DNA of 64,000 bases, taken from the NCBI GenBank assembly GCA_026134085.1, contig JAOQIN010000003.1, forward strand, positions 1 to 64,000, in the 5' to 3' direction. This stretch comes from Candidatus Methanoxibalbensis ujae (lineage in GTDB: Archaea > Halobacteriota > Syntropharchaeia > Alkanophagales > Methanospirareceae). The notes under the pieces are model-generated. The model did no database searches. It had not been told where the DNA came from and worked only from the letters and a program-made list of their open reading frames with translations. Positions 1 to 64,000 of the stretch are shown here, one piece after another; positions within the stretch are counted from its first letter, which is position 1, and every line of letters starts with the position of its first letter. Both the position numbers and the translations under genes were made by a program.

Positions 1-56
1 ACTGCTGCAATCAACGCCCCTGCAATCTTACTCTTCCCTTCCATTTCTTCTCTCAT
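1..56 (-). CDS. 5' end of a gene running off the window; probable signal peptide (MREEMEGKSKIAGALIAAV...)
   Basis: ATG at 56 preceded by purine-rich GGGAGGTG; basic then hydrophobic N-terminus; open to the window edge. Confidence 0.55.
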   Translation of the reverse strand, partial: MREEMEGKSKIAGALIAA

Positions 57-795
57 CACCTCCCTTCCGCTTTTCACCTTTTTCTCCCCTTATATATTTT
101 TATGCTTTTCGGTTATTGGGGTTATACATGGATTGGGGTTATACATGGGCGTTGGCTCATTGATATTGGGTTAAATCATATCATCGCCCACATACCCCAT
201 CCCTGCTCACCTCCGTCCTCTGTCTGCACAACCACAGGAATTTTCCTACGCATGGAATTTGTTTGGTTTCAGATTTATTCATGCAACTATGAATGCAAGT
301 TGTATCTCTGAATTGAGAGAGGTGAGCTGCTCCATATAAGCAAGCAGGAGAGAGCTGCCAGCCCCAATATGGCTCACAAAAACGCATCCTCTCCGACACA
401 TAATTAATCTCAACAGTAAGCTTAGTAAGCTTTCTCGGCCTTTCTTCAATTTTTCTTCAATTGAAAGCAGCAGGCATGTAGCTACATATTTGAGACTGAG
501 CAGATCTTGTGGAAGCGCCACAGCGTCGCCCTTCCAGAACCATGAGCTTGCATTTCTCCAATCTCTGAGAGGAAGCGCGGAGTTATATGAGCGGGACTTT
601 CAGTTCAGTAATCACCGATCTCAACGATTCACCATGATGGTGTGTTCTTATTTCCCTGCTTCCTGCTGAAGGATGCTTGCGCATGTTCGTGTCATAACCC
701 TGAGCCACATCGTTCTCACGCTTCTCTCGCTTCTCACGCTCTTCATCCAGCCTAACTATCTAACTATAAATAGGTGTGGATGGAATTGAGAACTG

Positions 796-2697
796 GTGAT
801 GCGCATATGCGTCACCTTAGCGGAAGGAGGTCTGGAGATGGAAAGACTGCGTTTGGTGAAGGAGTTTCTCGGCATAGATGATGAGACCGAGGCGAAGGCG
901 TGGTGTCTTTTTGTTGATATGCTGCGGGCGATGAGCGATGCTGAGGCTGGGCTGATAAGTAAGGGAGATGCCGATAATGCTCACAGGCAGTTTGAGCTGT
1001 TTCTCATGCAGCACGATCTCAAGATGTTGAGCGATGAGGACGGTCTTGAACCCGGCGAGTTCGCCATAATCAAGCGGACTGCTTCTGAGATGAAAAGGGT
1101 CAACAGCATGGACATTCTGCTGCTTATGAACAATGAGGACATCTGTGAAGCGCTGATTGCTGAGGATGTGCGTGATGTTGCGGGTTTTCCTGACAACATC
1201 ATCAGATTTCTTGCGGCGCCCAATGTGCATGAGTGGCTGAAGGAGAGGATTATTGAGAGAGATCCGGAAAGAGGTGAGCGTCTGCTCAGGGCTGTTATTG
1301 ATGAGGTTCCTGACGATATATATGCACATTTCATGCTCACCAGGAAATATGAGAAGGATGGGAGGACCGCAGACGCTGAAGCAGAATACAGGCGATTCCT
1401 CCGCATTCGTGATGATGGCATAGTTTGGGCCAATTACGGATGGCTTTTGGAGCGTATGGGCAGATATGATGATGCTCTGAGAGCGTTTGAGCGCGCTTCC
1501 TCACTGATTCAGTCTGAGATGGGCGGGGATTATGAGCTTGTGGATGAGCTGCAGAGAAGTATAAGCAGGGTTTCACGCATGAGGAATCTGCGAGGTGAGG
1601 ATGCGATGAAAGCACATGCATATCAGCAGGCTGTCTGGCTGATAAACGAGGTGAAGGGATATGCGGAGATGCATTTCGGAAGGGAGATGGAGATCGCGAG
1701 GGAGGAGTTCATGGAGGCGGAGAATATTGAGGAGATGAGCGAGGAGGATGAGATGGAGTTCATGAACTGGTTCCTCTTCACAAGATCTCTCCCTGACGGA
1801 AGGACTCCTGCTGTTGTGTTCGCCGATGAAAGAGGGCTTGACGAAGACACAAAAGCAAAACTGAAACATCTCGGCAGCCCCAGGAGCGGGATATATGAGA
1901 TCATCTCATATGAGCCCGATGCTTTCAGAATACGCGTGAGAAACCTGTTGAGCGATGAGGAATACGAGCTGATGGCGGACATAGAGGGCATTGAAGTCGG
2001 TCAGACATTTTCGGGAAATCTCTACCCGTGGGGCGACATATATCTGAGTGGAGGAGCTCTTCGCATACATTCGCCCGAGCTGAGCGATGAGATAAAAAGC
2101 GTTGTTGAGAGCTTCAGCACACCGGATTCATCTGAGAGCGAAGATAAGCGTGAGGAGTTGCATAATGCATTCACCTCCTTTTTCGGATCTTGGGAAGCTG
2201 TTTTTGATACGAAGGAAGCATGTGAGGATGCCATAAACAGATTTCTTGACTGGTTCTTCCTTGAGCGAAAGACGGAAATCGGAAAGACAATTGCGGAGAT
2301 CTATCGTGAGGAGCACGGAGAGGAGATGAAAAGGGAACCATTCAAAATACCTCAGTCATTTGAGAGCGCAAAGAACATAGGCGTGCTGAGCGATGCTGAG
2401 GAGGGCATATTTCTCGTCCAGGATTACGGAATTCTGAAAAATGTGATAGAGAATGGAAGCGTCTCAGCAGCAGGTGAAGATGCTCCTGAAATGGGAAAGG
2501 ATGAAATTGTTGAAAAGATAAGGGCGATGTTCATTGAGATGGAGATATTTGTGCTTCGCAATCTCCTGCAGTCTCATAGAGAAAATGTGATAAATGTGTT
2601 GAATGAGGTCTTCAATGCCGAGCTGCCTGAGGATGCGGATGTTGATAATGTGATCTCATTCATAATGCAAATGAGAGAGCAGAGGGAGACCCTATAA
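796..2697 (+). CDS. Tetratricopeptide-repeat protein, 633 aa
   Basis: Long ORF with TPR-like helices (WANYGWLLERMGRYDDALRAFERA). Confidence 0.75.
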   Translation: MMRICVTLAEGGLEMERLRLVKEFLGIDDETEAKAWCLFVDMLRAMSDAEAGLISKGDADNAHRQFELFLMQHDLKMLSDEDGLEPGEFAIIKRTASEMKRVNSMDILLLMNNEDICEALIAEDVRDVAGFPDNIIRFLAAPNVHEWLKERIIERDPERGERLLRAVIDEVPDDIYAHFMLTRKYEKDGRTADAEAEYRRFLRIRDDGIVWANYGWLLERMGRYDDALRAFERASSLIQSEMGGDYELVDELQRSISRVSRMRNLRGEDAMKAHAYQQAVWLINEVKGYAEMHFGREMEIAREEFMEAENIEEMSEEDEMEFMNWFLFTRSLPDGRTPAVVFADERGLDEDTKAKLKHLGSPRSGIYEIISYEPDAFRIRVRNLLSDEEYELMADIEGIEVGQTFSGNLYPWGDIYLSGGALRIHSPELSDEIKSVVESFSTPDSSESEDKREELHNAFTSFFGSWEAVFDTKEACEDAINRFLDWFFLERKTEIGKTIAEIYREEHGEEMKREPFKIPQSFESAKNIGVLSDAEEGIFLVQDYGILKNVIENGSVSAAGEDAPEMGKDEIVEKIRAMFIEMEIFVLRNLLQSHRENVINVLNEVFNAELPEDADVDNVISFIMQMREQRETL

Positions 2698-2699
2698 AG

Positions 2700-2773
2700 C
2701 GGAGCCGCTGGGATTTGAACCCAGGTCATCGGGTCCGAAGCCCGAAGGGATTTCCTGACTACCACACGGCTCC
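2700..2773 (-). tRNA. tRNA-Arg(TCG)
   Basis: Cloverleaf on minus strand: acceptor GGAGCCG/CGGCTCC, anticodon arm TCGGG-CT TCG GA-CCCGA, T-arm CTGGG TTCAAAT CCCAG. Confidence 0.95.
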
Positions 2774-3013
2774 CCGTCTCTTTTTTGTTTTGTTTTTCTT
2801 CTTTTTTGCTTTGCACTTCTCTTCCTTTTCTTTATCATTTCTCGCTTTTCGTTCTTTCCCTCTCTCTTCACGGGACATGATCGGTGATGGGCAGTTAAGA
2901 GGAGGAGATCTGAAGCGAAAGCTGATTCATATGCTGAATATGCTGAACATGCTGAACATGAACGATGAGCTCTGACGGACAAGTTGGCGAGGAAAATAAG
3001 GAAAAAATAAAAA

Positions 3014-3676
3014 ATGAATGATGAAAGGCGGAGAGAGCGAACTGATGGAGAGAGCAGAGATATGAGGGTGATAGTGGGTGTAACAGGTGCGAGCGGTGCT
3101 ATTTTGGCTGAGAGGCTGCTTCAGGTTCTCAGGGAGAGGCTTGTTGAAGTTGATCTGATAATAACTCCAGCTGGCAGATACATAGTGAAACATGAATTGG
3201 GTGCTCCTGAGAAACTTGAGGAGCTGGCAACGGAAACATACGATATATATGACACAGCCGCCGACATCGCGAGCGGATCTCAATACGCAGGATCTCAGAA
3301 CAGAGTTGCATTGATAGTCATACCATGCACAATGAATGTTGTTGCAAAAATGGCTCATGGAATATCTGATAATCTGCTGCTTCGGGTTTTTGATGTGGCA
3401 TTGAAGGAGGGGAAAAAGATCATAATTGTTCCGAGAGAAGTGCCTTTAAATGAAAATCATCTGGAAAATTTGCTGAAATTAAGAAAAATGGGAGTTATTA
3501 TTATTCCTCCATTGATGACTTTTTATTATAAACCCGGAAGGATAGAGGATATGGTGAATTATATCATACAGAAAATATGCGATCATCTCAATATAACATG
3601 TGAGTTGGTGCCACGATGGCACACGGACAACACGAGCAAAATGCGGAGAGATGCGGGAGATGATACGAGGGTATGA
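3014..3676 (+). CDS. ubiX: Flavin prenyltransferase UbiX (start may be 3062)
   Basis: VGVTGASGA, IASGS, PCTMN, DNLLLR and PREVP motifs. Confidence 0.9.
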   Translation: MNDERRRERTDGESRDMRVIVGVTGASGAILAERLLQVLRERLVEVDLIITPAGRYIVKHELGAPEKLEELATETYDIYDTAADIASGSQYAGSQNRVALIVIPCTMNVVAKMAHGISDNLLLRVFDVALKEGKKIIIVPREVPLNENHLENLLKLRKMGVIIIPPLMTFYYKPGRIEDMVNYIIQKICDHLNITCELVPRWHTDNTSKMRRDAGDDTRV

Positions 3677-3824
3677 TGATATGATGGATATGATGTGATG
3701 ATGTGATCATGAATGGCATGAGACATGATGGCATGAGGATGGCACGAGGATGGCATGAGAGTGTGAGGCGTGAGTTGGATATCAGACAGGAAGACAGGAA
3801 GACGGGAAGTGGAGGAGGTAACTT

Positions 3825-4643
3825 ATGAATGATTCTGAGATGTTGTTTGTGAAGTTTGGAGGCTCTTTGATAACGAGGAAGGATGAGATGTTCACTGTTG
3901 ATTACGGGAGGATGCGCGGGATTGTGAGGGAGCTGGCGGAAGTTTTGGATGAGATTTCGCCGAGGCTCATAATAGGACACGGTGGAGGTTCCTTCCCTCA
4001 TCCGATAGCAAAGTCTTTCAATGTGAGGGAGGGGATTGAAGGTGGTTCAAAAAGAGGATTTGTTTTATGTCGTAATGCAGCATCAACACTCAATCGCATT
4101 TTTGTGGATATGATGAACGATTATGGTGTTGATGCGATCTCCATACAGACATCTGCTGCCGTCATGGCGAAAAACGGTGAGATACAGGAATTCTTCATAG
4201 ATCCTATAAAGAGTGCGCTGTCATTGGATTTGATACCTGTGGTGTATGGGGACTGCGTGTTTGACATTTCAAGAGGTTTCACTGTCGTATCAACTGAGCG
4301 CATTTTCAAGTTTCTGGCGAGGCATATAAGACCATCAAGAGTAATTATTTTCAGCATTGTCAATGGTATATACACATCTGATCCTTTGAGGGATGAACAT
4401 GCAAGGCGGATACCGAGGATAAACGCAAATGTCTTCTCCGATGATTATCTGCGCGATTCGTATTACATTGATGCGACTGGAGGTATGAGGGAAAAGGTGA
4501 AGGAGCTTTTTGACATAGCAAAATCCGGGGTGGAATGTGAGATCCTGAGCGGAGATGAGGGCAACATAAAAAGAGCATTATCGGGATACAGAGGCATTGG
4601 AACGATCATTGAGGCGAAAGCGTCTGCAGACGGTGATTATTGA
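3825..4643 (+). CDS. ipk: Isopentenyl phosphate kinase
   Basis: Amino-acid-kinase fold: KFGGSLITRK, HGGGSFPH, PVVYGD, DATGGM. Confidence 0.88.
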   Translation: MNDSEMLFVKFGGSLITRKDEMFTVDYGRMRGIVRELAEVLDEISPRLIIGHGGGSFPHPIAKSFNVREGIEGGSKRGFVLCRNAASTLNRIFVDMMNDYGVDAISIQTSAAVMAKNGEIQEFFIDPIKSALSLDLIPVVYGDCVFDISRGFTVVSTERIFKFLARHIRPSRVIIFSIVNGIYTSDPLRDEHARRIPRINANVFSDDYLRDSYYIDATGGMREKVKELFDIAKSGVECEILSGDEGNIKRALSGYRGIGTIIEAKASADGDY

Positions 4644-4828
4644 TGATATGCATGTCCATTGAGCGGGGCTTCTTCACCGCGTGCTGTTTATTCTGAACTG
4701 CGGTTCTACGGTTCTATCTCACGATGAATGAGGATATGGAATGAATAAGGAGATGGCCCACAATAAGGAGATGGATCACGATAAGCCAAGAAAAGAACAG
4801 AGATGTCTGATGCTTGAACCTGCTTGCG

Positions 4829-6489
<1,661 letters not shown>

Positions 6490-6567
6490 TCGTGCACTGT
6501 CATCGTATGTGTCATTGTATGCAGCATCAGGCTGAGTGTATGCAGCATCAGGCTGAGGGGAGCGAGC

Positions 6568-7788
6568 TCACTTCTCCCTCACAGTTTCTTCAACCGCCAT
6601 GCCGAAGTGTCTTCCAGCTGCTGTCAGATGGACGAGCACCTCATCTCCCTCCTTAAGCGAGACCACGGATATAGGCTTCTTGTCCTTTCCCACGAGTTTT
6701 ATTGTCTCGGCATTCTGCAGAATGATGCTGCACTTTCGCTTCTCGCCGTCCACATCCACTTCAGCCTCAACGAGTATCAGCGGTCTTCGCTCTATTTTCG
6801 CTCTTCCCACGACCGCCTTCCTGACTTTTCCATCCGCATTCACAATGAGGACTTCGTCGCCACTTGAGATTTCAGCGAGATATTTGGTTTTATCTCCCAC
6901 AAGTATATATGCGTGGACGGCGCCCGCGTTCACCCTGAAAGGTCTCGCCTCAACATAGGGGCTTTCCTCAGTCTCCGAATGAACGAGGAAAAGAGCAAAT
7001 GACTGCGAGCCGACGAGCATGCCCTCTCCAGCCTGCATGAGCGAACATGTGTCAACACACACACGATCACCCATCTCAAGCGGTTTCACATTCGTCACTC
7101 TTGCGGTTGTGAGCGGTAACCTGCCGAATTTCAATTCTTCTCGCAGCTCAACAGCCTTCTTGATCTCAGAGGGATCATCAGTGTCTATGAGAACGCCGTC
7201 AGCTCCGTGTTCAAGCGTTTCAAGCGCTGTCCTCGCCTCCTCAGCAGTTTTTACGCCCGCAATCACTTTTTTTCTCTTTGAGGAAATCGCCGCTATAATG
7301 TTTTCAAGAGGTATTATCTTCCAATCCCTGCCTATGACTATGATGTAATCGCAGTATTCCGCAAGCTTCAATGCGAAATTTTCATACGCCTTTCCGAGCA
7401 TCTCAACATAAACCGCACTTCTCCTGCCCTTCAAATGCTTCAGCGCAGTGAAAATGACTGAATTCTCCGTTTTCTCGGGAAGCGGTTTCTTCCCATCGCC
7501 CTCCCCGTTCTTCCCGAAAACAATGATGTCGGCATCCTTTCCCTCCTCAATCATTTCCGATATGTGCTCCTCCCGCATGAAATCCAGATCCGACCGTGGA
7601 CTGCGAACAAACGCAGCAACAGGTATCTTGCCAAGCTCCTTCACCCTCGCACAGTCCTCCGCATCAACGAGAACGACATCTGCACCGGATTCAAGTGCAG
7701 CGGTGATCCTGCTCTTCCGCTTTTCCCATGTTTCACCGGAACTCCTATCTGCTTTCACCCATATCTCCTTTCTCTCACTTTCCATCAT
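6568..7788 (-). CDS. aroB': 3-dehydroquinate synthase II (archaeal AroB')
   Basis: WKIIPLEN, GDRVCVDT, RPFRVNAG, LQNAET and GRHFG motifs. Confidence 0.93.
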   Translation of the reverse strand: MMESERKEIWVKADRSSGETWEKRKSRITAALESGADVVLVDAEDCARVKELGKIPVAAFVRSPRSDLDFMREEHISEMIEEGKDADIIVFGKNGEGDGKKPLPEKTENSVIFTALKHLKGRRSAVYVEMLGKAYENFALKLAEYCDYIIVIGRDWKIIPLENIIAAISSKRKKVIAGVKTAEEARTALETLEHGADGVLIDTDDPSEIKKAVELREELKFGRLPLTTARVTNVKPLEMGDRVCVDTCSLMQAGEGMLVGSQSFALFLVHSETEESPYVEARPFRVNAGAVHAYILVGDKTKYLAEISSGDEVLIVNADGKVRKAVVGRAKIERRPLILVEAEVDVDGEKRKCSIILQNAETIKLVGKDKKPISVVSLKEGDEVLVHLTAAGRHFGMAVEETVREK

Positions 7789-7890
7789 TCACCACGTTCG
7801 TTTTCTTCATCTGTTACTCTCTGTTACTCATCCAGCATCATACATACATCATCCTCATACATCCTCATACCAGAATCCAAAACAACGACA

Positions 7891-8745
7891 TTATTTTTTC
7901 AATATCTCAAGCGCCTCTTTTGCGGAGAAACCATCGTGGACAATTTTGCTTATTGCCATTGTCATCCGCATTGGGTCGTCGTGCTGAAATACATTTCTGC
8001 CTATGGAAACACCTGATGCTCCCGCTTCCATTGCGCATTCAACCATCTCAAGCACCTCCTCGTCTGTCTTAGCCCTGGGACCTCCCGCGATTATGATGGG
8101 AACCGGGCAGCTCCTGATGACATCTTTAAACGAATCCACATCGCCCGTGTAGTTTGTCTTCACGATGTCAGCGCCGAGCTCCGCGCCGACCCTCGCAGCA
8201 TGCTTCACCATTTCGGGGTCATGCTCGCTCTTCACTTTCGGACCGCGAGGATACATCATGGCAAGCAGAGGCATTCCCCATTCCTCACACTCCATCGCAA
8301 CCATTCCGAGCGATTGAAGCATCTCAGGCTCATTCTCCGCACCGACATTCACATGAATTGACACCGCATCAGCGCCGAGTTTTATGCCTTCCTCAACGGA
8401 AGCGACGAGCACCTTGTTGAGCGGGTCAGGGCCGAGAGAAGTGCTTGCGGATATGTGAAGCACAAGCCCGATGTCCCTGCCGTAACCGCGATGCCCGGCA
8501 ACGACAATGCCCTTGTGCAGCAGAACTGCATTCGCACCGCCCTCAGCAACTGCATTGACTGCTCTCCGCATGTCCTCCAATCCCCTCACAGGACCGAGCG
8601 TGACGCCATGGTCCATCGGCACAATGACGCTTCTCCCGCTCTCTCTGTCTATTATGCGCTCCATCCTTATCCGCTTTCCTATGTTCATCTGCTCCATTCT
8701 CTCCCTTATGCTCGTCATATACGCCACCTTCCCTTCTTTCTTCAT
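7891..8745 (-). CDS. aroA': 2-amino-3,7-dideoxy-D-threo-hept-6-ulosonate synthase (class I aldolase)
   Basis: PMDHG, MYPRG, GADIVKT, AGG and GRNVFQ motifs; directly upstream of aroB'. Confidence 0.9.
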
Positions 8746-8986
8746 TCTTTTTTCTTTAACTATTGCTCACACATGAGCGTGAGGGCAAAATGCATGAGCC
8801 CCCGACCGTCTCCAGCTGATGCGTCCAATCTGCGTCCAATCCGGACAAGGTGGAATTTTCAGAACAGCATAACTATCAACATCCTCCACCTCACACACTT
8901 CCTCACCGAGGGGCGCTTTCGTATGGCCTTCGTGTATAAATGGCTGAATAAGCATGAATGAGCATGCGGCAGTTCAAAAGGTGCAC

Positions 8987-10210
8987 TCATAATCTGAGAC
9001 GCACCACGCATAAATATCTGAGACAACTCATACCGCCGGCATCTCCAGAATCATTCCTGCTTTCAGCCATTGCGAATATCATCTGCTTTCTGACGCCATG
9101 TGCGAGCCTCACAGCTCGTGATATGTCATACATGCTGAAACAGTGTGATTCGGGAGTGACATACACAAGAAATGATGAGTGCTTGCTGCCAGCCTGCTCA
9201 TACACTCTAAAATGAGAGCCGAACTTGAACCCCGTCTTCGGTATAAATCCTCTGTCCCGCAAGTCCTCATATACCTCATATATAAGAGGGAAATCGCTCA
9301 CAATTCCTGAAGCGAGTTTCATGAACGCATCAAATTCCCCTCTCTGTCCTTCCTGCTCATCCACTTCACTCCTTTCCTCCGTTTTGGGTATCTTATCCAC
9401 TCTCTCTACTGCCTCGTCTCTCTCTTTTTTTCCATTTCTTTTTCCATTTCTCTCCTTCACATCAGCTACATCAACTGAAATGATGCCCTTTTTGAGCAGA
9501 TATGCGGCTTCAACAAGTGAAAGATAAAGCACATCTCCCGAAAAAGCACCATAAAGATTTTCATGCAGCTTTTTCGCCATTTTATCATCAGATATGAGGA
9601 CGCGATCTCCCAGGAACACACCTCTTATTCGCCTGTCGGAGCCTTTGACGTGCGCTGTGTTTGCATTATTCGCTGCAATCGCATTATTCGCTGCAATCGC
9701 ATTGGCTTTATGTATGCTGTAATAAGTGATGTCGCTCTCATCGTCAACAATCGCAATGATCGCCTCCTTACGCATGTTACTGCCAATATCCACAATTCTC
9801 CTCAGACTGCTGATAGATATGCTGTCCCTCTCAGAGAAAGCATATATAAATGCTTTAGCGCCATTTTTGCCGCCGCGCGGGAGAAGCCAGATGAAATCGG
9901 AGCCGCAGCGAACAGCATATCCCCTTTCCCTCAGATCTCTATATACGAGATGCCTGAGAATGAAATCGGGCTGAGCGCGCATTGCAAATCTCATGAAATC
10001 CTCATATCCAATCTCATTGCCACGCTCATCATCAACACGCATCTTCCCACGCTCAATCAGGAATGCAGCTTCCTCAAATGACATCGCCTTCCGCCTTCTC
10101 CTCATGGTTTCAGTCACTGTCATGGTGTCCCTCACAAATTCTGAAACAATGACCCTGCCCTCAACAAGTTTTGCACGCACCAGCTTCCTCCTCATTTTCT
10201 CACCCCGCAC
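8987..10210 (-). CDS. endA: tRNA-splicing endonuclease, two-repeat (alpha2) type
   Basis: Duplicated domain: VYRDLRERGY, then VYEDLRDRGFIPKTGFKFGSHFRVY..HS and RLAHGVRK. Confidence 0.9.
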   Translation of the reverse strand: MRGEKMRRKLVRAKLVEGRVIVSEFVRDTMTVTETMRRRRKAMSFEEAAFLIERGKMRVDDERGNEIGYEDFMRFAMRAQPDFILRHLVYRDLRERGYAVRCGSDFIWLLPRGGKNGAKAFIYAFSERDSISISSLRRIVDIGSNMRKEAIIAIVDDESDITYYSIHKANAIAANNAIAANNANTAHVKGSDRRIRGVFLGDRVLISDDKMAKKLHENLYGAFSGDVLYLSLVEAAYLLKKGIISVDVADVKERNGKRNGKKERDEAVERVDKIPKTEERSEVDEQEGQRGEFDAFMKLASGIVSDFPLIYEVYEDLRDRGFIPKTGFKFGSHFRVYEQAGSKHSSFLVYVTPESHCFSMYDISRAVRLAHGVRKQMIFAMAESRNDSGDAGGMSCLRYLCVVRLRL

Positions 10211-10226
10211 TCACGGTCGCAGCGAC

Positions 10227-10976
10227 TCACGATCGCAGCGGATGACCGACAGGTATCACATAAAGCGGTTCTGCAGATGTGTTCAGGATTTCCCGCACCC
10301 TGTCGTCAAAGAAAGCGCCGATTGCAACAGTCGCAAGGCCGAGCGACTCGCACTCCAGATATATGTTCTGAGCGGCGTGTCCTGCTTCCATATGAACATA
10401 TCTGATCCCGCGGTCTCCATATCTGCGTGTTGTCCTCTCATATACCGCGCAGATTACGAAATCAACAGGTGCGTTTCTGACACATTCCTGACCCACTGCT
10501 GCATCGCACAGGTTCGCTCTGACATCTCCATCCACAACCCTCTCAATGCGGTGTGTGTGCGGCTCATAATGATATACGCCCTCCTTCAGATATCTCTCAC
10601 CCAGCACGACGCTGCGGTTTCCGACTGCGACATACACCTCAAGCGGATATGTTGCACCGGCAGACGGCGCCGACCGAAATTTCCTGAAAGGGTCTGTGAT
10701 GCCCTGAGCAGCCCACAGGAGCTGCGATATGTGATGTATGTTCAGAGGCTCATCAGTGTAACTGCGCACCGAACGCCTGCTTTTTATCGCCGCTTCTACT
10801 GAGACATTGCCGCTGTAAATGGGCTCGGGAAGCTGAATGACTGCATCCTCCTCAAAATCAACATGCTGCATTGACAGCTGAGAAAACTGATGAAGCGCGT
10901 AAAAAACAGAAGCGGCTACAACCGCAGCGATGAATATTTTTTTCCTGCTCAAGTGTGTTGATGACATTCTCCTCAC
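10227..10976 (-). CDS. SagB/ThcOx-family nitroreductase with N-terminal membrane anchor
   Basis: RRSVRSY, LLWAAQG, PSAGATYPLE and EAGHAAQN motifs. Confidence 0.88.
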   Translation of the reverse strand: MRRMSSTHLSRKKIFIAAVVAASVFYALHQFSQLSMQHVDFEEDAVIQLPEPIYSGNVSVEAAIKSRRSVRSYTDEPLNIHHISQLLWAAQGITDPFRKFRSAPSAGATYPLEVYVAVGNRSVVLGERYLKEGVYHYEPHTHRIERVVDGDVRANLCDAAVGQECVRNAPVDFVICAVYERTTRRYGDRGIRYVHMEAGHAAQNIYLECESLGLATVAIGAFFDDRVREILNTSAEPLYVIPVGHPLRS

Positions 10977-11001
10977 GCAGCCTCACTCAGAACGCAGCCA
11001 C

Positions 11002-11544
11002 TCACATGCCTCCAGAAGCTGTGCACGGAGTATCATCGTTGCTCCGCTGCAGTTTCCGCAGGCATCTCTCGCAGAACTTCCAGCTCTTGATGTCGGTGTC
11101 AAGGAGCGAATTTGAGAAATGCATAACACACATTCTGTTCTTGCAGTGCAGAAGACCCAAGACATGTCCGATTTCGTGAACTGCCTCCTTCAAAGCACGT
11201 TCTTTAATCATTTCTTCACGCGCTCTCCCATGCTCTCTCAGCCTGAAAAGCGAAATTAATGCTCTTTTTCCACCCAATTCCGCTTCTCCAAACACAAAGT
11301 TCAGATCTCCCGCATAAATATCATCATCAAGCACACCCAGAACAACATCACATCCGCCCGGCGTGTGAAGCGAATAAAGAATGACTGAGGAGTTATACTG
11401 CATTCTCAAATTGTTGAAGGCACGCTCAGGTATTTTTGAACGCTCAAGAACTCTCGCAGAACCGAAGATTTTCGCCAGTTTTTCGCTCAGAAAAATGAGT
11501 GTTCCCTCATCAACTTCTCCCAAAGGCAGAATGCACACTTCCAT
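11002..11544 (-). CDS. amzA: Archaemetzincin Zn-metalloprotease
   Basis: NFVFG; HEIGHVLGLLHC..CVM.FSNS and a Cys4 cluster. Confidence 0.92.
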   Translation of the reverse strand: MEVCILPLGEVDEGTLIFLSEKLAKIFGSARVLERSKIPERAFNNLRMQYNSSVILYSLHTPGGCDVVLGVLDDDIYAGDLNFVFGEAELGGKRALISLFRLREHGRAREEMIKERALKEAVHEIGHVLGLLHCKNRMCVMHFSNSLLDTDIKSWKFCERCLRKLQRSNDDTPCTASGGM

Positions 11545-11605
11545 TTTTCCCTCAGGGCAACGCACAGTGCCAAAGAGCCAGCACATGCAGCATCACGCAA
11601 TAATA

Positions 11606-12697
11606 TCACAATTCAGCGGCGAGCAGGTGTTTGTTTCCTATGTTCACATGCTTCAGGTATCTCCTTGCAGCATCATAACATCTCATTACCTGAGATTTTG
11701 GAGTGACTGGCAGATCGCTCATGAAGAAATCAGGATGAAAAACGAGCAAAGAATATGGAATTTCGTCGCTTAAACTTGCAATAAATTCTGCAATGCCTGC
11801 CACTTCCTGCTCATCAACATAAAAAGGTACAAGAAGTGTCGTTGCTGTGAGTATCGGTGGCTCTGAACCATCAAAAAAATCACGAGCGATCATCTCAAAG
11901 TTCTCATATGCTCGTTTATTTGATACGCCACACAGTGCAATGCTGAGATGGGGATCAAATGCTTTGAGGTCGAATTTTACGATGCCGCCGCTTTGGTGAG
12001 AGATTTCCGCTGCATTTCGCACAAGACTGCGTGAGCCACAGCCGTTCCACTCCCAGCATATCCTCACAGATGCCCGCTCAAGCACACGCTCAGATGCACC
12101 GATCGCGAAGGGAAGTTGAGGCTCAGGGCTTCCGCCGAAGAAGCAGATGCAGTATGTCTGCGGTCTCACGAGTGCTGCAAAATCATCAACAGTGAATGCC
12201 CGCGCAGCCCTGAGGTCTTTGTGGGAGGCGTTCTGGCAGAAAAGGCAGTTGAAATTACATCCATAAAAGAACACTGCGAGATTCTCTCCGCGATGTTGAG
12301 AGCTTCCGGGACAGAACCACGCCGCACAGCAGTTTGTCGGTAAGGGGTCGTAATATGCATACAGGAGACCGACCGATCCCTCTTCTCCACTTCCTTTTTC
12401 CGCAAAAAGAAAGCGAGCGTTGATAAGACGCGCAGAACCGCCAGCACGGAGACCGCAGTAGCCTATATCTCCCTCGCTCAACTCACACTCGTTCGCACAG
12501 ATATTGCACTTCACAACAACTCCCCCGCCAATGCTCGCTCCGGCACGGGGGGGCTCAGGGGGTAATCCGTATCTCGCTCGCACTTGCTTGTGCGCATCTT
12601 TCACATATTCCTCGCCGAGACCTGCTCTCAAGCATTCCGCACACACCTTCAATACGCTTGCCGCCCTGCCTTTCCCGCAGATCACACAGGTCTCCAT
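11606..12697 (-). CDS. Radical SAM protein (PflA/AmmeMemoRadiSam-like)
   Basis: CNFNCLFC (CX3CX2C), N-terminal Cys-rich segments, FDLKAFD. Confidence 0.85.
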   Translation of the reverse strand: METCVICGKGRAASVLKVCAECLRAGLGEEYVKDAHKQVRARYGLPPEPPRAGASIGGGVVVKCNICANECELSEGDIGYCGLRAGGSARLINARFLFAEKGSGEEGSVGLLYAYYDPLPTNCCAAWFCPGSSQHRGENLAVFFYGCNFNCLFCQNASHKDLRAARAFTVDDFAALVRPQTYCICFFGGSPEPQLPFAIGASERVLERASVRICWEWNGCGSRSLVRNAAEISHQSGGIVKFDLKAFDPHLSIALCGVSNKRAYENFEMIARDFFDGSEPPILTATTLLVPFYVDEQEVAGIAEFIASLSDEIPYSLLVFHPDFFMSDLPVTPKSQVMRCYDAARRYLKHVNIGNKHLLAAEL

Positions 12698-13047
12698 CCT
12701 CTGAAAATTGATCACGCACACACATTAACTCACTGCAATTGAGAACATCATTACCCATCTGCACCCGAGATAGCTGGAATATAAACCGCCTCCCCCCGAT
12801 TCCCTGGCGGAGCACATCTCAGCTCGGCGGATATAGCACTGCATCGTAATTTGATCCCTCCTCTCCTGTGCTCAAATTTTGTATCGATTGTTTCATGATA
12901 ATTCGCCAGTTCTTCCAGTGAAACCGCGGGCTTCCATGGCGGCAGGAGTGTGAGATGCGAGAATCGGTCACCAAAATATTTATATGCGGATTTGTTTTAC
13001 GATATGATGCAGGACGACGCTCCTGCAATTTCAACAGAAGAGGCGTG

Positions 13048-13335
13048 ATGAGCATGGTGGACAAGCCTTTGGAAGTGTTAAACAAGTCGCTTAGGTCACC
13101 AGTCATTGTGCGAATAAGAGGAGGCAGGGAGTTCAGAGGGATTCTGGAGGGTTACGATATGCACATGAACATTCTGCTGAGCGATGCGGAAGAGATAACT
13201 GGAGACTCGTTTGAGCGCAACGAGCGTGGCGAAATTCTGATAAGAGGGGATAATGTGGTGTACATATCGCCCATGATAAAAAAGACAGACAGCGACACAC
13301 AGAGGAAAAGTGGAAAAGGTGAGGAATCATGGTAA
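13048..13335 (+). CDS. Sm-like (LSm) RNA-binding protein
   Basis: [11 protein letters not shown] (Sm1) and [11 protein letters not shown] (Sm2); adjacent to rpl37e as is typical in archaea. Confidence 0.93.
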
Positions 13336-13496
13336 AAGGCACACCATCAATGGGGAAAAAACAGAAAAAGTCGCATGTCGTATGTCGCAGATGTGGGCGG
13401 CACGCTTTCAGCATTCATGAACGCCGATGCGCAGCATGCGGCTTCGGAAGATCAAGGAGAATGCGAAAATATGCATGGAAAAACAAAAAACATTGA
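13329..13496 (+). CDS. rpl37e: 50S ribosomal protein L37e (not in the ORF track; 55 aa)
   Basis: Own translation: [50 protein letters not shown]. Confidence 0.95.
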
Positions 13497-13505
13497 CACC
13501 GCGCA

Positions 13506-13591
13506 GCCGAGGTTGCCGAGTGGACTAAGGCGCCGGCCTTGAGAGCCGGTGTCCCGTGAGGGACGCAAGGGTTCAAATCCCTTCCTCGGCG
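13506..13591 (+). tRNA. tRNA-Ser(TGA)
   Basis: Acceptor GCCGAGG/CCTCGGC, anticodon arm CCGGC-CT TGA GA-GCCGG, long variable arm GTCCCGTGAGGGAC, T-arm AAGGG TTCAAAT CCCTT. Confidence 0.95.
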
Positions 13592-13653
13592 CTTTCTGCC
13601 GTCTTCTCCTGTGATGCCTGTCTCTCCCGTGCCGCCGTCAGACCATCAGACCA

Positions 13654-13748
13654 TAAAAAACAAAACAAAACAAAAAAACAAAAAAAAACAAAAAGAAAAA
13701 CAAAATCTCAAGAAAAACGAAAAACAAAACAAAACAAAACAAAAAAAA
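13654..13748 (-). terminator. Long T-rich tract on the minus strand downstream of tatD; probable archaeal terminator or low-complexity repeat
   Basis: About 95 nt of A-runs interrupted mostly by C (AAAAC-like) on the plus strand. Confidence 0.45.
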
Positions 13749-14534
13749 TCAGAAAAATTCAGAGAAATTTTTCATTATTGCACTATCAACATCTTCAACA
13801 CGCATCTTCCGCACTTTTGCAATTTCTTCATATGCAAATCTCACATTTTGTGGCACATTACGCTCTTCCCCTACGGGAGAGAGATAAGGCGCATCTGTTT
13901 CCGTTAGTATATGAGACAACGGAATTTTTTTCGCAACAGTTTTCATCGTTTTGCTCCTTCTTATCGTTGCCGGCAGGGATATTAGATAGCCCTCCTCACA
14001 TATGCGCTCAGCGATTGCCGGCTTTCCTGTGAAGCAGTGGAACACAGCATGGCTTATATCCTCATCCACAACTATCTTGAGGCCCTCTTCCAGAGCCTCC
14101 GTGCTTGAGCTCGTCTCACCGCGAAGATGAAGGATTACGGGCTTTCTCAAGTCCTTCGCGAGCTCAACGAATTCCGTGAAGACCTCGCGCATGCGCCTCA
14201 CTTTCATCGGATCCTTCACCCAGTGATAGTCCAGGCCTATCTCGCCGATGCCTATGATCTCACGGCGATGCTCGCTTATGAATTCCTCATACCTCTCGAT
14301 CTCCGCGCTGCTCAGCTCATCCACATGAATTGGATGCAACCCCAGTGTCACATGTATGAAATCATGCTCTCTCGCGATCTCAAGAGCCTTTTTCGCATCT
14401 TCAGGCTCCACACCACTCGTCACAACTGCCTCAAGCGCTTTCCTCGCATCCTCTATCACACGATCCCTGTCTCTGTCGTAGTGAGCGAATGAGAGATGAC
14501 AATGTATGTCTATAATGTGCACTCCCCCTCCCAA
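13749..14534 (-). CDS. tatD: TatD-family deoxyribonuclease
   Basis: DIHCHL, GLHP, GEIGLDY, HCF and ETDAPY motifs. Confidence 0.93.
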   Translation of the reverse strand: MGGGVHIIDIHCHLSFAHYDRDRDRVIEDARKALEAVVTSGVEPEDAKKALEIAREHDFIHVTLGLHPIHVDELSSAEIERYEEFISEHRREIIGIGEIGLDYHWVKDPMKVRRMREVFTEFVELAKDLRKPVILHLRGETSSSTEALEEGLKIVVDEDISHAVFHCFTGKPAIAERICEEGYLISLPATIRRSKTMKTVAKKIPLSHILTETDAPYLSPVGEERNVPQNVRFAYEEIAKVRKMRVEDVDSAIMKNFSEFF

Positions 14535-14574
14535 TTTCTGTTTTCTCTCCAGCTATTTTCCATCCAGCGGCGCC

Positions 14575-15441
14575 TCAGAGGTTCTCAAGCCTTTGGAATA
14601 TCATCAGGTCCTCTGTGCTGAGTTTTTTGCCCTCTTTGAAGCGTTCAAGCAGCTCCTGCACCTTCTTCCGCGCTTCTATGCGCTCTCTGAATGAGAGATC
14701 GTGCCTCATTTTCCTGCGCAGACCATCAATCACCTTCTCAAAGTCCCTGAGGTCCCGCTGGTATTTGAGGAAGAACGAATGTGCCTCGTCAGCAGCACGC
14801 TGCGCCTCCACAAACATTTTGTGTGCGCTGTCTGCCTTCTCACGCAGCCTGTCAGCCTCCCTGAAACACTCTATCATATTGTCTCTGCACTCATGAGACA
14901 GCTTCACATACTTCAGCACTTCCTGATGATACCTGTCAGCCTCCTTCTTAACTGCCTGCACCTCCTTCAGCAGCTCCCTAAGCTCGTTCACCCTCTCCAG
15001 CTCTCGCTGCATTCTCTCAAACTCCCTCCTCAGCTCTGATATCTTCGCAACAAGCTTCCTCTCCTGCTCCATGCTCATCACTTCAGTCTGCTGTCGCATC
15101 TCAAGATGCTCAATGCGCTGACGAAGCTCCTCAAACTCACGCACACTGCCGTCCATTATGTTCTGCTCACGCCTTATGCGCTCAATTTCCGCATAAAGAG
15201 AGGACGCTTTCTTGTTAAGCTCGTTCCGCTTCTCTTTGAACTCCTCTATAAGCCTTTCATACTCATCACGCTGCTCCCTGAATTTCTTCGCACGCTCCAG
15301 CGCCTCCCTGACCTGCTTGTTCAGTTCGTCGCGCAGATTCGCCCACTTTGAGGCCTCAGCATTCAATTCACCCCTCCTTCTGCGATACTCCTCCACCTTC
15401 TTCGCTATTTCCGCCTTTCTCTCCTCAAGTTCCTCCAGCAT
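14575..15441 (-). CDS. Archaeal coiled-coil protein (COG1340-like)
   Basis: Continuous heptads, QQT.V.S.E.E motif, C-terminal FKEGKKLSTEDL. Confidence 0.8.
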   Translation of the reverse strand: MLEELEERKAEIAKKVEEYRRRRGELNAEASKWANLRDELNKQVREALERAKKFREQRDEYERLIEEFKEKRNELNKKASSLYAEIERIRREQNIMDGSVREFEELRQRIEHLEMRQQTEVMSMEQERKLVAKISELRREFERMQRELERVNELRELLKEVQAVKKEADRYHQEVLKYVKLSHECRDNMIECFREADRLREKADSAHKMFVEAQRAADEAHSFFLKYQRDLRDFEKVIDGLRRKMRHDLSFRERIEARKKVQELLERFKEGKKLSTEDLMIFQRLENL

Positions 15442-15693
15442 TCCGCGCTCCCACTCTGTTTTTATGCTTGCTTATCCTCGCATCCATATATAAAAGTTCA
15501 TGCTTTGCCCACCCCTCATCCCCATCATCCACGCACTCTCTCTCACGCTCACATGCACTTCCGCCGCCCCTCCAGCATATTTCTCTCTTATTATATAACC
15601 CATTAAATTTTTTTCTTATTAAATATGAAAATCATGCAATAATGTGAGATTAACAGTGAAAAAGTGATGATGCGAGCATAAGGGCTGCCGCTC

Positions 15694-16812
15694 CTACAGA
15701 CGGCCGCTTTTTCTGTAACGATATAGGATGTTGCAGCTTCCCTCCCTGGATACCATGCACGGTCCTATGGGACGATGAGGTGAACAAGCTCTTCCGAAAA
15801 GAGGGCATTCAGCAGGCGAAATTATTCCTCGCAGGACATCGCCGCATCTGCATGTTGCTTCGCTGCTTTGCTTCTCCATGAGCTCTGTGAGGTTCTGTTC
15901 TATTTCATCTATTTCATCCTCGTATCGCTTCAACGCATCTTTATCCTCGTATGTGCGCTTCAACTGCAATCCGCTGCTTTTTATGACAGGAAAACCCCTC
16001 CATGCCACATCAACTGCTCTGAACACCGCATTCATGACCTCCCGTGCTTTTTTGTTTCCATCGTAACGAACAACACGCCTGTATTCGTTTTCAACGCACG
16101 CCTCCCCCCTCATTATCTGAGAGACGAGCATATACACAGCATACATAACATCAATAGGCTCAAACCCGGCGATCACCTGCGGCACGCCATACCGTTTGGA
16201 TATGTGCTCGTATGCCCCAACACCAATTATGGATGAGACATGCCCCGGGTTTATGAAACCGTCTATGCGCATCTCCCCCATCTCAATCAACGCTGACATC
16301 GCAGGTGGTATGAGGCGGTGAGCAGAGAGTATTGAGAAGTTCTCAGGCACACCGTTCAAAACCGCAGATGCAGTAGCAGGCGCGGTCGTCTCAAATCCTA
16401 TGGAGAAGAAAACAACATCCTTTTTTTTATGCTCAGAAGCGATAGCAATCGCATCTGAAACGCTGTAAACGATGAAAACACTTGCTCCTGACGCCCTCGC
16501 ATCTGCGAGCGATGATTTTACGCCTTTAACCCTGAACATGTCGCCGAATGTTGCAATTATTTTACCGTTATTCGCAAGATTCACAGCGATTTCTATCTCA
16601 TATGGTGTTGTAACGCAGACAGGACATCCAGGTCCCGGTATGACCTCTATCCCGGCTTCCTTCAGCATGATGTCCAATCCGAATCGCACGATTGTGTCCT
16701 GATGCGTGCCGCAAACATGCATGAACCGCAGATGCCCGGAGAGCAGTCTCTTCAACCTCTCCACTATACCTATCGCAATTCGCTCGTCTCTGTATCTGAA
16801 AAAAGACGCCAT
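15694..16812 (-). CDS. hypD: Hydrogenase maturation factor HypD
   Basis: HVCGTH, GPGCPVC, GFETT, PGHVS and GPCMVSREGSC motifs. Confidence 0.96.
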   Translation of the reverse strand: MASFFRYRDERIAIGIVERLKRLLSGHLRFMHVCGTHQDTIVRFGLDIMLKEAGIEVIPGPGCPVCVTTPYEIEIAVNLANNGKIIATFGDMFRVKGVKSSLADARASGASVFIVYSVSDAIAIASEHKKKDVVFFSIGFETTAPATASAVLNGVPENFSILSAHRLIPPAMSALIEMGEMRIDGFINPGHVSSIIGVGAYEHISKRYGVPQVIAGFEPIDVMYAVYMLVSQIMRGEACVENEYRRVVRYDGNKKAREVMNAVFRAVDVAWRGFPVIKSSGLQLKRTYEDKDALKRYEDEIDEIEQNLTELMEKQSSEATCRCGDVLRGIISPAECPLFGRACSPHRPIGPCMVSREGSCNILYRYRKSGRL

Positions 16813-17006
16813 ATCTTCATGGTCTCCTCCGCTTCCTCCTCATCTATCACGCTTATCGCAAATCCAGCATGCACAATGACATATTCTCCCTCGCGAACAT
16901 CAACAAGCGATATGTCTATCTCCCGCATCACTCCTCCTCCGAAATCAGCCAGCGATTTCCTCTCTCCCTTTACCTTCACGATCCTCGCGGGAATTCCGAG
17001 ACACAT
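16770..17006 (-). CDS. hypC: Hydrogenase chaperone HypC
   Basis: MCLGIPA N-terminus; YVIVHAGFAI. Confidence 0.95.
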   Translation of the reverse strand: MCLGIPARIVKVKGERKSLADFGGGVMREIDISLVDVREGEYVIVHAGFAISVIDEEEAEETMKIWRLFSDTETSELR

Positions 17007-17078
17007 CTCATCCCATCTCAACCGTCACACAATCACACAATCAAACACACAATCCAAGACACACGATCACAAACACCC

Positions 17079-19370
17079 TCATGTGCACGATACATCATGA
17101 GCCGCAATCGCGTTCTGACCTATTGAGATTCCCTGATCTCCGTTTGGCACGCTGTCATGAGTGAGAAGCTCAAACCCGCGCTTCATCGCCGCATGTCTTG
17201 CAGTCATCACTATGGGCACATCATATGAGACGCCGCCTGTGATGCCTATGGATATGCCCTCCCTCTCAGCCTCATCAACTGCGATTTCCATAAGCGCCTC
17301 AATAACCGTGCGTACAAACGAAAACGCAGCATCTGATATCTCGCCGACACTTCTCAGCCTGTTCCTTATTGATGATAAGGCGGCGAAAACAGGCAGAGTC
17401 CTCACAACCTTTCTTTTTCCTCTTCTGATGATCTCGCATTCAAACTCAATTTCCCTCCCAACACCCCTCATAAACCTCTCATATCCCCTCTCAAGATATG
17501 TCTCAAGTTTCATAGCGGGCTCACCCTCATATGTCATGCGCGTGCATATGCCGAGATAGCATGAAAGAGCGTCAAGAAGCCTTCCGAAGCTTGTTGTTTT
17601 TGGAGCTTTTCTCATCAGTTTTTCAAAAATCTCAGCCTCTTTTTCCGTAATATCGCATTCTTCCGTAATATCGCATTCTCCATCACCGCAGCAGCCGCAG
17701 AGGTTGAAAATTGCAAACAATATTCTTCTCGGATCTTTCACGGCTGCATCCCCGCCTATCAGAGGTATCTCCTCAAGTGATCCAACGCGCTCAAACGATG
17801 AAAAAGAGGATCTCAGCACCTCCCCTCCCCATGCAACACCGTCATCCCCATATCCGGTGCCGTCAAGCGTCAGCGAAACAGTCTCATCAACGTGCGCATC
17901 CACCATGAGAGATGCCGAATGCGCCCAGTGATGCTGCACTTCAACAAGTTCAATGCCATGTTCATCCGATAGAAAAATTCCATAGCGCCTTGTTGGATAT
18001 CTCGGATGAAGATCAACACTTATCACATCAATATCCTCCATATTCAATCCCAGAAATCTCATCAATCTTCTCATGCTTTCTTCCAGAAAATCCATTGTTC
18101 CGCTGTAAAAGGAGTTGCCTATATACTGACTCTGATATATTTTATATGCGGATGATATGCATATTGAAACATTTTCTCCTGCTCCGAGGCTGAGTATGCG
18201 GTTGCTGTACGGAACATCAACTGTTGTGAGGAAACCCCGTGATTTCCGTATGAAGAATTTTTTACCGTTGCAGAGGCGAACGACAGAATCGTCAACGCGG
18301 TTTACGATATCAAGGTTGTGAAGCAGATAGCAGTCTGCTCTGAGCGAGAAAGCATCTTCATTGCGCGTCGCCATGGGTTCTCCCGGTAAGTTTGCGGATG
18401 TCATTATTATGGAATCAGAGCGCAGAAATCTGAAGAGCACATGATGCACTCCCGAATATGGAAGGTAAATTCCTATGTTGGGAAGACCTGGCGATATGAC
18501 ATCCAGCTCCGCTGCTTTTTTAAGCAGAACGATCGGTCTCTGAGATGATTTCAGCATTCTCTCCTCATCCTCGCTTATATCAGCGATGCTGCGCACCACA
18601 TCAATATCTCTGCACATGACTGCAAACGGCTTCTGCGGTCTTCCATATGAATTACGAATTTCAAGCACACGCTCTCTGTGGTCTGTGCTGCACACGATGT
18701 GCATGCCGCCCCAGCCCTTCAAAATGCCCGTCGCACCTTCATCTATGAGGCGTGCGAATGTGCGTATCGGATCTGTGCTGTCAATCACCTGCCACTGCTT
18801 TGCGTCTGCTGAGAAAAGTGTGTATCTCGGCCCGCACTTCCAGCATGATATGGTCTCAGCGTGAAATCTTCTGTTTTTGGGGTCCTCATACTCGCTGCGG
18901 CATTCCTCGCACATCTCAAATTTTCGCATTGCGGTTCTCTCCCTGTCGTAGGGAACATCTTCTATGAGCGAGAACCTCGCACCACACGCAGTGCAGCAGA
19001 TGAAGGGATACAGATATCTGCGGTTATCCTCATCCAAAAGCTCCTTCACACATTCCTCACATATCGCAGTATCCGCAGGAACAAAAGATGTGCGCTCTCC
19101 ATCGCCGCTTTCCACTATCACAAAATCATCATAGCCGCTCACTGAATCCTCCAGTATCTCCACAGACTCTATCCTCGCGATTTCAGGAAGTGAATCCCGC
19201 AACATGCGCAGAAATGATGTGTGATCCAATCTGACATCGTCACATATACCGACCTCAACAGAGGAGCCTCTGTTCAGCACATATCCTCTGATGTCAAGAG
19301 CCTTCGCCACCTTATACACGGAAGGACGAAATCCAACCCCCTGAACAGTTCCTCTGAATATTATCTTCAC
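17079..19370 (-). CDS. hypF: Carbamoyltransferase HypF
   Basis: GTVQGVGFRP, two Zn fingers, TSANLPG, DLHP, QHHWAH, DGTGYG and NGDQGISIGQ motifs. Confidence 0.96.
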   Translation of the reverse strand: MKIIFRGTVQGVGFRPSVYKVAKALDIRGYVLNRGSSVEVGICDDVRLDHTSFLRMLRDSLPEIARIESVEILEDSVSGYDDFVIVESGDGERTSFVPADTAICEECVKELLDEDNRRYLYPFICCTACGARFSLIEDVPYDRERTAMRKFEMCEECRSEYEDPKNRRFHAETISCWKCGPRYTLFSADAKQWQVIDSTDPIRTFARLIDEGATGILKGWGGMHIVCSTDHRERVLEIRNSYGRPQKPFAVMCRDIDVVRSIADISEDEERMLKSSQRPIVLLKKAAELDVISPGLPNIGIYLPYSGVHHVLFRFLRSDSIIMTSANLPGEPMATRNEDAFSLRADCYLLHNLDIVNRVDDSVVRLCNGKKFFIRKSRGFLTTVDVPYSNRILSLGAGENVSICISSAYKIYQSQYIGNSFYSGTMDFLEESMRRLMRFLGLNMEDIDVISVDLHPRYPTRRYGIFLSDEHGIELVEVQHHWAHSASLMVDAHVDETVSLTLDGTGYGDDGVAWGGEVLRSSFSSFERVGSLEEIPLIGGDAAVKDPRRILFAIFNLCGCCGDGECDITEECDITEKEAEIFEKLMRKAPKTTSFGRLLDALSCYLGICTRMTYEGEPAMKLETYLERGYERFMRGVGREIEFECEIIRRGKRKVVRTLPVFAALSSIRNRLRSVGEISDAAFSFVRTVIEALMEIAVDEAEREGISIGITGGVSYDVPIVMTARHAAMKRGFELLTHDSVPNGDQGISIGQNAIAAHDVSCT

Positions 19371-19404
19371 CGCATCTTATCATCTCCGTCGCTTATTTTC
19401 CATA

Positions 19405-19980
19405 ATGCGAGTGCTCATCGCGGGCTTCGGAAACAGATACATGGGTGATGACGGATTCGGTCCGCATGTCATAGAAGCATTGGAAGCTCTGAGGCGAGGG
19501 GAGGAAATGTGTCGTGATATGCGACCGAAACTGAATATGCAAGAACTCCAGGAGAAAGAGGCAAAACGGCAGCAGCTGGAGGCTTTGCGGAGTGTTGAGC
19601 TGAGGGATGCAGGTCTTTCAGGCATCACTCTCGCTGTTGAGCTCGGAGAATACGATTTTGCCATATTTCTGGATGCTGTCATGAGAGGAGGCAGGGAAGG
19701 AACACTGTACACTGTGGAGATATCAGCGGAAGATGTGCCGCGGATCGATGATGAGATGTTCTCGCTGAGCATCCATGAGACAAGGGTTGAGCATGTTCTC
19801 ATGTTTGCGAAGGCAATAGGCACACTGCCGTCAAATGTGTTTTTCATAGGCTGCGAGCCTTCAGAGATAAAACTGAGCGATGTTCCGAGTGAGCCGGTTC
19901 GGGAGGCCATATGTCACGCAGTTGAAATAGTGCTTGAAAAGCTGCAGAATGTTTTCAGCCATGCTGGTTTTCAGCCATGA
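19405..19980 (+). CDS. Hydrogenase maturation protease (HycI/HyaD family)
   Basis: GFGNRYMGDDGFG, FLDAV, SIHE and GCEP motifs. Confidence 0.92.
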   Translation: MRVLIAGFGNRYMGDDGFGPHVIEALEALRRGEEMCRDMRPKLNMQELQEKEAKRQQLEALRSVELRDAGLSGITLAVELGEYDFAIFLDAVMRGGREGTLYTVEISAEDVPRIDDEMFSLSIHETRVEHVLMFAKAIGTLPSNVFFIGCEPSEIKLSDVPSEPVREAICHAVEIVLEKLQNVFSHAGFQP

Positions 19981-20016
19981 CAGCAGCGCAAGAGCAACGC
20001 AAAAGCGATAAGGTCC

Positions 20017-21786
20017 TCACGACCTCAGGCGTTCGGGCGTGGAGGGAGGAACTGCAAATGGCAGCAGCTCATGCTTCACGATTGAATCACCTATGTGAAC
20101 ATGCACAGCGCATCCCAGACAGGGGTCAAAGCTGCGTATTGTGCGCACGATGTCTATGCCCTTCCATTTTGATGGCTCTCCCGCCTCCGTTACAGGTGTG
20201 TTTATAAGCGCCTCCTCATAAGGTCCGGGATTTCCCTCGGGATCTCTCGGCGATGCGTTCCATGTTGAAGGCGCATGATACTGGTAGTTGTGTATCTTTC
20301 CTTTTTTCATCACACACCAGTGAAGGCAGGCACCTCTCATCGCCTCTATCGCGCCGAATCCCATGCCATCAGATGGCTTCTCATACCTCTTCCACACATC
20401 TGTCTTTCCCGCTTTCAGAAGCTCAAGCGCCTTTTCAACGAGTTTGAGCAGGCAGTAAGCTGAGTATGCGCAGTAATATGCTCTTGCCCGCACACGCTCA
20501 ACAGCATTGGGCATTTTCGGTATCTCCCACTCAAAATGCATGGGTTGCGCGTATTTGAAGCCGGGGATGAGCGCTTCAGGCAGCTCAAATTTTATGCTGT
20601 GTCCTGTTGCTTCATCAACTATGCGTGATTTCGCAGTTATCCACATGCGAGCAAGCGGACCGAGCTCCACCACATAGTTCTTCTTATCGCCCTTCCAGTT
20701 GTTCCAGCGCGGAGAACATACCCAGGAATATGCAGCGGTGAAATTTCCATACGCTCCTGGCTTTGGAACTGTGCGCTTGTTCCACGGATGCTCCCTCGCT
20801 ATTTCGTTTCCCAGTTGATCCTCATGAACCTCATGCTCCCATTCATTCTCATACCAGCTGCGCTCAACGAATTCCCTGACACCGACATTGAAATCAATGA
20901 GTTTGTTTGTCACGAGCTCCCCTTTCAACATGATGCCCGGTGACACCATGCGACTGATGCCGTATTCGTTCATCTCGCTGTATTCAGCTGAATACGCCTC
21001 GGGATCACTGTGATATGCGCCTGCGCTTCCCAAATTCGCCACGCGGACACCGACATTTTCATATCCCTGCTCAATTACAAAATTGAGAAGGTCGTCTGTT
21101 GCTGCGACAATTTCCTTTACGAACGCGACATGACGCATCAGGAGTGTGAGATAGGATTCAATGTCATTTGCTGAGATCTCAGACTTTGCGATTCCTCCAG
21201 GTATGAATGAGTGGACATGCGGATGCTTTGCGCCGAAAATAGCAGCCATGTTATGCCCCGCTTTCTGAACAATAAGCGAGCGAAGATATAACTCGCCTGA
21301 AAGGGGATTGAGAGCTCTCATTATGTCAGCAATCGTGTTGAAACCGTGAATCTCAACATTCTCCGCCCTGGTTCTCTCAGCCTCATTCCACCATTCAGGA
21401 TTGAACATCCTGACAGCAGTCTCACTGTAATCGGGACATTCCAGATTTATCACGCCCACCTCAGCATCATAAAGCTGCTCAGCACCATGCACCATATCAC
21501 GAAGCACAACAGCAAGCGGCGGAGGAGATGCCCTGTATGTCTGATCAACAGCAATCACAGATGACATCGCATGCGGCACAGGACACACACCACATGAACG
21601 CTGCGTTATCATCACAGCCTCAGACGGCTCTCTGCCCCTCAGTATGATCTCAAATCCGCGGAACATCGGACTGTACGCATACGCATCTGTTATGATGCGC
21701 GAGTGCTCGTCAACATTCACAGTGACGCCGAGATGCCCTTCTATTCTTGTAACGGGCTCTATGCTTATCTTACGCATTTTACGCAT
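20017..21786 (-). CDS. [NiFe]-hydrogenase large subunit (group 1; resembles the 1g/1h clade)
   Basis: EPVTRIEGH; L1 RSCGVCPVPH; L2 RSFDPCLGCAVH followed by a cleavable C-terminal extension. Confidence 0.95.
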   Translation of the reverse strand: MRKMRKISIEPVTRIEGHLGVTVNVDEHSRIITDAYAYSPMFRGFEIILRGREPSEAVMITQRSCGVCPVPHAMSSVIAVDQTYRASPPPLAVVLRDMVHGAEQLYDAEVGVINLECPDYSETAVRMFNPEWWNEAERTRAENVEIHGFNTIADIMRALNPLSGELYLRSLIVQKAGHNMAAIFGAKHPHVHSFIPGGIAKSEISANDIESYLTLLMRHVAFVKEIVAATDDLLNFVIEQGYENVGVRVANLGSAGAYHSDPEAYSAEYSEMNEYGISRMVSPGIMLKGELVTNKLIDFNVGVREFVERSWYENEWEHEVHEDQLGNEIAREHPWNKRTVPKPGAYGNFTAAYSWVCSPRWNNWKGDKKNYVVELGPLARMWITAKSRIVDEATGHSIKFELPEALIPGFKYAQPMHFEWEIPKMPNAVERVRARAYYCAYSAYCLLKLVEKALELLKAGKTDVWKRYEKPSDGMGFGAIEAMRGACLHWCVMKKGKIHNYQYHAPSTWNASPRDPEGNPGPYEEALINTPVTEAGEPSKWKGIDIVRTIRSFDPCLGCAVHVHIGDSIVKHELLPFAVPPSTPERLRS

Positions 21787-21797
21787 TTTACCTCGTC

Positions 21798-21833
<36 letters not shown>

Positions 21834-21859
21834 CTCTCTCTCCTCACAGACATGCAGCA

Positions 21860-22810
21860 TCAGATCTTCCTCCTCCTCAGCCGTGCTAAGCCCATTTTGA
21901 TGTGTCCGACAGTTCCGGCGAACGTCTCTTTCACAAATGCGCTTGCAGGCGCTTTTGCGAAGAATGGAGATGTGGGAGGATCAGGGAAATCAGGATGTGC
22001 GCAGCCGAAGCAGGGAACTCCAGTCTCTGTGCAGCCTCCGTAGCCGTCCATCCAGGATGATGATGCATTGCAGTTTGTGATGATGCCCTTGCAACCGAGC
22101 GCACCGAGACATCCGCGCTCTCCGAATGCATGAGCATCAGTGCCTCCGGAATAAAATCCGCATATGCTGCACAACTCATGCGCCGTAGCCCCATATAACG
22201 AGCGGGGACGATGCATTTCATCCAGTTCAGGCGGTGGAGAAACTCCTCTTGCGGCGAGCACTGCATGACCGAGCGTCTGAATTATGTTGTCAGCTCTCGG
22301 CGGACATCCAGGCACACATATCACAGGAAGACCGAGCGCACCTTTCCAGCCCTTTCCAAGGAAATCAAGCAGACCCCTCGCACCTGTTGGATTGGGATTT
22401 CCGTGCGGAACACCTCCGTAAGAGGCGCATGTTCCCACTGCAACCGCAGCAGCACACCGCTTCGCAAGACGCTCAACAATCTCATCCAGCTTCAGCACAT
22501 TCCCCTCATACTCACCAATGACGCAGAAAACACCATCCCCCGCCCTCCTCTCATCAGGAATCGCACCCTCCAAAATCATCACAAAGGGATCGTATCTGCC
22601 ATCAATCGCATCAACAATGACCCTCGCAGCGTCATCTCCCCATTCAAACATCAGCGTTGGATGATAAACAAGATATAAGCCTCTCAACGGAGGAAGCGCT
22701 CCTGCCAACACATCTATAAGCGTGGGATTGCTCGCTTGCTTCACAGAAATCGTGCACCCGGCACAGTCCTGCCCTTCAAGCCATATCAGGTTTATCCGCT
22801 CCGACATCAA
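21860..22810 (-). CDS. [NiFe]-hydrogenase small subunit, no Tat signal
   Basis: WLEGQDCAGC, GTCASYGG, PGCPP, HELC, GCKG and CFGC motifs. Confidence 0.95.
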   Translation of the reverse strand: MMSERINLIWLEGQDCAGCTISVKQASNPTLIDVLAGALPPLRGLYLVYHPTLMFEWGDDAARVIVDAIDGRYDPFVMILEGAIPDERRAGDGVFCVIGEYEGNVLKLDEIVERLAKRCAAAVAVGTCASYGGVPHGNPNPTGARGLLDFLGKGWKGALGLPVICVPGCPPRADNIIQTLGHAVLAARGVSPPPELDEMHRPRSLYGATAHELCSICGFYSGGTDAHAFGERGCLGALGCKGIITNCNASSSWMDGYGGCTETGVPCFGCAHPDFPDPPTSPFFAKAPASAFVKETFAGTVGHIKMGLARLRRRKI

Positions 22811-23022
22811 TCCATTCGTTAATTTCCTTCATGTAATGCTTTTTCACATGAATTAAATGGATTTACAGATTTCTAAACTGTAATATAGGAAAAGTATAAG
22901 AAAACATCCATATATGACGAACAAAACATATATGCATGGCATCAGCATGACTTCAGCATATCAGCGTATCAGTATATCGGCCAGCATGTCGGCACATCAT
23001 CATATCCGCATCATTATCCGCA

Positions 23023-23412
23023 TCATTCACGCTGGCGTTTGCGCGGTGAAGGAGGACGAGGAGCTTTGTAAGGTCTTCTGATCTCCGCACCGCAGTTGAG
23101 GCATGTGGTCGTAATGTATTCGCCCTTCCGCAGGCGAACCCTCGCATTTCTCCCCGGCACGAGGTAAGAACGGCAATTTTTGCATATGCGCATTTTCAGA
23201 TGCTTCGGAATTCGCACGCGGTATCTCATGCCTATTTTCATCGCGAGCTCCACATATCTGTTGCATCTCCTCATCATATCGCTCGCTGATTCATCCTCAT
23301 TTTTTGCTCTCATCGCCTCCGATTCCGCAAGCGCAAGCAGTCGCTCAATACGCTGCAGCGCAATGTCATTTATTCTCCTGCGCGCCCTGCTCGCTCTGCT
23401 CGCTCCTCTCAT
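23023..23412 (-). CDS. rnp4: Ribonuclease P protein component 4 (Rpp21)
   Basis: IALQRIERL, RYV.LA, CKNC..L.PG and CLNCG..RRPY motifs. Confidence 0.92.
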   Translation of the reverse strand: MRGASRASRARRRINDIALQRIERLLALAESEAMRAKNEDESASDMMRRCNRYVELAMKIGMRYRVRIPKHLKMRICKNCRSYLVPGRNARVRLRKGEYITTTCLNCGAEIRRPYKAPRPPSPRKRQRE

Positions 23413-23423
23413 TTTTCTATCCT

Positions 23424-23478
23424 ATCATAGAACAGGCCTCCCTCATAGAACAAGCGCCTCCCTCATAGAACAGGCACT
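23424..23478 (+). repeat. Three tandem copies of a ~20-nt unit (CCTCATAGAACA(A/G)GC...)
   Basis: Read directly from the sequence. Confidence 0.7.
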
Positions 23479-23683
23479 ATCAAAATGTTCAACTATTGTG
23501 AGCATGATGGGCAGCGGAGCGATGTCGTGTTGAGGGATGTGTCTGAGGGATGTGTCTGAGGGATGTGTGCACGAGAAATATGCGCTGCAAGTGCATATGA
23601 TAGAGGCAACTCATGACTGATGTGAATTGCGGAGTATTTGGACGGAGCAGAAATGCAGGATGAAATATGAGCATGAGCGGTAT

Positions 23684-23777
23684 GGATAACGAAAAGGGAG
23701 GTGCGTCGCATTGAGTTGTTCAGTTAGGTGAGTGCGAAAGCACAGAGCAAACGAAGTTGGCGAGAGTCGGGCGGAGG
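23684..23777. repeat. attC-like site S0 (distal boundary, degenerate core)
   Basis: GGATAAC (AAC 23688) ... GTTAGGTG (GTT 23723), then arm GTGCGAAAGCAC..GAGAGTCG..GGAGG resembling the S10 arm. Confidence 0.6.
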
Positions 23778-23839
23778 TATTCCATATTTGGGAATGAAGA
23801 CTTTACTTTCCATGTTATTTCTTTACTTTCCATGTCATT

Positions 23840-24333
23840 TTTTGCAAATTTCATATTTTGTAATATCCCAGAACCGGTATCCATTCTTTAATATTTTTTG
23901 TCCATTAATCGGTTTGATACGCTTCTTGAATAATAGACCATCTCTCCGCAGAGGTCAATAGAGTTTTTGCTCAACTTTATGAATTTCTTATTTATTCAAC
24001 GACAATTTTTCACCAAGTAGATTCGCTTTGAGGATAACTACAAAAGCTTCAAAACCGATGTTCCTGTATGTCAATATCTCCAAATACTGTTCCATCAAAA
24101 CTGATTGAGATTTTCTATCTCCTCTTTAAAATCCTTTAGTTTTTCCATGTAGTTTTTCGCTGGATGATTGGTATATCGCTTCTGATTGAGCAAGCAATAA
24201 TTAATATAAGTCATAGTCCTTTTCCCATAGTTATTATATTAAGAAATACCTCAAAACATTTGGAATTAATCGCCTTATAGCCTGCAAATAAATCTTCCTT
24301 ACCACCGCTCAACGACACAACAACTTTTGACAT
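23840..24333 (-). pseudogene. Decayed PP-loop ATPase (diphthine-ammonia ligase/MJ0570-like)
   Basis: MSKVVVSLSGGK start; fragments VFGDIDIQEHR and IDLCGE in shifted frames. Confidence 0.6.
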
Positions 24334-24371
24334 CTCCCTCTTTTCCTTTTCATTCCTATCATATTAACTAT

Positions 24372-24507
24372 CCTCCAACGATTACACCGTTATGAGGATA
24401 AAAGAAGTTGCCGAAGGTGATTGAAATCTTTGATTTCCCTTTTATCTGCTGTATGCTGTTATATGACCCGAGGGGCAAGGTTGCGAAGCAACCGAAGAGT
24501 GCCCGCC
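24372..24507. repeat. attC-like site S1 (TAAC of the core apparently deleted)
   Basis: GATAAAAGAAG...CTTTTATCTGC stem, GTTATATGA at 24458, arm GGTTGCGAAGCAACC..GAGTGCCCGCC; near-copy of S5. Confidence 0.75.
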
Positions 24508-24545
24508 GTCGCTTATGTAGTACCTCGTCATTTTTATTCGCCAAA

Positions 24546-24872
24546 TCATAGGTTTGAAAGAATCTTTCTCATCATTTCCTTTAGTTCTGGAACTTTATTT
24601 TTCACTATGTCCCATATAACCTCTAAGTCCACACCAAAATATGCATGAATAAGAATATCCCTCAGACCAGCTATTTTTCTCCATTCTACTTCTGGATAAT
24701 CTTTCTTGATATCATCAGGTAGATTTTTTACAGCCTCTCCTATTATTTCAAGATTTCTTATCACACCATCTTGAATTAATTCATTGTTTGAAAAATCCTC
24801 GAAATTCATATTCTCTGTATATCTCTCAATTTTACCTATCGCTTCAAGTACTCAAACTTTATACTCCCGCAT
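24546..24872 (-). pseudogene. HepT/DUF86 HEPN ribonuclease toxin with an early in-frame stop
   Basis: MREYKV* then VLEAIGKIERY..; IIGEAVK and RDILIHAYFGVD (RX4H). Confidence 0.8.
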
Positions 24873-25159
24873 ATTTCACACTCCTTAATATATGAGGTTT
24901 CAAATCTGGCTTTATAGATTCCAGAATTACAAGATCAACTTTACCAGTTGAATAAGTCTTCCAAGAAGAATTTTAGTTCCATATAGTTGTCAAAAGTTTT
25001 CTTTCCTTTTTCAAATTCTACTATTATGTCTATATCGCTTCCTTTTTTCTGTTCACTTCTAACATAGGAACCAAATATACCTATCCTCCTGACTCCAAAT
25101 TTCTTGATTTTGTCTTTGCTTTCTTCAATTTTCTTTAATATTTTATCGGCATTTGGCAT
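24859..25159 (-). pseudogene. MntA-type minimal nucleotidyltransferase antitoxin, frameshifted near 24945
   Basis: FGSYVR..SDID; the expected KVDLVILESIKP tail continues in another frame. Confidence 0.8.
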
Positions 25160-25178
25160 CTTTACCTTCCTCCTTTAA

Positions 25179-25231
25179 GGCGTTGCATTTCACTTAACGC
25201 CCAGCAGGTATGCGAAGTGCCACCGCCTATC
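25179..25231. repeat. attC-like site S2 (internally deleted)
   Basis: CACTTAAC (AAC 25196), GCAGGTATGCGAAGTGCC as in S6, then a jump to the CCGCC arm. Confidence 0.65.
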
Positions 25232-25239
25232 ATCATCCT

Positions 25240-25576
25240 TAAGTTATGTCTATGCGAGATATAAGCTTGGTGGTGGCTTTTAATGAAGCGAAGCGCATAC
25301 CCGAGTAATAATATAATACAAATAGCATATTTTCCCGCGAAAGTCTGGTTGTGAATATCATACCACAATCTATCATAAAATGTTTTTAATTGTCCTGTTA
25401 TTTCTCTGTTATAAGTAGGTGAACCTATTACAAGTCCATTTATTTCCAAGAGAAATAAACTCTGTTTCAGCCCCAATACTTTCTGCGCCTTCCAGAACAT
25501 TTCTAATCAACTTAGCGGTGTTCCCATTTTGGTGTGGGCTTCCACAAAGACCAATTATTTTTGTCACATCACTCAT
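25240..25576 (-). pseudogene. Flavodoxin / NAD(P)H-dependent FMN reductase-family remnant
   Basis: GLCGSPHQNGNT..LEGAE, then a frameshift to IGSPTY..GQLKTFYDR. Confidence 0.7.
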
Positions 25577-25615
25577 ATTCTCATATTATTACTCCCTAAT
25601 TTTTATTATTTTGAA

Positions 25616-25706
25616 GATAGGAGGCGAAATGTCATATAACAAGGCGAAGTTTCGCTTTGCGAAATTTGGATGAACGTAAGCGAGTTGCATACCGTTAGGC
25701 GTCGTC
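25616..25706. repeat. attC-like site S3
   Basis: CATATAAC (AAC 25638), GAAGTTTCGCTTTGCGAAATTTGG, GTTAGGC (GTT 25694). Confidence 0.75.
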
Positions 25707-25709
25707 GTA

Positions 25710-26135
25710 TACCTCACCACTCTTGACCTGTACAGATGATATTCTTTCCCCAAGCTCTAGATAAGGTTCTTCTAACCGAATAGAATGCATGTAGAGAATA
25801 AAAGTGTAAATGAAAAGGCAAGCCCTGAACGACCCATGAGCGATATACCTAAGAGCCAGAGGAATAAACCAAGATGTTGAGAATTTCTACTATATCGATA
25901 ATTCTTGTGGTAATGAGTTTGAGTTTTGAAGAATCCAAACCCGCTGCCCTGTGGAAAGAGCGAAATTCAATCAAACCAAGAGACACTATAGTTATCCCAA
26001 CCGTAAATAAGACTGATCCTACAGCTAATGCTGCTACCTTAAGGCAACGGCCAAACATCATACAAACAGAATCACTAATGAATGATGAACTGAAAAAACC
26101 AAATAGGAATGGCCACTCGAAGTGGTAAAGGTTCT
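25710..26135 (-). pseudogene. Isoprenylcysteine carboxylmethyltransferase/PEMT-family membrane protein remnant
   Basis: Hydrophobic helices, then YRYSRNSQHLG in a shifted frame and GKEY..Y near the end. Confidence 0.6.
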
Positions 26136-26140
26136 CCTTA

Positions 26141-26185
26141 TCGAAAGCACGAACCGCATACGCACCTGTTAGATGAAGTGCTGCC
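26141..26185. repeat. attC-like half site S4
   Basis: CCGCATACGCACCTGTT identical to S10; GTTAGATGAAGTGCTGC complementary to GCGGCATTTCATCT at 26816-26829. Confidence 0.7.
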
Positions 26186-26199
26186 ACTAATTAATATAT

Positions 26200-26796
26200 C
26201 ACTCATCGGCTTAGGTATATAAGCGCACCGAGACCCAGAAAGTCTATTGTGTGATACACTTGTCTCTATCGAGTTTGAGCGCCAAGCAACCCCCCAGCAC
26301 AATCCAAGAAAAAGCGCACCAAGAATTGATATAAAGCCTCCGGGCATACTGCTGGGATGGACAATTTGTGGTGAGATGTGCCAAATCGCAAAGCCCAAAG
26401 CAGGATAAAGATAGCCGAGCACCAACCGATTAGGAAAAACCGTGATATAGGTTCCGGCGCCAAAGAATCTCTTCCAGTGTCCCGTTAACCAAAGCCAAGA
26501 TAGCTGAAATCAGAAATACTGACAAGTTTGCTTTGAATACACTTGAAAAATAGAGCTGGATGGCCAAGAGGCGACCTCGTAATACGAAATAGGTTTCGTA
26601 GACCTTCACCTCGCAGAACACATAGTGGTAAAATTAACCCCCAAACCAACCAGTAGAGCACGAATGCCATGAGATAACCCCAATTAGGCTCCAATAGCTT
26701 GACAAGTCAAGAAAAAGCCAAGAGCATACTGATGAAAATAGCAACTGGCGTGACCAATAGCACAATTTGAGGAAGTGTGAACTGTATTTGCCTCAT
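26200..26796 (-). pseudogene. CPBP (CAAX protease/Abi) family remnant
   Basis: NGTLEEILWR motif, FAIWH; several stops and frameshifts. Confidence 0.7.
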
Positions 26797-26859
26797 CTTG
26801 TGTAACCTCTCTTAAGCGGCATTTCATCTTTCTTAGCATAAAAAAGTTTAGTTATTTAA

Positions 26860-27300
26860 ATTTAAAAAAAAGCATTACCGAAGGAATATTCCCAAAAGCG
26901 AATGCAAGAGCTGATAAAATCGCTGTAACCAAAAAGATTCTCCATCTCCTTTTCACGTAAGAAATAAGTCAGGCCCAAAACAAGATGAAAATTGGGATAT
27001 TAATTTCTTCTACAATACCCGCACTGAAGCGAAAAGAGAAGTAGGAAACGGTGAGGGATGAGGAAGCGGACCCAATTGAAAAATACACCAATAGCTACTC
27101 CAACAAGCGCAGGAATCAAGAATCTTTTATTGGTAATGCTTGAATCCCAGTGTCAGCAAGCCAACTTTCTGTGAGCGTTTTAGTCCTAAAAACCTCCACC
27201 ATATGGAACAGGGACAATGACTTACAAGAGCCATCACTGGTCCTGAAGCTGGAAGTTTTTGAGGCAATGGTTTAAACCTGTGATGTTGATGGATTTTTCA
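26860..27300 (-). pseudogene. Second CPBP-family remnant
   Basis: Fragments LGPLPHP..FPTSLFAS and AGIVEEI in broken frames. Confidence 0.45.
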
Positions 27301-27710
27301 TGCTTTATCATTCCCTCTTTAAAAATGCGATTATGCTGTATTCATATTCTTCCTTGAGCAGAAGTAACTGCACTAAAACCAGCAATAAATTTATCAGAGA
27401 CCATCCAGACCACCAGAATGGAATCAGAATTAGATTGAAAGCGATACCCCCCGCCAAGCCAAATTTCACAAGTTTTGCTTTACTTAGAATGAGTATGCTT
27501 ATAGAGTATGCCTATAGAGTCTTTAAAAACTATAACTAAAGCGAGACACGCCGTCAAATACGGCATTATGATTGAGTTTCACAATGATTTGTAAAGAGCA
27601 ATGAGTGCGAATTTGGCAAATTCTTGATATACTTGGGGGTCAAATAGGGCAAGTTAATTACAGCACTATACATTGCTCCCACAAATGTTCTTGCAATCTC
27701 CGACAGCATT

Positions 27711-28807
27711 TTATCTCTTCTCATTGTACTTCACTTCTGTAACCTCAAATTTATACCAAGTAAAATCCCTTTCAAGCTTCCATGTCACAGAAAGATTTAC
27801 TGGAATTCTAATTCCTTCGAATTCTCCATAATCGTTCGCTTTAATAACCCATCTTTCCAGAGTTGAACATTCTTTACGATAGTAGTAGCGTTCTGCTTCA
27901 AAACTCGCAAAGTCTCCATTCTCATCAAATTTGAATGTGCCTGAGGCTGTTACTCCTTCATAGCTCATGGTTGCCTTTGCTGTTGTGGAATCTACCTCTT
28001 CCCATTTGATGTAATCGCTTAACGCTGCTGATGGGCACCATATAATCTCACCCAGATACCTGAGCAAAGCTCCCTGATCTATCTCTTTTCCTTTAGCATC
28101 AACAACCGGGATAAGAGAAAAGAGTTTGATGAGCATGTGTCCTTCTCCATTTTCATACTTGTCCCTTCCAGAAAAATGCAAAAATGAGGATTTTACGTCT
28201 GCTTTCCATATGAAGCCTGGAGGATTCGTGGAGATGTACTGTTCAGCTTCAACTTTCATCCAGTCGCCTTCAGGTTTGATTCTCATCTCACCTTTCTGTT
28301 TTAGATGAACCGTTTGGATGATCTCTTTTCCAGAAATATTCGAACGTTTAAGCCATCTTTGCACCACAGGTGGAAGCTCATTAATCATTTCTTCAGTCAC
28401 AACCCTTTTCTCTATTTCTTCTGGAAAGAATGAGCTAAGTTCATCGTTTACCATTCTTTCAAAGCTCCAGCTTCCGTATGAAAAAATGCATACGATGAGT
28501 ATGATGACATTCACAACGGTTCCAAACTTCGCATCTTTCCAGTAAATGAAAATCAGGATTTGAGAAATAACGATTGCAATGACTGCAATCATCCACCACC
28601 AGTCCTTCCTATGCAAATAAGCTATTGCAGAAGCTATGAAAAGCGAACATGCGCCCAACCAGAGTACCCCTGCAATTTTGGATAAAACTCCCGGCAAAGA
28701 AATGAATACTCTTAGCCTTACTTCAGCCAGATTCCATTCCTTCACAAATCCAAGCAGATGGATCAGTCCGTGAAGGAATATGACACACAAAATACTATTC
28801 TATTCAT
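27711..28807 (-). CDS. DUF6544/DUF6920-family membrane-anchored protein (possible frameshift between ATG 28807 and the ORF start at 28790)
   Basis: HGLIHLLGF, W.DAKFGT.N, LPPVVQRWL, RYLGEIIW.P and GIRIP motifs. Confidence 0.75.
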
Positions 28808-28899
28808 GGTTTATCTCCCCTCTCACTCTCATTATGAATATTCCATCCCAGATATTGCTTCAAATTCCAGATGTTAAATATGTGGGAATCCATAGTGCC

Positions 28900-29770
28900 T
28901 TCAATTAGTTGTATTTACCCATATGGAATAACCTATTATCATATATACATGCAGATATAGTTGTCTCTATTGTGTGCGCTATTAAAACATCGGGTGGAAA
29001 ATACCTTGAGCCATTATTATTTGAAAGCCATGATAACTGAATATTAACATCAAACTTATCATCGCCTTTATTCTGCTACCTTCCATCATTAATATAATTG
29101 GTATTGAAAAAACAATAATAACCCTCTGAAGGGTAAAAATAATGGCATTTCTCTTATTGTCCTTATTATTTGAGTCATGAAATTCAATTGTTCCGTAGTT
29201 CCGGAGTAGAATAACCTGACAGCTTCAAACTGCCAAGCAATGTAATATCCAAAAAGCAGATATATTATTATGTAAAGTAACGAAAAAAATGGAGCTTTTT
29301 CACCCAACTCTTCATTTCAATCCTTTCCAAAATCTCTTTTATGCTTATCTTCTTTGTAGCCTTTATCCAAAAATAATAACTGTAAGTGGAACGACTGTTA
29401 TAGTTGTTATTACACCCCTTATCATGATATTTAAAATCTCTATATTCGTCATAAAAGTAAAGGCATCTCTGAAGTAGAATGTCTCTATTTGTGCCATAAA
29501 ATATTCTATTCCCCAGAAACCCAAACCTGAAGCCAGAATTAATTTGATTCCACTCCATTCCGACAATTTAACATTTACACTTAAGGCAATTGCTCCAAGC
29601 AAAGAGACTAGTAACATCAGTCCAAACATTTTATTTTGCATATCTTCCGTTATCCTTGATACAATCTCTGGAGAAACAGGTATTATCAAAGTTGGAATTA
29701 CAATACTTGCGGCAAAAATTAAAGTGAGTATTATTATTTTTAATATTAACATATTAACTAAATTTTTCAT
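28900..29770 (-). pseudogene. Multi-pass membrane protein split by frameshifts
   Basis: Consecutive hydrophobic ORF pieces 29363-29797 and 29089-29307, plus a tail (AHTIET). Confidence 0.55.
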
Positions 29771-29783
29771 TTCACCTATGCCA

Positions 29784-30596
29784 CTAATAACCTCCAAAGA
29801 ATCTTATAAAATCAATAAACCAATGAAATGTAATAGCGGTCTCCAAATCTCTTTTATATTGTAAAAATGCCATTGGTAATCCAAATAAAAAACCGGTGGA
29901 TATCAGCATAAATAGAGCACCTGGTATATTATGTATCCATAATTCTGGAAAGTGAATTAAACTGTGAGGCACTACACCAAAGAAAAAACTAATTATAACT
30001 GAGTATTTCCTCTCAATCTTCCCTTCTAATAAATAAAATATAAAATTCATAATAAAGAATCTAAATATAATTTCTTCAGAGATTCCTGGTGCTAAAGCTA
30101 AGAAACCCGCACTAAATATATTCATATATTCAGCCTCACCTAAAGTTAGTCTAAAATAAATGTAATTTATTAACGCAAAAGGTAATGCCACCATAACCCC
30201 TATTAAAAATGACTTAAATATTGATTTATACTTCTGTAATATGAGTAATGACTTATTTCTATTTTCACCTGATAATAAACTGCCTCCAAGAAATGCAATA
30301 AATGTCACGATAAAGTTAATCGCTGCTGTGAATGTATCTATCCATTGAATAAAACTTAGATAGCTTATAGCAGCAAGTAATATTCCAAATGTGATATGCC
30401 TTAAATTTAAATCTCTGAGTTTCTTATAAATTGCAAATAGAGCAAGTAAAAGTATATAAAGTTCTGTCCATGTCCAAGCCCTATACGTGAACTTAAAATC
30501 CTGCTCACTCATTGTATAAACAATAGAAAATATGTATAGCAAGATGAATACAGCCAACAAAAGTATGATATCTAGAAAATGCTTCCTAAAAGTCAT
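29784..30596 (-). CDS. CPBP family intramembrane glutamic endopeptidase
   Basis: PGISEEIIFR, HSLIH and ITFHWFID motifs. Confidence 0.82.
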   Translation of the reverse strand: MTFRKHFLDIILLLAVFILLYIFSIVYTMSEQDFKFTYRAWTWTELYILLLALFAIYKKLRDLNLRHITFGILLAAISYLSFIQWIDTFTAAINFIVTFIAFLGGSLLSGENRNKSLLILQKYKSIFKSFLIGVMVALPFALINYIYFRLTLGEAEYMNIFSAGFLALAPGISEEIIFRFFIMNFIFYLLEGKIERKYSVIISFFFGVVPHSLIHFPELWIHNIPGALFMLISTGFLFGLPMAFLQYKRDLETAITFHWFIDFIRFFGGY

Positions 30597-31252
30597 TAAA
30601 TCACCTCTTTCTTATTACACCAAAATAATCGCAATAAAGAAAGTAACACATTGCAAGTATTGTAGTTGTGATTATTTTTGATCTCATTTTCCGATGTATA
30701 AATTGTAAAATGTTGTTCTGGTAAAAAATTGGATTCCCTTTCCAGCAAATAACCTGCCTCTTCCATCTCTTGAACGATAGTTTCCTTATGAACGTAGTGT
30801 TCAAATAATCCACGGAAAGTGAAAGTTTTACCTTTTTCATACTCAATGATAGCAATTCTCTCATCAGGTTTTAAAAATCGTTTTAGACCCTTAAAATACT
30901 CTACCCGATTTGGTATGTGATGGGTGACATTGCGCATGAATATCGAATCCAAGCTTTTTTCAGATAAATTTAATTTATCTCTAGATACAAGCGTTGATAT
31001 AACATTATTCAATCCTTCTTCTTTGGCACTATTCTTGACATACTCTAAAAATTCTGGTTTTGTATCAACTGCATAAACTCTTCTCTCTTCTCTAACTATA
31101 TCGGCAAATCGCAGAGAAAAATAACCCCCTCCTGAACCAATATCTGCAATACTTTGACCGGGCTTTAATGCAATAGCTTCTATAATCTGGTCCGGTTTGT
31201 TTTTGGAGTCAGAAGCCTTTTTATTGAAAATCTTTGCTTGAAAGTCTGCCAT
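30596..31252 (-). CDS. Class I SAM-dependent methyltransferase (C-terminus probably aberrant)
   Basis: IADIGSGGGYFS, VYAVD and NVTHH motifs. Confidence 0.85.
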   Translation of the reverse strand: MADFQAKIFNKKASDSKNKPDQIIEAIALKPGQSIADIGSGGGYFSLRFADIVREERRVYAVDTKPEFLEYVKNSAKEEGLNNVISTLVSRDKLNLSEKSLDSIFMRNVTHHIPNRVEYFKGLKRFLKPDERIAIIEYEKGKTFTFRGLFEHYVHKETIVQEMEEAGYLLERESNFLPEQHFTIYTSENEIKNNHNYNTCNVLLSLLRLFWCNKKEVI

Positions 31253-31302
31253 TTTTTACCTCCTTAAGTTATATCTCCCTCTATCTATATCTTTTCATTT
31301 CA

Positions 31303-31453
31303 GGCGTCCCGAAGCCGATTGCGTATAACGTTTTGCAGATAAAAGAAGTCCCGACTTGTCGGGATTTGGAGAAATCTTTGATTTCCCTTTTATCCGCTGT
31401 TATATGACCCGAGGGGCAAGGTTGCTTCGCAACCAAAGAGTGCAAAGCCCGCC
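31303..31453. repeat. attC-like site S5
   Basis: GTATAAC (31327) GTTTT GCAGATAAAAG-AAGTCCCGAC..GTCGGGATTTGG..CTTTTATCCGC T GTTATAT (31399), plus outer arm. Confidence 0.85.
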
Positions 31454-31461
31454 AAGATTCT

Positions 31462-32928
31462 TTACTCATATTTATCCCTCAATTTACTCTTACTCATTTG
31501 ATCAGGCTTTCTGAAGTTCGCAGTGTAATTCTTTTTCCTGCCGCAGCTCTCAATGAATTCAAAGCCCTGCTTTTCAGCCAACAAACGGACAACCGGCAAA
31601 GGTAAAAAGTCAGGGTCTCCCGGCTGTTCTGTGATGGATAATAAACCGGAGGGTTTTAAGACTCTGTATATAGCACCCAAACACCTTTCCTTATCTGAAA
31701 CTTCACCTAAAACTGCAACGAGAAAGACAACATCAAATTCATTCTCATCAAACGGAAGATCAACAGCATCTCCCTGAGTAAATCCAACATTATGCAGACC
31801 CGCCGACTGAATCTTACGACGTGCTTTTTCAAGCATCTCTTTTTGCAAGTCAAACAATTCCAGATGTCCCTGCGGTATGCGCCGTGCAACTTCAACACTG
31901 AAGTAGCCGGGACCAGGACCTATCTCAAGCACATTGAAATCCTCTTTGAGATGAAGCCTATCAGCCAGCTTCTGGGGAGAAAGAATAAGTCTCCGCAAAG
32001 GAAAATCCAACCAGAAGGATATTTGAGAGGGATAAGTCCCCTTGCCGAAAAAACGCCTTAGGATCCCCTTCTCCGCTGATCTCATTTGGCAGCCTCTTAT
32101 ACGGGTCAAAGTTTTCGGTCCAAAAATGAGCGTTATTACCACTGATAAAATAATAATCAAAATCAGACTGTATAGCCTGCCCTGCTCTGTCAATGGAATG
32201 AGATTTCCACTGAAATTGCACATGAAGTGAAAAAGTATAGCGGAGAGAGTGCTGCGGTTGGTGTTGTTGTAAATCCAGGTGAATAGAATTGAAAGAAAGA
32301 TTGGGCTGAAAATAAACGTCCAGAAATCCAATGTGCCAAATTTTAACACATCGTGCTGCCACTGTCCTTTCATGAAGAAAAGGGGAAGATGCCACAATGC
32401 CCATACCACGCCCAAGAGAAGGCTTGAGAAAAGGGCATTATACCTTGCCTGCAAGCCATCCAGAGCATAACCACGCCAGCCCAGCTCTTCTGGTAATGGT
32501 CCATAGAGCAGGATAAAAACGGCAAAAGGAAGAATTCTCCATGGTTCAAACAGCAGATTTCTGGCTGTTTCAAACTCAGGCCACGGTGAGCCTGCAAGAA
32601 CGCTTAACAGAAGGGCAAGAGTGTTCAGCACAGGAAATGTGAGCCAGATGACCAGATGCCATCTTTTACCAATCCGCCTGATGTCAAATACACGCTGCCA
32701 GTAATCTCTCCATTCTTCTTTATCGTGGGTGCGAGAGATTAAGATGATTTCCGCAATTGCAGGGCCGAACAACCCAAGGGCACCGAGAACTATTGCTGGG
32801 AATGTAAAGACATTCCAGCCCAGCAATATAACCCATATCCAGAAGAACCATGAAATGCCAAGGGCCAGAGTAAAAAACCGCCATGGATTTGCAGCTTTTG
32901 AGTTTTTTGTGCTCATTATTTTATCCAT
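31462..32928 (-). CDS. Fusion of a CPBP protease (N-terminal) and a class I SAM methyltransferase (C-terminal)
   Basis: PEELGWRGY, WALWHLP and ILFHFM, then MRSAEK..LEIGPGPGYFS. Confidence 0.8.
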   Translation of the reverse strand: MDKIMSTKNSKAANPWRFFTLALGISWFFWIWVILLGWNVFTFPAIVLGALGLFGPAIAEIILISRTHDKEEWRDYWQRVFDIRRIGKRWHLVIWLTFPVLNTLALLLSVLAGSPWPEFETARNLLFEPWRILPFAVFILLYGPLPEELGWRGYALDGLQARYNALFSSLLLGVVWALWHLPLFFMKGQWQHDVLKFGTLDFWTFIFSPIFLSILFTWIYNNTNRSTLSAILFHFMCNFSGNLIPLTEQGRLYSLILIIILSVVITLIFGPKTLTRIRGCQMRSAEKGILRRFFGKGTYPSQISFWLDFPLRRLILSPQKLADRLHLKEDFNVLEIGPGPGYFSVEVARRIPQGHLELFDLQKEMLEKARRKIQSAGLHNVGFTQGDAVDLPFDENEFDVVFLVAVLGEVSDKERCLGAIYRVLKPSGLLSITEQPGDPDFLPLPVVRLLAEKQGFEFIESCGRKKNYTANFRKPDQMSKSKLRDKYE

Positions 32929-32953
32929 GCTTTTTACTCCTCTCCTGTTGATC

Positions 32954-33643
32954 TCATAAACTATACCTTAAAACGATTGTAACAAAAATCAAAACAGGGG
33001 ACGAAGTTGCTGGAATTCCACGGTACCACGGTTTGTTCTTAAAAGATAGCATACCAATAATGTTCGGAATCTGCCCAACAATGATAGCACTGATAGCCAT
33101 CCAAATAGCATGTATTCCCCAAATTTTTAGAGTAGCCCCCACAATAAGGGCAAAAACAAACATATCTCCAATGCCAGTTATTTGATATAATCCTGAGAAA
33201 CCTGGAATGGGCATGCAAATCGATAGCCTTTTTGCAATTGTTTTATTCTCAATTAGTTTTCGGTTAGGAGTCCCCTTCCCAAACCGTGTAAAACTGATGA
33301 AATCTATTATAGCGATGGGTATCAGAAAACTTATTAACTTCTCCTGGCTTGAAAGCCAATAAGCAGCCAATATTCCTAATAAAATTCCACCAAGCATATA
33401 TGATACATTGTGTAGATATAAAACATTATCTCGAAAAGGTTGCCGCCATGTCCAAATGGCCAAGACTATCACTATTGCGAGAGCAATTATAATTGATAGG
33501 ATAGATAAATGCGAAATCAAAAATGCAAGCAGGATGTTGGTTAAGCTCAACATGATTATATAAAAAATTATCCGGAAATAAGCAAATTTATTTCTATTTT
33601 TCTCTTTTGTAGTGAGATTTTTATTCTTCATTTTCTTCACCAT
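32954..33643 (-). CDS. Membrane protein resembling GxGD aspartyl intramembrane proteases (presenilin/SPP-like)
   Basis: Transmembrane Asp (IIDFISF), GIGD, C-terminal IPA. Confidence 0.6.
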   Translation of the reverse strand: MVKKMKNKNLTTKEKNRNKFAYFRIIFYIIMLSLTNILLAFLISHLSILSIIIALAIVIVLAIWTWRQPFRDNVLYLHNVSYMLGGILLGILAAYWLSSQEKLISFLIPIAIIDFISFTRFGKGTPNRKLIENKTIAKRLSICMPIPGFSGLYQITGIGDMFVFALIVGATLKIWGIHAIWMAISAIIVGQIPNIIGMLSFKNKPWYRGIPATSSPVLIFVTIVLRYSL

Positions 33644-33684
33644 TTGTTAATTTCATGATGTTATATATTTTTTCTGTTTAAAAA

Positions 33685-33826
33685 TGGGGTTCGGAATTTA
33701 ATATAACAATTTGCAGGTATGCGAAGTGCCGCAGGCATTTGAGTGGGCAAAGCGAACCCGCCTGTTATACGATCCGAACGAAGTGAGGACGAGGAGCGAA
33801 GCGACGAAGCGTTCCGCCCAAAGCTC
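33685..33826. repeat. attC-like site S6
   Basis: ATATAAC (33705), GAAGTGCCGCAGGCATTTG, CCTGTTATACGA (33764), arm with CGAAG hairpins ending CCGCCC. Confidence 0.85.
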
Positions 33827-33842
33827 CATGAAATCTTATGTT

Positions 33843-34625
33843 CTACCATATTAAAATCTCCCCATATGTTATTTTTGTCCCCTTTTCAGCAGTTTTTGTT
33901 TTTTTAAGTATTATTTTGCGTATATGTCTTAAATATTCTTCTCTGAATATCACAAATCCATTATCAAATTTAATGAAATTTTTATTGAACACATCTAACG
34001 CATTTTTGCATTTTACCTTGGTAGTTTCTCTTACGCGAGGATTCAAAATTTTACTTTTTAATTCATTTACATCAATAACTAGGTATGGAACTTCCACAAC
34101 AATATCGGCATGAGTTTGTTGCCTTTTCGTAAATCTACGATTCGAGGCTTCTCGCCTATAAGACACTTTTTTAACCTGAATAGCGATTTTTATTTTGTTT
34201 AATTCCACAATCGCGTCTATTCCCATCATGTCCAATTCTGCGGACGAGATTAATTTTTCTTTAAAAAGAGCATTCCATAGGTATTGAAAATGAAACTGGG
34301 TAAGAATTGACATCCATATACGATACAACCTTGCTTTAAATCCCTCTTCAACAAATTGCAAAGAGCATCCATAAAAATACTTTTTTATAAAGTCATAGAT
34401 ATAAGGGTTGAGTTTTTCTCTCCAATAGATCTTAAAAATTTCATCATAATCCTTAAAATCAGTAGAATCCCAATAATATTTATAGTATATTTCAAGAGGT
34501 AACAATTCTCGTGGCAAATCCCGCTCAACAGTTTTTATTTGTCTCAGATGTGCATATTTTTGTACCTCTATGTTTTTGAGAAAATCTACGAGTTTCTTTA
34601 AGTCTACTTTCCAGTTTCTTACCAT
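33843..34625 (-). CDS. TaqI-family type II restriction endonuclease
   Basis: IKTVERDLPREL, KYFYGCS, ARLYR, TQFHF, GIDA..IQVKK; colinear with TaqI as I recall it. Confidence 0.88.
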   Translation of the reverse strand: MVRNWKVDLKKLVDFLKNIEVQKYAHLRQIKTVERDLPRELLPLEIYYKYYWDSTDFKDYDEIFKIYWREKLNPYIYDFIKKYFYGCSLQFVEEGFKARLYRIWMSILTQFHFQYLWNALFKEKLISSAELDMMGIDAIVELNKIKIAIQVKKVSYRREASNRRFTKRQQTHADIVVEVPYLVIDVNELKSKILNPRVRETTKVKCKNALDVFNKNFIKFDNGFVIFREEYLRHIRKIILKKTKTAEKGTKITYGEILIW

Positions 34626-35977
34626 AATAACACCTCTTTTAATTTTTTAAGTTCTTTTTTTGCAGGCAAAGGAAGCAATTTTAATTGTGTTATATTGAAA
34701 TGATAAGTTATATCCCTAAACACATCCTTTACATATTTTTTTATTATTTTTGAATTCAAAAATTCAACTACTTCTTCATCAGTGAGATCAAATTGCATAT
34801 TTGTCAAAGTATGCTTTCTCAATAAATGATAAACATCACCCATCCACGGATACGCCCTGTAATCATATGCAGCACCTACTTGTCCATCTCCCCTGAAACC
34901 CAAGCCAACGACTATGTGCGGTTTGTCAAAAAACTTTCTTAACTTTGTTTTTTTATTTCTATCTATCCAATATCCAGTCACAGCTTTATAAATCACTTCA
35001 CCTATTTTCAAGTTCCTCCCATTGAGAACTGGAAGTAAGTTGTCCTTATTTATTTCCTTTGCCCTGATGATCTCTGAATTATGTTTTATCTCCGGTGTTC
35101 TTGGCGATATCTTTATTGTGTATATATCGCCAACTCTATAACTGCAAATTTCATCAACCTTCCTGCTAAATTCTGTGGAGAATGACACAACTTCTCCTTT
35201 CCAACTGTCATTTCTTGTAATCAGTTTTGGGCTGCCATTGTTATAATCAAACAACCTCAGCTTACCCCTTTCTGATCTTGTTTTTACAAATTTTAAAACG
35301 ACAGTAGTCACGTCTGCCTCTGGTTTAAAAACCTCACCACCCATATATACAAGTTCAATTTCACCTCTTGAAGCGAGAAAACTACGAAGTTTTTTGAACT
35401 CATCGAGAATCATGAATGTTGCAGGAACAATAAATATAAGTTGGCCATTTTCTTTTAATAATTTTACAGACTTTTCTATGAATGCTCCATAGACATTGTA
35501 TTTTCCATACCAGGTTTCATATATTTCTTTATATTTTCTTTTTGTCTCATTATCTACACGAATGGTATAATGCTCTGATAAGCTTGGAATACCATAGGGT
35601 GGATTTCCTATGATTATGTCAAATTTTTCGTCTGTCTCCCATAGTAAATAATCACTGTGAATGATTTTTATATCCTGTGCGAGGTTGCTCTCATTTATAT
35701 AATCAATCACCTCTTTATTAATTTCTACACCTATTTTTGGGGAGGAATTTTCAAAAATATGCCTCTTAATTCTTTTGATCCCAGACAAAAACTGACAGAT
35801 TCCGCATGCTGGTTCAAGGATCTTAGCAGTTTGAGGCAACTCATTTTCATTTATTAGATTTACCATAAAATCAACTATCCACTGAGGCGTGAAAAAAATA
35901 CCCCAATCTCTCTTTATATGTTTGATTTTGTTGTTTACTACATTTGCATGAGCCTCAACCTTTGTACTATCCATCAT
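34619..35977 (-). CDS. M.TaqI-like N6-adenine DNA methyltransferase
   Basis: FFTP, LEPACG, GNPPYG, GKYNVYGAF, VPATF, GRNLK and RAYPW motifs. Confidence 0.92.
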   Translation of the reverse strand: MMDSTKVEAHANVVNNKIKHIKRDWGIFFTPQWIVDFMVNLINENELPQTAKILEPACGICQFLSGIKRIKRHIFENSSPKIGVEINKEVIDYINESNLAQDIKIIHSDYLLWETDEKFDIIIGNPPYGIPSLSEHYTIRVDNETKRKYKEIYETWYGKYNVYGAFIEKSVKLLKENGQLIFIVPATFMILDEFKKLRSFLASRGEIELVYMGGEVFKPEADVTTVVLKFVKTRSERGKLRLFDYNNGSPKLITRNDSWKGEVVSFSTEFSRKVDEICSYRVGDIYTIKISPRTPEIKHNSEIIRAKEINKDNLLPVLNGRNLKIGEVIYKAVTGYWIDRNKKTKLRKFFDKPHIVVGLGFRGDGQVGAAYDYRAYPWMGDVYHLLRKHTLTNMQFDLTDEEVVEFLNSKIIKKYVKDVFRDITYHFNITQLKLLPLPAKKELKKLKEVLLW

Positions 35978-36027
35978 GATCTTCCTTTATGTAGTATGCT
36001 TTTAAAATACTTTTAAATTTTTTATCA

Positions 36028-36145
36028 GAGTTTCAGGGCGAAATGTCATATAACCCCGCATATACAACGTTGCGACGAAGTGTGAAGGCAAGGAGTAGCC
36101 TTGGCGTCTGTGCTGTGCCATCTGATGTGCTGTGCCGTTCTCTGT
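36028..36145. repeat. attC-like site S7 (GTT decayed to GCC)
   Basis: GGGCGAAATGTCATATAAC (36052); body nearly identical to S14. Confidence 0.7.
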
Positions 36146-36409
36146 CATAGCTGAGCAAAAACTCGAGCGAGAAAAACCGCCCCTATCTCTGCTGATTGAT
36201 TGTCATGCAGTTGCTCCACTCGCTCGCTGAAATAAAATATTGAAATAAAATAGCTAACATAGCAGTCGCAACAGGAAATGTGAGACACCACAATGCGAGA
36301 GATACCATCGTAGCTGCCATTATTCCCAATCCACCTGAGATAACACCTGCAATACCTGCCGCAACATTTATAAATAAAAAGTCGTTGTAACTGGAAAAGG
36401 TGATGGAAA

Positions 36410-36784
36410 GTGAAGAAAAGGGATCTATATTTGGTGGTATTTGTCTGTAGTCTTGCATCTAACCTACTCGTTCAGCTCACTCCCTCAGTAAACTGGCCCC
36501 CAATTTTTTATGTATTCATCATAACACTTTTCACAACACTCCTCTCCCTTTATCTGCTCATTCTCAATGGCATATTCATGAAACTCTCCAAAGCCGGACT
36601 GTTCCTTTTTCTTCTGATATTCCCCCTCATAATGTTCTTTACGTTTTGGTTCGGTCTGTGGGGTTATTGTGATTTGCTGAATCTGAGCAAAACAGGTGAT
36701 TGCGTACTTGTAGCTCTGATAGTCCTTCCTGTCACAATTGCTGTCGCTGTGGTTGGTCCGATCCTTACGATTTTAAGGAAGTAA
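36410..36784 (+). CDS. Small multi-pass membrane protein, opposite orientation to the array
   Basis: 124-aa ORF with about four hydrophobic segments. Confidence 0.5.
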   Translation: MKKRDLYLVVFVCSLASNLLVQLTPSVNWPPIFYVFIITLFTTLLSLYLLILNGIFMKLSKAGLFLFLLIFPLIMFFTFWFGLWGYCDLLNLSKTGDCVLVALIVLPVTIAVAVVGPILTILRK

Positions 36785-36886
36785 TGAGATGCTAAGAGCA
36801 TGATATTTTCGCCCATAAATTAAGAGGTATTTTGTAATTTTTTCTGTTGGCCTCTCAGATAAGAAATCTGATATCATAAATAACCC

Positions 36887-37612
36887 CTATGTATATCTAC
36901 TTGTTTCATTTGTTACCTCATCCATTTTATCCAGATCATTCTGTTGAAATTGTTTCATAAACTGTTCCATCGGGAAGGGCTTTCCATGCCCCGGAGTTTT
37001 TATTCTCAACTTTTTCAGTTTCTTGACACTTTCATTTGCTACTGTTAAGTCGTCCATAATAGAGCTGAGAACTGGTTTGTCTTTATTTTCAAGCAGATCT
37101 CCGCAAAAAAGATCGCCATCTGCTGTCAGTATTCCTATTGAACCTTTTGAGTTCCCGGGAATATGAAGAACTTTTGCATTGAATCCGTATTCAGTGAGAT
37201 CATATCCCTCATCAATACATAAATCCGGTTTGAATCGCTCCTTTTTGCCAAATCTGAACAGGATGCGAGCCATCATTCCAAGGAGAACATTGCCTTTTCT
37301 CCTGTTCCAGAACATGTCTCCACGTTCGCTCATTCCCGAATCACCATGATGCATCGCTATCCCTGCACCGAACTTTTCACGGAGATGAGCTGCATTGCCT
37401 GTGTGGTCAAAATCTCCATGGGTTAAAACGATAAGTTTGAGATTGCCGGGTTTACACCCCGCTTTTTCAAGTTCTTTTTCAAGTTCGGCGCGCTTATTTG
37501 AACATGCTGTGTCGATCAGGATATAGCCGGTGTCGGTTTCTATGAGGTAGCAATTTACGGTACCTAACTTATAAGGCAGTGGTAAAGTAATGGTCTTGAG
37601 CTTTGTAGACAT
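36887..37612 (-). CDS. MBL-fold metallo-hydrolase (possibly degenerate)
   Basis: THGDFDHTG, PGNS (His replaced by Asn), GD and PGHG motifs. Confidence 0.82.
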   Translation of the reverse strand: MSTKLKTITLPLPYKLGTVNCYLIETDTGYILIDTACSNKRAELEKELEKAGCKPGNLKLIVLTHGDFDHTGNAAHLREKFGAGIAMHHGDSGMSERGDMFWNRRKGNVLLGMMARILFRFGKKERFKPDLCIDEGYDLTEYGFNAKVLHIPGNSKGSIGILTADGDLFCGDLLENKDKPVLSSIMDDLTVANESVKKLKKLRIKTPGHGKPFPMEQFMKQFQQNDLDKMDEVTNETSRYT

Positions 37613-37651
37613 TTTATCCTTCCTCCTTTTCTTGCCGACAGGGCGCTATCT

Positions 37652-38032
37652 TCACTCCAGCTCGTGTCCCCTTTCGACTCGGGACTCTGCGAAGCTGCAG
37701 AGTCGTCTATCGCACGGCTCGTAAGAAGCTGGACACAGCAAGGACACAGTCCAGCCCACGATTCCTCCAAATGCCAGTAGGCGTATCAGAGCTGGATAGG
37801 AGGATTCCCAGATCCACAGCCCCACCATGCCGGGGAGAAACAACACCCAGACGATTATCTGTGCGATCAAAGGCAAGCCTCGCATCCAGTTCCAGACCAA
37901 GTCCAGCCACTCCAAGTTCATGACCAGTGCGACAATGAACCCGCCCCACCACATCGCGAAAATCACGACGGCGTAGGTGCTGAGTACTCGTGTAACAACA
38001 TCGCTCCAGAACGATGGATCCTTCATAATCAC
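37652..38032 (-). CDS. Hypothetical membrane protein
   Basis: Trp-rich hydrophobic ORF directly after site S8. Confidence 0.6.
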   Translation of the reverse strand: MIMKDPSFWSDVVTRVLSTYAVVIFAMWWGGFIVALVMNLEWLDLVWNWMRGLPLIAQIIVWVLFLPGMVGLWIWESSYPALIRLLAFGGIVGWTVSLLCPASYEPCDRRLCSFAESRVERGHELE

Positions 38033-38067
38033 TCATCCCTTCTTCATGGCTATGCCTCTTTATATGC

Positions 38068-38160
38068 TTTCGCTTAACGTTTCGCGGATAAAAGACGAAG
38101 GCTTGGAAATCTTTGATTTCACTTTTATCCGCTGTTGGGCGTCCCAATGGGCAAAATTTT
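38068..38160. repeat. attC-like site S8
   Basis: GCTTAAC (38076) GTTTC GCGGATAAAAG...CTTTTATCCGC T GTTGGGC (38134). Confidence 0.85.
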
Positions 38161-38411
38161 TCTAAAAAGAAGTTTTGAGTTTTCGAGAGCTCGGTTTTAT
38201 TCTGCTTATGGCTTTATTATCAAACTACATGGAGTATCTGAGCTATAAGCTTGGCGTTACTTTCTACGATGTTGTCAATCTTTGCTCCGTTGAGATAGTA
38301 CAAGCATTTGCTTACGTGATCACGTGGTCAGTTTCAATGATTAAAATCCCGAAAAGATTAGATCAGTCTGAGTTTGAGTGGGTGCTGTGTGATATTGTAT
38401 TGGATATTGTG

Positions 38412-39104
38412 TTAGATGTCTTGGAGGGGTCGAATGGTTGTACCGGTTCCGCCTCCTGGGTCTAGGTCGAGGATGATAAGGAGTCCCCTATACCCCTCTT
38501 TCTTCACGACTATTTCGTAGACTTCTCCAAGCTTAAACATGTGACTTAATTCTCCATTGCTATCGGTGTAACCTACGAATGTGCCGTTTATGTAGACTTC
38601 AGCTTTCTCGACGGGACGTCCATTGGAGGTAATGCGCATAACTTTGAACTGCTTATCATCGTACAACCTTTCAAGCTTCATGCTAAAAGACAGATATCCT
38701 TTAAGTCTTACGTTGACGAACGTTGCTTGGGGGAAGAAACCTTCCTTTTCGGCGTAAATTTTGTACCATCCTTCCTCCTCGAAAACATGGGTGATTTCTC
38801 CGCTTGAGTTCGTCTCGCCTATGTACATTCCCTTCGTCGATAAGTTGTGGTCCTTCGCGACGTAAACCTTGGCTCCCTTGACGGGGTTGCCTCTGAAATC
38901 TCTGACAATTATCTTGACTCTCTCGCCGATTGTTGGGTTCTCGGGTATGAGGTCTATCTTCAGCTTGTTAGCTTCTGGCTTCTCTGGCTGCTTTGTCTCC
39001 ATTACTTCAACTTCAATAATTTTCATGTTTAACGCTAAAGTGCTAACTATCAGCATGACTATAGCTACGGCTGTAGCTAGGAAGATGGCTCCCCTTCTAT
39101 GCAT
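38412..39104 (-). CDS. Secreted protein with two carboxypeptidase-regulatory/PEGA-like beta domains
   Basis: Signal peptide; repeated G.PV..A.VY..G.T...GE...Y.I...KEG. Confidence 0.65.
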   Translation of the reverse strand: MHRRGAIFLATAVAIVMLIVSTLALNMKIIEVEVMETKQPEKPEANKLKIDLIPENPTIGERVKIIVRDFRGNPVKGAKVYVAKDHNLSTKGMYIGETNSSGEITHVFEEEGWYKIYAEKEGFFPQATFVNVRLKGYLSFSMKLERLYDDKQFKVMRITSNGRPVEKAEVYINGTFVGYTDSNGELSHMFKLGEVYEIVVKKEGYRGLLIILDLDPGGGTGTTIRPLQDI

Positions 39105-39156
39105 CTGTATCCTTCGATAAATTTAATGTGTTCACGTATTTAAATATTTCATTCTT

Positions 39157-39786
39157 TCATTCTCGCAATATCTTCTGATCAGGCAGTCTTCGCATTTGGG
39201 ATTCCGCGACCTGCAAATTCGCCTTCCAAATTCTATCAGTATTGGGTTTTCGTTCTTTGTTTTGGTGGTATCTCAGATTCGAGTTTCGCTCTCAAACTCT
39301 CATAATTGTCTCTTTCACCGGCTATTCCCAATCTTTTCATTATTCTGAAAATGTGAACATCAATGGGTAGTACCTGTTCTCCCTTAATCGCCATTAAAAA
39401 GACATCTGCGGTTTTCGGGCCAATTCCCTTTATTGAGGTCAGTTTTTTCTTTACCTCGTCATAAGGAAGTTTCAATATTTTTATCTTTCCATCGTATTTT
39501 TCAACTAAATCTTCGGCGATATTTTTGATTCTTCTGGCTCTGATCCTATATAAACCCGCCGGTTTAATAACTTTCTCAATCTCTCTCATTTGCCTTTGCC
39601 ACATCTTCAATGCCATTAAACCTCTCACTAAATCTTTCAGTGGCAGTTCTCACATTTTTCCAATACATTCGCTGGGAAAGGATTATACTAACCAATGTTT
39701 CGAACGGAGTATATCTTTCCCACCACTCGTTGATTTTGTATTTCTTAGGATCTCCTCTATCTTTTGAAGTTTTGTTCCCATACTCA
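39157..39786 (-). pseudogene. nth: Endonuclease III (Nth) family, frameshifted
   Basis: PFETLVSIILSQ, then GIGPKTA and PIDVH, then GRRICRSRNPKCEDC, spread over broken frames. Confidence 0.8.
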
Positions 39787-40291
39787 TCACTTGGCAGCAC
39801 TCGCCTTACAGATGTATCTCATCTTACATCGTGCGCATCCCTTTTTTCTTCCGAACTGATTTAGCACCATTATCGCCAGGAAGCCAGTTAGACTTATTCC
39901 ACCAGATACTGAAAATTCCCCGTGCAGAAACATCGCAACGGGAATGGCGATGATTGGAATAATTGTCAATAGACCTCAGGTTAAACAAGCCGGTTTCACT
40001 CCCACATCATAATTACCGGATTTCTGAATAAACACGAACTCGATTTACCCCAGCCGGTGCCGCACAACTTGCCGTAGTAATAGCAATGCGTGCAAAGATG
40101 TTCCCTTAATGAATCCGAGCATTAAAAAAGCAAATAACATATAAATGAACGGACAATCCCTCAAGTTTCAATGCAGACATACTGTGAGCTGCGAATCCAA
40201 ACCAGAGCAATAGCAAAACATTTGTTAAAACCGCCGTTGCCTTTAATTCTCCAATCCATTTTCGTATAGTTTTTGTTTTTCCATATTTCAC
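39787..40291 (-). pseudogene. Cys-rich membrane protein remnant
   Basis: CTHCYYYGKLCGTGWG and CARCKMRYIC in different frames. Confidence 0.5.
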
Positions 40292-41217
40292 ACTTTCTTT
40301 CTATTTTCCACATTATAAGCACATATTAAATAATAAATTACCCATCCCCTGAACTCGCCCCACCTTTCCGTAAATTTTCTAACGGTATCTCCTGATTGAA
40401 GTTTTCCGTCAAAGTAGAAGTGTGAAACTGCTTTTCTGGCTCCGAGGTCATCGGGAACGCAGAGATCCATTCTTCCTAATGTCGTTATCAGTATTAACTC
40501 GGCAGTCCACCTTCCGATTCCCTTAAATTTCATCAACTCTTCAATTGCTCCCTCATTACCCAATCTTTTAATTTTCTCCAAATCGTATCCATCGGCAACT
40601 TTCAGTGCGAGTTCTTTGATGTATCTGGCTTTCTGACGGGATAACTTACACTTCCTCAATTCGTTCTCATCGGCATTTGCCAACACTTGAGGTGAAGGAA
40701 AATCGTAATATGGTTCGCCATCGATTTCTATTTTCTCTCCGAATCTTTTGACCAATTCCCCAGTCATGACATAGGCAACCCGTAAAGAAATCTGCTGCTG
40801 GATTATCACTCTGATCGCTCCCTCAAATATACTCGCCCCGATTCCCGGCGGTCTCAGACCGTAAAGTTCTTTCTTTATCTTACGAAGTATCTCATCTTGT
40901 TCCATAAAATCATACAATGCTCTGAGGTCATCTCTCAATCTAAAAATGTCCGCGATTTTATCCGACAGATATCTCTTCTCTTTCGTATTGAGTTTGGAAA
41001 ATGCGTTAACCCTCAACTTTGGCTTTTCCACAGTGCCAACAGAAGTAACCTCCATTGGAACTAATCTATCTCCAATTTTAAAACTCCGTCTCCAAATGCC
41101 ATCTTTATAAATTTCTGGCTGTGGCTCTTTCGATGAAGAATAAAATTTCCACTGCAGATCAAAATCATAGGGCGGAGTTGGTAGGAGTTCGAATGAAGTT
41201 TTATCCATGATAATCAC
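40288..41217 (-). CDS. alkA: DNA-3-methyladenine glycosylase II (AlkA family)
   Basis: IIQQQIS, FPSPQ, KGIGRWTAE and DDLG (HhH-GPD) motifs. Confidence 0.9.
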   Translation of the reverse strand: MIIMDKTSFELLPTPPYDFDLQWKFYSSSKEPQPEIYKDGIWRRSFKIGDRLVPMEVTSVGTVEKPKLRVNAFSKLNTKEKRYLSDKIADIFRLRDDLRALYDFMEQDEILRKIKKELYGLRPPGIGASIFEGAIRVIIQQQISLRVAYVMTGELVKRFGEKIEIDGEPYYDFPSPQVLANADENELRKCKLSRQKARYIKELALKVADGYDLEKIKRLGNEGAIEELMKFKGIGRWTAELILITTLGRMDLCVPDDLGARKAVSHFYFDGKLQSGDTVRKFTERWGEFRGWVIYYLICAYNVENRKKV

Positions 41218-41287
41218 TTAAATTCAATTTATTTAATAATTTTTTCACACGTCGTGTCAAATCAAGATTTGAAAATAGCGAACCCTC

Positions 41288-41426
41288 GAAATTTCGCCTA
41301 ACGTTTTGCGGACATACGAAGTTCTGCTTTGCGAAATTTGGGCGTAGCCGAAGGCGAAGCCACATATCCGCCTGTTGTCCGAGTGCGTTAGCGCCGAAGC
41401 GAAGCGGAGAGTTCACGGAGCCCCGC
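41288..41426. repeat. attC-like site S9
   Basis: GCCTAAC (41300), GAAGTT..AAATTTGG, CCTGTTGTCCGA (41374), arm GAGTTCACGGAGCCCCGC. Confidence 0.88.
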
Positions 41427-41433
41427 CGAGAAA

Positions 41434-41823
41434 TTAAACTTGCTTTTCTCTTATTATCAAAAAAACTATTGAAAGTATTAACCCTGTTGTATAAAGAGGA
41501 GAAATTGTAAAGTAAAATGGAAAGAATAGGTTAGGTATTACAGAAATGGTTGTGACTAAAACTTCGGTGAAATTGTAACCAAAATATAAAACTGATGAAT
41601 ATTCTCCCAAATTTTTCTTCTTCAGTAAGGTATAAGCGATTACTACTCCAACAAGACCATTCGCTAATAAACATATTGAAGTGTTTATGCCACCTAATTT
41701 AATGCCAAAGAAATGGGTTTCTGGAGTTATAAATGAAGTAAAAACTAAACCGAAGAAATTTAGTCCAAGAAGAAATATGAGTATGTACCTCACAATATTG
41801 GCTAAATTTATGTTTTTCATCAT
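41434..41823 (-). CDS. Hypothetical membrane protein (single-gene cassette)
   Basis: 129-aa hydrophobic ORF filling the space between S9 and S10. Confidence 0.7.
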   Translation of the reverse strand: MMKNINLANIVRYILIFLLGLNFFGLVFTSFITPETHFFGIKLGGINTSICLLANGLVGVVIAYTLLKKKNLGEYSSVLYFGYNFTEVLVTTISVIPNLFFPFYFTISPLYTTGLILSIVFLIIREKQV

Positions 41824-41866
41824 AGTTTATATTAAATACTAAATTATTTTAAAAACTTCTTCCTAA

Positions 41867-42027
41867 GCGGGGCGGAGTGAATTTCGGACAACGTCTGGGG
41901 CGTATGCGGAGTTGCGGAGCGAAGCGACGCAATTTGGGTGTAGCGACCATAAGGGGGCAAAACCGCATACGCACCTGTTGTCCGAGTGCGAAAGCACCGA
42001 GCAATCCGAAGGCGAGAGTCCCGCCGC
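41867..42027. repeat. attC-like site S10
   Basis: TCGGACAAC (41890), GCGTATGCG..CGCATACGC stem, CTGTTGTCCGA (41977), plus outer arm. Confidence 0.88.
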
Positions 42028-42429
42028 TCATATTTTTTCTTCCTCCATCCATATTTTAAGATAGCTTTTTAACGTTTGAACGAAATTTTTGGCAGTTTCT
42101 AACATATCTCTTGCCTCTCCTTCAGTGACGATAAAACCTATGCCGTAATCCCCTATCAATCTTTTATCATAGGCATCGTTAAGCGTTTTCCTCAAACCTC
42201 TATCAAAAATTCCTGTTTTTATAAAGTGTTCTCCAAATAAACTTATCCAAATAAACCTATCACTCCTTTATGAGAAGAAGCACTCAAGTTCTTGGTAAGA
42301 AGTGCCGCTTCTGCCATGAAAAACATCGCATAATAGTTGAAACACAGGAATCGTAATCTCCAATATTAAGGGTTTGTTCTGCTGTTTTTAGAAATTTCCT
42401 TTTTCTATGAAATCCTTTATCTCCTTCAT
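42028..42429 (-). pseudogene. HEPN-domain toxin remnant
   Basis: YYAMF..AEAAL..SSHKGVI and AYDKRLIGDY in broken frames. Confidence 0.75.
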
Positions 42430-42746
42430 ATCCTTATCCCCTCTTTCCTCACATTTATTACAAATGGATAATTATAGTTTTCAAAGAAGGTCTTAGGAAG
42501 AGCAATAACCGAAACAAGTTCTCCCTTCTCAAGTAATATGTCAAACAGAAGGTCACTCAAACTTCTCCTCACCTCAAAGGGATCAATTGAATCATCAATG
42601 AGCACAAGTAAATCTATGTCTGAATCTTTTGTCGCTTCGCCTCTCGCATGAGAACCATAAAGAATAATCTTTTTAATCTTATCTCTATATCTTTCTATCA
42701 GATGACATTTCACTTGATTTACCAGTTGAGTTATTCTCTTATCCAT
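42426..42746 (-). CDS. Minimal nucleotidyltransferase (MNT) antitoxin
   Basis: LYGSHARG..SDIDLL; EGIRI C-terminus. Confidence 0.88.
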   Translation of the reverse strand: MDKRITQLVNQVKCHLIERYRDKIKKIILYGSHARGEATKDSDIDLLVLIDDSIDPFEVRRSLSDLLFDILLEKGELVSVIALPKTFFENYNYPFVINVRKEGIRI

Positions 42747-42763
42747 TTTTTCACCACTTTAAA

Positions 42764-42900
42764 CGGGGTTCGGGATTTCGGACAACGTTCTGGTATGTGA
42801 AGTTTTGCCTTGCGAAATTTGCACGAGCGTTAGCGAGCCACCTCCTGTTAGCAGACTTGAAGGGCAAGGTGCGAAGCATTGCAGAGTGACAAAGCCCGCC
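42764..42900. repeat. attC-like site S11
   Basis: TCGGACAAC (42784), GAAGTTTTGC..GCGAAATTTG, CCTGTTAGCAG (42847), arm TGCGAAGCA..GAGTG..CCCGCC. Confidence 0.82.
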
Positions 42901-42923
42901 ACACATCCAGACAATCACTGAGT

Positions 42924-43388
42924 TTATTTTCTAATGGTCATTTTGCATCCTTTGTCTGTAAATTCCGCCGTCAAATTCACTCCTAAATTCTCGGCAACGG
43001 GCTTGAAGTAACCATTTATGCACCCACCACAATGTTGCTCCTTCGTTATCGGAGCTCCTTTCTCTGCAAATTCCAGGGCTACCTTTAGATTGTTGCATTC
43101 CTTAATCTCCAAAGTAACACTTCCATCCTCATTTGGCACAACATCCACATCGCTACCAAAGACATTTTTGCATGTTATCGCCTGGGTCATCGCAAAACCC
43201 ATAGGGTCATCTTTTCCCATCGCTTTAAATTGTTCAGCAGATTGCTTTGCCACTCGTTGATTGTATTCTTCCAATCCCTGCGGCCCCAGTTTCTCCATGA
43301 TGAAGCCAATTGCTCCATACATCTGCTCCACCCACATTTGGGTGAACATCTTTTGTCTTTCTTTTTCCGGCAAAGTCGGTATTTCCAT
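42924..43388 (-). CDS. Hypothetical protein with conserved Cys (V4R/ATC-hydrolase-like ligand-binding fold); the upstream extension in the ORF track is probably spurious
   Basis: RBS-like GGGGT before MEIPTL; EC..HC..C..GC pattern. Confidence 0.55.
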   Translation of the reverse strand: MEIPTLPEKERQKMFTQMWVEQMYGAIGFIMEKLGPQGLEEYNQRVAKQSAEQFKAMGKDDPMGFAMTQAITCKNVFGSDVDVVPNEDGSVTLEIKECNNLKVALEFAEKGAPITKEQHCGGCINGYFKPVAENLGVNLTAEFTDKGCKMTIRK

Positions 43389-43874
43389 CTCTTTTACCCC
43401 CTGTTTGAATGTTGTTTTATGATTGCATATAAACTTACTCCTTCTCAAGGCGGGCCTGGGCATTTCACTGGGGATATGTGAAGTTTCCCGTAGGCAAATC
43501 TGGATGAACTTTTCACCGCGCCATCTCCCAGCATGAAACATAAATTTACCGAAGGCTGATATACCTCCACCAAAAGAGTTTGTTCCGGCATAGAGCTCCA
43601 TCATAACGGTATAGTGAAAGATAACCAGGGGTGAATGATCGCACTCTGTAGTGTCCCACCATGAGACCCAGCACAAATGGATTGTAAAGTGAGGTCTCAG
43701 TCGAATACCATAAGCGAGGGCAGCTCCTTCATAATGCCTTCTGGCAGGAAAAAAAGCCGAAAGCGTGGGCAAGAGCTGGGAATGTAAAGAAAAACATGAA
43801 AGCATACCCTGTTCTTACCCAAAGACTTTCGTGGCCTGAGTCTTTTATGCTTCATTTTTCAGTGCCCCCTACTA

Positions 43875-44013
43875 TCGGCTGTTTCATCTAACATATCGCA
43901 AATATGCGAAGTTTGGCGTAAGCCAAATTTGGCAATCTTTGATTGCGAAACCACATATTTGCTGTTATGTCCCCCGATAGGGTAAATTGCGAAGCAATTT
44001 GAGTTCCGCCGCC
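43875..44013. repeat. attC-like site S12
   Basis: ATCTAAC (43890) ATATC GCAAATATG..CATATTTGC T GTTATGTC (43964), arm AATTGCGAAGCAATT-GAGTTCCGCCGCC. Confidence 0.88.
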
Positions 44014-44021
44014 GAGCATTA

Positions 44022-44698
44022 TTATAATTCTACTGTGGCAATTATTGGTAAATGATCGGACAGTCTTGGCTTTTGATTAAAATTTCGTTCTCATCACCAA
44101 CCTTGATTTCCTCAACTTTGACATCTTTCGGGATAAAAAGATAATCCAATTGATATGGTTTCTTGTTCGCAGGAGAAATAAAAGTAAAAGCTTTTGGGAT
44201 GAATTTAAGAGAGATTATAACCTATTTGATAGTTCTTTTTTCTGCTAGTATTCCCCAATCTTTATATTTACATCGAAACTTTTCATCCATATTGAAATCT
44301 CCGCCAATAATGATCGTTTGCACTCTATTCATTATTCCGAATATAGCTTAACATACTAAAAACTTGGAGAACTCATTTTCATCAAGTCCAATATAATTGT
44401 AAACATAAATACTATTCTTTTCTCAGCTAATTCCATTTTGGCAGAAACATAAAAATCTACAAGCACATCAATTTCTGAATTATTGGAAATTATGTTTTCT
44501 TCTTTTACCTGCATTATATCCAGATTTTTCTTAATCAATACAGCATTCATTTCACCACGGATAATATGGTATTTTTTCTTATCGCATAAGCATATAAACT
44601 AAATAATCCCACCTCAAAATCTAGTTTATTAAAATAGTAAAATTTTTTCTTGTATATGCAGCTCTGTTTATGTTCCATGTAACGATTTTCAGCTTCAT
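44022..44698 (-). pseudogene. Endonuclease/exonuclease/phosphatase (EEP) family remnant
   Basis: MKLKIVTWNI, IIGGDFN, YQLDYLF and SDHLP in shifted frames. Confidence 0.8.
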
Positions 44699-44721
44699 TT
44701 TCAATCCCCCTCTATTTGTGA

Positions 44722-44835
44722 GGCGGCGGAATTAGACATAACGTCCCCGGTGTATCTGAGTATCTGAAGTCCGCCGAAGGTGGATTTGGGCAGGTGCTGT
44801 AAGGCACGAAGCCAGATACGCTCTGTTAGCGGAAC
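44722..44835. repeat. attC-like site S13
   Basis: GGCGGCGGAATTAGACATAAC (44740), GAAGTCCGCCGAAGGTGGATTTGG, CTGTTAGCG (44825). Confidence 0.85.
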
Positions 44836-44843
44836 TTTTATTT

Positions 44844-45455
44844 TTAAATAAATAAAAAAAGAGTCATTATATTAGCCGACGAGTGTGTTATCCAGCTCGG
44901 AATGATACTGCCATTTCCCACCTTTTCATTTATGTATCCCATTAAATAGCCAATTGTCCCTGTAAGCAATACTATCGCTGTTATTCCAACAATATTTCTA
45001 ATTATCTCCCAGAATAAAACCCCATGCATTAAGCCAAATAATATACTTTGTAAAAGATTTCCATAATTAAATCCCAATAAATTGATGAACCTTTTTCCAA
45101 GAAAACCCCTGAACAAAATTTCTTCCGACATTGCTGTTGCCACCATTGATTTGATTAAAACAATCAGTATCGCATCCACACAAAATCCCATTTGTTTTAC
45201 AGCTCCACCGACTAAACCTTCAGCCCTAAGAGAATCAAGTAATCCAAGTTTCCAATACACCAGCCAAGAACCACCAAAATACAACAGTGCTACAACTATT
45301 GAGATCGGAATAGATTTTCTCTCAGGTTTAATTAGTCCAATATACCTCAAAAAGCCAGTTATCTTCTTATTTTTCACTAGATAAAAAATCAAAGGTATTG
45401 CTGAAAAAATCGCAACTTGGATTAAAGCCGAAATTAAAGTTATTAAAACAATCAT
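44844..45455 (-). CDS. CPBP family intramembrane metalloprotease
   Basis: SEEILFRG, FGLMH and WITHSSAN motifs. Confidence 0.88.
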   Translation of the reverse strand: MIVLITLISALIQVAIFSAIPLIFYLVKNKKITGFLRYIGLIKPERKSIPISIVVALLYFGGSWLVYWKLGLLDSLRAEGLVGGAVKQMGFCVDAILIVLIKSMVATAMSEEILFRGFLGKRFINLLGFNYGNLLQSILFGLMHGVLFWEIIRNIVGITAIVLLTGTIGYLMGYINEKVGNGSIIPSWITHSSANIMTLFLFI

Positions 45456-45504
45456 TTTTATTACCTCCTTTATTACCTCCTTATTTTATATTTACAATCC
45501 GAGG

Positions 45505-45600
45505 ATGTCTCCAGCATATACGACGTTGCGACGAAGTGTCCTGAAGGGCAAGGCGTAGCCGTGGCGTATATGCTGTGTTATCTGATGTGCCGTTCTCTGT
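45505..45600. repeat. attC-like site S14 (AAC lost)
   Basis: AGCATATACG..CGTATATGCT stem, GTTATCTG at 45577; paralogous to S7. Confidence 0.7.
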
Positions 45601-45628
45601 GTCGCCAAAAACCGAATCGTAAACCTCA

Positions 45629-46414
45629 TCAAGATATACCTCCAATCCGATTTGCTTTTTTGGAGATGACTCGCCCTGCTCGCTTAAAGAACACGCTCAA
45701 CAATGCTCCTGAAACGATCAGCGCAATCCAATCGATCACGATGACAGCAACCTCATATCTGTATTCGAGGTCGCTTCCGTAGAGCAGAGCGAGGACGATG
45801 AGCGATCCGACTGCCAGGACAGAACTTGCGCCGAATACAAGCCGTATTATCCACTCAAGCCTCTCACGCCGGCCGAACGCGAGAGCGACAAACAGGAAGG
45901 ACACGCCCATCATCAGGTGGCCGACTTCCTCCAGTGCAATAAAAACCCCGTGCGGATTGTATTGCGAGAGGAGCGAGAGCCCCTCAACCTCGCCCTTCAG
46001 GAGACTGGGCTGCATAACCGCAAGTTGAATGAAGTAGTTTGTGGCGAGCACAGCCGCAGAGATCACGGCAAAGGACAATGCGACTTGGCTGAATACCCGC
46101 CTGTCGGCAGAGGCAGAGGCGTAGTGGTGGATGCAAACAACGAGCACAACAAATAGCAGTGACATCAGGAATGCTGGATACATCCAGAGGTAGTCATTTG
46201 GAACGAATACGGCGGCATCGGTATAGGGATATGTAATACACGAATCCAACATACAGAACGGCCCGGACCGTGGAGGGGCGGTTGTGACGGCGATAACCAG
46301 AGCCACCGCTGCAGCTACTGCTGTTGAGATTGAGGTCCAGAATCCAAGCACACTCTGTCTGGCGGAGTTTGTAGTTTCGGCATCAGTAACCTGATTTGAT
46401 CTTAATTGAGACAT
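45629..46414 (-). CDS. Multi-pass membrane protein of unknown function
   Basis: 261-aa hydrophobic ORF with GGAGG RBS; higher GC than its neighbours. Confidence 0.75.
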   Translation of the reverse strand: MSQLRSNQVTDAETTNSARQSVLGFWTSISTAVAAAVALVIAVTTAPPRSGPFCMLDSCITYPYTDAAVFVPNDYLWMYPAFLMSLLFVVLVVCIHHYASASADRRVFSQVALSFAVISAAVLATNYFIQLAVMQPSLLKGEVEGLSLLSQYNPHGVFIALEEVGHLMMGVSFLFVALAFGRRERLEWIIRLVFGASSVLAVGSLIVLALLYGSDLEYRYEVAVIVIDWIALIVSGALLSVFFKRAGRVISKKANRIGGIS

Positions 46415-46519
46415 TTAATTTTCCTCCTTCGCTGGCTCCACATTCGCTTTGACGTTCGCTTTGTTTGCTCACGGATCTTATTTCTTTTTCGTTTCTACTT
46501 ATCATTTTTGTCTTTCTCG

Positions 46520-46645
46520 GGCAAAGCATTCAGCGTCCTGAGGATATGCTTGAGGCAAATTTGGGCTCTGTAGCCATTCCTGTCAGCAGAGGCCATTCCT
46601 GTCAGCAGAATGGCGAGGCACGAAGTAAGAGTTCAGACGCCGCCG
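46520..46645. repeat. Degenerate attC-like site S15 (proximal boundary)
   Basis: AGC in place of AAC, AAATTTGGG, duplicated GCCATTCCTGTCAGCAGA (GTC for GTT), arm GAGTTC..CGCCGCC. Confidence 0.55.
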
Positions 46646-46739
46646 AATTTCTGTATCATTTCACTTTTTTACACTTTTTTATAATCAGACCTATCAGGCC
46701 TTCATGCTGCCTTAACGAATTTTTCTTTTGCGTCATTGC

Positions 46740-47450
46740 ATGCATACACGGAGACAGCTCCAGGCTCATCGTCCCAAAGGTGTGGCTTTCTCAATTCTCA
46801 AGTTGTCGTAGCTCTCAAAGATGTAACGATGTTCATCAGCCTGTCTCCTGTTAGGAGATTCAGAAGTCGTTGGTAAGTGCCTCTCTCTGACACCTTATTT
46901 TTCATAGTAAACCACTCCCGGCTTGAACATCCAACGAGAACCACCATCTCTGACACGGAGAGCGTTAAAGATGGCAAGGCTTTTTCTATTGCCGCAACCT
47001 ATCAAATCAACCCTTTTTCCACTTCCTTTCCTCTCTCTTCGTTCCTTTTATTTTTTCATAAACGTGAGAGTTCAGACCTGATTCTTGCTCCGTTTGCCCA
47101 GTCTGTCAGAATTTCAAGTTGAAGCAGATGACAATGCGGTGTAACCAGCTGAGAAATGCTCAGTAGCATCCCCCTTTTCAGTTCCTGTCATCATCAATAT
47201 AACAGGAAGCGGATCCTGCCAGACGCTTCTTCTGGCACATAAGCCGAAGCGGGGCCCATGTCTCTGCGGGTGAGCCTGAGGCTCTTGCAAAGGCTTTCCC
47301 AAATTCTTCTAAATCCAATTAGCTTGGCATACTTCTCATCGTATCCGAGAGCTCGCATCTGAGAGCTAAATCATGAGCATTCTGGGCCTGTGTGAGGCAT
47401 CAGATATAGGCATCAGGTATGATCTTCCTCCTTAACCACCATTGTTTCCC
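46740..47450 (-). pseudogene. Possible highly decayed transposase remnant
   Basis: Only short fragments (GYDEKYAKLIGF; HRYIFESYDNL..G) with many stops; family not assignable. Confidence 0.25.
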
Positions 47451-47947
47451 TGCAGGACTTGTTTCTGTTTCCCATTCGCAAAGAGCAGCACGGTGAATTC
47501 CTGGCAGGTGTGGGAGACCAAGTGAGACCGGAGGTGAAGGTATCATTTCCCTGTTTTATTGTCTTAAATGGCTACTGTGAAATGTTTGGCGAGAAGCAAA
47601 GATAGCTTCGGCACTTCGCCAAAATCTGCGGGGCTTCAGATGCGCTCGGAAAGATGCTTACGTGCTCCCCAAAACCAGACAAGCCAGACACAACAATGTC
47701 TGAGGAGCCAGCATAGTCAGCATATGCATCGTCAAATGATGTGCTCTCACCCATCCCTGTGCTCACATCTCATCATTTATATTTCATCAATATTTCATCA
47801 CAAACGCCTATATGTCATTATCATCTCCCTCTTTTATTGTTTGTTTTTATTTCTCAAATTTAATGCAGGCAACGAGTTCGCAGCGGGTGTGTGCAGGGAA
47901 AACTTCTTTAAGTGATCAATGAAGAGTGTAGAGAGGAGGTGTGGGAA

Positions 47948-48601
47948 ATGGATATAAAATGGCATGGACATGCGTGTTTTGAGATATCTGCTGCTGGCAT
48001 GAAAGTTGTGACGGATCCTTATGACAGCAGCATAGGATATGAGATGCCTGCGATCGCGGCGGACATAGTGACAGTGAGTCATGACCATTATGATCACAAC
48101 AATGTGAGTGCGCTTGCAGGTGAGCCTGCAGTCGTGCGAGGAGCGGGAGAGCATGTTGTGAAAGGCATTCGGTTCGTTGGCATTGAGACATTTCATGACA
48201 CAAGAATGGGGGCGGAAAGAGGCATAAACACTGTTTTCGTGTGGGAGATGGAGGGCATACGCCTGTGTCATCTCGGTGACCTAGGGCATGTGCTTGATGA
48301 TGAACAGGTTGCTGCCATAAGGGGGGAAGGTGACATTGATGTGCTCTTTGTCCCTGTGGGCGGCGTGTTCACTGTTGATGCGGAGGATGCGAGCAAGGTT
48401 GTTGAGCAGATATCTCCGAGGATTGCGATTCCCATGCACTACAAGACGAAAGGGCTGAAGCTGAACATCGCGGACGAGCGCGAATTTCTGCGCGGGAAAG
48501 AGGACAGAGTGCGCCGGGAGGAAGTTCTGACAATCACAAGGGACACTGTTCCGACTGCTGCCGAAGCGGAAATCGTGGTATTGGAGAGATGGAAGCGCTG
48601 A
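47948..48601 (+). CDS. MBL-fold metallo-hydrolase
   Basis: WHGHACF, TDPY, SHDHYDH, HLGDLG and PMHY motifs. Confidence 0.9.
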   Translation: MDIKWHGHACFEISAAGMKVVTDPYDSSIGYEMPAIAADIVTVSHDHYDHNNVSALAGEPAVVRGAGEHVVKGIRFVGIETFHDTRMGAERGINTVFVWEMEGIRLCHLGDLGHVLDDEQVAAIRGEGDIDVLFVPVGGVFTVDAEDASKVVEQISPRIAIPMHYKTKGLKLNIADEREFLRGKEDRVRREEVLTITRDTVPTAAEAEIVVLERWKR

Positions 48602-48744
48602 ACCAAGTGGCTCACACTCTGTTTGCTGTGGGCGGAATTCTCCTTCCTGCACTCCCACTGTGGTGGGTGCTTATGAGTAATGATCATTATGAGTAATGAT
48701 CATTGAGAGATACACAGAGTGGAAGAGAAGGAGGATTTGCGACC

Positions 48745-49065
48745 ATGATTGTTGTTAACACAGATTTTGTGCCCGGGAAGGAAATATCAGAAGTGCTTGG
48801 TATCGTGAAAGGAAATGTCATCTGGGCAAAACATGTCGGAAAGGACATCCTCGCAGGTTTCAGACAGCTTGTGGGCGGTGAGATAAAAGAATACACTGAG
48901 ATGATGACAGAAGCACGGGAGGTTGCACTGAAACGCATGACGGAAAAAGCGGAAGAACTCGGCGCTGACGCTGTTATAAATGTGAGATTCATCACATCAA
49001 TGGTGATGCAGGGAGCCGCTGAAATACTCGCTTACGGAACAGCGGTGAGATTAAAAGAGAAATGA
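48745..49065 (+). CDS. YbjQ/UPF0145 family protein
   Basis: VGGEIKEY, GADAVINVRF and AYGTAV motifs. Confidence 0.92.
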   Translation: MIVVNTDFVPGKEISEVLGIVKGNVIWAKHVGKDILAGFRQLVGGEIKEYTEMMTEAREVALKRMTEKAEELGADAVINVRFITSMVMQGAAEILAYGTAVRLKEK

Positions 49066-49215
49066 TAAAGGAGAAATGACTGACGGGCGCTCGCATGTGC
49101 CAGATTTGAGCAATGTGCCAGATTTGAGCATTTTCAGATCTCAACTTCTCTGATGAGGCAACGTCTGATAAAAAAGGTCTGATAAAAAAGGCAACGAGTT
49201 TTGTAAATAGAAGAA

Positions 49216-50124
49216 ATGCTGATAGGCGCGCCTGTATGGCTTGGAAATCGCCCTTTCAGGCAGACGCTCTCATCACTGAGGCATGCAGGCTGCGATTATC
49301 TGGAGTTCTCACTTGACTTCCCTCTTCCCGAATGCATGCGCACATCCGATGATTTCAGGCAGATGCTTGATGAATTCGGCCTGAAAATTGCTTTTCACTC
49401 GCCTTTGGATGTGCAGACAGTGCATCCACGCAGCGAGATATTTGAGGCAGGCATGAAAATACTGAAGAGATGCTTTGAGTTCTGCTCCCGATTTCCTTCA
49501 ACATTGTACTACAATCTCCATCTACATCCAAGAATAACTACAATGAAACTGAAGGATATAAGGGAGAAGATTAAGAAAATATGCACGAAACAATGTGAGG
49601 AAATTGCAAGAATTGGTGAGGAATTTGGGTTGACGCTGACTGTTGAGAATGATTTCATGCCTTTTGAGATGTCAGAGCTCATATTTGAAGCCGTTTCAGA
49701 GACTGGAATGTGGTTCACACTTGACATCGGTCATGCGATCATATCTGATATGCATTTCCGCAAGCAGAATGCGAGCAGCGGTGGGGGGGTCCGGCGAGGA
49801 CATGAGGAGAAAAATGGAAGAGATGCGAATGTGTTCAGAGCCTCGGAAATCAGAGCATCGGAGATAATCAGTCGCTGGATGGAGAGGTGTGCCGACAGGG
49901 TGCTTGTTGTGCATATTCACGATTGTGCACTTCGTGGCTGTGAGAAGACTGACCACATATCCCTCGGCCGTGGTGATCTTGACATTGAAGAGGTGTTGAA
50001 CACTGTCAGGCGTGCAGATTTCAAATATATGCTTGTTGAGGCTTTCTGGCGAAACAGGCAGAAGGAGGAAATGACATACGATGAGATGCGCCGGAACATT
50101 GAAATATGCAGATCAATATTATAA
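49216..50124 (+). CDS. Sugar phosphate isomerase/epimerase (AP endonuclease 2 TIM-barrel) family protein
   Basis: FHSP, VEN, LDIGH, HIHD and DH..LG.G motifs. Confidence 0.8.
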   Translation: MLIGAPVWLGNRPFRQTLSSLRHAGCDYLEFSLDFPLPECMRTSDDFRQMLDEFGLKIAFHSPLDVQTVHPRSEIFEAGMKILKRCFEFCSRFPSTLYYNLHLHPRITTMKLKDIREKIKKICTKQCEEIARIGEEFGLTLTVENDFMPFEMSELIFEAVSETGMWFTLDIGHAIISDMHFRKQNASSGGGVRRGHEEKNGRDANVFRASEIRASEIISRWMERCADRVLVVHIHDCALRGCEKTDHISLGRGDLDIEEVLNTVRRADFKYMLVEAFWRNRQKEEMTYDEMRRNIEICRSIL

Positions 50125-50129
50125 TAAAA

Positions 50130-51554
50130 TTATTTAAATTTTTTCAGAATTTTCCCTATGGGTGTGCCACTGCGGGTCATGAATCCCCCTCTCCCCCTCT
50201 CAGCTGCGCTCAGCCCTTTAAGCATGCGCTGCATCATGCGATGATATTTTAGGAGTTCGCTCACCTCAGCGGTTGTGGTCCCTGAGCCACGGGCAATTCT
50301 CCTTATGCGAGATGCGTTTATTATGCGCGGATCATTTAGCTCTTCATCTGTCATTGAATCCATCATTGCCTTGAATCTCCTGAGTTTTTCCTCAGTTATT
50401 TGAGATATTTCATCATTTAAATCTATGTTCAGAGTGCCAAATGGCATCATTTGAAGCAGTTTCTTCAGAGGTCCCATTTTTCTGAGCGCTTCAAGCTGCT
50501 TATACATGTCTCTCAATGTGAATTTTCCTCTCAGTATTTTCTCACCGAGCTCATCAACCGTTTCTTCATCTGTCTGCTGTTTGACGCTCTCCTCAGCGAT
50601 TTCCATAAGCGTCTGTATGTCTCCGAAGCCGAGCAATCGTGATATGAATCTTTCGGGGATGAAGCGCTCAATATCGTCTATCTTCTCGCCTGTTCCTATG
50701 AACGCGATTCCAGCGTTTGTCTCCGAAACTGCTGAAAGAGCTCCGCCGCCTTTTGCAGTGCCGTCCATTTTTGTGAGTATGATGCCTGTTATGCCGACTG
50801 CCTCGTCAAACGCCTTAGCCTGCTCTGATGCGAGTTGACCTATCGCCGCATCTATGACGAGAAGGCGCTGCTCTGGATTCACAGCATCGTTAAGCGCACG
50901 CAGCTCCTCTATCATATCAGATTCAAGCGCATGTCTTCCTGCTGTGTCTATTATTTTGACATCATACTTCTCAAACAGCTTGAGACCTTCAAGTGCAACA
51001 TCAACAGCATCTATGCCACTCATAAGACCCTCTTCCATTCGCACGGCACCGTCGCCGCTGAAATCACATCCGGATGTTGAGATGCCGCCATCATAGAAAG
51101 GAACACCCATGGATGAGCAGAGCTGCTTCAACTGCTCTGAAGCTGCAGGTCTGTGGACATCAGCACATATTACAGCGGGCTTCAGCCCTTTTTTCTGGAA
51201 GAACCTTGCGAGCTTCGCACATGAAAGCGTCTTTCCAGAGCCGTTCAGGCCGAAGACGAGTATTTTCTGCGGAGAGAGTGGAACTTCAACACCCCTTCCA
51301 AGAATCCTCAAAAGCTCTTCATACACAACGCGTATGGCATACTCCCTCGGGTTCAGTGTGGCCCCTTCCTCACGCAGCACACGCTCCCTGACACGATTTG
51401 ACATTCTCTTCACGAGGGATATCTTCACATCCGCCTGAATGAGCGCACGCTGAATGTCCCTGACAACTTCATCAATCACTCTCCTGTCTATGCGATTCGC
51501 TCGTATGAGCTTCTGCACAGCTCCCCGTAATGTCCTGCTCAAACCTTCATGCAT
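50130..51554 (-). CDS. srp54: Signal recognition particle protein SRP54
   Basis: [25 protein letters not shown] and [11 protein letters not shown] motifs. Confidence 0.95.
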
Positions 51555-51828
51555 CTTTTCTCATATCGTCCTCATATTATTTCGCTGTTTCTTTTCGCCT
51601 TTCGCTGTTACTTTTAGCCTTGCAGTGAGATGTGGGAAATGTCGGTTTTTGCCGACACCACTGGTAAGAAGGGAAATCTGTCCGGAGGAATAATTGAAAT
51701 TGAGTATGAAAGGGCATCGTATATCTTGCGGAGATGTGAATCATTCCACGGTCTATGGACGACCTCGTGTATGGCGTGTATGGTGATGGGATCTGCTGCG
51801 GGATCATTCCAGCTGCTGAAGTGGGGAA

Positions 51829-52335
51829 ATGGCGCGTGTTATTGGCATAGACCCGGGGATTGCTGAAACAGGTTGGGGAATCGTGGAACTGGGAGACGAT
51901 GGATTTCGCTGTGTTGCACATGGGTGCATCCGGACAAGGCAGGATCAGCCAAAGGAGATGAGATTGAAAACAATATATGACTCACTGCTGAAAATAATAA
52001 GCCAATATGAGCCCGATATAATGGCGATTGAAAAGATATTTTTCAATGCAAATGTGAAAACAGCTATGAGCGTTGGTCAATCACGGGGTGTTTGTATGTT
52101 AGCCGCTGCAGTTTCCGGGTTGAAAACATACGAATATAATTCATCTGCTGTAAAAAACATAATAACCGGACGGGGAAGAGCATCAAAGAAGGAGGTTGCT
52201 CGCTGTGTATGCGAGATTTTGCATATGGACAAAATTCCCAGACCATACGATGTGACAGATGCTCTCGCAATAGCGCTCGCCCACCTATTGAAGCAACAGC
52301 AGAGGTCAAGCGATGCATCTGCTTCCGGACCATGA
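51829..52335 (+). CDS. ruvC: Crossover junction endodeoxyribonuclease RuvC
   Basis: GIDPG..TGWG, AIEKIFF, GQSRG, G.GRA.K and DVTDALAIA motifs. Confidence 0.92.
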   Translation: MARVIGIDPGIAETGWGIVELGDDGFRCVAHGCIRTRQDQPKEMRLKTIYDSLLKIISQYEPDIMAIEKIFFNANVKTAMSVGQSRGVCMLAAAVSGLKTYEYNSSAVKNIITGRGRASKKEVARCVCEILHMDKIPRPYDVTDALAIALAHLLKQQQRSSDASASGP

Positions 52336-52695
52336 CTATAAATTCAAAAGCAGCGTGAATGATATGAACCAGCCGAAAAGAGTCATAAAGGAGAGATAAA
52401 GGAAATCTTTCGCATCTTTGAGCATGTTGTAGCGAGGATATATGAACCTCTGTATCAGTATGAATATCATAGCAATAAGTAATCCATCGCCCTCTGCAGG
52501 ATTTGTCAGCGTAAAGGACAGGATGCCTGCGATGATGCCGAAAATTGTTGGGAAAATCACTTTCTTCACACCCAATATGTATTCTTCATTGCCTCGCAAA
52601 GATGCAAATGCATGACGCTCTGCGTTCTTCGTGCTGTCGGTGCTCCTGCTTTCAGTTCTCTTTCTTTCAGTTTCGGTCATATCATCAGATATCAT
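52336..52695 (-). CDS. Small archaeal membrane protein (EMC6-like)
   Basis: Three TM segments; KDFLYLSFMT..WFISFTLLLN C-terminus. Confidence 0.7.
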   Translation of the reverse strand: MISDDMTETERKRTESRSTDSTKNAERHAFASLRGNEEYILGVKKVIFPTIFGIIAGILSFTLTNPAEGDGLLIAMIFILIQRFIYPRYNMLKDAKDFLYLSFMTLFGWFISFTLLLNL

Positions 52696-52711
52696 TATCA
52701 GTCACCTTCAG

Positions 52712-53641
52712 TCACCGGTGTGATATCATGCGCTCTATTGCCCTTCTCGCATCTGCTGCGACATCCTCAGGAACTCTCACAACTGGTTTTTCTCTCTCCA
52801 ATGCCGCCTCTATTTTGGGAAGTGAATGCATTTTCATCTGCGGGCACACAGCATTCTCTGATATCGGATAAAACTTTTTTGATGGGTTCTGCTTTTTCAG
52901 TCTGTATATCAGGCCTATTTCCGTGCCTATCACGAATTCACTCGCTGAGGATTTGCTGCAATACCTGAGCATGCCGCTTGTTGAGGCGATGAAATCAGCA
53001 TTCTCCTGAACCTCAGGAACGCATTCAGGATGCACAACAACCTCTGCATATGGATGAGATGCGCGAGCGGCGATGAGGTCTTCAAGTGATATCTGGTGAT
53101 GTGTCGGGCATATTCCATATTCTGGAACTGTTATGATCCTCTTATCGCTTCGCTTCCTCACAAAATATGAGAGATTCTTATCGGGACCAAATATGATATT
53201 TTGTGAGGACATGGCATTCACGATTTCAGGAGCGTTCGCGGATGTGCATATGCAGTCCGCAAGCGCCTTTGCGTGTGCGCTCGTGTTTACATACAGCACG
53301 ACCTCAGCATCTGGATGCGCTCTCCTTGCCTCTCTTATCATCTCCGCATTTAACATCTGCGCCATCGGGCATATCGCTCCGACATCTGGAAGCAGCACTT
53401 TCCTGTCGGGATTCAGAACATAGGCTGTCTCCGCCATGAAATCAACACCGCAGAAAACAATGATGTCCGCATCAGTATTCTGAGCGGCTATCGCAAGCTC
53501 AAGCGAATCACCGACGACATCCGCAATCTCCTGAACCTCGGGTCTCTGATAGTTGTGTGCAAGAATGAGAGCTCTCTTCCTTCGCTTCAGCCGTTCTATG
53601 CGCTCCTTCAGATCCATCAACCTCAACTGAAAATCTTCCAT
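52712..53641 (-). CDS. nadA: Quinolinate synthase
   Basis: AHNYQ, GDSL, FCGVDFMAE, CPMA, YVNT, HPEC and CPQMK motifs. Confidence 0.95.
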   Translation of the reverse strand: MEDFQLRLMDLKERIERLKRRKRALILAHNYQRPEVQEIADVVGDSLELAIAAQNTDADIIVFCGVDFMAETAYVLNPDRKVLLPDVGAICPMAQMLNAEMIREARRAHPDAEVVLYVNTSAHAKALADCICTSANAPEIVNAMSSQNIIFGPDKNLSYFVRKRSDKRIITVPEYGICPTHHQISLEDLIAARASHPYAEVVVHPECVPEVQENADFIASTSGMLRYCSKSSASEFVIGTEIGLIYRLKKQNPSKKFYPISENAVCPQMKMHSLPKIEAALEREKPVVRVPEDVAADARRAIERMISHR

Positions 53642-53918
53642 CCTCGTCACCTGCGTCCAATGTACATCTTTCCTAATTTCTATCCCCCATCCTAAAAGGT
53701 TCACGCCCCGTTTTCCATTTCTTCTCCATCTCCCGACCCATTCACATTTGGCAGCTGGAACATCGAACATCAGACTCACGCAGGAGGGCTCTGCATGTCT
53801 CTCTGTTGAGACGGAGGAAGTATAAAACTGAAACTGAAACAGTTCTGAAACAGAAACAGAGAGAGTGAATCAAGAGATGAAACAGAAAATATAGAGCAAA
53901 GGTACAGAGCAGCTGAGA

Positions 53919-54008
53919 TAGCGGGGGATGGATTCGAACCATCGATCTCCGGGTTTCTCCGCCTGCGCTTATGAGCCCGACGGGATATCCTGACTACCCC
54001 ACCCCGCT
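53919..54008 (-). tRNA. Initiator tRNA-Met(CAT) with a 15-nt intron at 37/38
   Basis: A1-U72 acceptor AGCGGGG/CCCCGCT; GGG/CCC anticodon stem; CTCATA^AGCGCAGGCGGAGAA^A; T-loop TTCGAAT. Confidence 0.92.
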
Positions 54009-54201
54009 GCTATGATTTTTTTATTCACACTCATTTAAATACTTTGCGCCACGCCATCGTCACATCATCACATGGCGATCAAAGGCAAAGGCAGAGCAGT
54101 TTCCGCGTTGCAGCCTCTGCTTGAAAAAGGTTTCCATATAAAAATGAATTTGGAAAAAATAGAAAGATTTAAAAGAGGCGAGCGATGGATGGTAGAGGGG
54201 G

Positions 54202-54495
54202 ATGGACGAGGAGAAGCTTATAGAGAGTGCACATGTGCTTTTCCACCCGATAAGATACAGAATTGTGAAGGTGCTGAAAGAGCGACCGATGCACATAAAC
54301 GAGATAAGCGACAGGATCGGGAAGGATCGGAGACTTGTCTCGCATCATCTGCTCACACTTGAGGAACATGGGTTCCTCGCAAGCAGATACTATGTGTCGC
54401 AGATGCCACGGTCAAAGGGAAAAGCAATACGAATCTACTGGAACACGGAGAAGGTGAAGGAAGTCATGGAAGAACTTCGTGATATGCTGTATTGA
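54202..54495 (+). CDS. ArsR-like winged-helix transcriptional regulator
   Basis: HPIRYRI..L, VSHHL..LEEHG. Confidence 0.82.
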   Translation: MDEEKLIESAHVLFHPIRYRIVKVLKERPMHINEISDRIGKDRRLVSHHLLTLEEHGFLASRYYVSQMPRSKGKAIRIYWNTEKVKEVMEELRDMLY

Positions 54496-54676
54496 CCCGC
54501 TGATGCTCTCTGCTGAGGCGAATTTCTGCAGAGTCCGTTTGAGCCGAGTGAGGAATACTCCCGCATCCCGAAGCAGCCTCTGCCAGCACATGTTGTGTCG
54601 CTCAATACCGTGCGGACAATGGAATGAATGGATGTGCCTGGCTTTATGCTCATTGAATTCATGACATTAAATTCAA

Positions 54677-56158
54677 TCATGATGTCTCATCAAGCTCAAA
54701 ATCTGTCAATGTCCGCTGTTTCCTTCGCTCTTCTTTTTTATCTTTTGGCTCCCCATCTCTCAGCTTGGGCTCTCCTCTCTCTCTTTTCTCTCTCTTTTCT
54801 TCTCTCTCCTCTCCACATTTTTCTCTCTTCTCCTCCCCTCTTTCATCACTTTTTTTCACATGCGCTTCTGCCGTCACTGTATCCGCTGCTTTTCTCATCC
54901 ATTTTTTCGCAAAAAATTTCTCCTCTTTTTCATGTTTAAAAATTTCATCAATTTTTGCAAGTATGCGCTCTGCTTTTTCTGAGTCTGTGAGGAGCATTAT
55001 CTCCTCCTTTTTCAGATTTAAATCTGCTGAGATTTCAGCTGCATGTGAGATGTCATTCTCAAAAATGATTTTGAGCAGGGGCATCAGCATGCGAGCGGAT
55101 TTTATGGATATATGAGCGTGTTCGCCTATTTTTCGTGCAAGTTCTTCTGAAAGAGTGTCTGAGCGTCGCCATGAGGGAGGGCGATATTTCTGGAATGTTG
55201 CTGCTGCGCGTTGCTCAGCCACCTCTGCGATGCAAGCCATGAGACTGCTCGCATATTTCCAGAGATGGAAATTCCCAGTTCTTCTTGTGCGACCGATGAA
55301 CTTATCTGCAAGGCGCATGCAGTGCATGCCGAGCGGATGTGCTGCGTGTGAGATGTTCTCATATATCCATCGTTCCACATCTTCAGGAGTCATGTCAAGG
55401 TTTATGAGCATGAGATAAGCATTTTCAGCACTGCATCCGTGGAATATACGGCTCATAACAGTGAATATTGTTTCTTCTCTGTCTCGCTCTGATATTGCCA
55501 TATCTTTAAGCGGTTTTTCAACTGCATAAGCATCTGAAGCGATTGAAGCAGCTGCCTGAAGGTCATTTATTGCAGATCTAAGATCGCCTTTTGCATTTTT
55601 TGCAATTAAACGCAGCACGGATTCGTCTATATTCAGATTTTCTGATTCACATATGTTGCGCAATACACTCATAACTGCATGTTCGCTCAATCTTCTGAAG
55701 CGAATGACTTTGCAATAGCGTCTCAGAGTGCTGCTTATCTTGTGTAAATCGTTTGCTATGAGCACGATCGGCTGCTCACTCCTTTTCACAATCTCGGTTA
55801 TCGCCTTTATGCCTCCTCTGTCCTCCTTTCCATGAATGTTGTCGGCTTCATCGAGGATTATCAGCCTCGTTTTGCCGCCGCCGCTCAGCGTCTCACTTTC
55901 AGCGGCATGCCCCACTATGTTTTTTATGATGTCCGCACTTCGCTTGTCAGATGCGTTGAGCTCAACGAAATCCCACCCCTTCTCAGAGGCGAGTGCGAGT
56001 GCGGCGGAAGTCTTCCCGCATCCAGGCGGTCCGTGAAGGATTGCCGCCCGGTGCTTTGGGAAAGAATCAGCCCACGCACGCAGCTCCTCCACTGCGCTTG
56101 GATTTCCGACAACCTCGCTCAAACGCCTCGGACGATACTTCTCAGCCCACGCCGTCAT
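54677..56158 (-). CDS. rfcL: Replication factor C large subunit
   Basis: WAEKYRP, GPPGCGKT, ELNASD, DEAD and GDLRSAINDLQ motifs; C-terminal PIP box QRTLTDF. Confidence 0.93.
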   Translation of the reverse strand: MTAWAEKYRPRRLSEVVGNPSAVEELRAWADSFPKHRAAILHGPPGCGKTSAALALASEKGWDFVELNASDKRSADIIKNIVGHAAESETLSGGGKTRLIILDEADNIHGKEDRGGIKAITEIVKRSEQPIVLIANDLHKISSTLRRYCKVIRFRRLSEHAVMSVLRNICESENLNIDESVLRLIAKNAKGDLRSAINDLQAAASIASDAYAVEKPLKDMAISERDREETIFTVMSRIFHGCSAENAYLMLINLDMTPEDVERWIYENISHAAHPLGMHCMRLADKFIGRTRRTGNFHLWKYASSLMACIAEVAEQRAAATFQKYRPPSWRRSDTLSEELARKIGEHAHISIKSARMLMPLLKIIFENDISHAAEISADLNLKKEEIMLLTDSEKAERILAKIDEIFKHEKEEKFFAKKWMRKAADTVTAEAHVKKSDERGEEKREKCGEEREEKREKRERGEPKLRDGEPKDKKEERRKQRTLTDFELDETS

Positions 56159-56244
56159 TTCGATCTTTCATGTTTCCCGTCTGTTTTCCGGCTCATATTT
56201 CCAGCTCATATCAAACATTAACAGTTCATGTTATGTTAGTAACG

Positions 56245-57378
56245 ATGCGACTGCTTGCAACAGGCTATTCCGTGCGACAGATGGCATGCTCAGGCGCGAG
56301 GGCATCACATGAGATCATCGCTGCCGATGCATTCGGCGATATTGACACAAGAGAATGCTCATATGCATTCACAAAACTGAACTTTCCACTGAATGAAAGG
56401 GAAATAAAACATATTGAGATGATTTCCGAAAATGTTGATGGTATAATTGTGGGTTCAGGGTGCGAAACTGCAAAATTAAGTGAGAAAATTGAGAAGAAAA
56501 TCATAGGTAATCCACCTGATATCATGAAAGAGGCTGCAAATAAGGAGAAACTGTCAGAATATCTGGATGATCTCGGAATACCACACCCGCGAACATACAC
56601 CAAAAGCGACATTTCATCTTCAGCACGGATGAGGTTTCCACTGGTTGCGAAGCCCATATATGGTGGCGGCGGCACATCAAACATCCTGTGCAGGAACGAG
56701 CTGGAGCTGAGGCATGCACTGAAACATAAGAACATCATATTTCAGGAGTTCGTGAAGGGGATGCCAGCAAGCGTATCTGTCATCTCAACAGGCAAAAAGG
56801 CAATTTCTATATGTGTTAATGAGCAATTAATCGGGCTGAAATCGCTGAATTGCACACATCAGTTCGTGTATTGCGGAAATATATCTCCATTAAAGACGAA
56901 ATTTGAGAGAGAGATGTGTGATATTGCGGAGATAATTGTTCTTGAACTTGGATTGATTGGTTCCAATGGTGTTGATTTCATAATTACGGATGATGGATTT
57001 TTTGTTATAGAGGTGAATCCGAGATTTCAGGGCTCTCTGGACACTGTTGAGCTATGCACGGGACTGAATGTTGTGGATGCGCATTTGAAAGCGTGTGGCG
57101 GCGAGCTGATTGAGGGGAATATCAAACTGCGCTCGGTGGATTGTCATGATCTTCATTATGCTGCGAGACTTATAATTTTCGCCGAGCGAAACTGCATTGT
57201 GGCAAAGCAAATGAAGAAAAAATATGATTGCAAATTCATTGCTGATATTCCGCCGAGGGGTCGTGTGTTGAGGAGAGGTGAGCCTCTGGCATCCGGGATA
57301 GGAGTTGGTAACAGCAGAGAAGATGCTTTTGAGGCTGCAATGGATGCCGTTAAAAGTGTTAAGCGGTGTGTGATATGA
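56245..57378 (+). CDS. ATP-grasp domain carboligase (COG2232-like)
   Basis: DAFGD.D, KP..GGG, QEFV.G, YCGNI and EVNPRFQG motifs. Confidence 0.82.
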   Translation: MRLLATGYSVRQMACSGARASHEIIAADAFGDIDTRECSYAFTKLNFPLNEREIKHIEMISENVDGIIVGSGCETAKLSEKIEKKIIGNPPDIMKEAANKEKLSEYLDDLGIPHPRTYTKSDISSSARMRFPLVAKPIYGGGGTSNILCRNELELRHALKHKNIIFQEFVKGMPASVSVISTGKKAISICVNEQLIGLKSLNCTHQFVYCGNISPLKTKFEREMCDIAEIIVLELGLIGSNGVDFIITDDGFFVIEVNPRFQGSLDTVELCTGLNVVDAHLKACGGELIEGNIKLRSVDCHDLHYAARLIIFAERNCIVAKQMKKKYDCKFIADIPPRGRVLRRGEPLASGIGVGNSREDAFEAAMDAVKSVKRCVI

Positions 57379-58223
57379 TGTGCTCCCTCCTGCAGATCGC
57401 ACCTACAATCGCGAAGATGTTCGCGATACCGCTGAGCTCTGATGCCGAACCTCTGAACGAGGTGCTGCAGCTTCAAAATCAAAATCAAATTCAAATTCAA
57501 AATCAAAATCAAAATAAAAACAACAGTGATTTTCGCGTTGTTTTGATAGTCATTGACAGCTTTGATTGCAACATATTTAGATCATTTGCATCAGATTTCC
57601 CTGAGATCAACGCACTTGTTGATAGGGGCATACTCCTCCCATGTGATACCGTGAGCACGCACACAACACCTGCAATAGCATCAATCCTCACAGGTCTACC
57701 ACCAGAATCACACGGAATTACAACAGAAAATGATGTTGGGAAATCAAATATTGATTCAATACTTGAGATTATTGATGCTTACGGCTTCAAAACTGCAGCA
57801 ATTTTGGAGGAAAAAGGTGCCGAACCTCTGAAAAACAGGATAAGCCTTGTTTTTCCGGTCAGAGACAGGGAGGACATCATGAGCTATGACAGTGAAGTTG
57901 CGAGAGATGTTATCAGTGCGCTGAGTGATGGTGCTGTGATGATATTTGCACATCTCCGCACGATTGACAGATTTGCACATCGTGCATATGACATGCATGT
58001 TGCTGCGAGGTTCACGGATGCAATTGTCGGCCATATCGTGCGTGCTATCAGAACGACAGACGCAGAGACAATTTTGATCATGTGCGGAGACCATGAGGCA
58101 CACACGCAGAATGAAACGCCAGATGAGGAAGCCCGGGTGCCACTGATCGCAGTGCCGCTCAACACTCAGCTATCAAGCGCAGCGATAAGCATAAGCGATA
58201 AGCTGATGGAGAATCATGACTGA
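57366..58223 (+). CDS. Alkaline phosphatase superfamily protein with a QN-repeat insert
   Basis: VIDS, T.PAIASILTG..P..HG, D..AH and GDH motifs. Confidence 0.75.
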   Translation: MCDMMCSLLQIAPTIAKMFAIPLSSDAEPLNEVLQLQNQNQIQIQNQNQNKNNSDFRVVLIVIDSFDCNIFRSFASDFPEINALVDRGILLPCDTVSTHTTPAIASILTGLPPESHGITTENDVGKSNIDSILEIIDAYGFKTAAILEEKGAEPLKNRISLVFPVRDREDIMSYDSEVARDVISALSDGAVMIFAHLRTIDRFAHRAYDMHVAARFTDAIVGHIVRAIRTTDAETILIMCGDHEAHTQNETPDEEARVPLIAVPLNTQLSSAAISISDKLMENHD

Positions 58224-58278
58224 AAAATGAAAAAACAGAAAGAGTGAAAAAGAATAAAACATAATAATTTTAAAAAGG

Positions 58279-59340
58279 GTGGAGGATCCATCAGATATGC
58301 TGAAAATTGTTTCAGAGCGTAATACGGGAGTGAAAGAAGTAAGGAACAGCAAAACATTTGATATAGTGCGGCGTATGGGGGTGATAACAGCCGACAAAGT
58401 GCGTTTGAAGAGGCATCCAGTGAGCAAACCTGTTACTATTTTCAATCCAGCACTCATGATAGAGGGTGATAAAGCCTCGATATACGGGCGAATAATTCTC
58501 GGTTATTTCACATATGCGAGTGCTGTTGCGGAGATAACTGTTTCGGTGGACGATATACTCTCAGAAACAATATCTGAGAGATATCTGACAGCCGAGATAA
58601 AGCTGATACCCGACAACAGGTTTGACATATGGGGTGTTGAGGACCCCAGGGTCAGCGAGGTTGATGGAAATCTGTTCATGACATACTGCGGGCGCACAGT
58701 AAACTATTTTGACGCATCAAAGCGGGCGAACAGGACATTTCCGATAGCAGCAATACGTGAAAACGGAATATGGAGGAAGACATGCGTTTTCCGTCTTCCA
58801 GTTGAGTTCAGAGACTTTCTTGTGAGCGATAAAGATGCGTTTATATGCAGGGTTGGCGATCGTATAAGGCTTTTCCACCGTCCGCACATGATGGATGAGC
58901 GGTTTTATCTCGCGGCAAGCGAGGTTTCTGATGATGCGCTGCATATGAGAGATCTCACAGAGGTCTCAGTGAGCAACACACACCTCATATGCGAGCGTGC
59001 GAAATTTGAGGAGCGAATAGGATGGGGAACTCCTCCAATAAAAGTGGCGAAGGATGAATATCTTCTGCTGCTACATGGTATAAGCATGGAAATATATCGC
59101 GTGTTCGCTGTTCTGATGAATGAAAATCTGGAAATAACAGCAGTGTCTCCACACTACATAATGGAACCGCGGGAGAACTACGAGGTATATGGAGACAGAC
59201 CGTTTGTTGTATTTCCATGCGGCGCTCAGGTAGTTGACGACGAAATAATCATATCATATGGAGCTGCTGATTCAGCAATAGGATTTGGTGTCATAGATCT
59301 GAGTGAGCTGCTGTCAATCCTCGACTCAAACAGGATATAG
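58279..59340 (+). CDS. GH130-like glycosidase/phosphorylase (5-bladed beta-propeller)
   Basis: FNP, GVEDPR, KDA, HRP, VVFPCG and YGAAD motifs. Confidence 0.85.
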   Translation: MEDPSDMLKIVSERNTGVKEVRNSKTFDIVRRMGVITADKVRLKRHPVSKPVTIFNPALMIEGDKASIYGRIILGYFTYASAVAEITVSVDDILSETISERYLTAEIKLIPDNRFDIWGVEDPRVSEVDGNLFMTYCGRTVNYFDASKRANRTFPIAAIRENGIWRKTCVFRLPVEFRDFLVSDKDAFICRVGDRIRLFHRPHMMDERFYLAASEVSDDALHMRDLTEVSVSNTHLICERAKFEERIGWGTPPIKVAKDEYLLLLHGISMEIYRVFAVLMNENLEITAVSPHYIMEPRENYEVYGDRPFVVFPCGAQVVDDEIIISYGAADSAIGFGVIDLSELLSILDSNRI

Positions 59341-59347
59341 GCGTGAG

Positions 59348-60487
59348 TCAGTGATGTTGCTGTTCTTCACTGTCAAATGCTCGCAGAAGCTCTTTCTGCC
59401 GTCTGCTGAGTTTTTTGGGCACGCGCATCTTGAGCTTCACAAGCATGTCGCCGCGATGTCTGGGGTTTTTTATTGAGGGCATGCCCTTTCTTTTCACCCT
59501 TATCACAGAATCAGGGTCTGTTCCGGGGGGAATCTTCACATGCACATGATCTCCATCTATTGTTCTGACTCTTATCTCGTCGCCGAGTGCGAGCTGAGCG
59601 AATCTCACGGGCACTTCACAGATGAGGTCGTCGCCTATACGCTTGAAATGCGGATCCTCTCTCACCTTGACAACTACGAAAAGATCGCCGGGAGGTCCAC
59701 CTGAAGTTCCTGCGGCTCCCTCTCCCGCAATTTTCAGATGCATACCATCCATAACTCCAGCTGGAATGTGAATGCGAATGCGCTTCCTCCTCTCACGGCG
59801 ACCGCTGCCACCGCACACATCACATCGTCTCTCAACTATATTTCCGCTGCCACGACAGTTCGGGCATTGGGTGATTGAGATGAAATGTGAGAATCCGTAA
59901 TGCTGTTCCCTCCGGAGCTGACCTGTGCCGCCGCATGTGGGGCATGTGCGCAATCCTCCGGGAGCAGCGCCTGATCCTCCGCAAACATCGCATACCTCCT
60001 CCTTCAACACTTCTATGTCCCTCTCAACGCCTCTCGCAGCCTCTTCAAGGCTTATCTCCACCTCACAATACACATCTGCTCCCTTCCTCGCAGCCTCCCC
60101 TCTCTCCCGCTCACGCCATCTTATAAAATCCTCAAACAGCGAGCCTCTGCCAAATCCAAAATCAAATCCGAAATCCCTGAAAAAATCGCCGAATATGTCT
60201 TCAATGTCGCTGAACCTCGTGAACTTTGACCAGTCAAATCCCCCAGGACCGAAATCCACGGCTTCATGTCCATATCTGTCGTAGGCAGCACGCTTCTCAG
60301 GATCAGAAAGCACCTCATACGCCTCAGAAATCTCCTTGAACTTCTCCTCTGCCTCCTTTGGATTGTCCTTGTTCAGATCAGGATGATACTTCTTCGCAAG
60401 TCTTCTGAACGCTCGCTTTATCTCCTCCTGCGATGCATCCCTGCTCACACCAAGAATCTCATAGTAATCCTTCTTCCTGCTGCTCAA
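59348..60487 (-). CDS. dnaJ: Chaperone DnaJ
   Basis: J-domain HPD, G/F region, four CXXCXGXG repeats. Confidence 0.96.
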
Positions 60488-60638
60488 CTCCTCTCGCCCC
60501 TATCCTCCCTCTATTTGATCATATTTTCCACCTTTCCACCTGACATTTTCCGCGGCTCTCTCCGCTGACATATAAACTTCAATTTCAAATTTCAAATAAA
60601 TTTCCCGCTGGCTTCATCACGCCATTGGCATGAGATGG

Positions 60639-61214
60639 TTAAGAATTATGTCTGTGAGACAAATCATGCGCATTTTCTTTGCTTTCTGCATTGCTCACAA
60701 TTACTTTTATCTTTTTCTTCAGAACAGGAACGAGCTTTTTTACGACAAGTTCACCATCTCTCTCAATCCTGTATTTGTTCACCGGCACATCAGGAACGTC
60801 GCCGTTCACCTCATATATGTAAAATCCATTTTCGCCGTTTATAGAAACAATGAACTCCTTCTCATCTATTTTCCTCACACCAATCCCCGAAACTTCTTTC
60901 AGAACATCCAAGACACTCTTTCCCTTCTCCACTTTTACCTCGTAATCTTCGCCAAACACATCCAGAATCTCATATAATCTGTCTTTATTGATGCTTAACA
61001 CTCTCGTCCTTCCGAATTCTTCGGATACAACGAGTCCTGCATCTTCCAATATACGCACATGTTTGGCTGCTACAGGCACTGAGATACCTATTTCCTGAGC
61101 AAGCCCCGTGATGTGATATTTGCGGTGCATCAGCAGCTTTAGCATCTCCATTCTCGTCTTGCTGCTGATCGCCTTGAACATCTCTATATTCATATCGCTC
61201 ACATTTCTTTCCAT
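60639..61214 (-). CDS. ArsR-type HTH regulator fused to a DUF4430-like beta-grasp domain
   Basis: N-terminal HTH (TRMEML..H...LEDAGL); C-terminal SVLDVL..FIVSING..YIYEVNG. Confidence 0.7.
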   Translation of the reverse strand: MERNVSDMNIEMFKAISSKTRMEMLKLLMHRKYHITGLAQEIGISVPVAAKHVRILEDAGLVVSEEFGRTRVLSINKDRLYEILDVFGEDYEVKVEKGKSVLDVLKEVSGIGVRKIDEKEFIVSINGENGFYIYEVNGDVPDVPVNKYRIERDGELVVKKLVPVLKKKIKVIVSNAESKENAHDLSHRHNS

Positions 61215-62146
61215 AACTTGTGTAAGTTATCTGCCAATTGTCTTATATAACTTTGGCGTTCAAGATCTGTGAGCCAGTAATCCGGAATTTCAGAAACGGT
61301 GTGGAATGCTCCGCTTATCGCGCCTGTCATCGCAGCGATCGTGTCCGTGTCGCCGCCGACGCTTATCGCAAATTTTATGCTCTCCACGAAATTTTCTGTG
61401 TGGAGGAAGGAAAATATGGCTGTGGGAACTGAGTTCAGCGCTTCTATTCCGTTCCCGAGCTCACTGATGACGCGCTTCCTGACTTCATCATCATGTCTCT
61501 CCATGCGCAGGATCTCCTCAATTCTGCTCAGTTTTTCCATGTATGAGGAGGAGATGGGCGCTTCCTTCAACGCACGCAGCATCTTGAGCCTCTCACCGCC
61601 TGTATCGCTTCTCACAGCGAGTGCGACCGCATATGCCTGAAGCGCGGCACCTTCCTTCGCGAGTTGATGTGCATGTGTTATGAGGCTTGATTCATATGAG
61701 ACCTCCACAAGCTTGTTCACATCGTCGTGATAAAGCAGGCCAACAGGCACAACACGCATCGCCGCACCGTTTCCGTATGAGCCCTCACCGCCGAAAAGCG
61801 AGAGAGATGCCTCCCTCCACCTCTGACATCCGATGCGACGGAGAATTCTGAAGACTTCCTCAGTCCCCGGGCCGTATCCCCTGCTCCCATCGTAGTTTCG
61901 CAAAAACTGCATCGCCATGTGCTCACCGTTGAATCCTCTGCACGCGATGAGCGACTCCGCAACCCCTATCATCATTTCAGTATCGTCTGTGTATCTGCCA
62001 GAAACCATTTTCCATCCTCTTTCATCATATAAACGTGCTGCACGCTCGCCGCTGAATCCCTCAACAGGCGCCCCTATCGCATCGCCAACCGCAGCACCAA
62101 GCATCGCACCTTCAAACTTCCTCAGCAGAATTTCATCGCCTGTCAT
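61199..62146 (-). CDS. ADP-ribosylglycohydrolase family protein
   Basis: GDAIG, YTDDT, GNGAAMR, TH and GGDTDT motifs. Confidence 0.93.
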   Translation of the reverse strand: MTGDEILLRKFEGAMLGAAVGDAIGAPVEGFSGERAARLYDERGWKMVSGRYTDDTEMMIGVAESLIACRGFNGEHMAMQFLRNYDGSRGYGPGTEEVFRILRRIGCQRWREASLSLFGGEGSYGNGAAMRVVPVGLLYHDDVNKLVEVSYESSLITHAHQLAKEGAALQAYAVALAVRSDTGGERLKMLRALKEAPISSSYMEKLSRIEEILRMERHDDEVRKRVISELGNGIEALNSVPTAIFSFLHTENFVESIKFAISVGGDTDTIAAMTGAISGAFHTVSEIPDYWLTDLERQSYIRQLADNLHKLWKEM

Positions 62147-62235
62147 TATGCTCTGTTATGAACGAACAGTGAAATAGTGATAGTGAAATAGTGAAATAAC
62201 GAAATAACGAAATAGCAAAATAAATAGCGAATTCC

Positions 62236-63006
62236 ATGCTTTTTTATCAAAAAAACCGCTTTTCAGATATGGCACGCAGGATACCGAGATTGATGTTGGG
62301 CACCTCGCCCTTCATAGGGGCTGCGCAGTTTGGCAGGAGAGCACATGAATATCGCATGAGATTTTTCCATAACGAAGAAAACATGGTGGAAATTTTTGTG
62401 AAATCAGCAGAATATGGTGTGAAGGCTGTGCAGTTGATTGTTTATGAGCCTCTTGTCAATGCCCTGAAAAGGGCTGAAATGGATACGGGCGATGATTTTT
62501 TTGTTGTTGCAACAGTGACAGGCAGCAGATTTGAGCATGATTTGAGTGTTTTGGAGGACATCAATCCCGAAATTATCGCAGTTCATGCGCTTTTCTGCGA
62601 TTCACTTGACGAGCGGATAGGGGGATGGACCGCGAAAATAAGAGATGTTGGAGCAATTCCAGCTGCGGCAACACATATTCCTGGAGACACGATACCCGAA
62701 ATGGACAGAGCAGGGTATGATGTTGAGTTCTACCTCGCACCGCTGAACCCTGTGGGGTATGCGATGCTTCCTGACTTTGAAAGTGCGATAAGAGCTATTA
62801 AAATGACTGATAAGGGAATAATAGCGATAAAGCCGCTCGCAGCCGGAAATATCAGGCCGGATCGTGAGGTGTTTTCCTTCATATTCAAATATGCGGATGC
62901 TGTGAGTGTGGGCGTAACATCAGATGGCGAGATGAGGGAGACATTTTCGGCTGCCCGCGCCGCAGAGGCGAAAGACGAGCGCAACTGGAGGGTGACTGAG
63001 ATATGA
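62236..63006 (+). CDS. Aldo/keto-reductase-like TIM-barrel protein
   Basis: LGTSPF, PLN..GY, IAIKPLAAG and VGV motifs. Confidence 0.65.
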   Translation: MLFYQKNRFSDMARRIPRLMLGTSPFIGAAQFGRRAHEYRMRFFHNEENMVEIFVKSAEYGVKAVQLIVYEPLVNALKRAEMDTGDDFFVVATVTGSRFEHDLSVLEDINPEIIAVHALFCDSLDERIGGWTAKIRDVGAIPAAATHIPGDTIPEMDRAGYDVEFYLAPLNPVGYAMLPDFESAIRAIKMTDKGIIAIKPLAAGNIRPDREVFSFIFKYADAVSVGVTSDGEMRETFSAARAAEAKDERNWRVTEI

Positions 63007-64000
63007 GAGGAGTGCGTGAGTGTCTCAAGCATGTCACGGAATACAAGCCTGGCAAAACTGTGAAGGGTGCGATAAAGCTGAGTTCAAATGAGAACCCGCT
63101 TGGAACGAGCAGGGAAGTTGTCAGTGCGCTTTCTGAGATGCTGAGATATGAGATAGACCTCAGCAGATATCCCTGGTATGAGCGGGAGGATGTTCTGCGT
63201 GAGGAGATTGCTGCATATCTGCATCGCTTTCATCATGTGCGCATTCCGAAGGAGAACATAGTCATAGGTGCAGGCTCGGACGGCATTCTTGACACACTCA
63301 CCAGAATTTTCATGGAGGTGAACACAAACGCTGTCATACCGATACCGACATTCTCGCTTTATGAGTCTCTCGTTCTCCTCTCAGGAGGATATCCCGTATT
63401 CGTGTCTCGCATAAAAGGGGACAATTCTTTCCGAATTTCCGCTGAATCTCTCATAAGCGCAAGCGATGAGCGCACGAAGATGCTTTTCCTATGCTCGCCA
63501 AACAACCCCACCGGGGATTCTGTCGGGAAGAAAGATATGATGAGCATTGTTGAACAGTTTGACGGCATTATCATCATAGATGAGGCTTATGCTGAGTTTG
63601 CATATCATTCTTTCATTGATATGCCGCTGAAATATGAGAACATTGTTGTGACTCGCACATTTTCAAAGGCTTTTGCGCTTGCAGGACTTCGCATAGGCTA
63701 TGCAGTTCTTCCTGACTGGCTTGTGAGCACATTTAAAAAGACGTCTCTCCCATTCAGCGTGAACAGTGTTGCGATAGAAGCAGCTATAATCGCACTTCAT
63801 GATTATGAGCATCTGCGCATGAGCATAGAGCATGTGAGGCGTGAGAGAGAGTTTCTGAAAGCGGGACTGAGTGAGCTCCTCAATGTTTATGACTCGGATG
63901 CGAACTTCCTGCCTGTTGATGTGTCGCCAATGAAATCAGCATTCGTCTGCGATGAACTTCTGAGCCGCGGAATAATCGTGAGAGACTGCTCATCATTCAG
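63003..64000 (+). CDS. hisC: Histidinol-phosphate aminotransferase (runs off the window)
   Basis: Own translation: KLSSNENP, GAGSD, CSPNNPTG, DEAY and RTFSKAFALAGLRIGY. Confidence 0.9.
   Translation, partial: MRGVRECLKHVTEYKPGKTVKGAIKLSSNENPLGTSREVVSALSEMLRYEIDLSRYPWYEREDVLREEIAAYLHRFHHVRIPKENIVIGAGSDGILDTLTRIFMEVNTNAVIPIPTFSLYESLVLLSGGYPVFVSRIKGDNSFRISAESLISASDERTKMLFLCSPNNPTGDSVGKKDMMSIVEQFDGIIIIDEAYAEFAYHSFIDMPLKYENIVVTRTFSKAFALAGLRIGYAVLPDWLVSTFKKTSLPFSVNSVAIEAAIIALHDYEHLRMSIEHVRREREFLKAGLSELLNVYDSDANFLPVDVSPMKSAFVCDELLSRGIIVRDCSSF

What the first reader, a model, noticed from the sequence alone, without database searches (positions are those of the whole stretch)
23684..46645. Archaeal integron-like cassette array with about 16 palindromic AAC...GTT sites
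Seen in the sequence: a 23-kb AT-rich island of short, unrelated, nearly all minus-strand genes. They are separated by 70-160 nt GC-richer imperfect palindromes bounded by NNNNAAC and GTTNNNN. Intact cores lie at 25638/25694, 31327/31399, 33705/33764, 38076/38134, 41300/41374, 41890/41977, 42784/42847, 43890/43964 and 44740/44825. Eroded ones lie near 23.7, 24.4, 25.2, 26.15, 36.05, 45.5 and 46.55 kb. Established: co-oriented cargo separated by RYYYAAC...GTTRRRY hairpins is the integron cassette architecture, and integrons have been reported in archaeal genomes. Inference: this is a cassette-capture platform in a methanogen/ANME-related archaeon that uses an atypical site family.
Basis: partly seen in the sequence, partly recalled or inferred. 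Interest (0 to 1): 0.92.

Follow-up and report, generated by a model that had tools for sequence, protein, structure and literature searches.

The report
Archaeal gene-cassette array, integron-like, no integrase
A 23-kb stretch of a methane-cycling archaeon's chromosome is a row of swappable gene cassettes joined by folded DNA sites, as in a bacterial integron, but the enzyme that sits beside such rows in related genomes is a plain Xer-type recombinase and not a classical integron integrase.

Summary
All nine "intact" AAC...GTT sites are at the stated coordinates. I count eight eroded ones, so 17 in all, all in one orientation and only inside the AT-rich island.

The sites form one family. A 10-bp stem shows compensatory changes. 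The genome holds 43 copies. The family occurs in 33 of 36 other genomes of the taxonomic family searched.

Three tests support real cassettes rather than REP/MITE repeats:
- The right flank of each site is complementary to the left flank of the next site, not to its own.
- 26 of 30 inter-site ORFs lie antisense to the sites.
- Single cassettes recur at 85-93% identity in other genera. A 2-kb block of cassettes is missing in contigs from three independent metagenomes.

The window and its genome hold no intact recombinase. In relatives, a XerA-family recombinase lies directly upstream of such arrays and is co-oriented with them. It lacks the IntI-specific domain and carries a HARP/UvsW-like N-terminal domain. 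An attI-like site follows it.

Integron elements, mostly integrase-less attC clusters (CALINs), including some in ANME-1, are already in print (Ghaly 2022). The recombinase pairing was not found in print. The scan has noted the same theme on other DNA.

The parts
23720..23790 (+). Distal end of the array. Truncated site: only the GTT plus the 'right module' (small hairpin, GAGTC..GGGCGG) remains.
   Evidence: Read. It resembles the module to the right of the site at 41977. No model hit.
24378..24502 (+). Eroded site plus right module. It carries a 7-nt duplication before the GTT.
   Evidence: families D3-D6; the right part is 92% identical to 31396-31443; 17.1 bits, E 0.11.
24546..25159 (-). 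Cassette cargo: HepT-like RNase (24546-24809) and MNT nucleotidyltransferase (24941-25159), a toxin-antitoxin pair.
   Evidence: PF01934 6.8e-30 and PF01909 7.8e-12. PDC-S09 1.1e-28.
25184..25319 (+). Eroded site with an intact left arm and an insertion in the centre.
   Evidence: nhmmer E 0.0019; 14.4 bits. Alignment.
25626..25708 (+). Intact site. Cores are AAC 25638-25640 and GTT 25694-25696.
   Evidence: 53.0 bits.
26140..26175 (+). Right half-site: right arm plus GTT.
   Evidence: matches the right arm of the site at 41878.
27711..31252 (-). Multi-gene stretch without intact sites. It holds DUF6544 (27711-28790), two small ORFs, a CAAX-type protease (29784-30596) and a SAM methyltransferase (30596-31252).
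   Evidence: The CAAX gene recurs at 85% nucleotide identity in G005:C15.
31315..31452 (+). Intact site (cores 31327 / 31399) plus right module.
   Evidence: z -4.62; 68.2 bits.
31462..33643 (-). Cassette: a CAAX protease-methyltransferase fusion (488 aa) and a 229-aa ORF of unknown family.
   Evidence: The stretch 32820-33482 recurs at 92% identity in G027:C30.
33693..33778 (+). Intact cores (33705 / 33764) with poorly paired arms.
   Evidence: z -0.92; 46.8 bits.
33843..35977 (-). Cassette: a TaqI-type restriction endonuclease and its N6-adenine methyltransferase.
   Evidence: PF09573 2.2e-59 and PF07669/PF12950. REase_II 4.7e-56 and MTase_II 1.2e-101.
36040..36142 (+). Site of a second subfamily, a homologue of the site at 45492.
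   Evidence: D16, 85% identity. Alignment.
36887..37612 (-). Cassette cargo: a metallo-beta-lactamase-fold hydrolase.
   Evidence: PF00753 1.6e-29. The stretch 36951-38096 recurs at 91% identity in G081:C207 and at 82-90% in G023 and G027.
38064..38148 (+). Intact site (cores 38076 / 38134).
   Evidence: z -4.15; 47.4 bits.
38412..41217 (-). Cassette or cassettes: an Ig-like/CarboxypepD_reg protein, an HhH-GPD fragment and an AlkA-like DNA glycosylase (309 aa).
41288..41388 (+). Intact site (cores 41300 / 41374). Its right flank is complementary, 6 of 6, to the left flank of the next site.
   Evidence: 81.9 bits.
41878..41991 (+). Intact site (cores 41890 / 41977).
   Evidence: z -5.39; 56.7 bits.
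42426..42746 (-). Cassette cargo: an MNT-type nucleotidyltransferase.
   Evidence: PF01909 7e-12. PDC-S09 5e-32.
42772..42861 (+). Intact cores (42784 / 42847).
   Evidence: 60.4 bits.
43459..43544 (+). Partial site that lacks the AAC core. It is the left breakpoint of the 2,037-nt block that is absent in other populations.
   Evidence: E 2.8e-5; 16.3 bits; joint 43469->45507 in runs X2, X3 and X5; same arrangement in G005:C130.
43878..43978 (+). Intact site (cores 43890 / 43964).
   Evidence: z -4.76; 69.0 bits.
44728..44839 (+). Intact cores (44740 / 44825).
   Evidence: 60.0 bits.
44844..45455 (-). Cassette cargo: a CAAX-type protease. In genome G011 the same gene, at 92.6% nucleotide identity, is the first cassette next to the recombinase and the attI-like site.
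   Evidence: PF02517 4.4e-13..
45492..45593 (+). Second-subfamily site. It is the right breakpoint of the 2,037-nt block.
   Evidence: 16.5 bits..
45629..46414 (-). Proximal cassette ORF (261 aa, no family).
46530..46645 (+). Eroded proximal site with a 19-nt tandem duplication. No attI-like palindromes and no recombinase remnant follow it.
   Evidence: tblastn with 7 recombinases found no hit at 46.4-47.6 kb.

Best explanation
The island is a chromosomal array of about 15 mobile gene cassettes of the integron type.

Layout. Each cassette is an ORF or a few ORFs on the minus strand, followed by a 70-115 nt recombination site. The strand opposite to the genes (the window's + strand, the 'bottom' strand) can fold into:
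- an R box (nnnnnAAC paired with GTTnnnnn)
- an asymmetric spacer
- a roughly 10-bp L stem
- a conserved two-hairpin centre

Inferred mechanism. Cassettes were inserted as circles by a tyrosine recombinase that cuts at the AAC core next to the following cassette. On the coding strand this is G|TT at the 3' end of the site, as in integrons.

The enzyme. In related genomes it is a XerA-family recombinase of about 350 aa. It has no IntI-specific insertion and has an extra N-terminal HARP/UvsW-N-like domain. It is encoded just upstream of the arrays and co-oriented with them. Behind it lies an attI-like site made of 2-3 palindromes and then ...AG|TTA....

This window. The array has lost, or never had, its own recombinase and attI. 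The genome holds only two dead gene copies. The array is therefore integrase-less (CALIN-like) and partly eroded. Its cassettes are still shared with other ANME-1 genera and vary between natural populations.

Shown: the sites, their structure, the flank rule, the orientation, cassette sharing, and recombinase adjacency in relatives. Inferred: single-strand folding in vivo, the cleavage point, and that this recombinase is the catalyst.
For: Structure. On 31 sites, 81% of cells pair, against 38-41% when partners are slid. 8 of 10 L-stem pairs show compensatory changes. The covariation score is 0.271 against 0.145 in shuffles, reached by 0 of 500.

Folding strand.
- A G.T wobble is kept in 26 of 31 sites.
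- The + strand is the more stable in 25 of 31, with a mean of -15.2 against -13.5 kcal/mol (Wilcoxon p 1e-4).

Cassette boundaries. The right flank of site i matches the left flank of site i+1 at 4.52 of 6 positions on average (23 adjacent pairs). The site's own flanks match at 3.21 (39 sites) and all pairs at 3.22. 0 of 10,000 permutations reach the observed value.

Which core is cut. Right-flank similarity tracks the similarity of the site's internal arms (Mantel r 0.13-0.20, p<=0.006). The left flank does not (r 0.02-0.04, p>0.2).

Orientation. The longest ORF between sites lies antisense to the site in 26 of 30 intervals.

Distribution.
- 43 model hits in the own genome.
- Hits in 47 of 61 genomes searched, including 33 of 36 other genomes of the family.
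- Inside the window, hits occur only in the island.

Mobility.
- Cassettes recur at 85-93% identity on separate contigs in other genera.
- One of them is the first cassette beside the recombinase and attI in G011.
- The joint 43469->45507 appears in contigs of 3 runs from 3 studies.

Recombinase.
- It is adjacent to and upstream of arrays in G028, G041, G033, G004, G023, G055, G011 and own contig C7.
- NF040815 scores 253 bits (cut-off 220). TIGR02249 scores 237, below its cut-off of 265.
- It has 27 residues where VchIntIA has 69.
- In 80 loci fetched with this protein, all 46 site hits lie on the opposite strand. At E<0.01, 39 of 40 are downstream.
Against: - No recombinase or attI lies in the window. 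The genome (89% complete) has only a degraded 82-aa ORF on C7, matching only the C-terminal part of the recombinase, and a copy on C33 riddled with stop codons.
- 5 of the 9 intact sites do not fold better than shuffles.
- Sites look mosaic. Near-identical site bodies carry different flanks on both sides. Many contigs in other samples break exactly at the right-hand GTT (41376), not only at the left core. The single-crossover-point inference therefore rests on modest correlations.
- The window-side junctions of the 2,037-nt block are not clean: the TAAC present in the short form is missing.
- No same-locus comparison was possible. Flank synteny is not conserved in the 60 family genomes searched.
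- Ghaly et al. list one 'IntI' in an ANME-1 MAG. I could not inspect it.
- No recombination was observed directly.
Confidence: 0.72

Rival explanations
1. This is an ordinary integron CALIN. The sites are canonical attC sites served in trans by a true IntI that carries the IntI-specific domain and is encoded elsewhere, or was lost. The neighbouring XerA-like genes in relatives are then incidental.
For: - IntegronFinder-based screening already flagged attC clusters in three ANME-1 MAGs and one 'IntI' there (Ghaly 2022 Data S1 and S3).
- AAC/GTT cores, bottom-strand preference and cassette boundaries all fit attC.
- Most published archaeal integrons are CALINs.
Against: - TIGR02249 is over its cut-off in 0 of 61 genomes searched.
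- The XerA-like gene sits immediately upstream of arrays in at least 8 loci. All 46 site hits in 80 independent loci lie on the strand opposite to it.
- A conserved attI-like junction follows its stop codon.
- The sites lack L-box bulges, and the recombinase lacks the domain that reads such bulges in VchIntIA. That role of the domain is recalled, not tested here.
Confidence: 0.13
2. The recombinase is simply the housekeeping chromosome-dimer resolvase XerA, and the palindromes behind it are the dif site. The cassettes are passive IMEX-like hitch-hikers that pile up at dif, with no dedicated capture system.
For: - The protein is over the cut-off of the XerA equivalog model.
- In the near-complete genome G041 it was the only gene hit by the integron-integrase model (TIGR02249).
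- The other recombinase conserved in the family is a 192-aa catalytic-only protein.
- The palindromes are of the two-inverted-arm type.
Against: - Several genomes carry 3 or more full-length copies or many fragments, for example G038 with three genes of 379-414 aa.
- The same protein, with its N-terminal extra domain, occurs in bacteria, including a complete Desulfitobacterium chromosome with six downstream sites. That bacteria have their own XerC/D is general knowledge and was not tested here.
- The Xer-like protein of G040, from a family with no site hits (0 of 3 genomes), lacks the N-terminal domain.
- The window's array lies far from any such gene.
Confidence: 0.12
3. The repeats are REP/MITE-like or terminator-like intergenic elements that spread on their own. 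The gene 'cassettes' are just ordinary accessory genes between them.
For: - Copies occur on 22 contigs, some as singletons.
- The repeats lie downstream of ORFs, where terminators would be.
- Sites are mosaic, as expected from gene conversion among repeats.
Against: - A MITE carries its own matched ends. Here the site's own flanks match no better than random pairs (3.21 against 3.22), while adjacent sites match (4.52).
- The strand that folds better is the non-coding one, so the transcript would carry C.A mismatches.
- No Rfam family matches.
- Hits cluster in co-oriented arrays.
- Whole cassettes move between genera.
Confidence: 0.03

Closest known systems
Archaeal integrons and CALINs (Ghaly et al. 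2022, Sci Adv, PMC9668308)
   Same: Arrays of short co-oriented ORFs separated by folded attC-type sites in archaeal MAGs, mostly without an integrase. Cargo is rich in toxin-antitoxin and restriction-modification genes. Three ANME-1 MAGs are listed, with 7, 2 and 2 attCs (main text read; Data S1, S3 and S6 searched).
   Different: - That study reports at most 12 attCs on one contig. Here there are 9 intact plus 8 eroded.
- It states that archaeal IntIs carry the IntI-specific domain. The recombinase found beside this site family does not.
- My model finds this family in 33 of 36 other genomes of the family searched, far more than the three ANME-1 MAGs listed. How many ANME-1 genomes they screened is not known to me.
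- Its PDF figures (S1-S4) could not be seen.
Sedentary chromosomal integrons, such as the Vibrio cholerae superintegron with VCR sites and VchIntIA (PDB 2a3v)
   Same: - A long chromosomal array with homogeneous, lineage-specific sites about 100 nt long.
- TA cassettes.
- R'' / R' inverse cores AAC / GTT.
- The R' distal half belongs to the next cassette.
- Bottom-strand folding.
- VchIntIA is the best sequence and fold match of the relatives' recombinase: 159.9 bits and Foldseek E 7e-17.
   Different: - The recombinase lacks about 42 residues where the IntI-specific domain lies and has an extra N-terminal domain.
- It is co-oriented with the cassettes rather than divergent.
- The sites have no bulged bases in the L stem.
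- attI carries palindromes rather than direct repeats. The direct-repeat layout of attI1 is recalled, not tested here.
XerA/dif of Archaea (Cortez et al. 2010, PMC2958812; P. abyssi XerA, PDB 4a8e) and IMEX elements that use Xer, such as CTX phage (recalled)
   Same: - The recombinase is a member of the XerA equivalog model and aligns end to end with P. abyssi XerA.
- Palindromic two-arm sites lie behind the gene.
- CTX phage integrates as folded single-stranded DNA with one-strand exchange (recalled). This is the same logic as inferred here.
   Different: - XerA/dif resolves chromosome dimers at one site. It is not known to build cassette arrays.
- Passages of the 2010 paper describe an 11-6-11 dif that is not adjacent to cassette arrays.
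- This protein has an added 70-aa N-terminal domain and occurs in several copies in some genomes.

Membership tests
Integron (sensu stricto) | An IntI tyrosine recombinase with the IntI-specific additional domain, encoded next to the array. | tested here: not met
   - No PF00589 hit among 59 window ORFs.
- The own genome has one degraded C-terminal remnant (82-aa ORF) plus one pseudogene.
- TIGR02249 is over its cut-off in 0 of 61 genomes.
- The adjacent recombinase in relatives has 27 aa where VchIntIA has 69.
Integron (sensu stricto) | attC sites: imperfect palindromes bounded by the inverse cores ...AAC and GTT.... | tested here: met
   Cores are present at all 9 stated sites. On 31 sites the three core pairs are standard in 29-31 of 31.
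Integron (sensu stricto) | Extrahelical (bulged) bases in the L box of the folded bottom strand. | tested here: not met
   The L stems pair without a bulge in the best-folding sites and in the 31-site alignment. The asymmetry lies instead in the spacer: 4-5 nt against 1-2 nt.
Integron (sensu stricto) | Cassette boundary inside R' (G|TT), so that the outer half of R' belongs to the next cassette. | tested here: met
   Adjacent-site flank complementarity is 4.52 of 6 against 3.21 for a site's own flanks. 0 of 10,000 permutations reach this. The linkage break at one core is supported by Mantel tests.
Integron (sensu stricto) | Co-oriented cassettes, each ORF followed by its site. | tested here: met
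   26 of 30 inter-site intervals. 27 of 32 island ORFs are on the minus strand.
Integron (sensu stricto) | An attI site with a GTT core beside the integrase gene. | tested here: inconclusive
   Absent from the window. In relatives a conserved ...AG|TTA... junction follows 2-3 palindromes behind the recombinase gene. That recombinase is not an IntI.
Integron (sensu stricto) | Recombination of the folded bottom strand by the integrase. | not testable with these tools
   Only indirect evidence: the bottom strand is more stable in 25 of 31 sites, and a G.T wobble is kept in 26 of 31.
CALIN (cluster of attC sites lacking an integron integrase) | At least two attC sites less than 4 kb apart, with no intI nearby, as called by IntegronFinder's attC model. 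| not testable with these tools
   Spacing and the lack of an integrase are met. IntegronFinder's covariance model is not available here, and Rfam has no matching family.
XerA family (NCBIfam NF040815) - for the recombinase of relatives | Score over the curated cut-off of the equivalog model. | tested here: met
   253.3, 254.0 and 244.6 bits against a cut-off of 220 for three proteins. 6 of 7 proteins from other phyla reach 225-247 bits and one reaches 216.5.
REP / MITE-type repeats | Each copy carries its own matched terminal inverted repeats and inserts independently of gene orientation. | tested here: not met
   A site's own flank complementarity equals the random-pair level (3.21 against 3.22). 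Orientation is tied to the genes.

The most novel reading that the evidence does not exclude
This array is one instance of a second, cross-domain class of integron. Gene-cassette platforms in many Archaea and Bacteria are run by a XerA-family recombinase rather than by IntI. This enzyme reads folded attC-like DNA through an N-terminal HARP/UvsW-like structure-specific domain in place of the IntI insertion. If so, many published 'integrase-less' arrays (CALINs) are not orphaned but belong to an unrecognised integrase family. Near-identical site families in ANME-1 and in bacteria of the same hot, anoxic habitats (Thermodesulfobacterium, Atribacteria, Deferribacteres) would then mark an active route of gene exchange between the two domains.
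Probability: 0.55. Interest if true: 0.88.

Novelty: new variant of a known kind. Interest (0 to 1): 0.68.

Why it matters
Integron recombination is thought to depend on the IntI-specific domain. Arrays without a recognisable IntI are filed as orphans.

A site family with dozens of copies per genome across a whole archaeal order-level clade, consistently paired with a Xer-type enzyme, would show that cassette capture evolved, or persists, with different hardware. It would re-classify many CALINs.

It would also give a testable mechanism for the accessory-gene flux of uncultured methane-oxidising archaea: defence systems, DNA-repair glycosylases and membrane proteases.

For this window alone the result is more modest. 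It is a long, partly eroded, integrase-less array of a kind already reported in ANME-1.

Tried and rejected
- Rfam at gathering thresholds found only 3 tRNAs in the window.
- A loose regular expression for the sites hit all over the genome and was dropped as uninformative.
- RNAalifold on the first 9-sequence alignment recovered only hairpin 1. I therefore set the structure by hand and tested it.
- tblastn with 7 recombinases found no remnant at the array's proximal end, 46.4-47.6 kb. The one hit in the window (48560-48652, E 0.16) lies antisense in the MBL gene and was ignored.
- A same-locus comparison failed. The hydrogenase flank and the SRP54/MBL flank lie on different contigs, or 63 kb apart, in the closest genome (G009), and G000 is the only member of its genus in the set.
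- Many further joints and loose ends have short sides (21-29 nt) and fall in the repeated sites. I do not count them as rearrangements. I count only 43469->45507, which has sides of 31-55 nt, appears in 3 runs, and is matched by G005:C130.
- Full-length fold search only re-found IntI/XerA.
- For the N-terminal domain, Z scores of 4.6-7.7 are in the range the tool calls 'middling'. The HARP/UvsW/XPB likeness is a lead.
- Literature searches found no paper on a Xer-type recombinase running cassette arrays: 'integron-like + archaea + tyrosine recombinase + cassette' from 2022 gave 0 papers; 'CALIN + attC + Xer' gave 12 papers holding the terms, of which the 8 listed were not on this topic by title and abstract start; 'ANME-1 + integron' gave 7, none on this topic; 'XerA + integron + archaea + dif' listed 15, none on this topic.
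- The ANME-1 diversity preprint (10.1101/2022.07.04.498658; passages) mentions neither integrons nor recombinases.

Full report
**Observation.** The 24-46 kb island is AT-rich: GC is 0.30-0.47 per kb, against 0.45-0.53 in the flanks.

Aligned, the sites share more than the cores:
- a conserved left flank (ATTTCG, then 3-4 variable bases before AAC)
- a 4-5 nt spacer
- an arm of about 10 nt
- GAAGT, a first hairpin, ATTTGG, and a second variable hairpin
- the complementary arm, then 1-2 nt, then GTT

To the right of GTT lies a further 40-60 nt module with a small hairpin.

A covariance model (R1) scanned over the whole window with filters off gives the nine sites, which were in its training set, at 47-82 bits. 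It also gives four weak hits: 24378, 25184, 43459 and 45492. All are on the + strand and inside the island. Nothing outside reaches E<1.

Reading and pairwise alignment add remnants at about 23720, 26140, 36040 and 46530. That makes 17 sites.

One weakness: as single-stranded DNA only 4 of the 9 fold better than shuffles.

**One structured family.** I fetched sites from other contigs of the same genome and aligned 31 of them. For a structure I set by hand:
- 81% of cells pair, against 38-41% when partners are slid by 1-3 columns.
- 8 of 10 L-stem pairs have compensatory changes.
- The covariation score is 0.271, against 0.145 in shuffles (reached by 0 of 500).
- The outer R-box pairs beyond AAC/GTT are often unpaired (12-17 of 31).

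The unpaired outer R box is expected if the two halves come from different cassettes. A G.T wobble in hairpin 1 is kept in 26 of 31 sites. The strand carrying it is the more stable in 25 of 31, with a mean of -15.2 against -13.5 kcal/mol (Wilcoxon p 1e-4). That strand is opposite to the genes. This argues for a DNA-level role and against an RNA terminator.

**Cassettes, not selfish repeats.** nhmmer finds 54 copies at E<1e-3; hits at E<1e-2 lie on 22 contigs of the 1.99-Mb, 89%-complete genome. The model finds 43 at E<=0.01. They occur mostly in co-oriented runs (C23, C12, C59, C1, C26, C4, C7), with singletons often near contig ends.

Three tests:
1. For 23 adjacent site pairs, the six bases outside GTT of one site complement the six bases outside AAC of the next at 4.52 positions on average. 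A site's own flanks match at 3.21 (39 sites) and all pairs at 3.22. 0 of 10,000 permutations reach the observed value. Perfect matches occur in 6 of 23 adjacent pairs against 3 of 39 own pairs. This is the signature of units that once closed into circles and were inserted at the core.
2. The longest ORF between sites is antisense to the site in 26 of 30 intervals.
3. Similarity of right flanks tracks similarity of the internal arms (Mantel r 0.13-0.20, p<=0.006). Left flanks do not (r 0.02-0.04, p>0.2).

The third test places the usual crossover at the left core. On the coding strand this is G|TT at the 3' end of the site, the canonical integron geometry. That inference is the weakest of the three. 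Sites are visibly mosaic, and contigs from other samples often break exactly at the right-hand GTT.

**Gain, loss and sharing.**
- Against 60 other genomes of the family, single cassettes recur at 85-93% nucleotide identity on separate contigs in other genera. Examples are the MBL hydrolase, a 229-aa ORF, two CAAX proteases, and the 42.8-43.5 kb unit.
- The CAAX cassette at 44844-45455 is, at 92.6% identity, the first cassette next to the recombinase gene in G011.
- In G005, the homologue of 42761-43469 is joined directly to the homologue of the site at 45507-45593.
- The same joint skips 2,037 nt, with TAAC in between. It is present in contigs of three runs from three studies.

A same-locus comparison between strains was not possible.

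**Cargo.** The cargo is typical of integron cassettes:
- a HepT/MNT pair and a second MNT
- a TaqI-type restriction-modification pair
- SAM methyltransferases
- three CAAX-type proteases
- DUF6544
- an MBL-fold hydrolase
- two HhH-GPD glycosylases
- several ORFs without a family

**The missing enzyme.** None of the 59 window ORFs searched has an integrase domain. The genome has one degraded 82-aa ORF (C-terminal remnant) on C7 and a copy on C33 riddled with stop codons. The C7 fragment lies directly upstream of three sites.

In relatives, intact genes of about 350 aa occupy that position. The gene comes first, then a short non-coding region, then cassettes on the same strand with sites in the opposite orientation. 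This holds for G028, G041, G033, G004, G023, G055 and G011.

Features of the protein:
- It passes the XerA equivalog model (253 bits, cut-off 220) and fails the integron-integrase model (237 bits, cut-off 265).
- Against VchIntIA it aligns in two blocks, with 27 residues where the integrase has 69. This is where, by recall, the IntI-specific domain lies. Against P. abyssi XerA the alignment is contiguous.
- No genome of 61 searched has a hit over the IntI cut-off.
- It carries about 70 extra N-terminal residues, conserved in 7 of the 9 proteins aligned. They are absent from the Xer-like protein of G040, whose family has no site hits in 0 of 3 genomes.
- Modelled alone (pLDDT 87), this domain best matches the N-terminal domains of T4 UvsW (Z 7.7) and XPB (Z 6.7 and 6.4). 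It also matches the SMARCAL1 HARP domain (Z 4.6, rmsd 1.7 A, 23% identity), and it has a sub-threshold Pfam HARP hit (E 0.0038).

These Z values are middling. That those three domains bind branched DNA is recalled, not tested.

**An attI-like site.** Behind the stop codon lie two or three palindromes of 24-26 bp. They are followed by ...AG|TTA... and the 5' flank type of a cassette. The same layout appears in loci from Altiarchaeota, Thermodesulfobacterium, Nitrospirae, Deferribacteres, Desulfitobacterium and a Methanoperedenaceae genome. The window has nothing of the kind at its proximal end.

**Beyond this lineage.**
- The site model hits 33 of 36 other genomes of the family, 2 of 2 in a second family of the order, 8 of 11 further genomes of the class, and 3 of 11 further genomes of the phylum.
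- A scan of species-representative genomes with the G041 protein returned 80 loci from many bacterial and archaeal phyla at 40-71% identity, N-terminal domain included.
- Seven of these proteins were tested. All are best matched by the XerA model, and none reaches the IntI cut-off.
- The ANME-derived site model gives 46 hits at E<0.1 in these loci. All 46 lie on the strand opposite to the recombinase. Of the 40 at E<0.01, in 20 loci, 39 are downstream of the recombinase.
- One such locus is a complete Desulfitobacterium chromosome with six sites.

**What is known.**
- Ghaly et al. 2022 (results and discussion parts 1-2 of 3 read; Data S1, S3 and S6 searched) reported integrons in 75 archaeal MAGs, mostly CALINs, with at most 12 attCs on a contig. 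They list three ANME-1 MAGs with 7, 2 and 2 attCs and one 'complete integron'. They state that archaeal IntIs carry the IntI-specific domain. Their PDF figures were not available to me, so I cannot say what the ANME-1 'IntI' is.
- My searches found no paper on cassette arrays run by a Xer-type recombinase.
- Earlier notes of this scan describe the same pairing in other genomes. I tested it here independently for this lineage.
- That the genome is an ANME-1 rests on those notes, on mcrA in the genome, and on archaeal markers on the contig.

**Verdict.** The island is a real integron-type cassette array, integrase-less and partly eroded in this genome. As an archaeal CALIN it is a new member of a published kind. 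The site architecture and the XerA-family recombinase with its extra N-terminal domain make the system a new variant, possibly a second class of integron.

Noticed in passing
window 23413-23492: Three tandem copies of a roughly 19-nt motif (CCTCCCTCATAGAACARGC) lie between the RNase P Rpr2 gene and the first small ORF, just outside the distal end of the array. Their function is unknown.
   Followed up: no
window 17079-22810: A NiFe-hydrogenase operon (HypF, maturation protease, large and small subunits) abuts the distal end of the array. Its DNA is found in only 17 of 60 other family genomes. A preprint on ANME-1 reports a mosaic, even within-species, distribution of this operon (passages). 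I did not examine whether the neighbouring variable region plays a part.
   Followed up: partly
window 51829-52335: A bacterial-type RuvC resolvase (PF02075, 1.8e-46) is encoded in an archaeal chromosome next to RFC, SRP54 and EMC6-arch genes.
   Followed up: no
window 42924-43805: A 293-aa ORF without a family runs straight through the partial site at 43459-43544. It is probably two cassette ORFs fused after the site lost its core, or an artefactual frame.
   Followed up: no
window 26426-27710: 1.3 kb without an ORF of 70 aa or more, and with a reversed AT skew (+0.24), lies inside the array. It is possibly a decayed cassette.
   Followed up: no
L135 1302-1880 (G027:C25), and similar places in most family genomes: A conserved tyrosine recombinase of about 192 aa that consists of the catalytic domain only, with no core-binding domain. 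It is seen as a short-frame hit in many of the family genomes searched.
   Followed up: partly
L060, L056, L089: Sites in Thermodesulfobacterium, Atribacteria and Deferribacteres MAG contigs score 60-75 bits with the ANME-1 model, as high as in ANME-1 itself. This hints at recent exchange of cassettes or platforms between the domains. Mis-binning of these MAG contigs was not excluded.
   Followed up: partly
window 13506-13591 and 53919-54008: Two tRNA matches of 86 and 90 nt are longer than the 71-position model. They are possibly intron-bearing archaeal tRNAs.
   Followed up: no

Follow-up and report, generated by a model that had tools for sequence, protein, structure and literature searches.

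The repeats that punctuate a gene array in Candidatus Methanoxibalbensis ujae are probably attC-type sites bounding the cassettes of an integron-like array, likely read as bottom-strand hairpins by an IntI-related recombinase that carries a HARP-like domain and lacks the IntI-specific domain. Given the one-sided bulge and the absence of flipped-out bases in the sites, together with an adjoining integrase in relatives that lacks the base-reading domain, the system is likely a distinct variant of integron gene capture. In our literature searches we met no published account of this site architecture or enzyme; Ghaly 2022 (PMC9668308) lists ANME-1 attC clusters.

The window, a stretch of 64,000 nucleotides (64 kb), was scanned in full on both strands, with filters off, using a covariance model (R1) built from the sites. 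Of 15 matches at E ≤ 1, 13 fall within 24380-45589 on the + strand; the other two, on the - strand, are the reverse complements of two strong + strand sites (14.7 versus 72.1 and 13.6 versus 49.1 bits). No R1 site was found beyond the array. These 13 same-strand matches confirm the repeated site architecture of the initial annotation, which covered 31303-44835, that is S4 to S12 and 8 of the 13 sites. The sites bound - strand cassettes, the array is flanked by archaeal core genes, and no integrase adjoins it in the window. Across the whole genome R1 counts 46 sites.

Sites and cassette genes of the array (window coordinates; R1, covariance-model score; z, DNA fold z-score)
Feature	Position	Strand	Support	Remarks
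Half site, array left end	23715..23790	+	read by eye; no R1 match	GTT and type-B outer arm, without AAC half; arm like that after S9
S1, degenerate	24380..24512	+	R1 28.4 bits; nhmmer 72 bits	ACC replaces AAC; type-A outer arm, ending CCCGCC
S2, interrupted	25186..25317	+	R1 16 bits, E 0.22	overlaps end of truncated FMN-reductase-like ORF (Pfam)
S3	25628..25706	+	R1 45.6 bits	shortened stem
S4	31300..31456	+	R1 72.1 bits; z -5.61	TATAAC, GTTTT, 11-bp stem (one A.C mismatch), AAGT-hairpin-ATTT, second hairpin, stem partner, T, GTTATA, outer arm
S5	33677..33820	+	R1 54.9 bits	with outer arm
S6, divergent variant	36040..36180	+	read by eye; no R1 match at E ≤ 1	R' flank as in S3; core differs, resembles S13
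S7	38066..38146	+	R1 49.1 bits; z -3.27	4-nt bulge, perfect 11-bp stem, without GAAGT/ATTTG branch
S8	41269..41431	+	R1 77.8 bits; z folded alone -0.04	type-B outer arm
S9	41860..42032	+	R1 62.9 bits; z -4.48	perfect 8-bp R box and outer arms; left arm pairs with S8 arm (same cassette), -15.6 kcal/mol
S10	42758..42906	+	R1 58.4 bits	type-A outer arm
Degenerate site	43461..43540	+	R1 17 bits, E 0.12	without AAC; within open frame 42924-43805; contigs from two other studies join 43469 to 45507, TAAC in between
S11	43873..44017	+	R1 59.7 bits; z -4.71	outer arm ending CCGCCGCC; pairs with arm preceding S12 (same cassette), -17.0 kcal/mol
S12	44723..44837	+	R1 52.0 bits; z folded alone -0.96	
S13, divergent variant	45494..45589	+	R1 21.2 bits, E 0.012	10-bp stem; copy without AAC
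Decayed site remnant, array right end	46540..46680	+	read by eye	neither attI-like palindromes nor integrase seen at this end
Cassette genes	24546..46414	all -	ORFs and Pfam	HepT, DUF6544, CAAX proteases, methyltransferases, TaqI-type restriction-modification pair, metallo-beta-lactamase-fold protein, AlkA-like glycosylases, nucleotidyltransferase; several without family

The R boxes of the sites are canonical (RYYYAAC / GTTRRRY). Read along the + strand, RYYYAAC is followed by G and about four pyrimidines, an 11-bp covarying stem and a three-way junction formed by AAGT-hairpin-ATTT and GNA-type mini-hairpins; the stem partner, 1-2 nt and GTTRRRY complete the site. Of this genome's 41 aligned sites, 31 have a stem of 7 bp or more; in these the spacer averaged 4.9 nt on the 5' side and 1.8 nt on the 3' side, the 5' spacer being the longer in 27, and the commonest (5',3') pairs were (5,1), seen in 10 sites, and (5,2), seen in 5. 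Twenty-four distinct sites of other genomes gave (5,1) in 19 cases, (5,2) in 4 and (4,1) in 1. No extrahelical bases were seen in the stem among the aligned sites of this genome and the others. The core anatomy originally described, a one-sided spacer with GAAGT...ATTTG, is borne out, and calling it non-canonical is justified for the spacer and the missing extrahelical bases but not for the fully canonical R boxes.

Covariation in the stems is strong in both sets. Among the 46 sites of this genome, 41 were aligned; their stem is 88.6% paired, with compensatory changes at 8 of 11 pairs and a covariation score of 0.257 versus 0.152 in shuffled alignments (reached by 0 of 500) and at most 0.108 in slid ones. 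The 24 distinct sites of other genomes are 95.5% paired over the structure and 98.1% over the stem, and score 0.475 versus 0.129 (0 of 500 shuffles). Alignment A4, having been fitted to the structure of the model, is biased towards it. On alignment A1 two measures stayed within the range of shuffles, with 19 pairs changed on both sides versus 16.6 when shuffled (33 of 500 shuffles reach this) and 46 further pair types versus 48.5 (446 of 500), RNAalifold predicted no structure on a MAFFT alignment, and two of six window sites, S8 and S12, folded alone no better than shuffles. As for the proposed inner pairing, AAGT does pair with ATTT, closing the first branch hairpin at its base; GAAGT/ATTTG is invariant in the sites, so covariation is uninformative on it, and the two motifs may be protein-binding elements.

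With respect to the cassette genes the + strand is the bottom one, and strand-specific folding agrees with the earlier view that it is the better folder: over 41 sites the mean fold energy was -12.5 kcal/mol on the + strand and -10.8 on the -, with the bottom strand more stable in 34 (Wilcoxon p = 5e-6). A bottom-strand bias in folding energy, of 2.12 kcal/mol, is given for mobile-integron attCs in a passage of PMC5027507. The concentration of mini-hairpin loops on the + strand holds as well, with 9 GCGAAGC versus 2 and 35 CGAAG versus 11 in the array (21 versus 1 and 76 versus 1, respectively, in the 41 sites with their arms).

Complementarity between flanks follows the cassette. Across 22 neighbour pairs less than 2.5 kb apart, R'' and R' of the same cassette matched at a mean of 4.3 of 6 positions, compared with 3.0 within the same site (41 pairs) and 2.95 in random combinations (1640 pairs; permutation p < 5e-5 for the same-cassette excess). 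Outer-arm duplexes likewise reached -8.8 kcal/mol within a cassette versus -6.9 in random pairs (p = 0.0004). The outer arms noticed earlier are real but not universal: genome-wide, about a quarter of sites carry them, with a CCGCC/CCCGC arm after 10 of 41 sites and a G-rich arm before 9 of 41; by our reading of the arm listing, 7 of 10 strong window sites have a CCGCC arm. They had been thought to pair across the two flanks of one site, and instead pair within the cassette, between neighbouring sites. Because AAC/GTT flanks and outer arms are complementary within the cassette and not within the site, exchange occurred at or next to AAC/GTT, which places the crossover there. The arms would stiffen the hairpin, chiefly once a cassette is excised as a circle and its two ends come together.

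Being intergenic, palindromic, GC-richer than their surroundings and present on many contigs, the repeats could also pass for REP- or MITE-like palindromes or terminators spread between genes rather than recombination sites. We find this scarcely credible in view of the cassette-by-cassette complementarity, the single strict orientation relative to the genes (R1, window), the conserved AAC/GTT triplets, the lack of any Rfam family matching the sites, and their linkage to an integrase and an attI-like junction.

That linkage comes from relatives. Of 151 related genomes, 85 have R1 matches; within the same family the figure is 59 of 65. At 11 of 14 evaluable IntI-like integrase loci a site follows downstream at a distance of up to about 1.5 kb, in every case on the strand opposite the gene, compared with none of three XerA loci and none of two short-integrase loci. 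The integrase gene stands upstream of the cassettes in their orientation and is followed by one to three palindromes, the junction ...CCGAAG|TTA... and then normal cassette sequence; many copies are broken. The enzyme that adjoins the sites in these genomes is an IntI-like recombinase without the IntI-specific region, in keeping with the initial suggestion of a recombinase other than classical IntI. In the window's own genome (89% complete) we found no intact integrase of the HARP-like/IntI-like kind, only a remnant (C7) of the same family heading a co-oriented array, and the enzyme-site link therefore rests on the relatives. The array copy in the window is probably static or served in trans. 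As regards the suggested similarity to sites of spirochaetes and Bacteroidota, one R1 match each lies downstream of a same-kind integrase in a Bacteroidia and a Spirochaetota locus.

Ordinary attC variation, with a classical I2-bearing IntI that is unassembled, lost or acting in trans and the domain-less recombinase a bystander, would account for the canonical R boxes and for an energy bias resembling that of mobile-integron attCs. It would also suit the findings of Ghaly 2022, whose standard pipeline called attCs in three ANME-1 MAGs (7, 2 and 2 sites) and one IntI (Data S1/S3), so that some sites of this lineage may pass the standard attC model, and in whose hands IntI1 recombined 8 of 9 tested archaeal attCs. 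We nevertheless hold it to be unlikely. A classical IntI above cut-off was found in 1 of 151 related genomes and in 1 of the 401 searched in the phylum sample, as a fragment (G114) on a 2.2-kb contig beside a site of another type; the domain-less integrase, by contrast, is fixed in position and orientation to the arrays at 11 of 14 evaluable loci and leads into the attI-like junction, and the stem offers an I2 domain no extrahelical bases. Ghaly 2022 called integrases only on a match to the IntI-specific domain, and a domain-less enzyme would thus go unreported there.

The best solved relative of the enzyme is VchIntIA (2a3v; 169.5 bits), matched in two pieces; 25 residues stand where IntI4 has 67, and about 42 residues of the IntI-specific region are missing. 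TIGR02249 likewise matches in two pieces, at 243 bits versus a cut-off of 265. Among 52 relatives the catalytic residues R, K, H, H and Y do not vary, and the second R hardly does. The N-terminal domain appears HARP-like from profile and model: its 65 residues match the SMARCAL1 HARP domain (4o66; E 7e-4), and the model (pLDDT above 90) resembles the N-terminal domains of T4 UvsW (Z 7.9, rmsd 1.6 Å, 59 residues) and archaeal XPB (Z 7.8, rmsd 1.6 Å, 55 residues), values below 8 for which the tool warns of a possible common arrangement.

The core fold is nearest to archaeal XerA (Z 21.6 versus 17.5 for IntI4) and the enzyme exceeds the cut-off of the NCBIfam XerA model (235.7 versus 220 bits), which invites the reading that a housekeeping XerA-type recombinase, the array-linked gene itself, moves the cassettes, hijacked as CTX-phi hijacks XerCD (PMC4792948, in the part concerned). 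This appears quite improbable: plain XerA-type genes of 275-310 residues form a separate group (110-166 versus 500-645 bits) with no site near the three loci, and the array-linked enzyme has the extra N-terminal domain. Its gene, moreover, occurs in up to three copies per genome (G067) and is often a pseudogene, a misfit with an essential dimer-resolution gene.

If the sites are read by this HARP-like-domain recombinase, it would, like IntI, cleave the bottom strand at AA|C. On the cleaved arm the distance from cut to stem (C plus 5 nt) would resemble that of canonical attC, and the partner arm, nearly without spacer, may leave the site pre-kinked by the bulge rather than opened into a bubble. 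With neither extrahelical bases nor an I2 region, the choice of strand and structure would fall to the HARP-like domain together with the bulge and the junction. A precedent for recombination of a folded site by an enzyme lacking an I2-like domain is XerCD at the CTX-phi site, whose stem is described in the relevant part of PMC4792948 as free of extrahelical bases.

With classical attC/IntI systems (IntI1/attCaadA7; VchIntIA/VCR, 2a3v) the system shares promoterless cassettes that all point one way, bottom-strand R boxes (R' RYYYAAC and R'' GTTRRRY), an imperfectly paired hairpin whose tip varies and is sometimes branched, greater stability of the bottom strand, an attI junction at G|TT, and an integrase closest in sequence to IntI4. 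Canonical attC has, in passages of PMC5027507 and PMC7439510, a 5-6 nt spacer in each arm and G/T extrahelical bases; the archaeal sites have 4-5 nt in one arm and 1-2 nt in the other, a conserved bulge sequence (G, then pyrimidines), no G/T extrahelical bases, an invariant AAGT/ATTT branch base and an R helix lengthened by cassette-specific outer arms. Unlike classical IntI, the archaeal enzyme lacks the IntI-specific stretch and bears the HARP-like domain; its gene is transcribed towards the cassettes, and its attI contains 1-3 perfect palindromes.

Like the archaeal integrons and CALINs of Ghaly 2022, these arrays are found in MAGs of archaea, for the most part with no IntI called, and resemblance among their sites is greater inside a genome or an order. 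That study states that the attCs of archaea fold as those of bacteria do and that the IntI-specific domain is present in archaeal IntIs; its 2-7 attCs per ANME-1 MAG and the 46 here come from different genomes and models and are not directly comparable. The CTX-phi attP(+)/XerCD system shares, in the part of PMC4792948 concerned, a folded single strand without extrahelical bases and a recombinase without an I2-like domain, but is one phage site hijacking host Xer at dif, with no dedicated integrase, attI or cassette array. Reverse-orientation Spirochaetota integrons (Treponema type) also have an integrase gene pointing the same way as the cassettes (PMC9668308), and the Spirochaetota locus with a HARP-domain integrase has its downstream R1 match at 35.5 bits.

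The window forms the first 64 kb of a 95-kb contig in a 1.99 Mb genome (86 contigs, 89% complete) that carries mcrA. Its repeat array is flanked on both sides by archaeal core genes, assigned with Pfam to a tRNA-intron endonuclease, diphthamide synthesis, LSM, RNase P Rpr2, RFC, EMC6-arch and SRP54. Between approximately 23.7 and 46.7 kb lie about twenty short genes, every one on the minus strand, and the repeats between them are always on the plus strand. According to Pfam, the cassette genes encode HepT, CAAX proteases, methyltransferases, a TaqI restriction-modification pair, an MBL-fold protein, glycosylases and a nucleotidyltransferase. The same stretch was found in metagenomes of hydrothermal vent and sediment.

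Cassette genes of the array with their coordinates
Feature	Coordinates	Strand	Location
TaqI-type restriction endonuclease and its methylase, jointly one cassette	33843-35977	-	between sites S5 and S6
HepT, toxin-antitoxin-type cassette gene	24546-24809		window
Nucleotidyltransferase, toxin-antitoxin-type cassette gene	42426-42746		window

A covariance model built from the sites and run with filters off placed 13 plus-strand sites at 24380..45589 and zero elsewhere in the window. Its minus-strand matches were mirror images of two strong sites only, with one-fifth to one-quarter of their score. In the whole genome, nhmmer and the model located 46 sites on 18 of the 86 contigs. Rfam, which is without an attC family, returned zero matches at gathering scores over 23000-47000.

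Several other features of the window were recorded. A degenerate site at 43461-43540 lies inside a 293-codon open frame (42924-43805), which may represent two cassettes fused through site decay. The interval from the Rpr2 gene to the left end of the array (23420-23565) holds two short direct-repeat sets, three copies of CCCTCATAGAACA and three of GAGGGATGTGTCT, and a low-complexity A-rich stretch with units like AAAACAAAAC occupies 13641-13773. Amid archaeal core genes, at 51829-52335 on the plus strand, stands a gene for a RuvC-family Holliday-junction resolvase (PF02075, E 1.8e-46), that is, a bacterial-type resolvase on an archaeal contig.

To describe the anatomy of the sites we aligned 41 of the 46, leaving out five nhmmer matches because their GTT could not be placed. 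RNAalifold returned no consensus structure from the MAFFT alignment of these 41 sites, and the structure read from the sequences was used in its place. On the plus strand, the consensus runs from ATTTC-RYYY-AAC through a spacer GTTYT, a stem arm GCGGRTATGYG, an AAGT-hairpin-ATTT branch, GGC-(GNA mini-hairpins)-GCC, the partner arm CRCATAYCCGC and a single T to GTT-RRRY-GA. The R boxes (e.g. GCCTAAC and GTTAGGC) match the bottom-strand consensus published for attC, RYYYAAC / GTTRRRY (PMC5027507), and AAC pairs with GTT in 37 of the 41 sites and in 21-24 of 24 sites of other genomes.

The 11-bp stem was 88.6% paired across the 41 sites, with compensatory changes in 8 of its 11 pairs, as was also the case among the other-genome sites. 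Its covariation score reached 0.257 versus 0.152 for shuffled alignments (0/500 shuffles reached 0.257) and at most 0.108 with the partners slid; two coarser covariation measures on the same alignment were not above shuffles. Some 20 other genomes supplied 24 distinct sites. In their alignment, which was fitted to the model and therefore favours its structure, 95.5% of the structure and 98.1% of the stem were paired, with a covariation score of 0.475 versus 0.129, and the four AAGT/ATTT pairs were invariant.

Among the 31 sites of this genome whose stem reaches 7 bp or more, spacers averaged 4.9 nt on the 5' side and 1.8 nt on the 3' side, and the 5' spacer was the longer in 27. Among the other-genome sites (n=24), the 5' and 3' spacers measured 5 and 1 nt in 19 cases, 5 and 2 nt in four and 4 and 1 nt in one. 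The first bulge base was G in 24/24 of the latter; in the DNA fold it can wobble-pair with the T before GTT, leaving a pure pyrimidine bulge of 4 nt. No extrahelical bases were seen in the stems, whose 11 pairs are contiguous, with no bulge column on either arm. The initial annotation had called the architecture non-canonical and its bulge one-sided, and this core description is right and the difference real, since canonical attC has been described with 5-6 nt spacers on each arm and, on the L'' arm, with extrahelical bases, two or three in number and comprising G and T at a distance of 6 bp (PMC5027507, PMC7439510). The observation itself is confirmed, and the interpretation built on it is partly supported.

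Relative to the cassette genes the plus strand is the bottom one, and its proposed role as the folded substrate agrees with strand-specific folding: the bottom strand was more stable in 34/41 sites, by a mean of -1.68 kcal/mol (p=5e-6), the strand difference reported for attC of mobile integrons being 2.12 kcal/mol (PMC5027507). When six window sites were folded against dinucleotide shuffles, z was -3.3 or lower on the plus strand in four of them and not in S8 or S12. The plus strand was the stabler in five of the six, with a margin of only ~0.2 kcal/mol in two. The concentration of mini-hairpin loops noticed on the plus strand also held over the 41 sites with their arms, with CGAAG occurring 76 times on the model strand versus once on the complement and GCGAAGC 21 times versus once.

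We then considered the sequence outside the R boxes. A cassette runs from the GTT of one site to the AAC of the following one, and at its two ends the six bases outside these triplets were complementary at 4.3/6 positions (22 pairs, permutation p<5e-5). Complementarity was 3.0/6 within one site and 2.95/6 in random pairs. Duplexes of the outer arms followed the same division: arms of the same cassette had -8.8 kcal/mol, randomly paired arms -6.9 (p=0.0004) and arms of the same site -7.4 (p=0.10). G/C-clamped arms are present in about a quarter of sites genome-wide (9/41 and 10/41), yet in most window sites. The cassette-wise pairing of flanks and outer arms marks the cassettes as having been shuffled by exchange at AAC/GTT. 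The outer pairing that had been noticed beyond the core needs revision accordingly: the arms exist, but their partners belong to one cassette and not to one site, and they meet only in a circular cassette.

Contigs of four public runs contained a joint 43469->45507 with TAAC between and sides of 46 and 55 nt, seen in two studies, and a joint 41376->42862 with one side of 28 nt. These weakly hint at other cassette orders breaking at AAC/GTT; the evidence is weak because repeats can yield such joints. Many further joints between sites were set aside for short sides of <30 nt, a length that repeats can produce.

No intact integrase was found in this genome, where TIGR02249 and PF00589 matched only positions 15623-15781 of contig C7. 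Searches with these two models and tblastn likewise gave no classical IntI, tblastn adding a weak match on contig C33, and neither end of the window array has an integrase or attI-like palindromes. The C7 match is an 82-residue frameshifted C-terminal integrase piece, with a tRNA gene directly upstream and co-oriented cassettes with the same site type just downstream. The remnant is followed by three direct repeats of GAAGTTCGTRTATAC, and this region looks like a decayed attI. The tRNA gene and the repeats were recorded together at 6390-6960 of locus L003 (contig C7).

The site model matched 85/151 related genomes, including 59/65 of the same family. Classical IntI above the TIGR02249 cut-off was found in 1/151 genomes and in 1/401 of a phylum-wide sample; this lone gene is on a 2.2-kb contig and adjoins a site of another kind. 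Many relatives encode a recombinase of 345-390 residues whose TIGR02249 match falls into two parts, separated at positions ~180-232. Fourteen loci of this gene extend far enough downstream to be judged, and in 11 of them a site lies within approximately 1.5 kb, always downstream and on the opposite strand; plain XerA loci (0/3) and short-integrase loci (0/2) have none nearby. Such co-occurrence backs the earlier proposal that a recombinase distinct from classical IntI may read the sites, and makes the array-linked integrase the candidate reader. Many of its copies are broken, and one genome has up to three.

The best solved relative of the array-linked integrase was VchIntIA (IntI4, PDB 2a3v; 169.5 bits), followed by XerA at 137 and 134 bits. 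It has 25 residues where VchIntIA has 67, and the IntI-specific additional domain around patch III (the I2 helix) is missing. It scored 243 bits on TIGR02249, under the cut-off of 265, and 235.7 bits on NF040815, the XerA model, over the cut-off of 220; NCBI names the latter "site-specific tyrosine recombinase/integron integrase". In the predicted structure, the core fold was nearest to XerA (Z 21.6), with IntI4 at Z 17.5. A small tree of 23 recombinases and one partial classical IntI had deep supports of 12-43, too low to place the integrase with IntI or with Xer. Across 52 sequences, the catalytic residues R194, K219, H284, H310 and Y319 were invariant and R287 nearly so.

A sister family of the same class (genomes G069, G073 and G076; loci L042, L044 and L046) encodes IntI-like recombinases of 272-308 residues with neither the N-terminal domain nor I2. 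These three genomes gave zero matches to the site model, and their recombinases may use another site type.

Residues 1-65 of the integrase were confidently predicted to form a beta-beta-alpha-beta-beta-alpha-beta domain. As a profile it matched the SMARCAL1 HARP domain (4o66) with E 7e-4; its Pfam HARP matches (E 0.0026-0.046) did not reach the cut-off. In T4 UvsW and archaeal XPB, its model aligned to the N-terminal domain, with Z of 7.9 and 7.8 and an rmsd of 1.6 A. N-terminal domains of the HARP, UvsW and XPB type bind forked or branched DNA. The ATPase of SMARCAL1 is described as stimulated by fork DNA and UvsW as fork-specific (PMC9368896).

Downstream of intact integrase genes we found one to three perfect palindromes, GTATATMCG...CGKATATAC, within the first ~150 nt past the stop codon in L034, L035, L036, L037, L047 and L050; their arms resemble the attC stem sequence. 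After the palindromes the sequence reads ...CCGAAG and then, across the junction, TTATATGAAATGGCGG. From TT onward this is the usual cassette 5' end, which sets the attI junction between G and TT. The bottom strand of attI could fold as AAC, a 4-nt spacer and a hairpin, which would resemble one half of an attC.

The integrase family is very large, with 7953 of 8000 scored candidates at E<=1e-20. Sources of entries named "site-specific tyrosine recombinase/integron integrase" include Thermoplasmatota, Methanophagales, Methanotrichaceae and the bacterium Thermodesulforhabdus, and among the matches listed, full-length relatives with the N-terminal domain (37-48% identity) come from Spirochaetota, Firmicutes, Bacteroidota and Gemmatimonadota. 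On 80 loci of bacterial and archaeal integrase relatives the archaeal site model, which is too sequence-specific for mapping the site type widely, gave at least three matches with E<1e-4 (L093, L119, on the other side and other strand, and L081) and two weak ones. The site on L093, a Bacteroidia MAG contig, scored 63.7 bits (4733-4843), has by eye the same bulge and AAGT/ATTTG branch, and follows a HARP-domain integrase and an AT-rich methylase cassette. The find suggests that domains of life share site and enzyme. On a Spirochaetota contig, a match of 35.5 bits lies downstream of an integrase with the N-terminal domain. These two contigs give one example each for the suggested occurrence of similar repeats in some spirochaete and Bacteroidota genomes.

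Archaeal integrons, mostly without a called integrase, have been described by Ghaly 2022 (PMC9668308), where archaeal attCs and IntIs are said to have bacterial features and the pipeline reports an integrase only on an IntI-specific profile match. Data S1/S3 of that work list three ANME-1 MAGs with 7, 2 and 2 attCs, one with an IntI call; arrays of this lineage have thus been published before, and the standard model accepts at least some of the sites in those MAGs. A full-text search of open-access papers returned no account of the one-sided spacer, of missing extrahelical bases or of a domain-less, HARP-bearing integrase adjoining arrays.

The data above show the anatomy of the sites, their cassette-wise pairing, the tie to the enzyme in relatives and the attI junction. 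In the mechanism we propose, the bottom strand would fold, an R-box monomer would cut between AA and C, and a second monomer would sit on the stem. The cleaved arm would retain the usual 6 nt from cut to stem and the partner arm nearly zero; with almost no spacer on the partner arm, the site would be kinked via the bulge rather than opened as a bubble. With neither extrahelical bases nor I2, specificity for strand and structure would come from the HARP-like domain together with the bulge and the invariant junction. The fold would gain stability from the outer arms and the GNA mini-hairpins, chiefly in the excised circle. The nearest mechanistic precedent is XerCD, which is without an I2-like domain and is reported to recombine the CTX-phi hairpin, a fold with no extrahelical bases in its stem (Escudero et al., PMC4792948).

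We see an even chance that these systems form a second, widespread integron lineage in Archaea and Bacteria, in which a Xer/IntI-like recombinase without I2 and with a HARP-type branched-DNA-binding domain captures cassettes via bulged three-way-junction hairpins devoid of extrahelical bases. On this proposal standard finders file its arrays as integrase-less, it may stand near the Xer-to-IntI transition, and it carries cassettes from one domain to another, as the ~64-bit match of the archaeal model on the Bacteroidia contig implies. The I2 domain and the extrahelical bases count as the lock and key that define integron recombination, and the domain is a requirement of detection tools; here enzyme and site appear to have dropped them together in many genomes. 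If true, many attC clusters regarded as "integrase-less" would be complete systems, recombining a folded single strand would take less than has been assumed, and the route from Xer to IntI would become testable, with the one-sided bulge and the invariant AAGT/ATTT junction as concrete features for mutation.

In comparison with canonical attC, the sites share the R boxes, a hairpin with covariation and the more stable bottom strand; they differ in spacers of 4-5 nt (5') against 1-2 nt (3'), not ~5-6 nt on each arm, and in the missing G/T extrahelical bases of the L'' arm. The position of the attI junction is common to these systems and classical integrons. With classical IntI (TIGR02249) the integrase shares catalytic residues, whereas the additional domain is missing and the score falls below the cut-off. 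Like archaeal XerA (NF040815), it is above that model's cut-off, and its core fold is nearest XerA. In contrast to XerA, a single housekeeping copy of ~280 residues without array linkage, the integrase here has 345-390 residues and an extra N-terminal domain, and is multicopy, often broken and array-adjacent.

What the first reader, a model, noticed from the sequence alone, without database searches (positions are those of the whole stretch)
41374..44742. The two ends of each cassette pair with each other, not with the neighbour: footprint of circular intermediates
Seen in the sequence: the GTT side left of a gene is complementary to the AAC side right of the same gene, while the two halves of one site often mismatch. 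GTTGTCCGA (41374) pairs with TCGGACAAC (41884-41892), although the AAC half of S9 is CGCCTAAC. GTTATGTC..GAGTTCCGCCGCC (43964-44013) pairs with GGCGGCGGAATTAGACATAAC (44722-44742). GTTGTCCGA..GAGTCCCG (41977) pairs with CGGGATTTCGGACAAC (42771-42786). GTTATACGA..CGTTCCGCCC (33764) pairs with GGGCGAAATGTCATATAAC (36036-36054). GTTAGATGAAGTGCTGC (26168) pairs with GCGGCATTTCATCT (26816). GTTAGGTG..AGTCG..GGAGG (23723) pairs with CCTCC..CGATTACACC (24372). GTTGGGCG..AAATTT (38134) pairs with AAATTTCGCCTAAC (41289). Inference: units excise and insert by crossover at the G/TT of the minus-strand GTT, each carrying its own matched ends.
Basis: partly seen in the sequence, partly recalled or inferred. 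Interest (0 to 1): 0.9.

Follow-up and report, generated by a model that had tools for sequence, protein, structure and literature searches.

The report
Archaeal gene cassettes with matched ends
The matched ends are real and mark integron-type mobile gene cassettes in the chromosome of a methane-metabolising archaeon: the rule itself is textbook integron biology, but here the pairing runs well beyond the usual seven bases and relatives pair such arrays with a simpler recombinase.

Summary
Observation confirmed. All 7 quoted end pairs sit at the stated coordinates. Cognate ends pair better than permuted ones: 8 curated window units, 13 of 40320 permutations reach the cognate duplex energy. For 15 auto-called units on other contigs of the same genome, 0 of 100000 do.

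The region is part of a roughly 23-kb integrase-less array of attC-like sites (about 23.7-46.4 kb). It is one of many such clusters, 51 sites on 20 contigs.

Matched ends are the known signature of integron cassettes, because the crossover inside one core splits each site (PMC2674596).

What goes beyond the textbook:
- Pairing extends past the 7-base core into 20-25-base outer arms.
- The unpaired bases lie on the opposite arm from canonical attC.
- Relatives place such arrays downstream of a recombinase that lacks the IntI-specific insertion.

Circles themselves were not observed.

This scan had already reported the same thing on other pieces of this genome (e1-5002344, e1-1065047).

The parts
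23723..46430 (-). Whole cassette array (cluster of attC-like sites, no integrase). It lies between the RNase P Rpr2 gene (23023-23412) and housekeeping genes right of about 46.4 kb. Nearly all cassette genes are on the minus strand.
   Evidence: Site census. Pfam scan of 60 ORFs: 0 of 60 hit Phage_integrase.
41279..41427 (+). Junction J9. AAC-side arm 41279-41302 (AAC at 41300-41302), central hairpin module 41303-41373, GTT-side arm 41374-41427.
41302..41891 (-). Cassette U10, bounded at the plus-strand AA|C. It holds its own site (41302-41427) and a 129-aa gene with no Pfam family (41434-41823). End GTTGTCCGA (41374) pairs with TCGGACAAC (41884-41892).
   Evidence: cognate duplex -20.9 kcal/mol, rank 1 in row and column
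41869..42025 (+). Junction J10. AAC-side arm 41869-41892, central module 41893-41976, GTT-side arm 41977-42025.
41892..42785 (-). Cassette U11. It carries a nucleotidyltransferase (MNT-type, 42426-42746) and a HEPN-like partner that is split over three frames (42028-42433).
   Evidence: arms (-11.5, rank 2)
42765..42900 (+). Junction J11. AAC-side arm 42765-42786, central module 42787-42846, GTT-side arm 42847-42900. The first ~14 bases of that arm differ from the copy in relative G005.
42786..43891 (-). Composite unit. Cassette U12a has its gene at 42924-43389, read from the sequence; the 293-aa ORF 42924-43805 runs through a dead junction. The degenerate junction is at 43449-43518 and lacks 9 bases across the AAC core. 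A second body lies at 43519-43891.
   Evidence: an X3 contig supplies the missing bases between 31328 and 43470
43868..44013 (+). Junction J12. AAC-side arm 43868-43892, central module 43893-43963, GTT-side arm 43964-44013.
43892..44741 (-). Cassette U13. The gene is broken into four minus-strand frame pieces (44042-44711). Its ends pair over the core plus an outer GGCGGCGGAA/TTCCGCCGCC stem.
   Evidence: -20.7, rank 1; circular form -43.9 against in-array -28.3 kcal/mol
44722..44831 (+). Junction J13. AAC-side arm 44722-44742, central module 44743-44824, GTT core 44825-44831. No hairpin arm follows.
45507..45600 (+). Variant site (second subfamily, also at 36055-36145). Its AAC core reads GAT in the window. 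In G005 and in X2/X3 contigs it directly follows the cassette of 42862-43469.

Best explanation
The region is a run of integron-type gene cassettes in an archaeal chromosome. The genome encodes McrA; earlier scan notes call it ANME-1, which I did not check.

Anatomy. Each junction has three parts on the plus strand:
- an AAC-side arm of about 24 bases;
- a central imperfect hairpin of 53-120 bases, bounded by RYYYAAC-like and GTTRRRY-like cores;
- usually a GTT-side arm of about 50 bases, which holds a small side hairpin.

Shown. The arm to the left of a gene pairs with the arm to the right of the same gene, and not with its partner in the same junction.

Inferred. Each unit was once a circle in which the two arms and the central hairpin formed one long folded site. 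A tyrosine recombinase cut it next to one core. On the balance of evidence this was at the plus-strand AA|C, which is the G|TT of the gene-sense minus strand. The cut left about 24 bases of the site at the cassette's front and the rest behind the gene.

The array in this genome looks largely immobilised. About half of the window's junction cores are damaged. The only recombinase copy found in the assembly is a frameshifted stump on another contig.
For: - Cognate ends beat permuted pairings: 60 of 40320; 13 of 40320; 0 of 100000 for 15 units on other contigs; 0 of 100000. The two halves of one junction do no better than random.
- Pairing goes beyond the 7-base core (positions 8-16, 44 of 100000; arms without cores, 0 of 100000).
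- The site family has the core layout of attC (consensus from PMC3053210).
- The site family is found in 23 of 24 same-family genomes searched.
- The same cassettes occur in other contexts, with breaks at site borders: G005, G011 and contigs of X2 and X3.
- Polarity, platform evidence. At 10 (plus 1 partial) of 16 informative places in relatives, a recombinase gene is followed by 2-3 dif-like palindromes. GTT plus the reverse complement of an AAC-side arm comes next, and then a co-oriented gene. Site orientation is antiparallel to the recombinase in G029, in G026:C10 and on own contig C7.
- Polarity, indel evidence. The indel 43469 to 45507 leaves behind the site that belongs to the right-hand neighbour. 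A crossover at the plus-strand AA|C predicts this.
- Known rule: a cassette runs from the first T of one R' core to the G of the next, and its own attC is the circular form (PMC2674596).
Against: - No circular junction was observed. The four runs laid were assembled contigs only.
- No intact recombinase was found in this genome, which is 89% complete.
- Three of the 8 curated window units show no cognate preference.
- The cassette of 42862-43469 has different central modules on both sides in the window and in G005. Its homology starts about 14 bases inside the GTT-side arm, at neither core.
- Similarity of central modules correlates equally weakly with the AAC-side arm and the GTT-side arm (0.073 against 0.075). 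So linkage to one neighbour is not shown statistically.
- In 22 of 25 classifiable sites (of 36 examined) the spacer is 3-4 bases longer on the AAC side of the plus strand. By the rule for canonical attC (PMC5027507) that would make the plus strand the top strand, which is the opposite polarity.
- The left end of the window's array (23723) has a GTT-side arm with no central module beside it.
- Contigs from metagenomes can be chimeric at repeats.
Confidence: 0.85

Rival explanations
1. Same cassette system, but the crossover is at the plus-strand G|TT next to the GTT-side arm. The plus strand is then the conventional top strand and the genes lie antisense to the array.
For: - The spacer asymmetry matches the canonical top strand in 22 of 25 classifiable sites (rule).
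- The left array end has a GTT arm without a central module, and the right-hand site J13 has a central module without a hairpin arm.
- For the MNT/HEPN cassette, the copy on own contig C1 shares the right-hand central module more than the left-hand one.
Against: - In relatives the palindrome region behind the recombinase abuts the AAC-side arm, with no central module between them.
- The indel 43469 to 45507 keeps the variant site of the right neighbour.
- The variant site at 45507 stays with its right-hand sequence in the window and in G005 while the left neighbour differs.
- The central module left of the CAAX-protease cassette is conserved with that cassette in G011:C31.
Confidence: 0.12
2. 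Both cores are exchange points, or homologous recombination between conserved modules is frequent. Gene bodies and central hairpin modules then shuffle independently.
For: - Central modules are not linked more to one arm than to the other.
- The cassette of 42862-43469 has different central modules on both sides in the window and in G005.
- A chimeric-looking central module occurs in G011:C31.
- Small deletions hit both the AAC and the GTT cores.
Against: - The two inner stems of a central module pair with each other within a junction.
- Three comparisons keep the central module with the right-hand body.
- The power of the test is low.
- Assembly chimeras could mimic mosaics.
Confidence: 0.1
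3. The inverted ends are terminal inverted repeats of transposon-like units, or they act at RNA level through pairing of the two ends of a transcript. In either case they are not a split recombination site.
For: Each gene is flanked by an inverted repeat. The GTT-side arm lies just after the stop codon on the gene's strand.
Against: - No transposase lies in the units.
- The units sit head to tail, separated by a conserved hairpin module.
- A-T-rich, TATA-like stretches lie between the AAC-side arm and the start codon, so that arm should not be in the cassette's own transcript. This is read from the sequence and is an inference.
- The recombinase-palindrome-cassette platform occurs in relatives.
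Confidence: 0.03

Closest known systems
Bacterial integron gene cassettes and attC sites (mobile class 1 integrons; sedentary chromosomal integrons)
   Same: - Head-to-tail units, each with one imperfect-palindrome site bounded by RYYYAAC-like and GTTRRRY-like cores.
- The crossover inside one core means a cassette's first bases complement the far core of its own site. The site that belongs to a cassette is the one in its circular form (PMC2674596; PMC3053210).
- Toxin-antitoxin, restriction-modification and unknown genes as cargo.
   Different: - Complementarity continues for about 20-25 bases outside the cores and includes a side hairpin.
- There is a 3-4-base excess of unpaired bases on the gene-distal arm, instead of extrahelical bases on the gene-proximal arm.
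- Each cassette seems to carry its own promoter-like A-T-rich stretch (read from sequence).
- The recombinase of relatives lacks the IntI insertion and is co-oriented with the cassettes.
Archaeal integrons and CALINs (Ghaly et al. 2022, PMC9668308; sections 5, 9, 10 and passages read)
   Same: - Arrays of attC sites in archaeal chromosomes, mostly without an integrase.
- Many sites per genome; sites are more alike within a genome.
- attI lies immediately downstream of intI.
   Different: - Their six IntIs carry the IntI-specific additional domain. The recombinase next to this site family does not.
- Their main text names neither ANME nor Halobacteriota. I did not read their supplementary tables, which may list this lineage.
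- In the parts I read I saw no mention of long cognate outer arms.
Archaeal XerA/dif chromosome-resolution system
   Same: - The recombinase of relatives passes NCBIfam NF040815 (XerA_Arch; 253 bits, cut-off 220).
- It aligns in one stretch with solved XerA structures (4a8e, 5hxy).
- Its downstream region holds dif-like palindromes.
   Different: - It is patchy and multi-copy with many broken copies: 21 of 41 genomes have a match, up to 3 per genome, several with stops inside.
- It has an N-terminal extension of about 70 residues.
- It is always followed by variable cassette starts.
- Its best solved match is the Vibrio integron integrase 2a3v.

Membership tests
Integron cassette array / CALIN | At least two attC sites less than 4 kb apart, separating short ORFs in one orientation (criterion as given in PMC9668308) | tested here: met
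   12 nhmmer hits of the site family in the window contig; genes nearly all on the minus strand.
attC site | Imperfect palindrome of 57-141 bp between an RYYYAAC inverse core and a GTTRRRY core (PMC3053210) | tested here: met
   Central modules are 53-120 bases plus cores. 42 of 51 sites have a called AAC arm and 42 of 51 a called GTT arm; several cores are damaged.
attC site | Extrahelical bases on the R''/L'' (gene-proximal) arm and an unpaired central spacer of 5-6 bases on each arm (PMC5027507) | tested here: not met
   in 22 of 25 classifiable sites (of 36) the spacer is 3-4 bases longer on the plus-strand AAC arm. That is the gene-distal arm if the genes' strand is the top strand. folds show a one-sided bulge, not a symmetric spacer.
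attC site | Detection by the IntegronFinder attC covariance model | not testable with these tools
   Rfam holds no attC model; the scan of the window found only 3 tRNAs.
Integron gene cassette | The cassette's first bases (after G|TT) complement the inverse core of its own attC, because the site is split by the crossover (PMC2674596) | tested here: met
Integron (complete) | IntI with the IntI-specific additional domain near patch III | tested here: not met
   - Own genome: the best TIGR02249 match scores 33 bits against a cut-off of 265. Only a frameshifted stump exists.
- Relatives: the recombinase scores 226-243 bits on TIGR02249, below 265, in two stretches that skip about profile positions 179-233.
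- Against 2a3v, 27 residues stand where IntI has 69.
Integron (complete) | attI beside the integrase gene, ending in a GTT core at the first cassette | tested here: met
   Relatives only: 10 (plus 1 partial) of 16 informative places. The own genome holds a decayed version on contig C7.
Integron (complete) | Recombinase-dependent excision as circles and insertion at attI | not testable with these tools
   Only contigs could be laid. They show cassette indels at site borders but cannot show circles.

The most novel reading that the evidence does not exclude
These archaeal arrays without an integrase are not orphans. They belong to a second kind of integron, run by a XerA/IntI-like recombinase that lacks the IntI insertion and sits upstream of a dif-like attI.

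Its cassette sites differ from attC in two ways:
- The unpaired bases are on the mirrored arm.
- The crossover splits a long outer stem, so only the excised circle rebuilds the full hairpin. The model gains about 4 kcal/mol more than shuffled or in-array arms. This could bias the system towards capture of circles and keep arrayed cassettes quiet.
Probability: 0.4. Interest if true: 0.75.

Novelty: new variant of a known kind. Interest (0 to 1): 0.45.

Why it matters
- The matched ends give a sequence-only way to mark cassette borders and to tell intact cassettes from decayed ones in archaeal arrays.
- The long cognate arms, the mirrored unpaired bases and the insertion-less recombinase of relatives suggest a possible reason why most archaeal arrays are scored as lacking an integrase. 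The standard detector asks for the IntI-specific domain.
- If the recombinase link holds, gene-cassette capture in archaea, including methane-cycling lineages, runs on a simpler enzyme than thought.
- The role of the IntI insertion and of extrahelical bases in strand choice then becomes directly testable by comparison.

Tried and rejected
- Chance was rejected by exact and sampled permutations.
- Duplication of whole junctions was rejected. The two halves of one junction pair no better than random.
- I tried to decide which neighbour owns the central module by correlating module similarity with arm similarity. It was uninformative (0.073 against 0.075).
- A first automatic caller of the AAC and GTT positions misplaced several and crashed. 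It was replaced. The remaining doubtful cores were dropped: C12_25790 on both sides, and the AAC arms of C23_24338, C26_10939, C59_4580 and C12_28751.
- The hard constraints did not force the core pairing. Its summary line on spacer sizes is not used; one search replaces it.
- I looked for an integrase inside the window. None of 60 ORFs hit Phage_integrase.
- Read mapping for circular junctions was not possible. All runs offered were kept as contigs, so absence of circles is not evidence. Parts of the stretch without contig cover in some runs are not interpreted.
- Literature searches for 'integron' with 'ANME-1' (7 papers, none on this by listing), for attC with XerA (1 review by listing) and for 'integron-like' archaeal tyrosine recombinase cassettes (2 listed) found no description of this variant.
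- Smyshlyaev et al. (PMC8138268, passages) note only that the insertion is not fully conserved in their integron-like subgroup.
Full report
**What is there.** The window is archaeal chromosome. The flanks encode tRNA-splicing endonuclease, type II dehydroquinate synthase, diphthamide synthase, NiFe hydrogenase with its maturation genes, RNase P subunit Rpr2, SRP54 and the RFC large subunit. The genome also encodes McrA above the curated cut-off. Earlier notes of this scan call it ANME-1, which I did not check.

A repeated junction element separates small genes between about 23.7 and 46.4 kb. Nearly all of these genes lie on the minus strand. They include HepT/MNT pairs, a TaqI-type restriction-modification pair, methyltransferases, CAAX-type proteases, an MBL-fold protein, AlkA-like glycosylases and many unknowns. 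None of the 60 ORFs scanned is a tyrosine recombinase. Rfam finds only three tRNAs.

**Anatomy of a junction.** Alignment of ten window junctions and of 51 sites found genome-wide with a profile of them shows three modules on the plus strand:
- An AAC-side arm of about 24 bases. It holds a G/C-rich block, then A/T, then 5-9 variable bases ending in AAC.
- A central imperfect hairpin of 53-120 bases with a conserved GAAGT and an AAATTTGG-like centre.
- A GTT-side arm. It starts with GTT plus variable bases, often has an internal small hairpin built on GCGAAGC-like loops, and ends in a GAGTYCCGCC-like block.

The cores fit the RYYYAAC and GTTRRRY consensus given for attC in PMC3053210.

**The observation.** Some have one or two mismatches.

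*Curated window units.* I used eight units with intact cores and left five damaged ones out.
- Cognate ends match at 5.25 of the 9 positions beside the core. Non-cognate pairs match at 3.68. The two halves of one junction match at 3.78.
- 60 of 40320 permutations reach the observed sum.
- DNA duplex energies give 13 of 40320.
- Three of the eight units show no cognate preference. One of them hides a dead junction at 43449-43518.

*Replication on other contigs.* I called units automatically from the nhmmer sites on all contigs and kept mis-called units in the count.
- 15 units on other contigs: -154.1 kcal/mol against -91.5 +/- 10.3, with 0 of 100000 permutations reaching it.
- All 23 units: 0 of 100000.

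*Extent of the pairing.*
- The four variable core positions carry signal (4 of 100000).
- So do positions 8-16 (44 of 100000).
- So do the arms with the cores removed (0 of 100000).

The mean gain is -7.1 kcal/mol for cognate arms, -2.95 for shuffled arms and -3.5 for junctions as they stand in the array. For the cassette 43892-44741 the circular form folds to -43.9 kcal/mol and the arrayed junction to -28.3.

**What it is.** This is the known signature of integron gene cassettes. A cassette runs from the first T of one R' core to the G of the next, so the attC that belongs to a cassette is the one seen in its circular form (PMC2674596, passages). Integrons and integrase-less attC clusters in Archaea were described by Ghaly et al. 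2022 (PMC9668308; sections 5, 9, 10 and passages read).

This genome has 51 sites on 20 contigs. It has no integron integrase above threshold. It has one frameshifted C-terminal stump of a tyrosine recombinase on contig C7. That stump is followed by degenerate palindromes and a short cassette array.

**Mobility as units.** The site family is found in 23 of 24 same-family genomes searched, and in further families of the class.
- Relative G005 carries the cassette of window 42862-43469 at about 89-95% identity, with intact matched ends. There it directly abuts the variant site that lies at 45507 in the window, followed by the same right-hand genes.
- Contigs of two other metagenome runs (X2, X3) show the same joint, 43469 to 45507 with TAAC between.
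- An X3 contig shows that the window's junction at 43469/43470 lacks nine bases across the AAC core.
- The CAAX-protease cassette (44847-45467) recurs at 93% in G011:C3 and, truncated, at the end of an array in G011:C31. The two ends seen in those two copies are complementary over about 20 bases.

**Which core is cut.** In relatives a recombinase gene is co-oriented with the cassette genes. It is followed by two or three dif-like palindromes, then by GTT plus the reverse complement of an AAC-side arm, and then by a gene.
- This holds at 10 (plus 1 partial) of 16 informative places.
- Four more distant recombinases and one fragment lack it.
- Three further places are cut by contig ends.

Sites are antiparallel to the recombinase in G029, in G026:C10 and on own contig C7.

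Further points for this polarity:
- The 43469-45507 indel fits it, because the site that stays behind is the right neighbour's.
- Three comparisons keep a central module with its right-hand body.

Points against it:
- The cassette of 42862-43469 has different central modules on both sides in the window and in G005.
- Similarity of central modules is no more tied to one arm than to the other.
- The left end of the array lacks a central module.
- In 22 of 25 classifiable sites (of 36) the spacer is 3-4 bases longer on the plus-strand AAC side. By the rule of PMC5027507 that marks a canonical top strand.

I read the last point as a real structural difference from canonical attC rather than as a reversal of polarity. 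I give the minus-strand G|TT crossover about 0.7.

**The recombinase of relatives.**
- It passes the NCBIfam XerA_Arch model, whose product name reads 'site-specific tyrosine recombinase/integron integrase' (253 bits, cut-off 220).
- It stays under the integron-integrase cut-off (226-243 against 265) and matches in two stretches.
- Its best solved relative is the Vibrio integron integrase 2a3v, also in two stretches. There 27 residues stand where IntI has 69.
- Two solved XerA structures align in one stretch at nearly the same score.
- It is patchy and multi-copy, and many copies are broken.

So the defining IntI insertion was tested and is not met. The link between this enzyme and the cassettes rests on adjacency only.

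**Standing in this scan and in print.** Earlier notes of this scan reported the same reading on other pieces of this genome (e1-5002344, long cognate stems; e1-1065047, array beside a short Xer-like recombinase). They reported Xer-type integron-like arrays in many other genomes as well. I reached the points above from my own calls. Three literature searches found no description of this variant. I did not read the supplementary tables of Ghaly et al.

**Verdict.** The principle is already known. The long outer arms, the mirrored unpaired bases and the insertion-less recombinase of relatives make this a new variant of a known kind.

Noticed in passing
window 24385-24392; 43466-43473; 45500-45510; own contigs C8, C12, C37, C51 (sites listed): Several junctions have small deletions or changes exactly at a core. 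TAAC is missing at 24388/24389. Nine bases (TAAC plus GTTCC) are missing at 43469/43470. AAC reads GAT at 45504-45506. GTT or GTTA is missing at sites on C8, C12_25790, C37 and C51. These could be scars of failed recombination or plain decay after loss of the recombinase.
   Followed up: partly
own genome contig C7:15600-17100 (L001): Dead platform: a frameshifted C-terminal stump of the array-type recombinase, degenerate dif-like palindromes, then a methyltransferase cassette and two attC-like sites.
   Followed up: partly
L018 (G011:C3) 790-930; L038 (G029:C2) 4385-4480; other loci: A conserved region lies behind the recombinase gene in relatives. It has two or three imperfect palindromes of the TATATACG...CGTATATA kind, spaced by a CCAAAATGG-like block and ending just before the GTT of the first cassette. 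I take it as a putative attI with dif-like binding sites.
   Followed up: partly
window 25171-25300 and own contig C81:2144-2355: A longer variant of the site with a central module of about 118 bases. The window copy has no GTT core at its right end.
   Followed up: no
window 42028-42433 and 44042-44711: Two cassette genes are broken into several reading frames: a HEPN-like partner of the MNT gene, and a gene with a GDFN-type motif. This fits an array that is decaying.
   Followed up: no
window 23430-23570: Two short tandem repeats (about 16-base and 13-base units, three copies each) lie between the Rpr2 gene and the left end of the array.
   Followed up: no
window 13506-13591 and 53919-54008: tRNA matches of 86 and 90 bases against a 71-position model could be intron-bearing tRNA genes, but long-variable-arm tRNAs (Ser, Leu) are of similar length. 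A tRNA-splicing endonuclease gene lies in the same window at 8987-10210.
   Followed up: no
window 33843-35977: A complete TaqI-type restriction endonuclease and methylase pair forms one cassette of the array.
   Followed up: no
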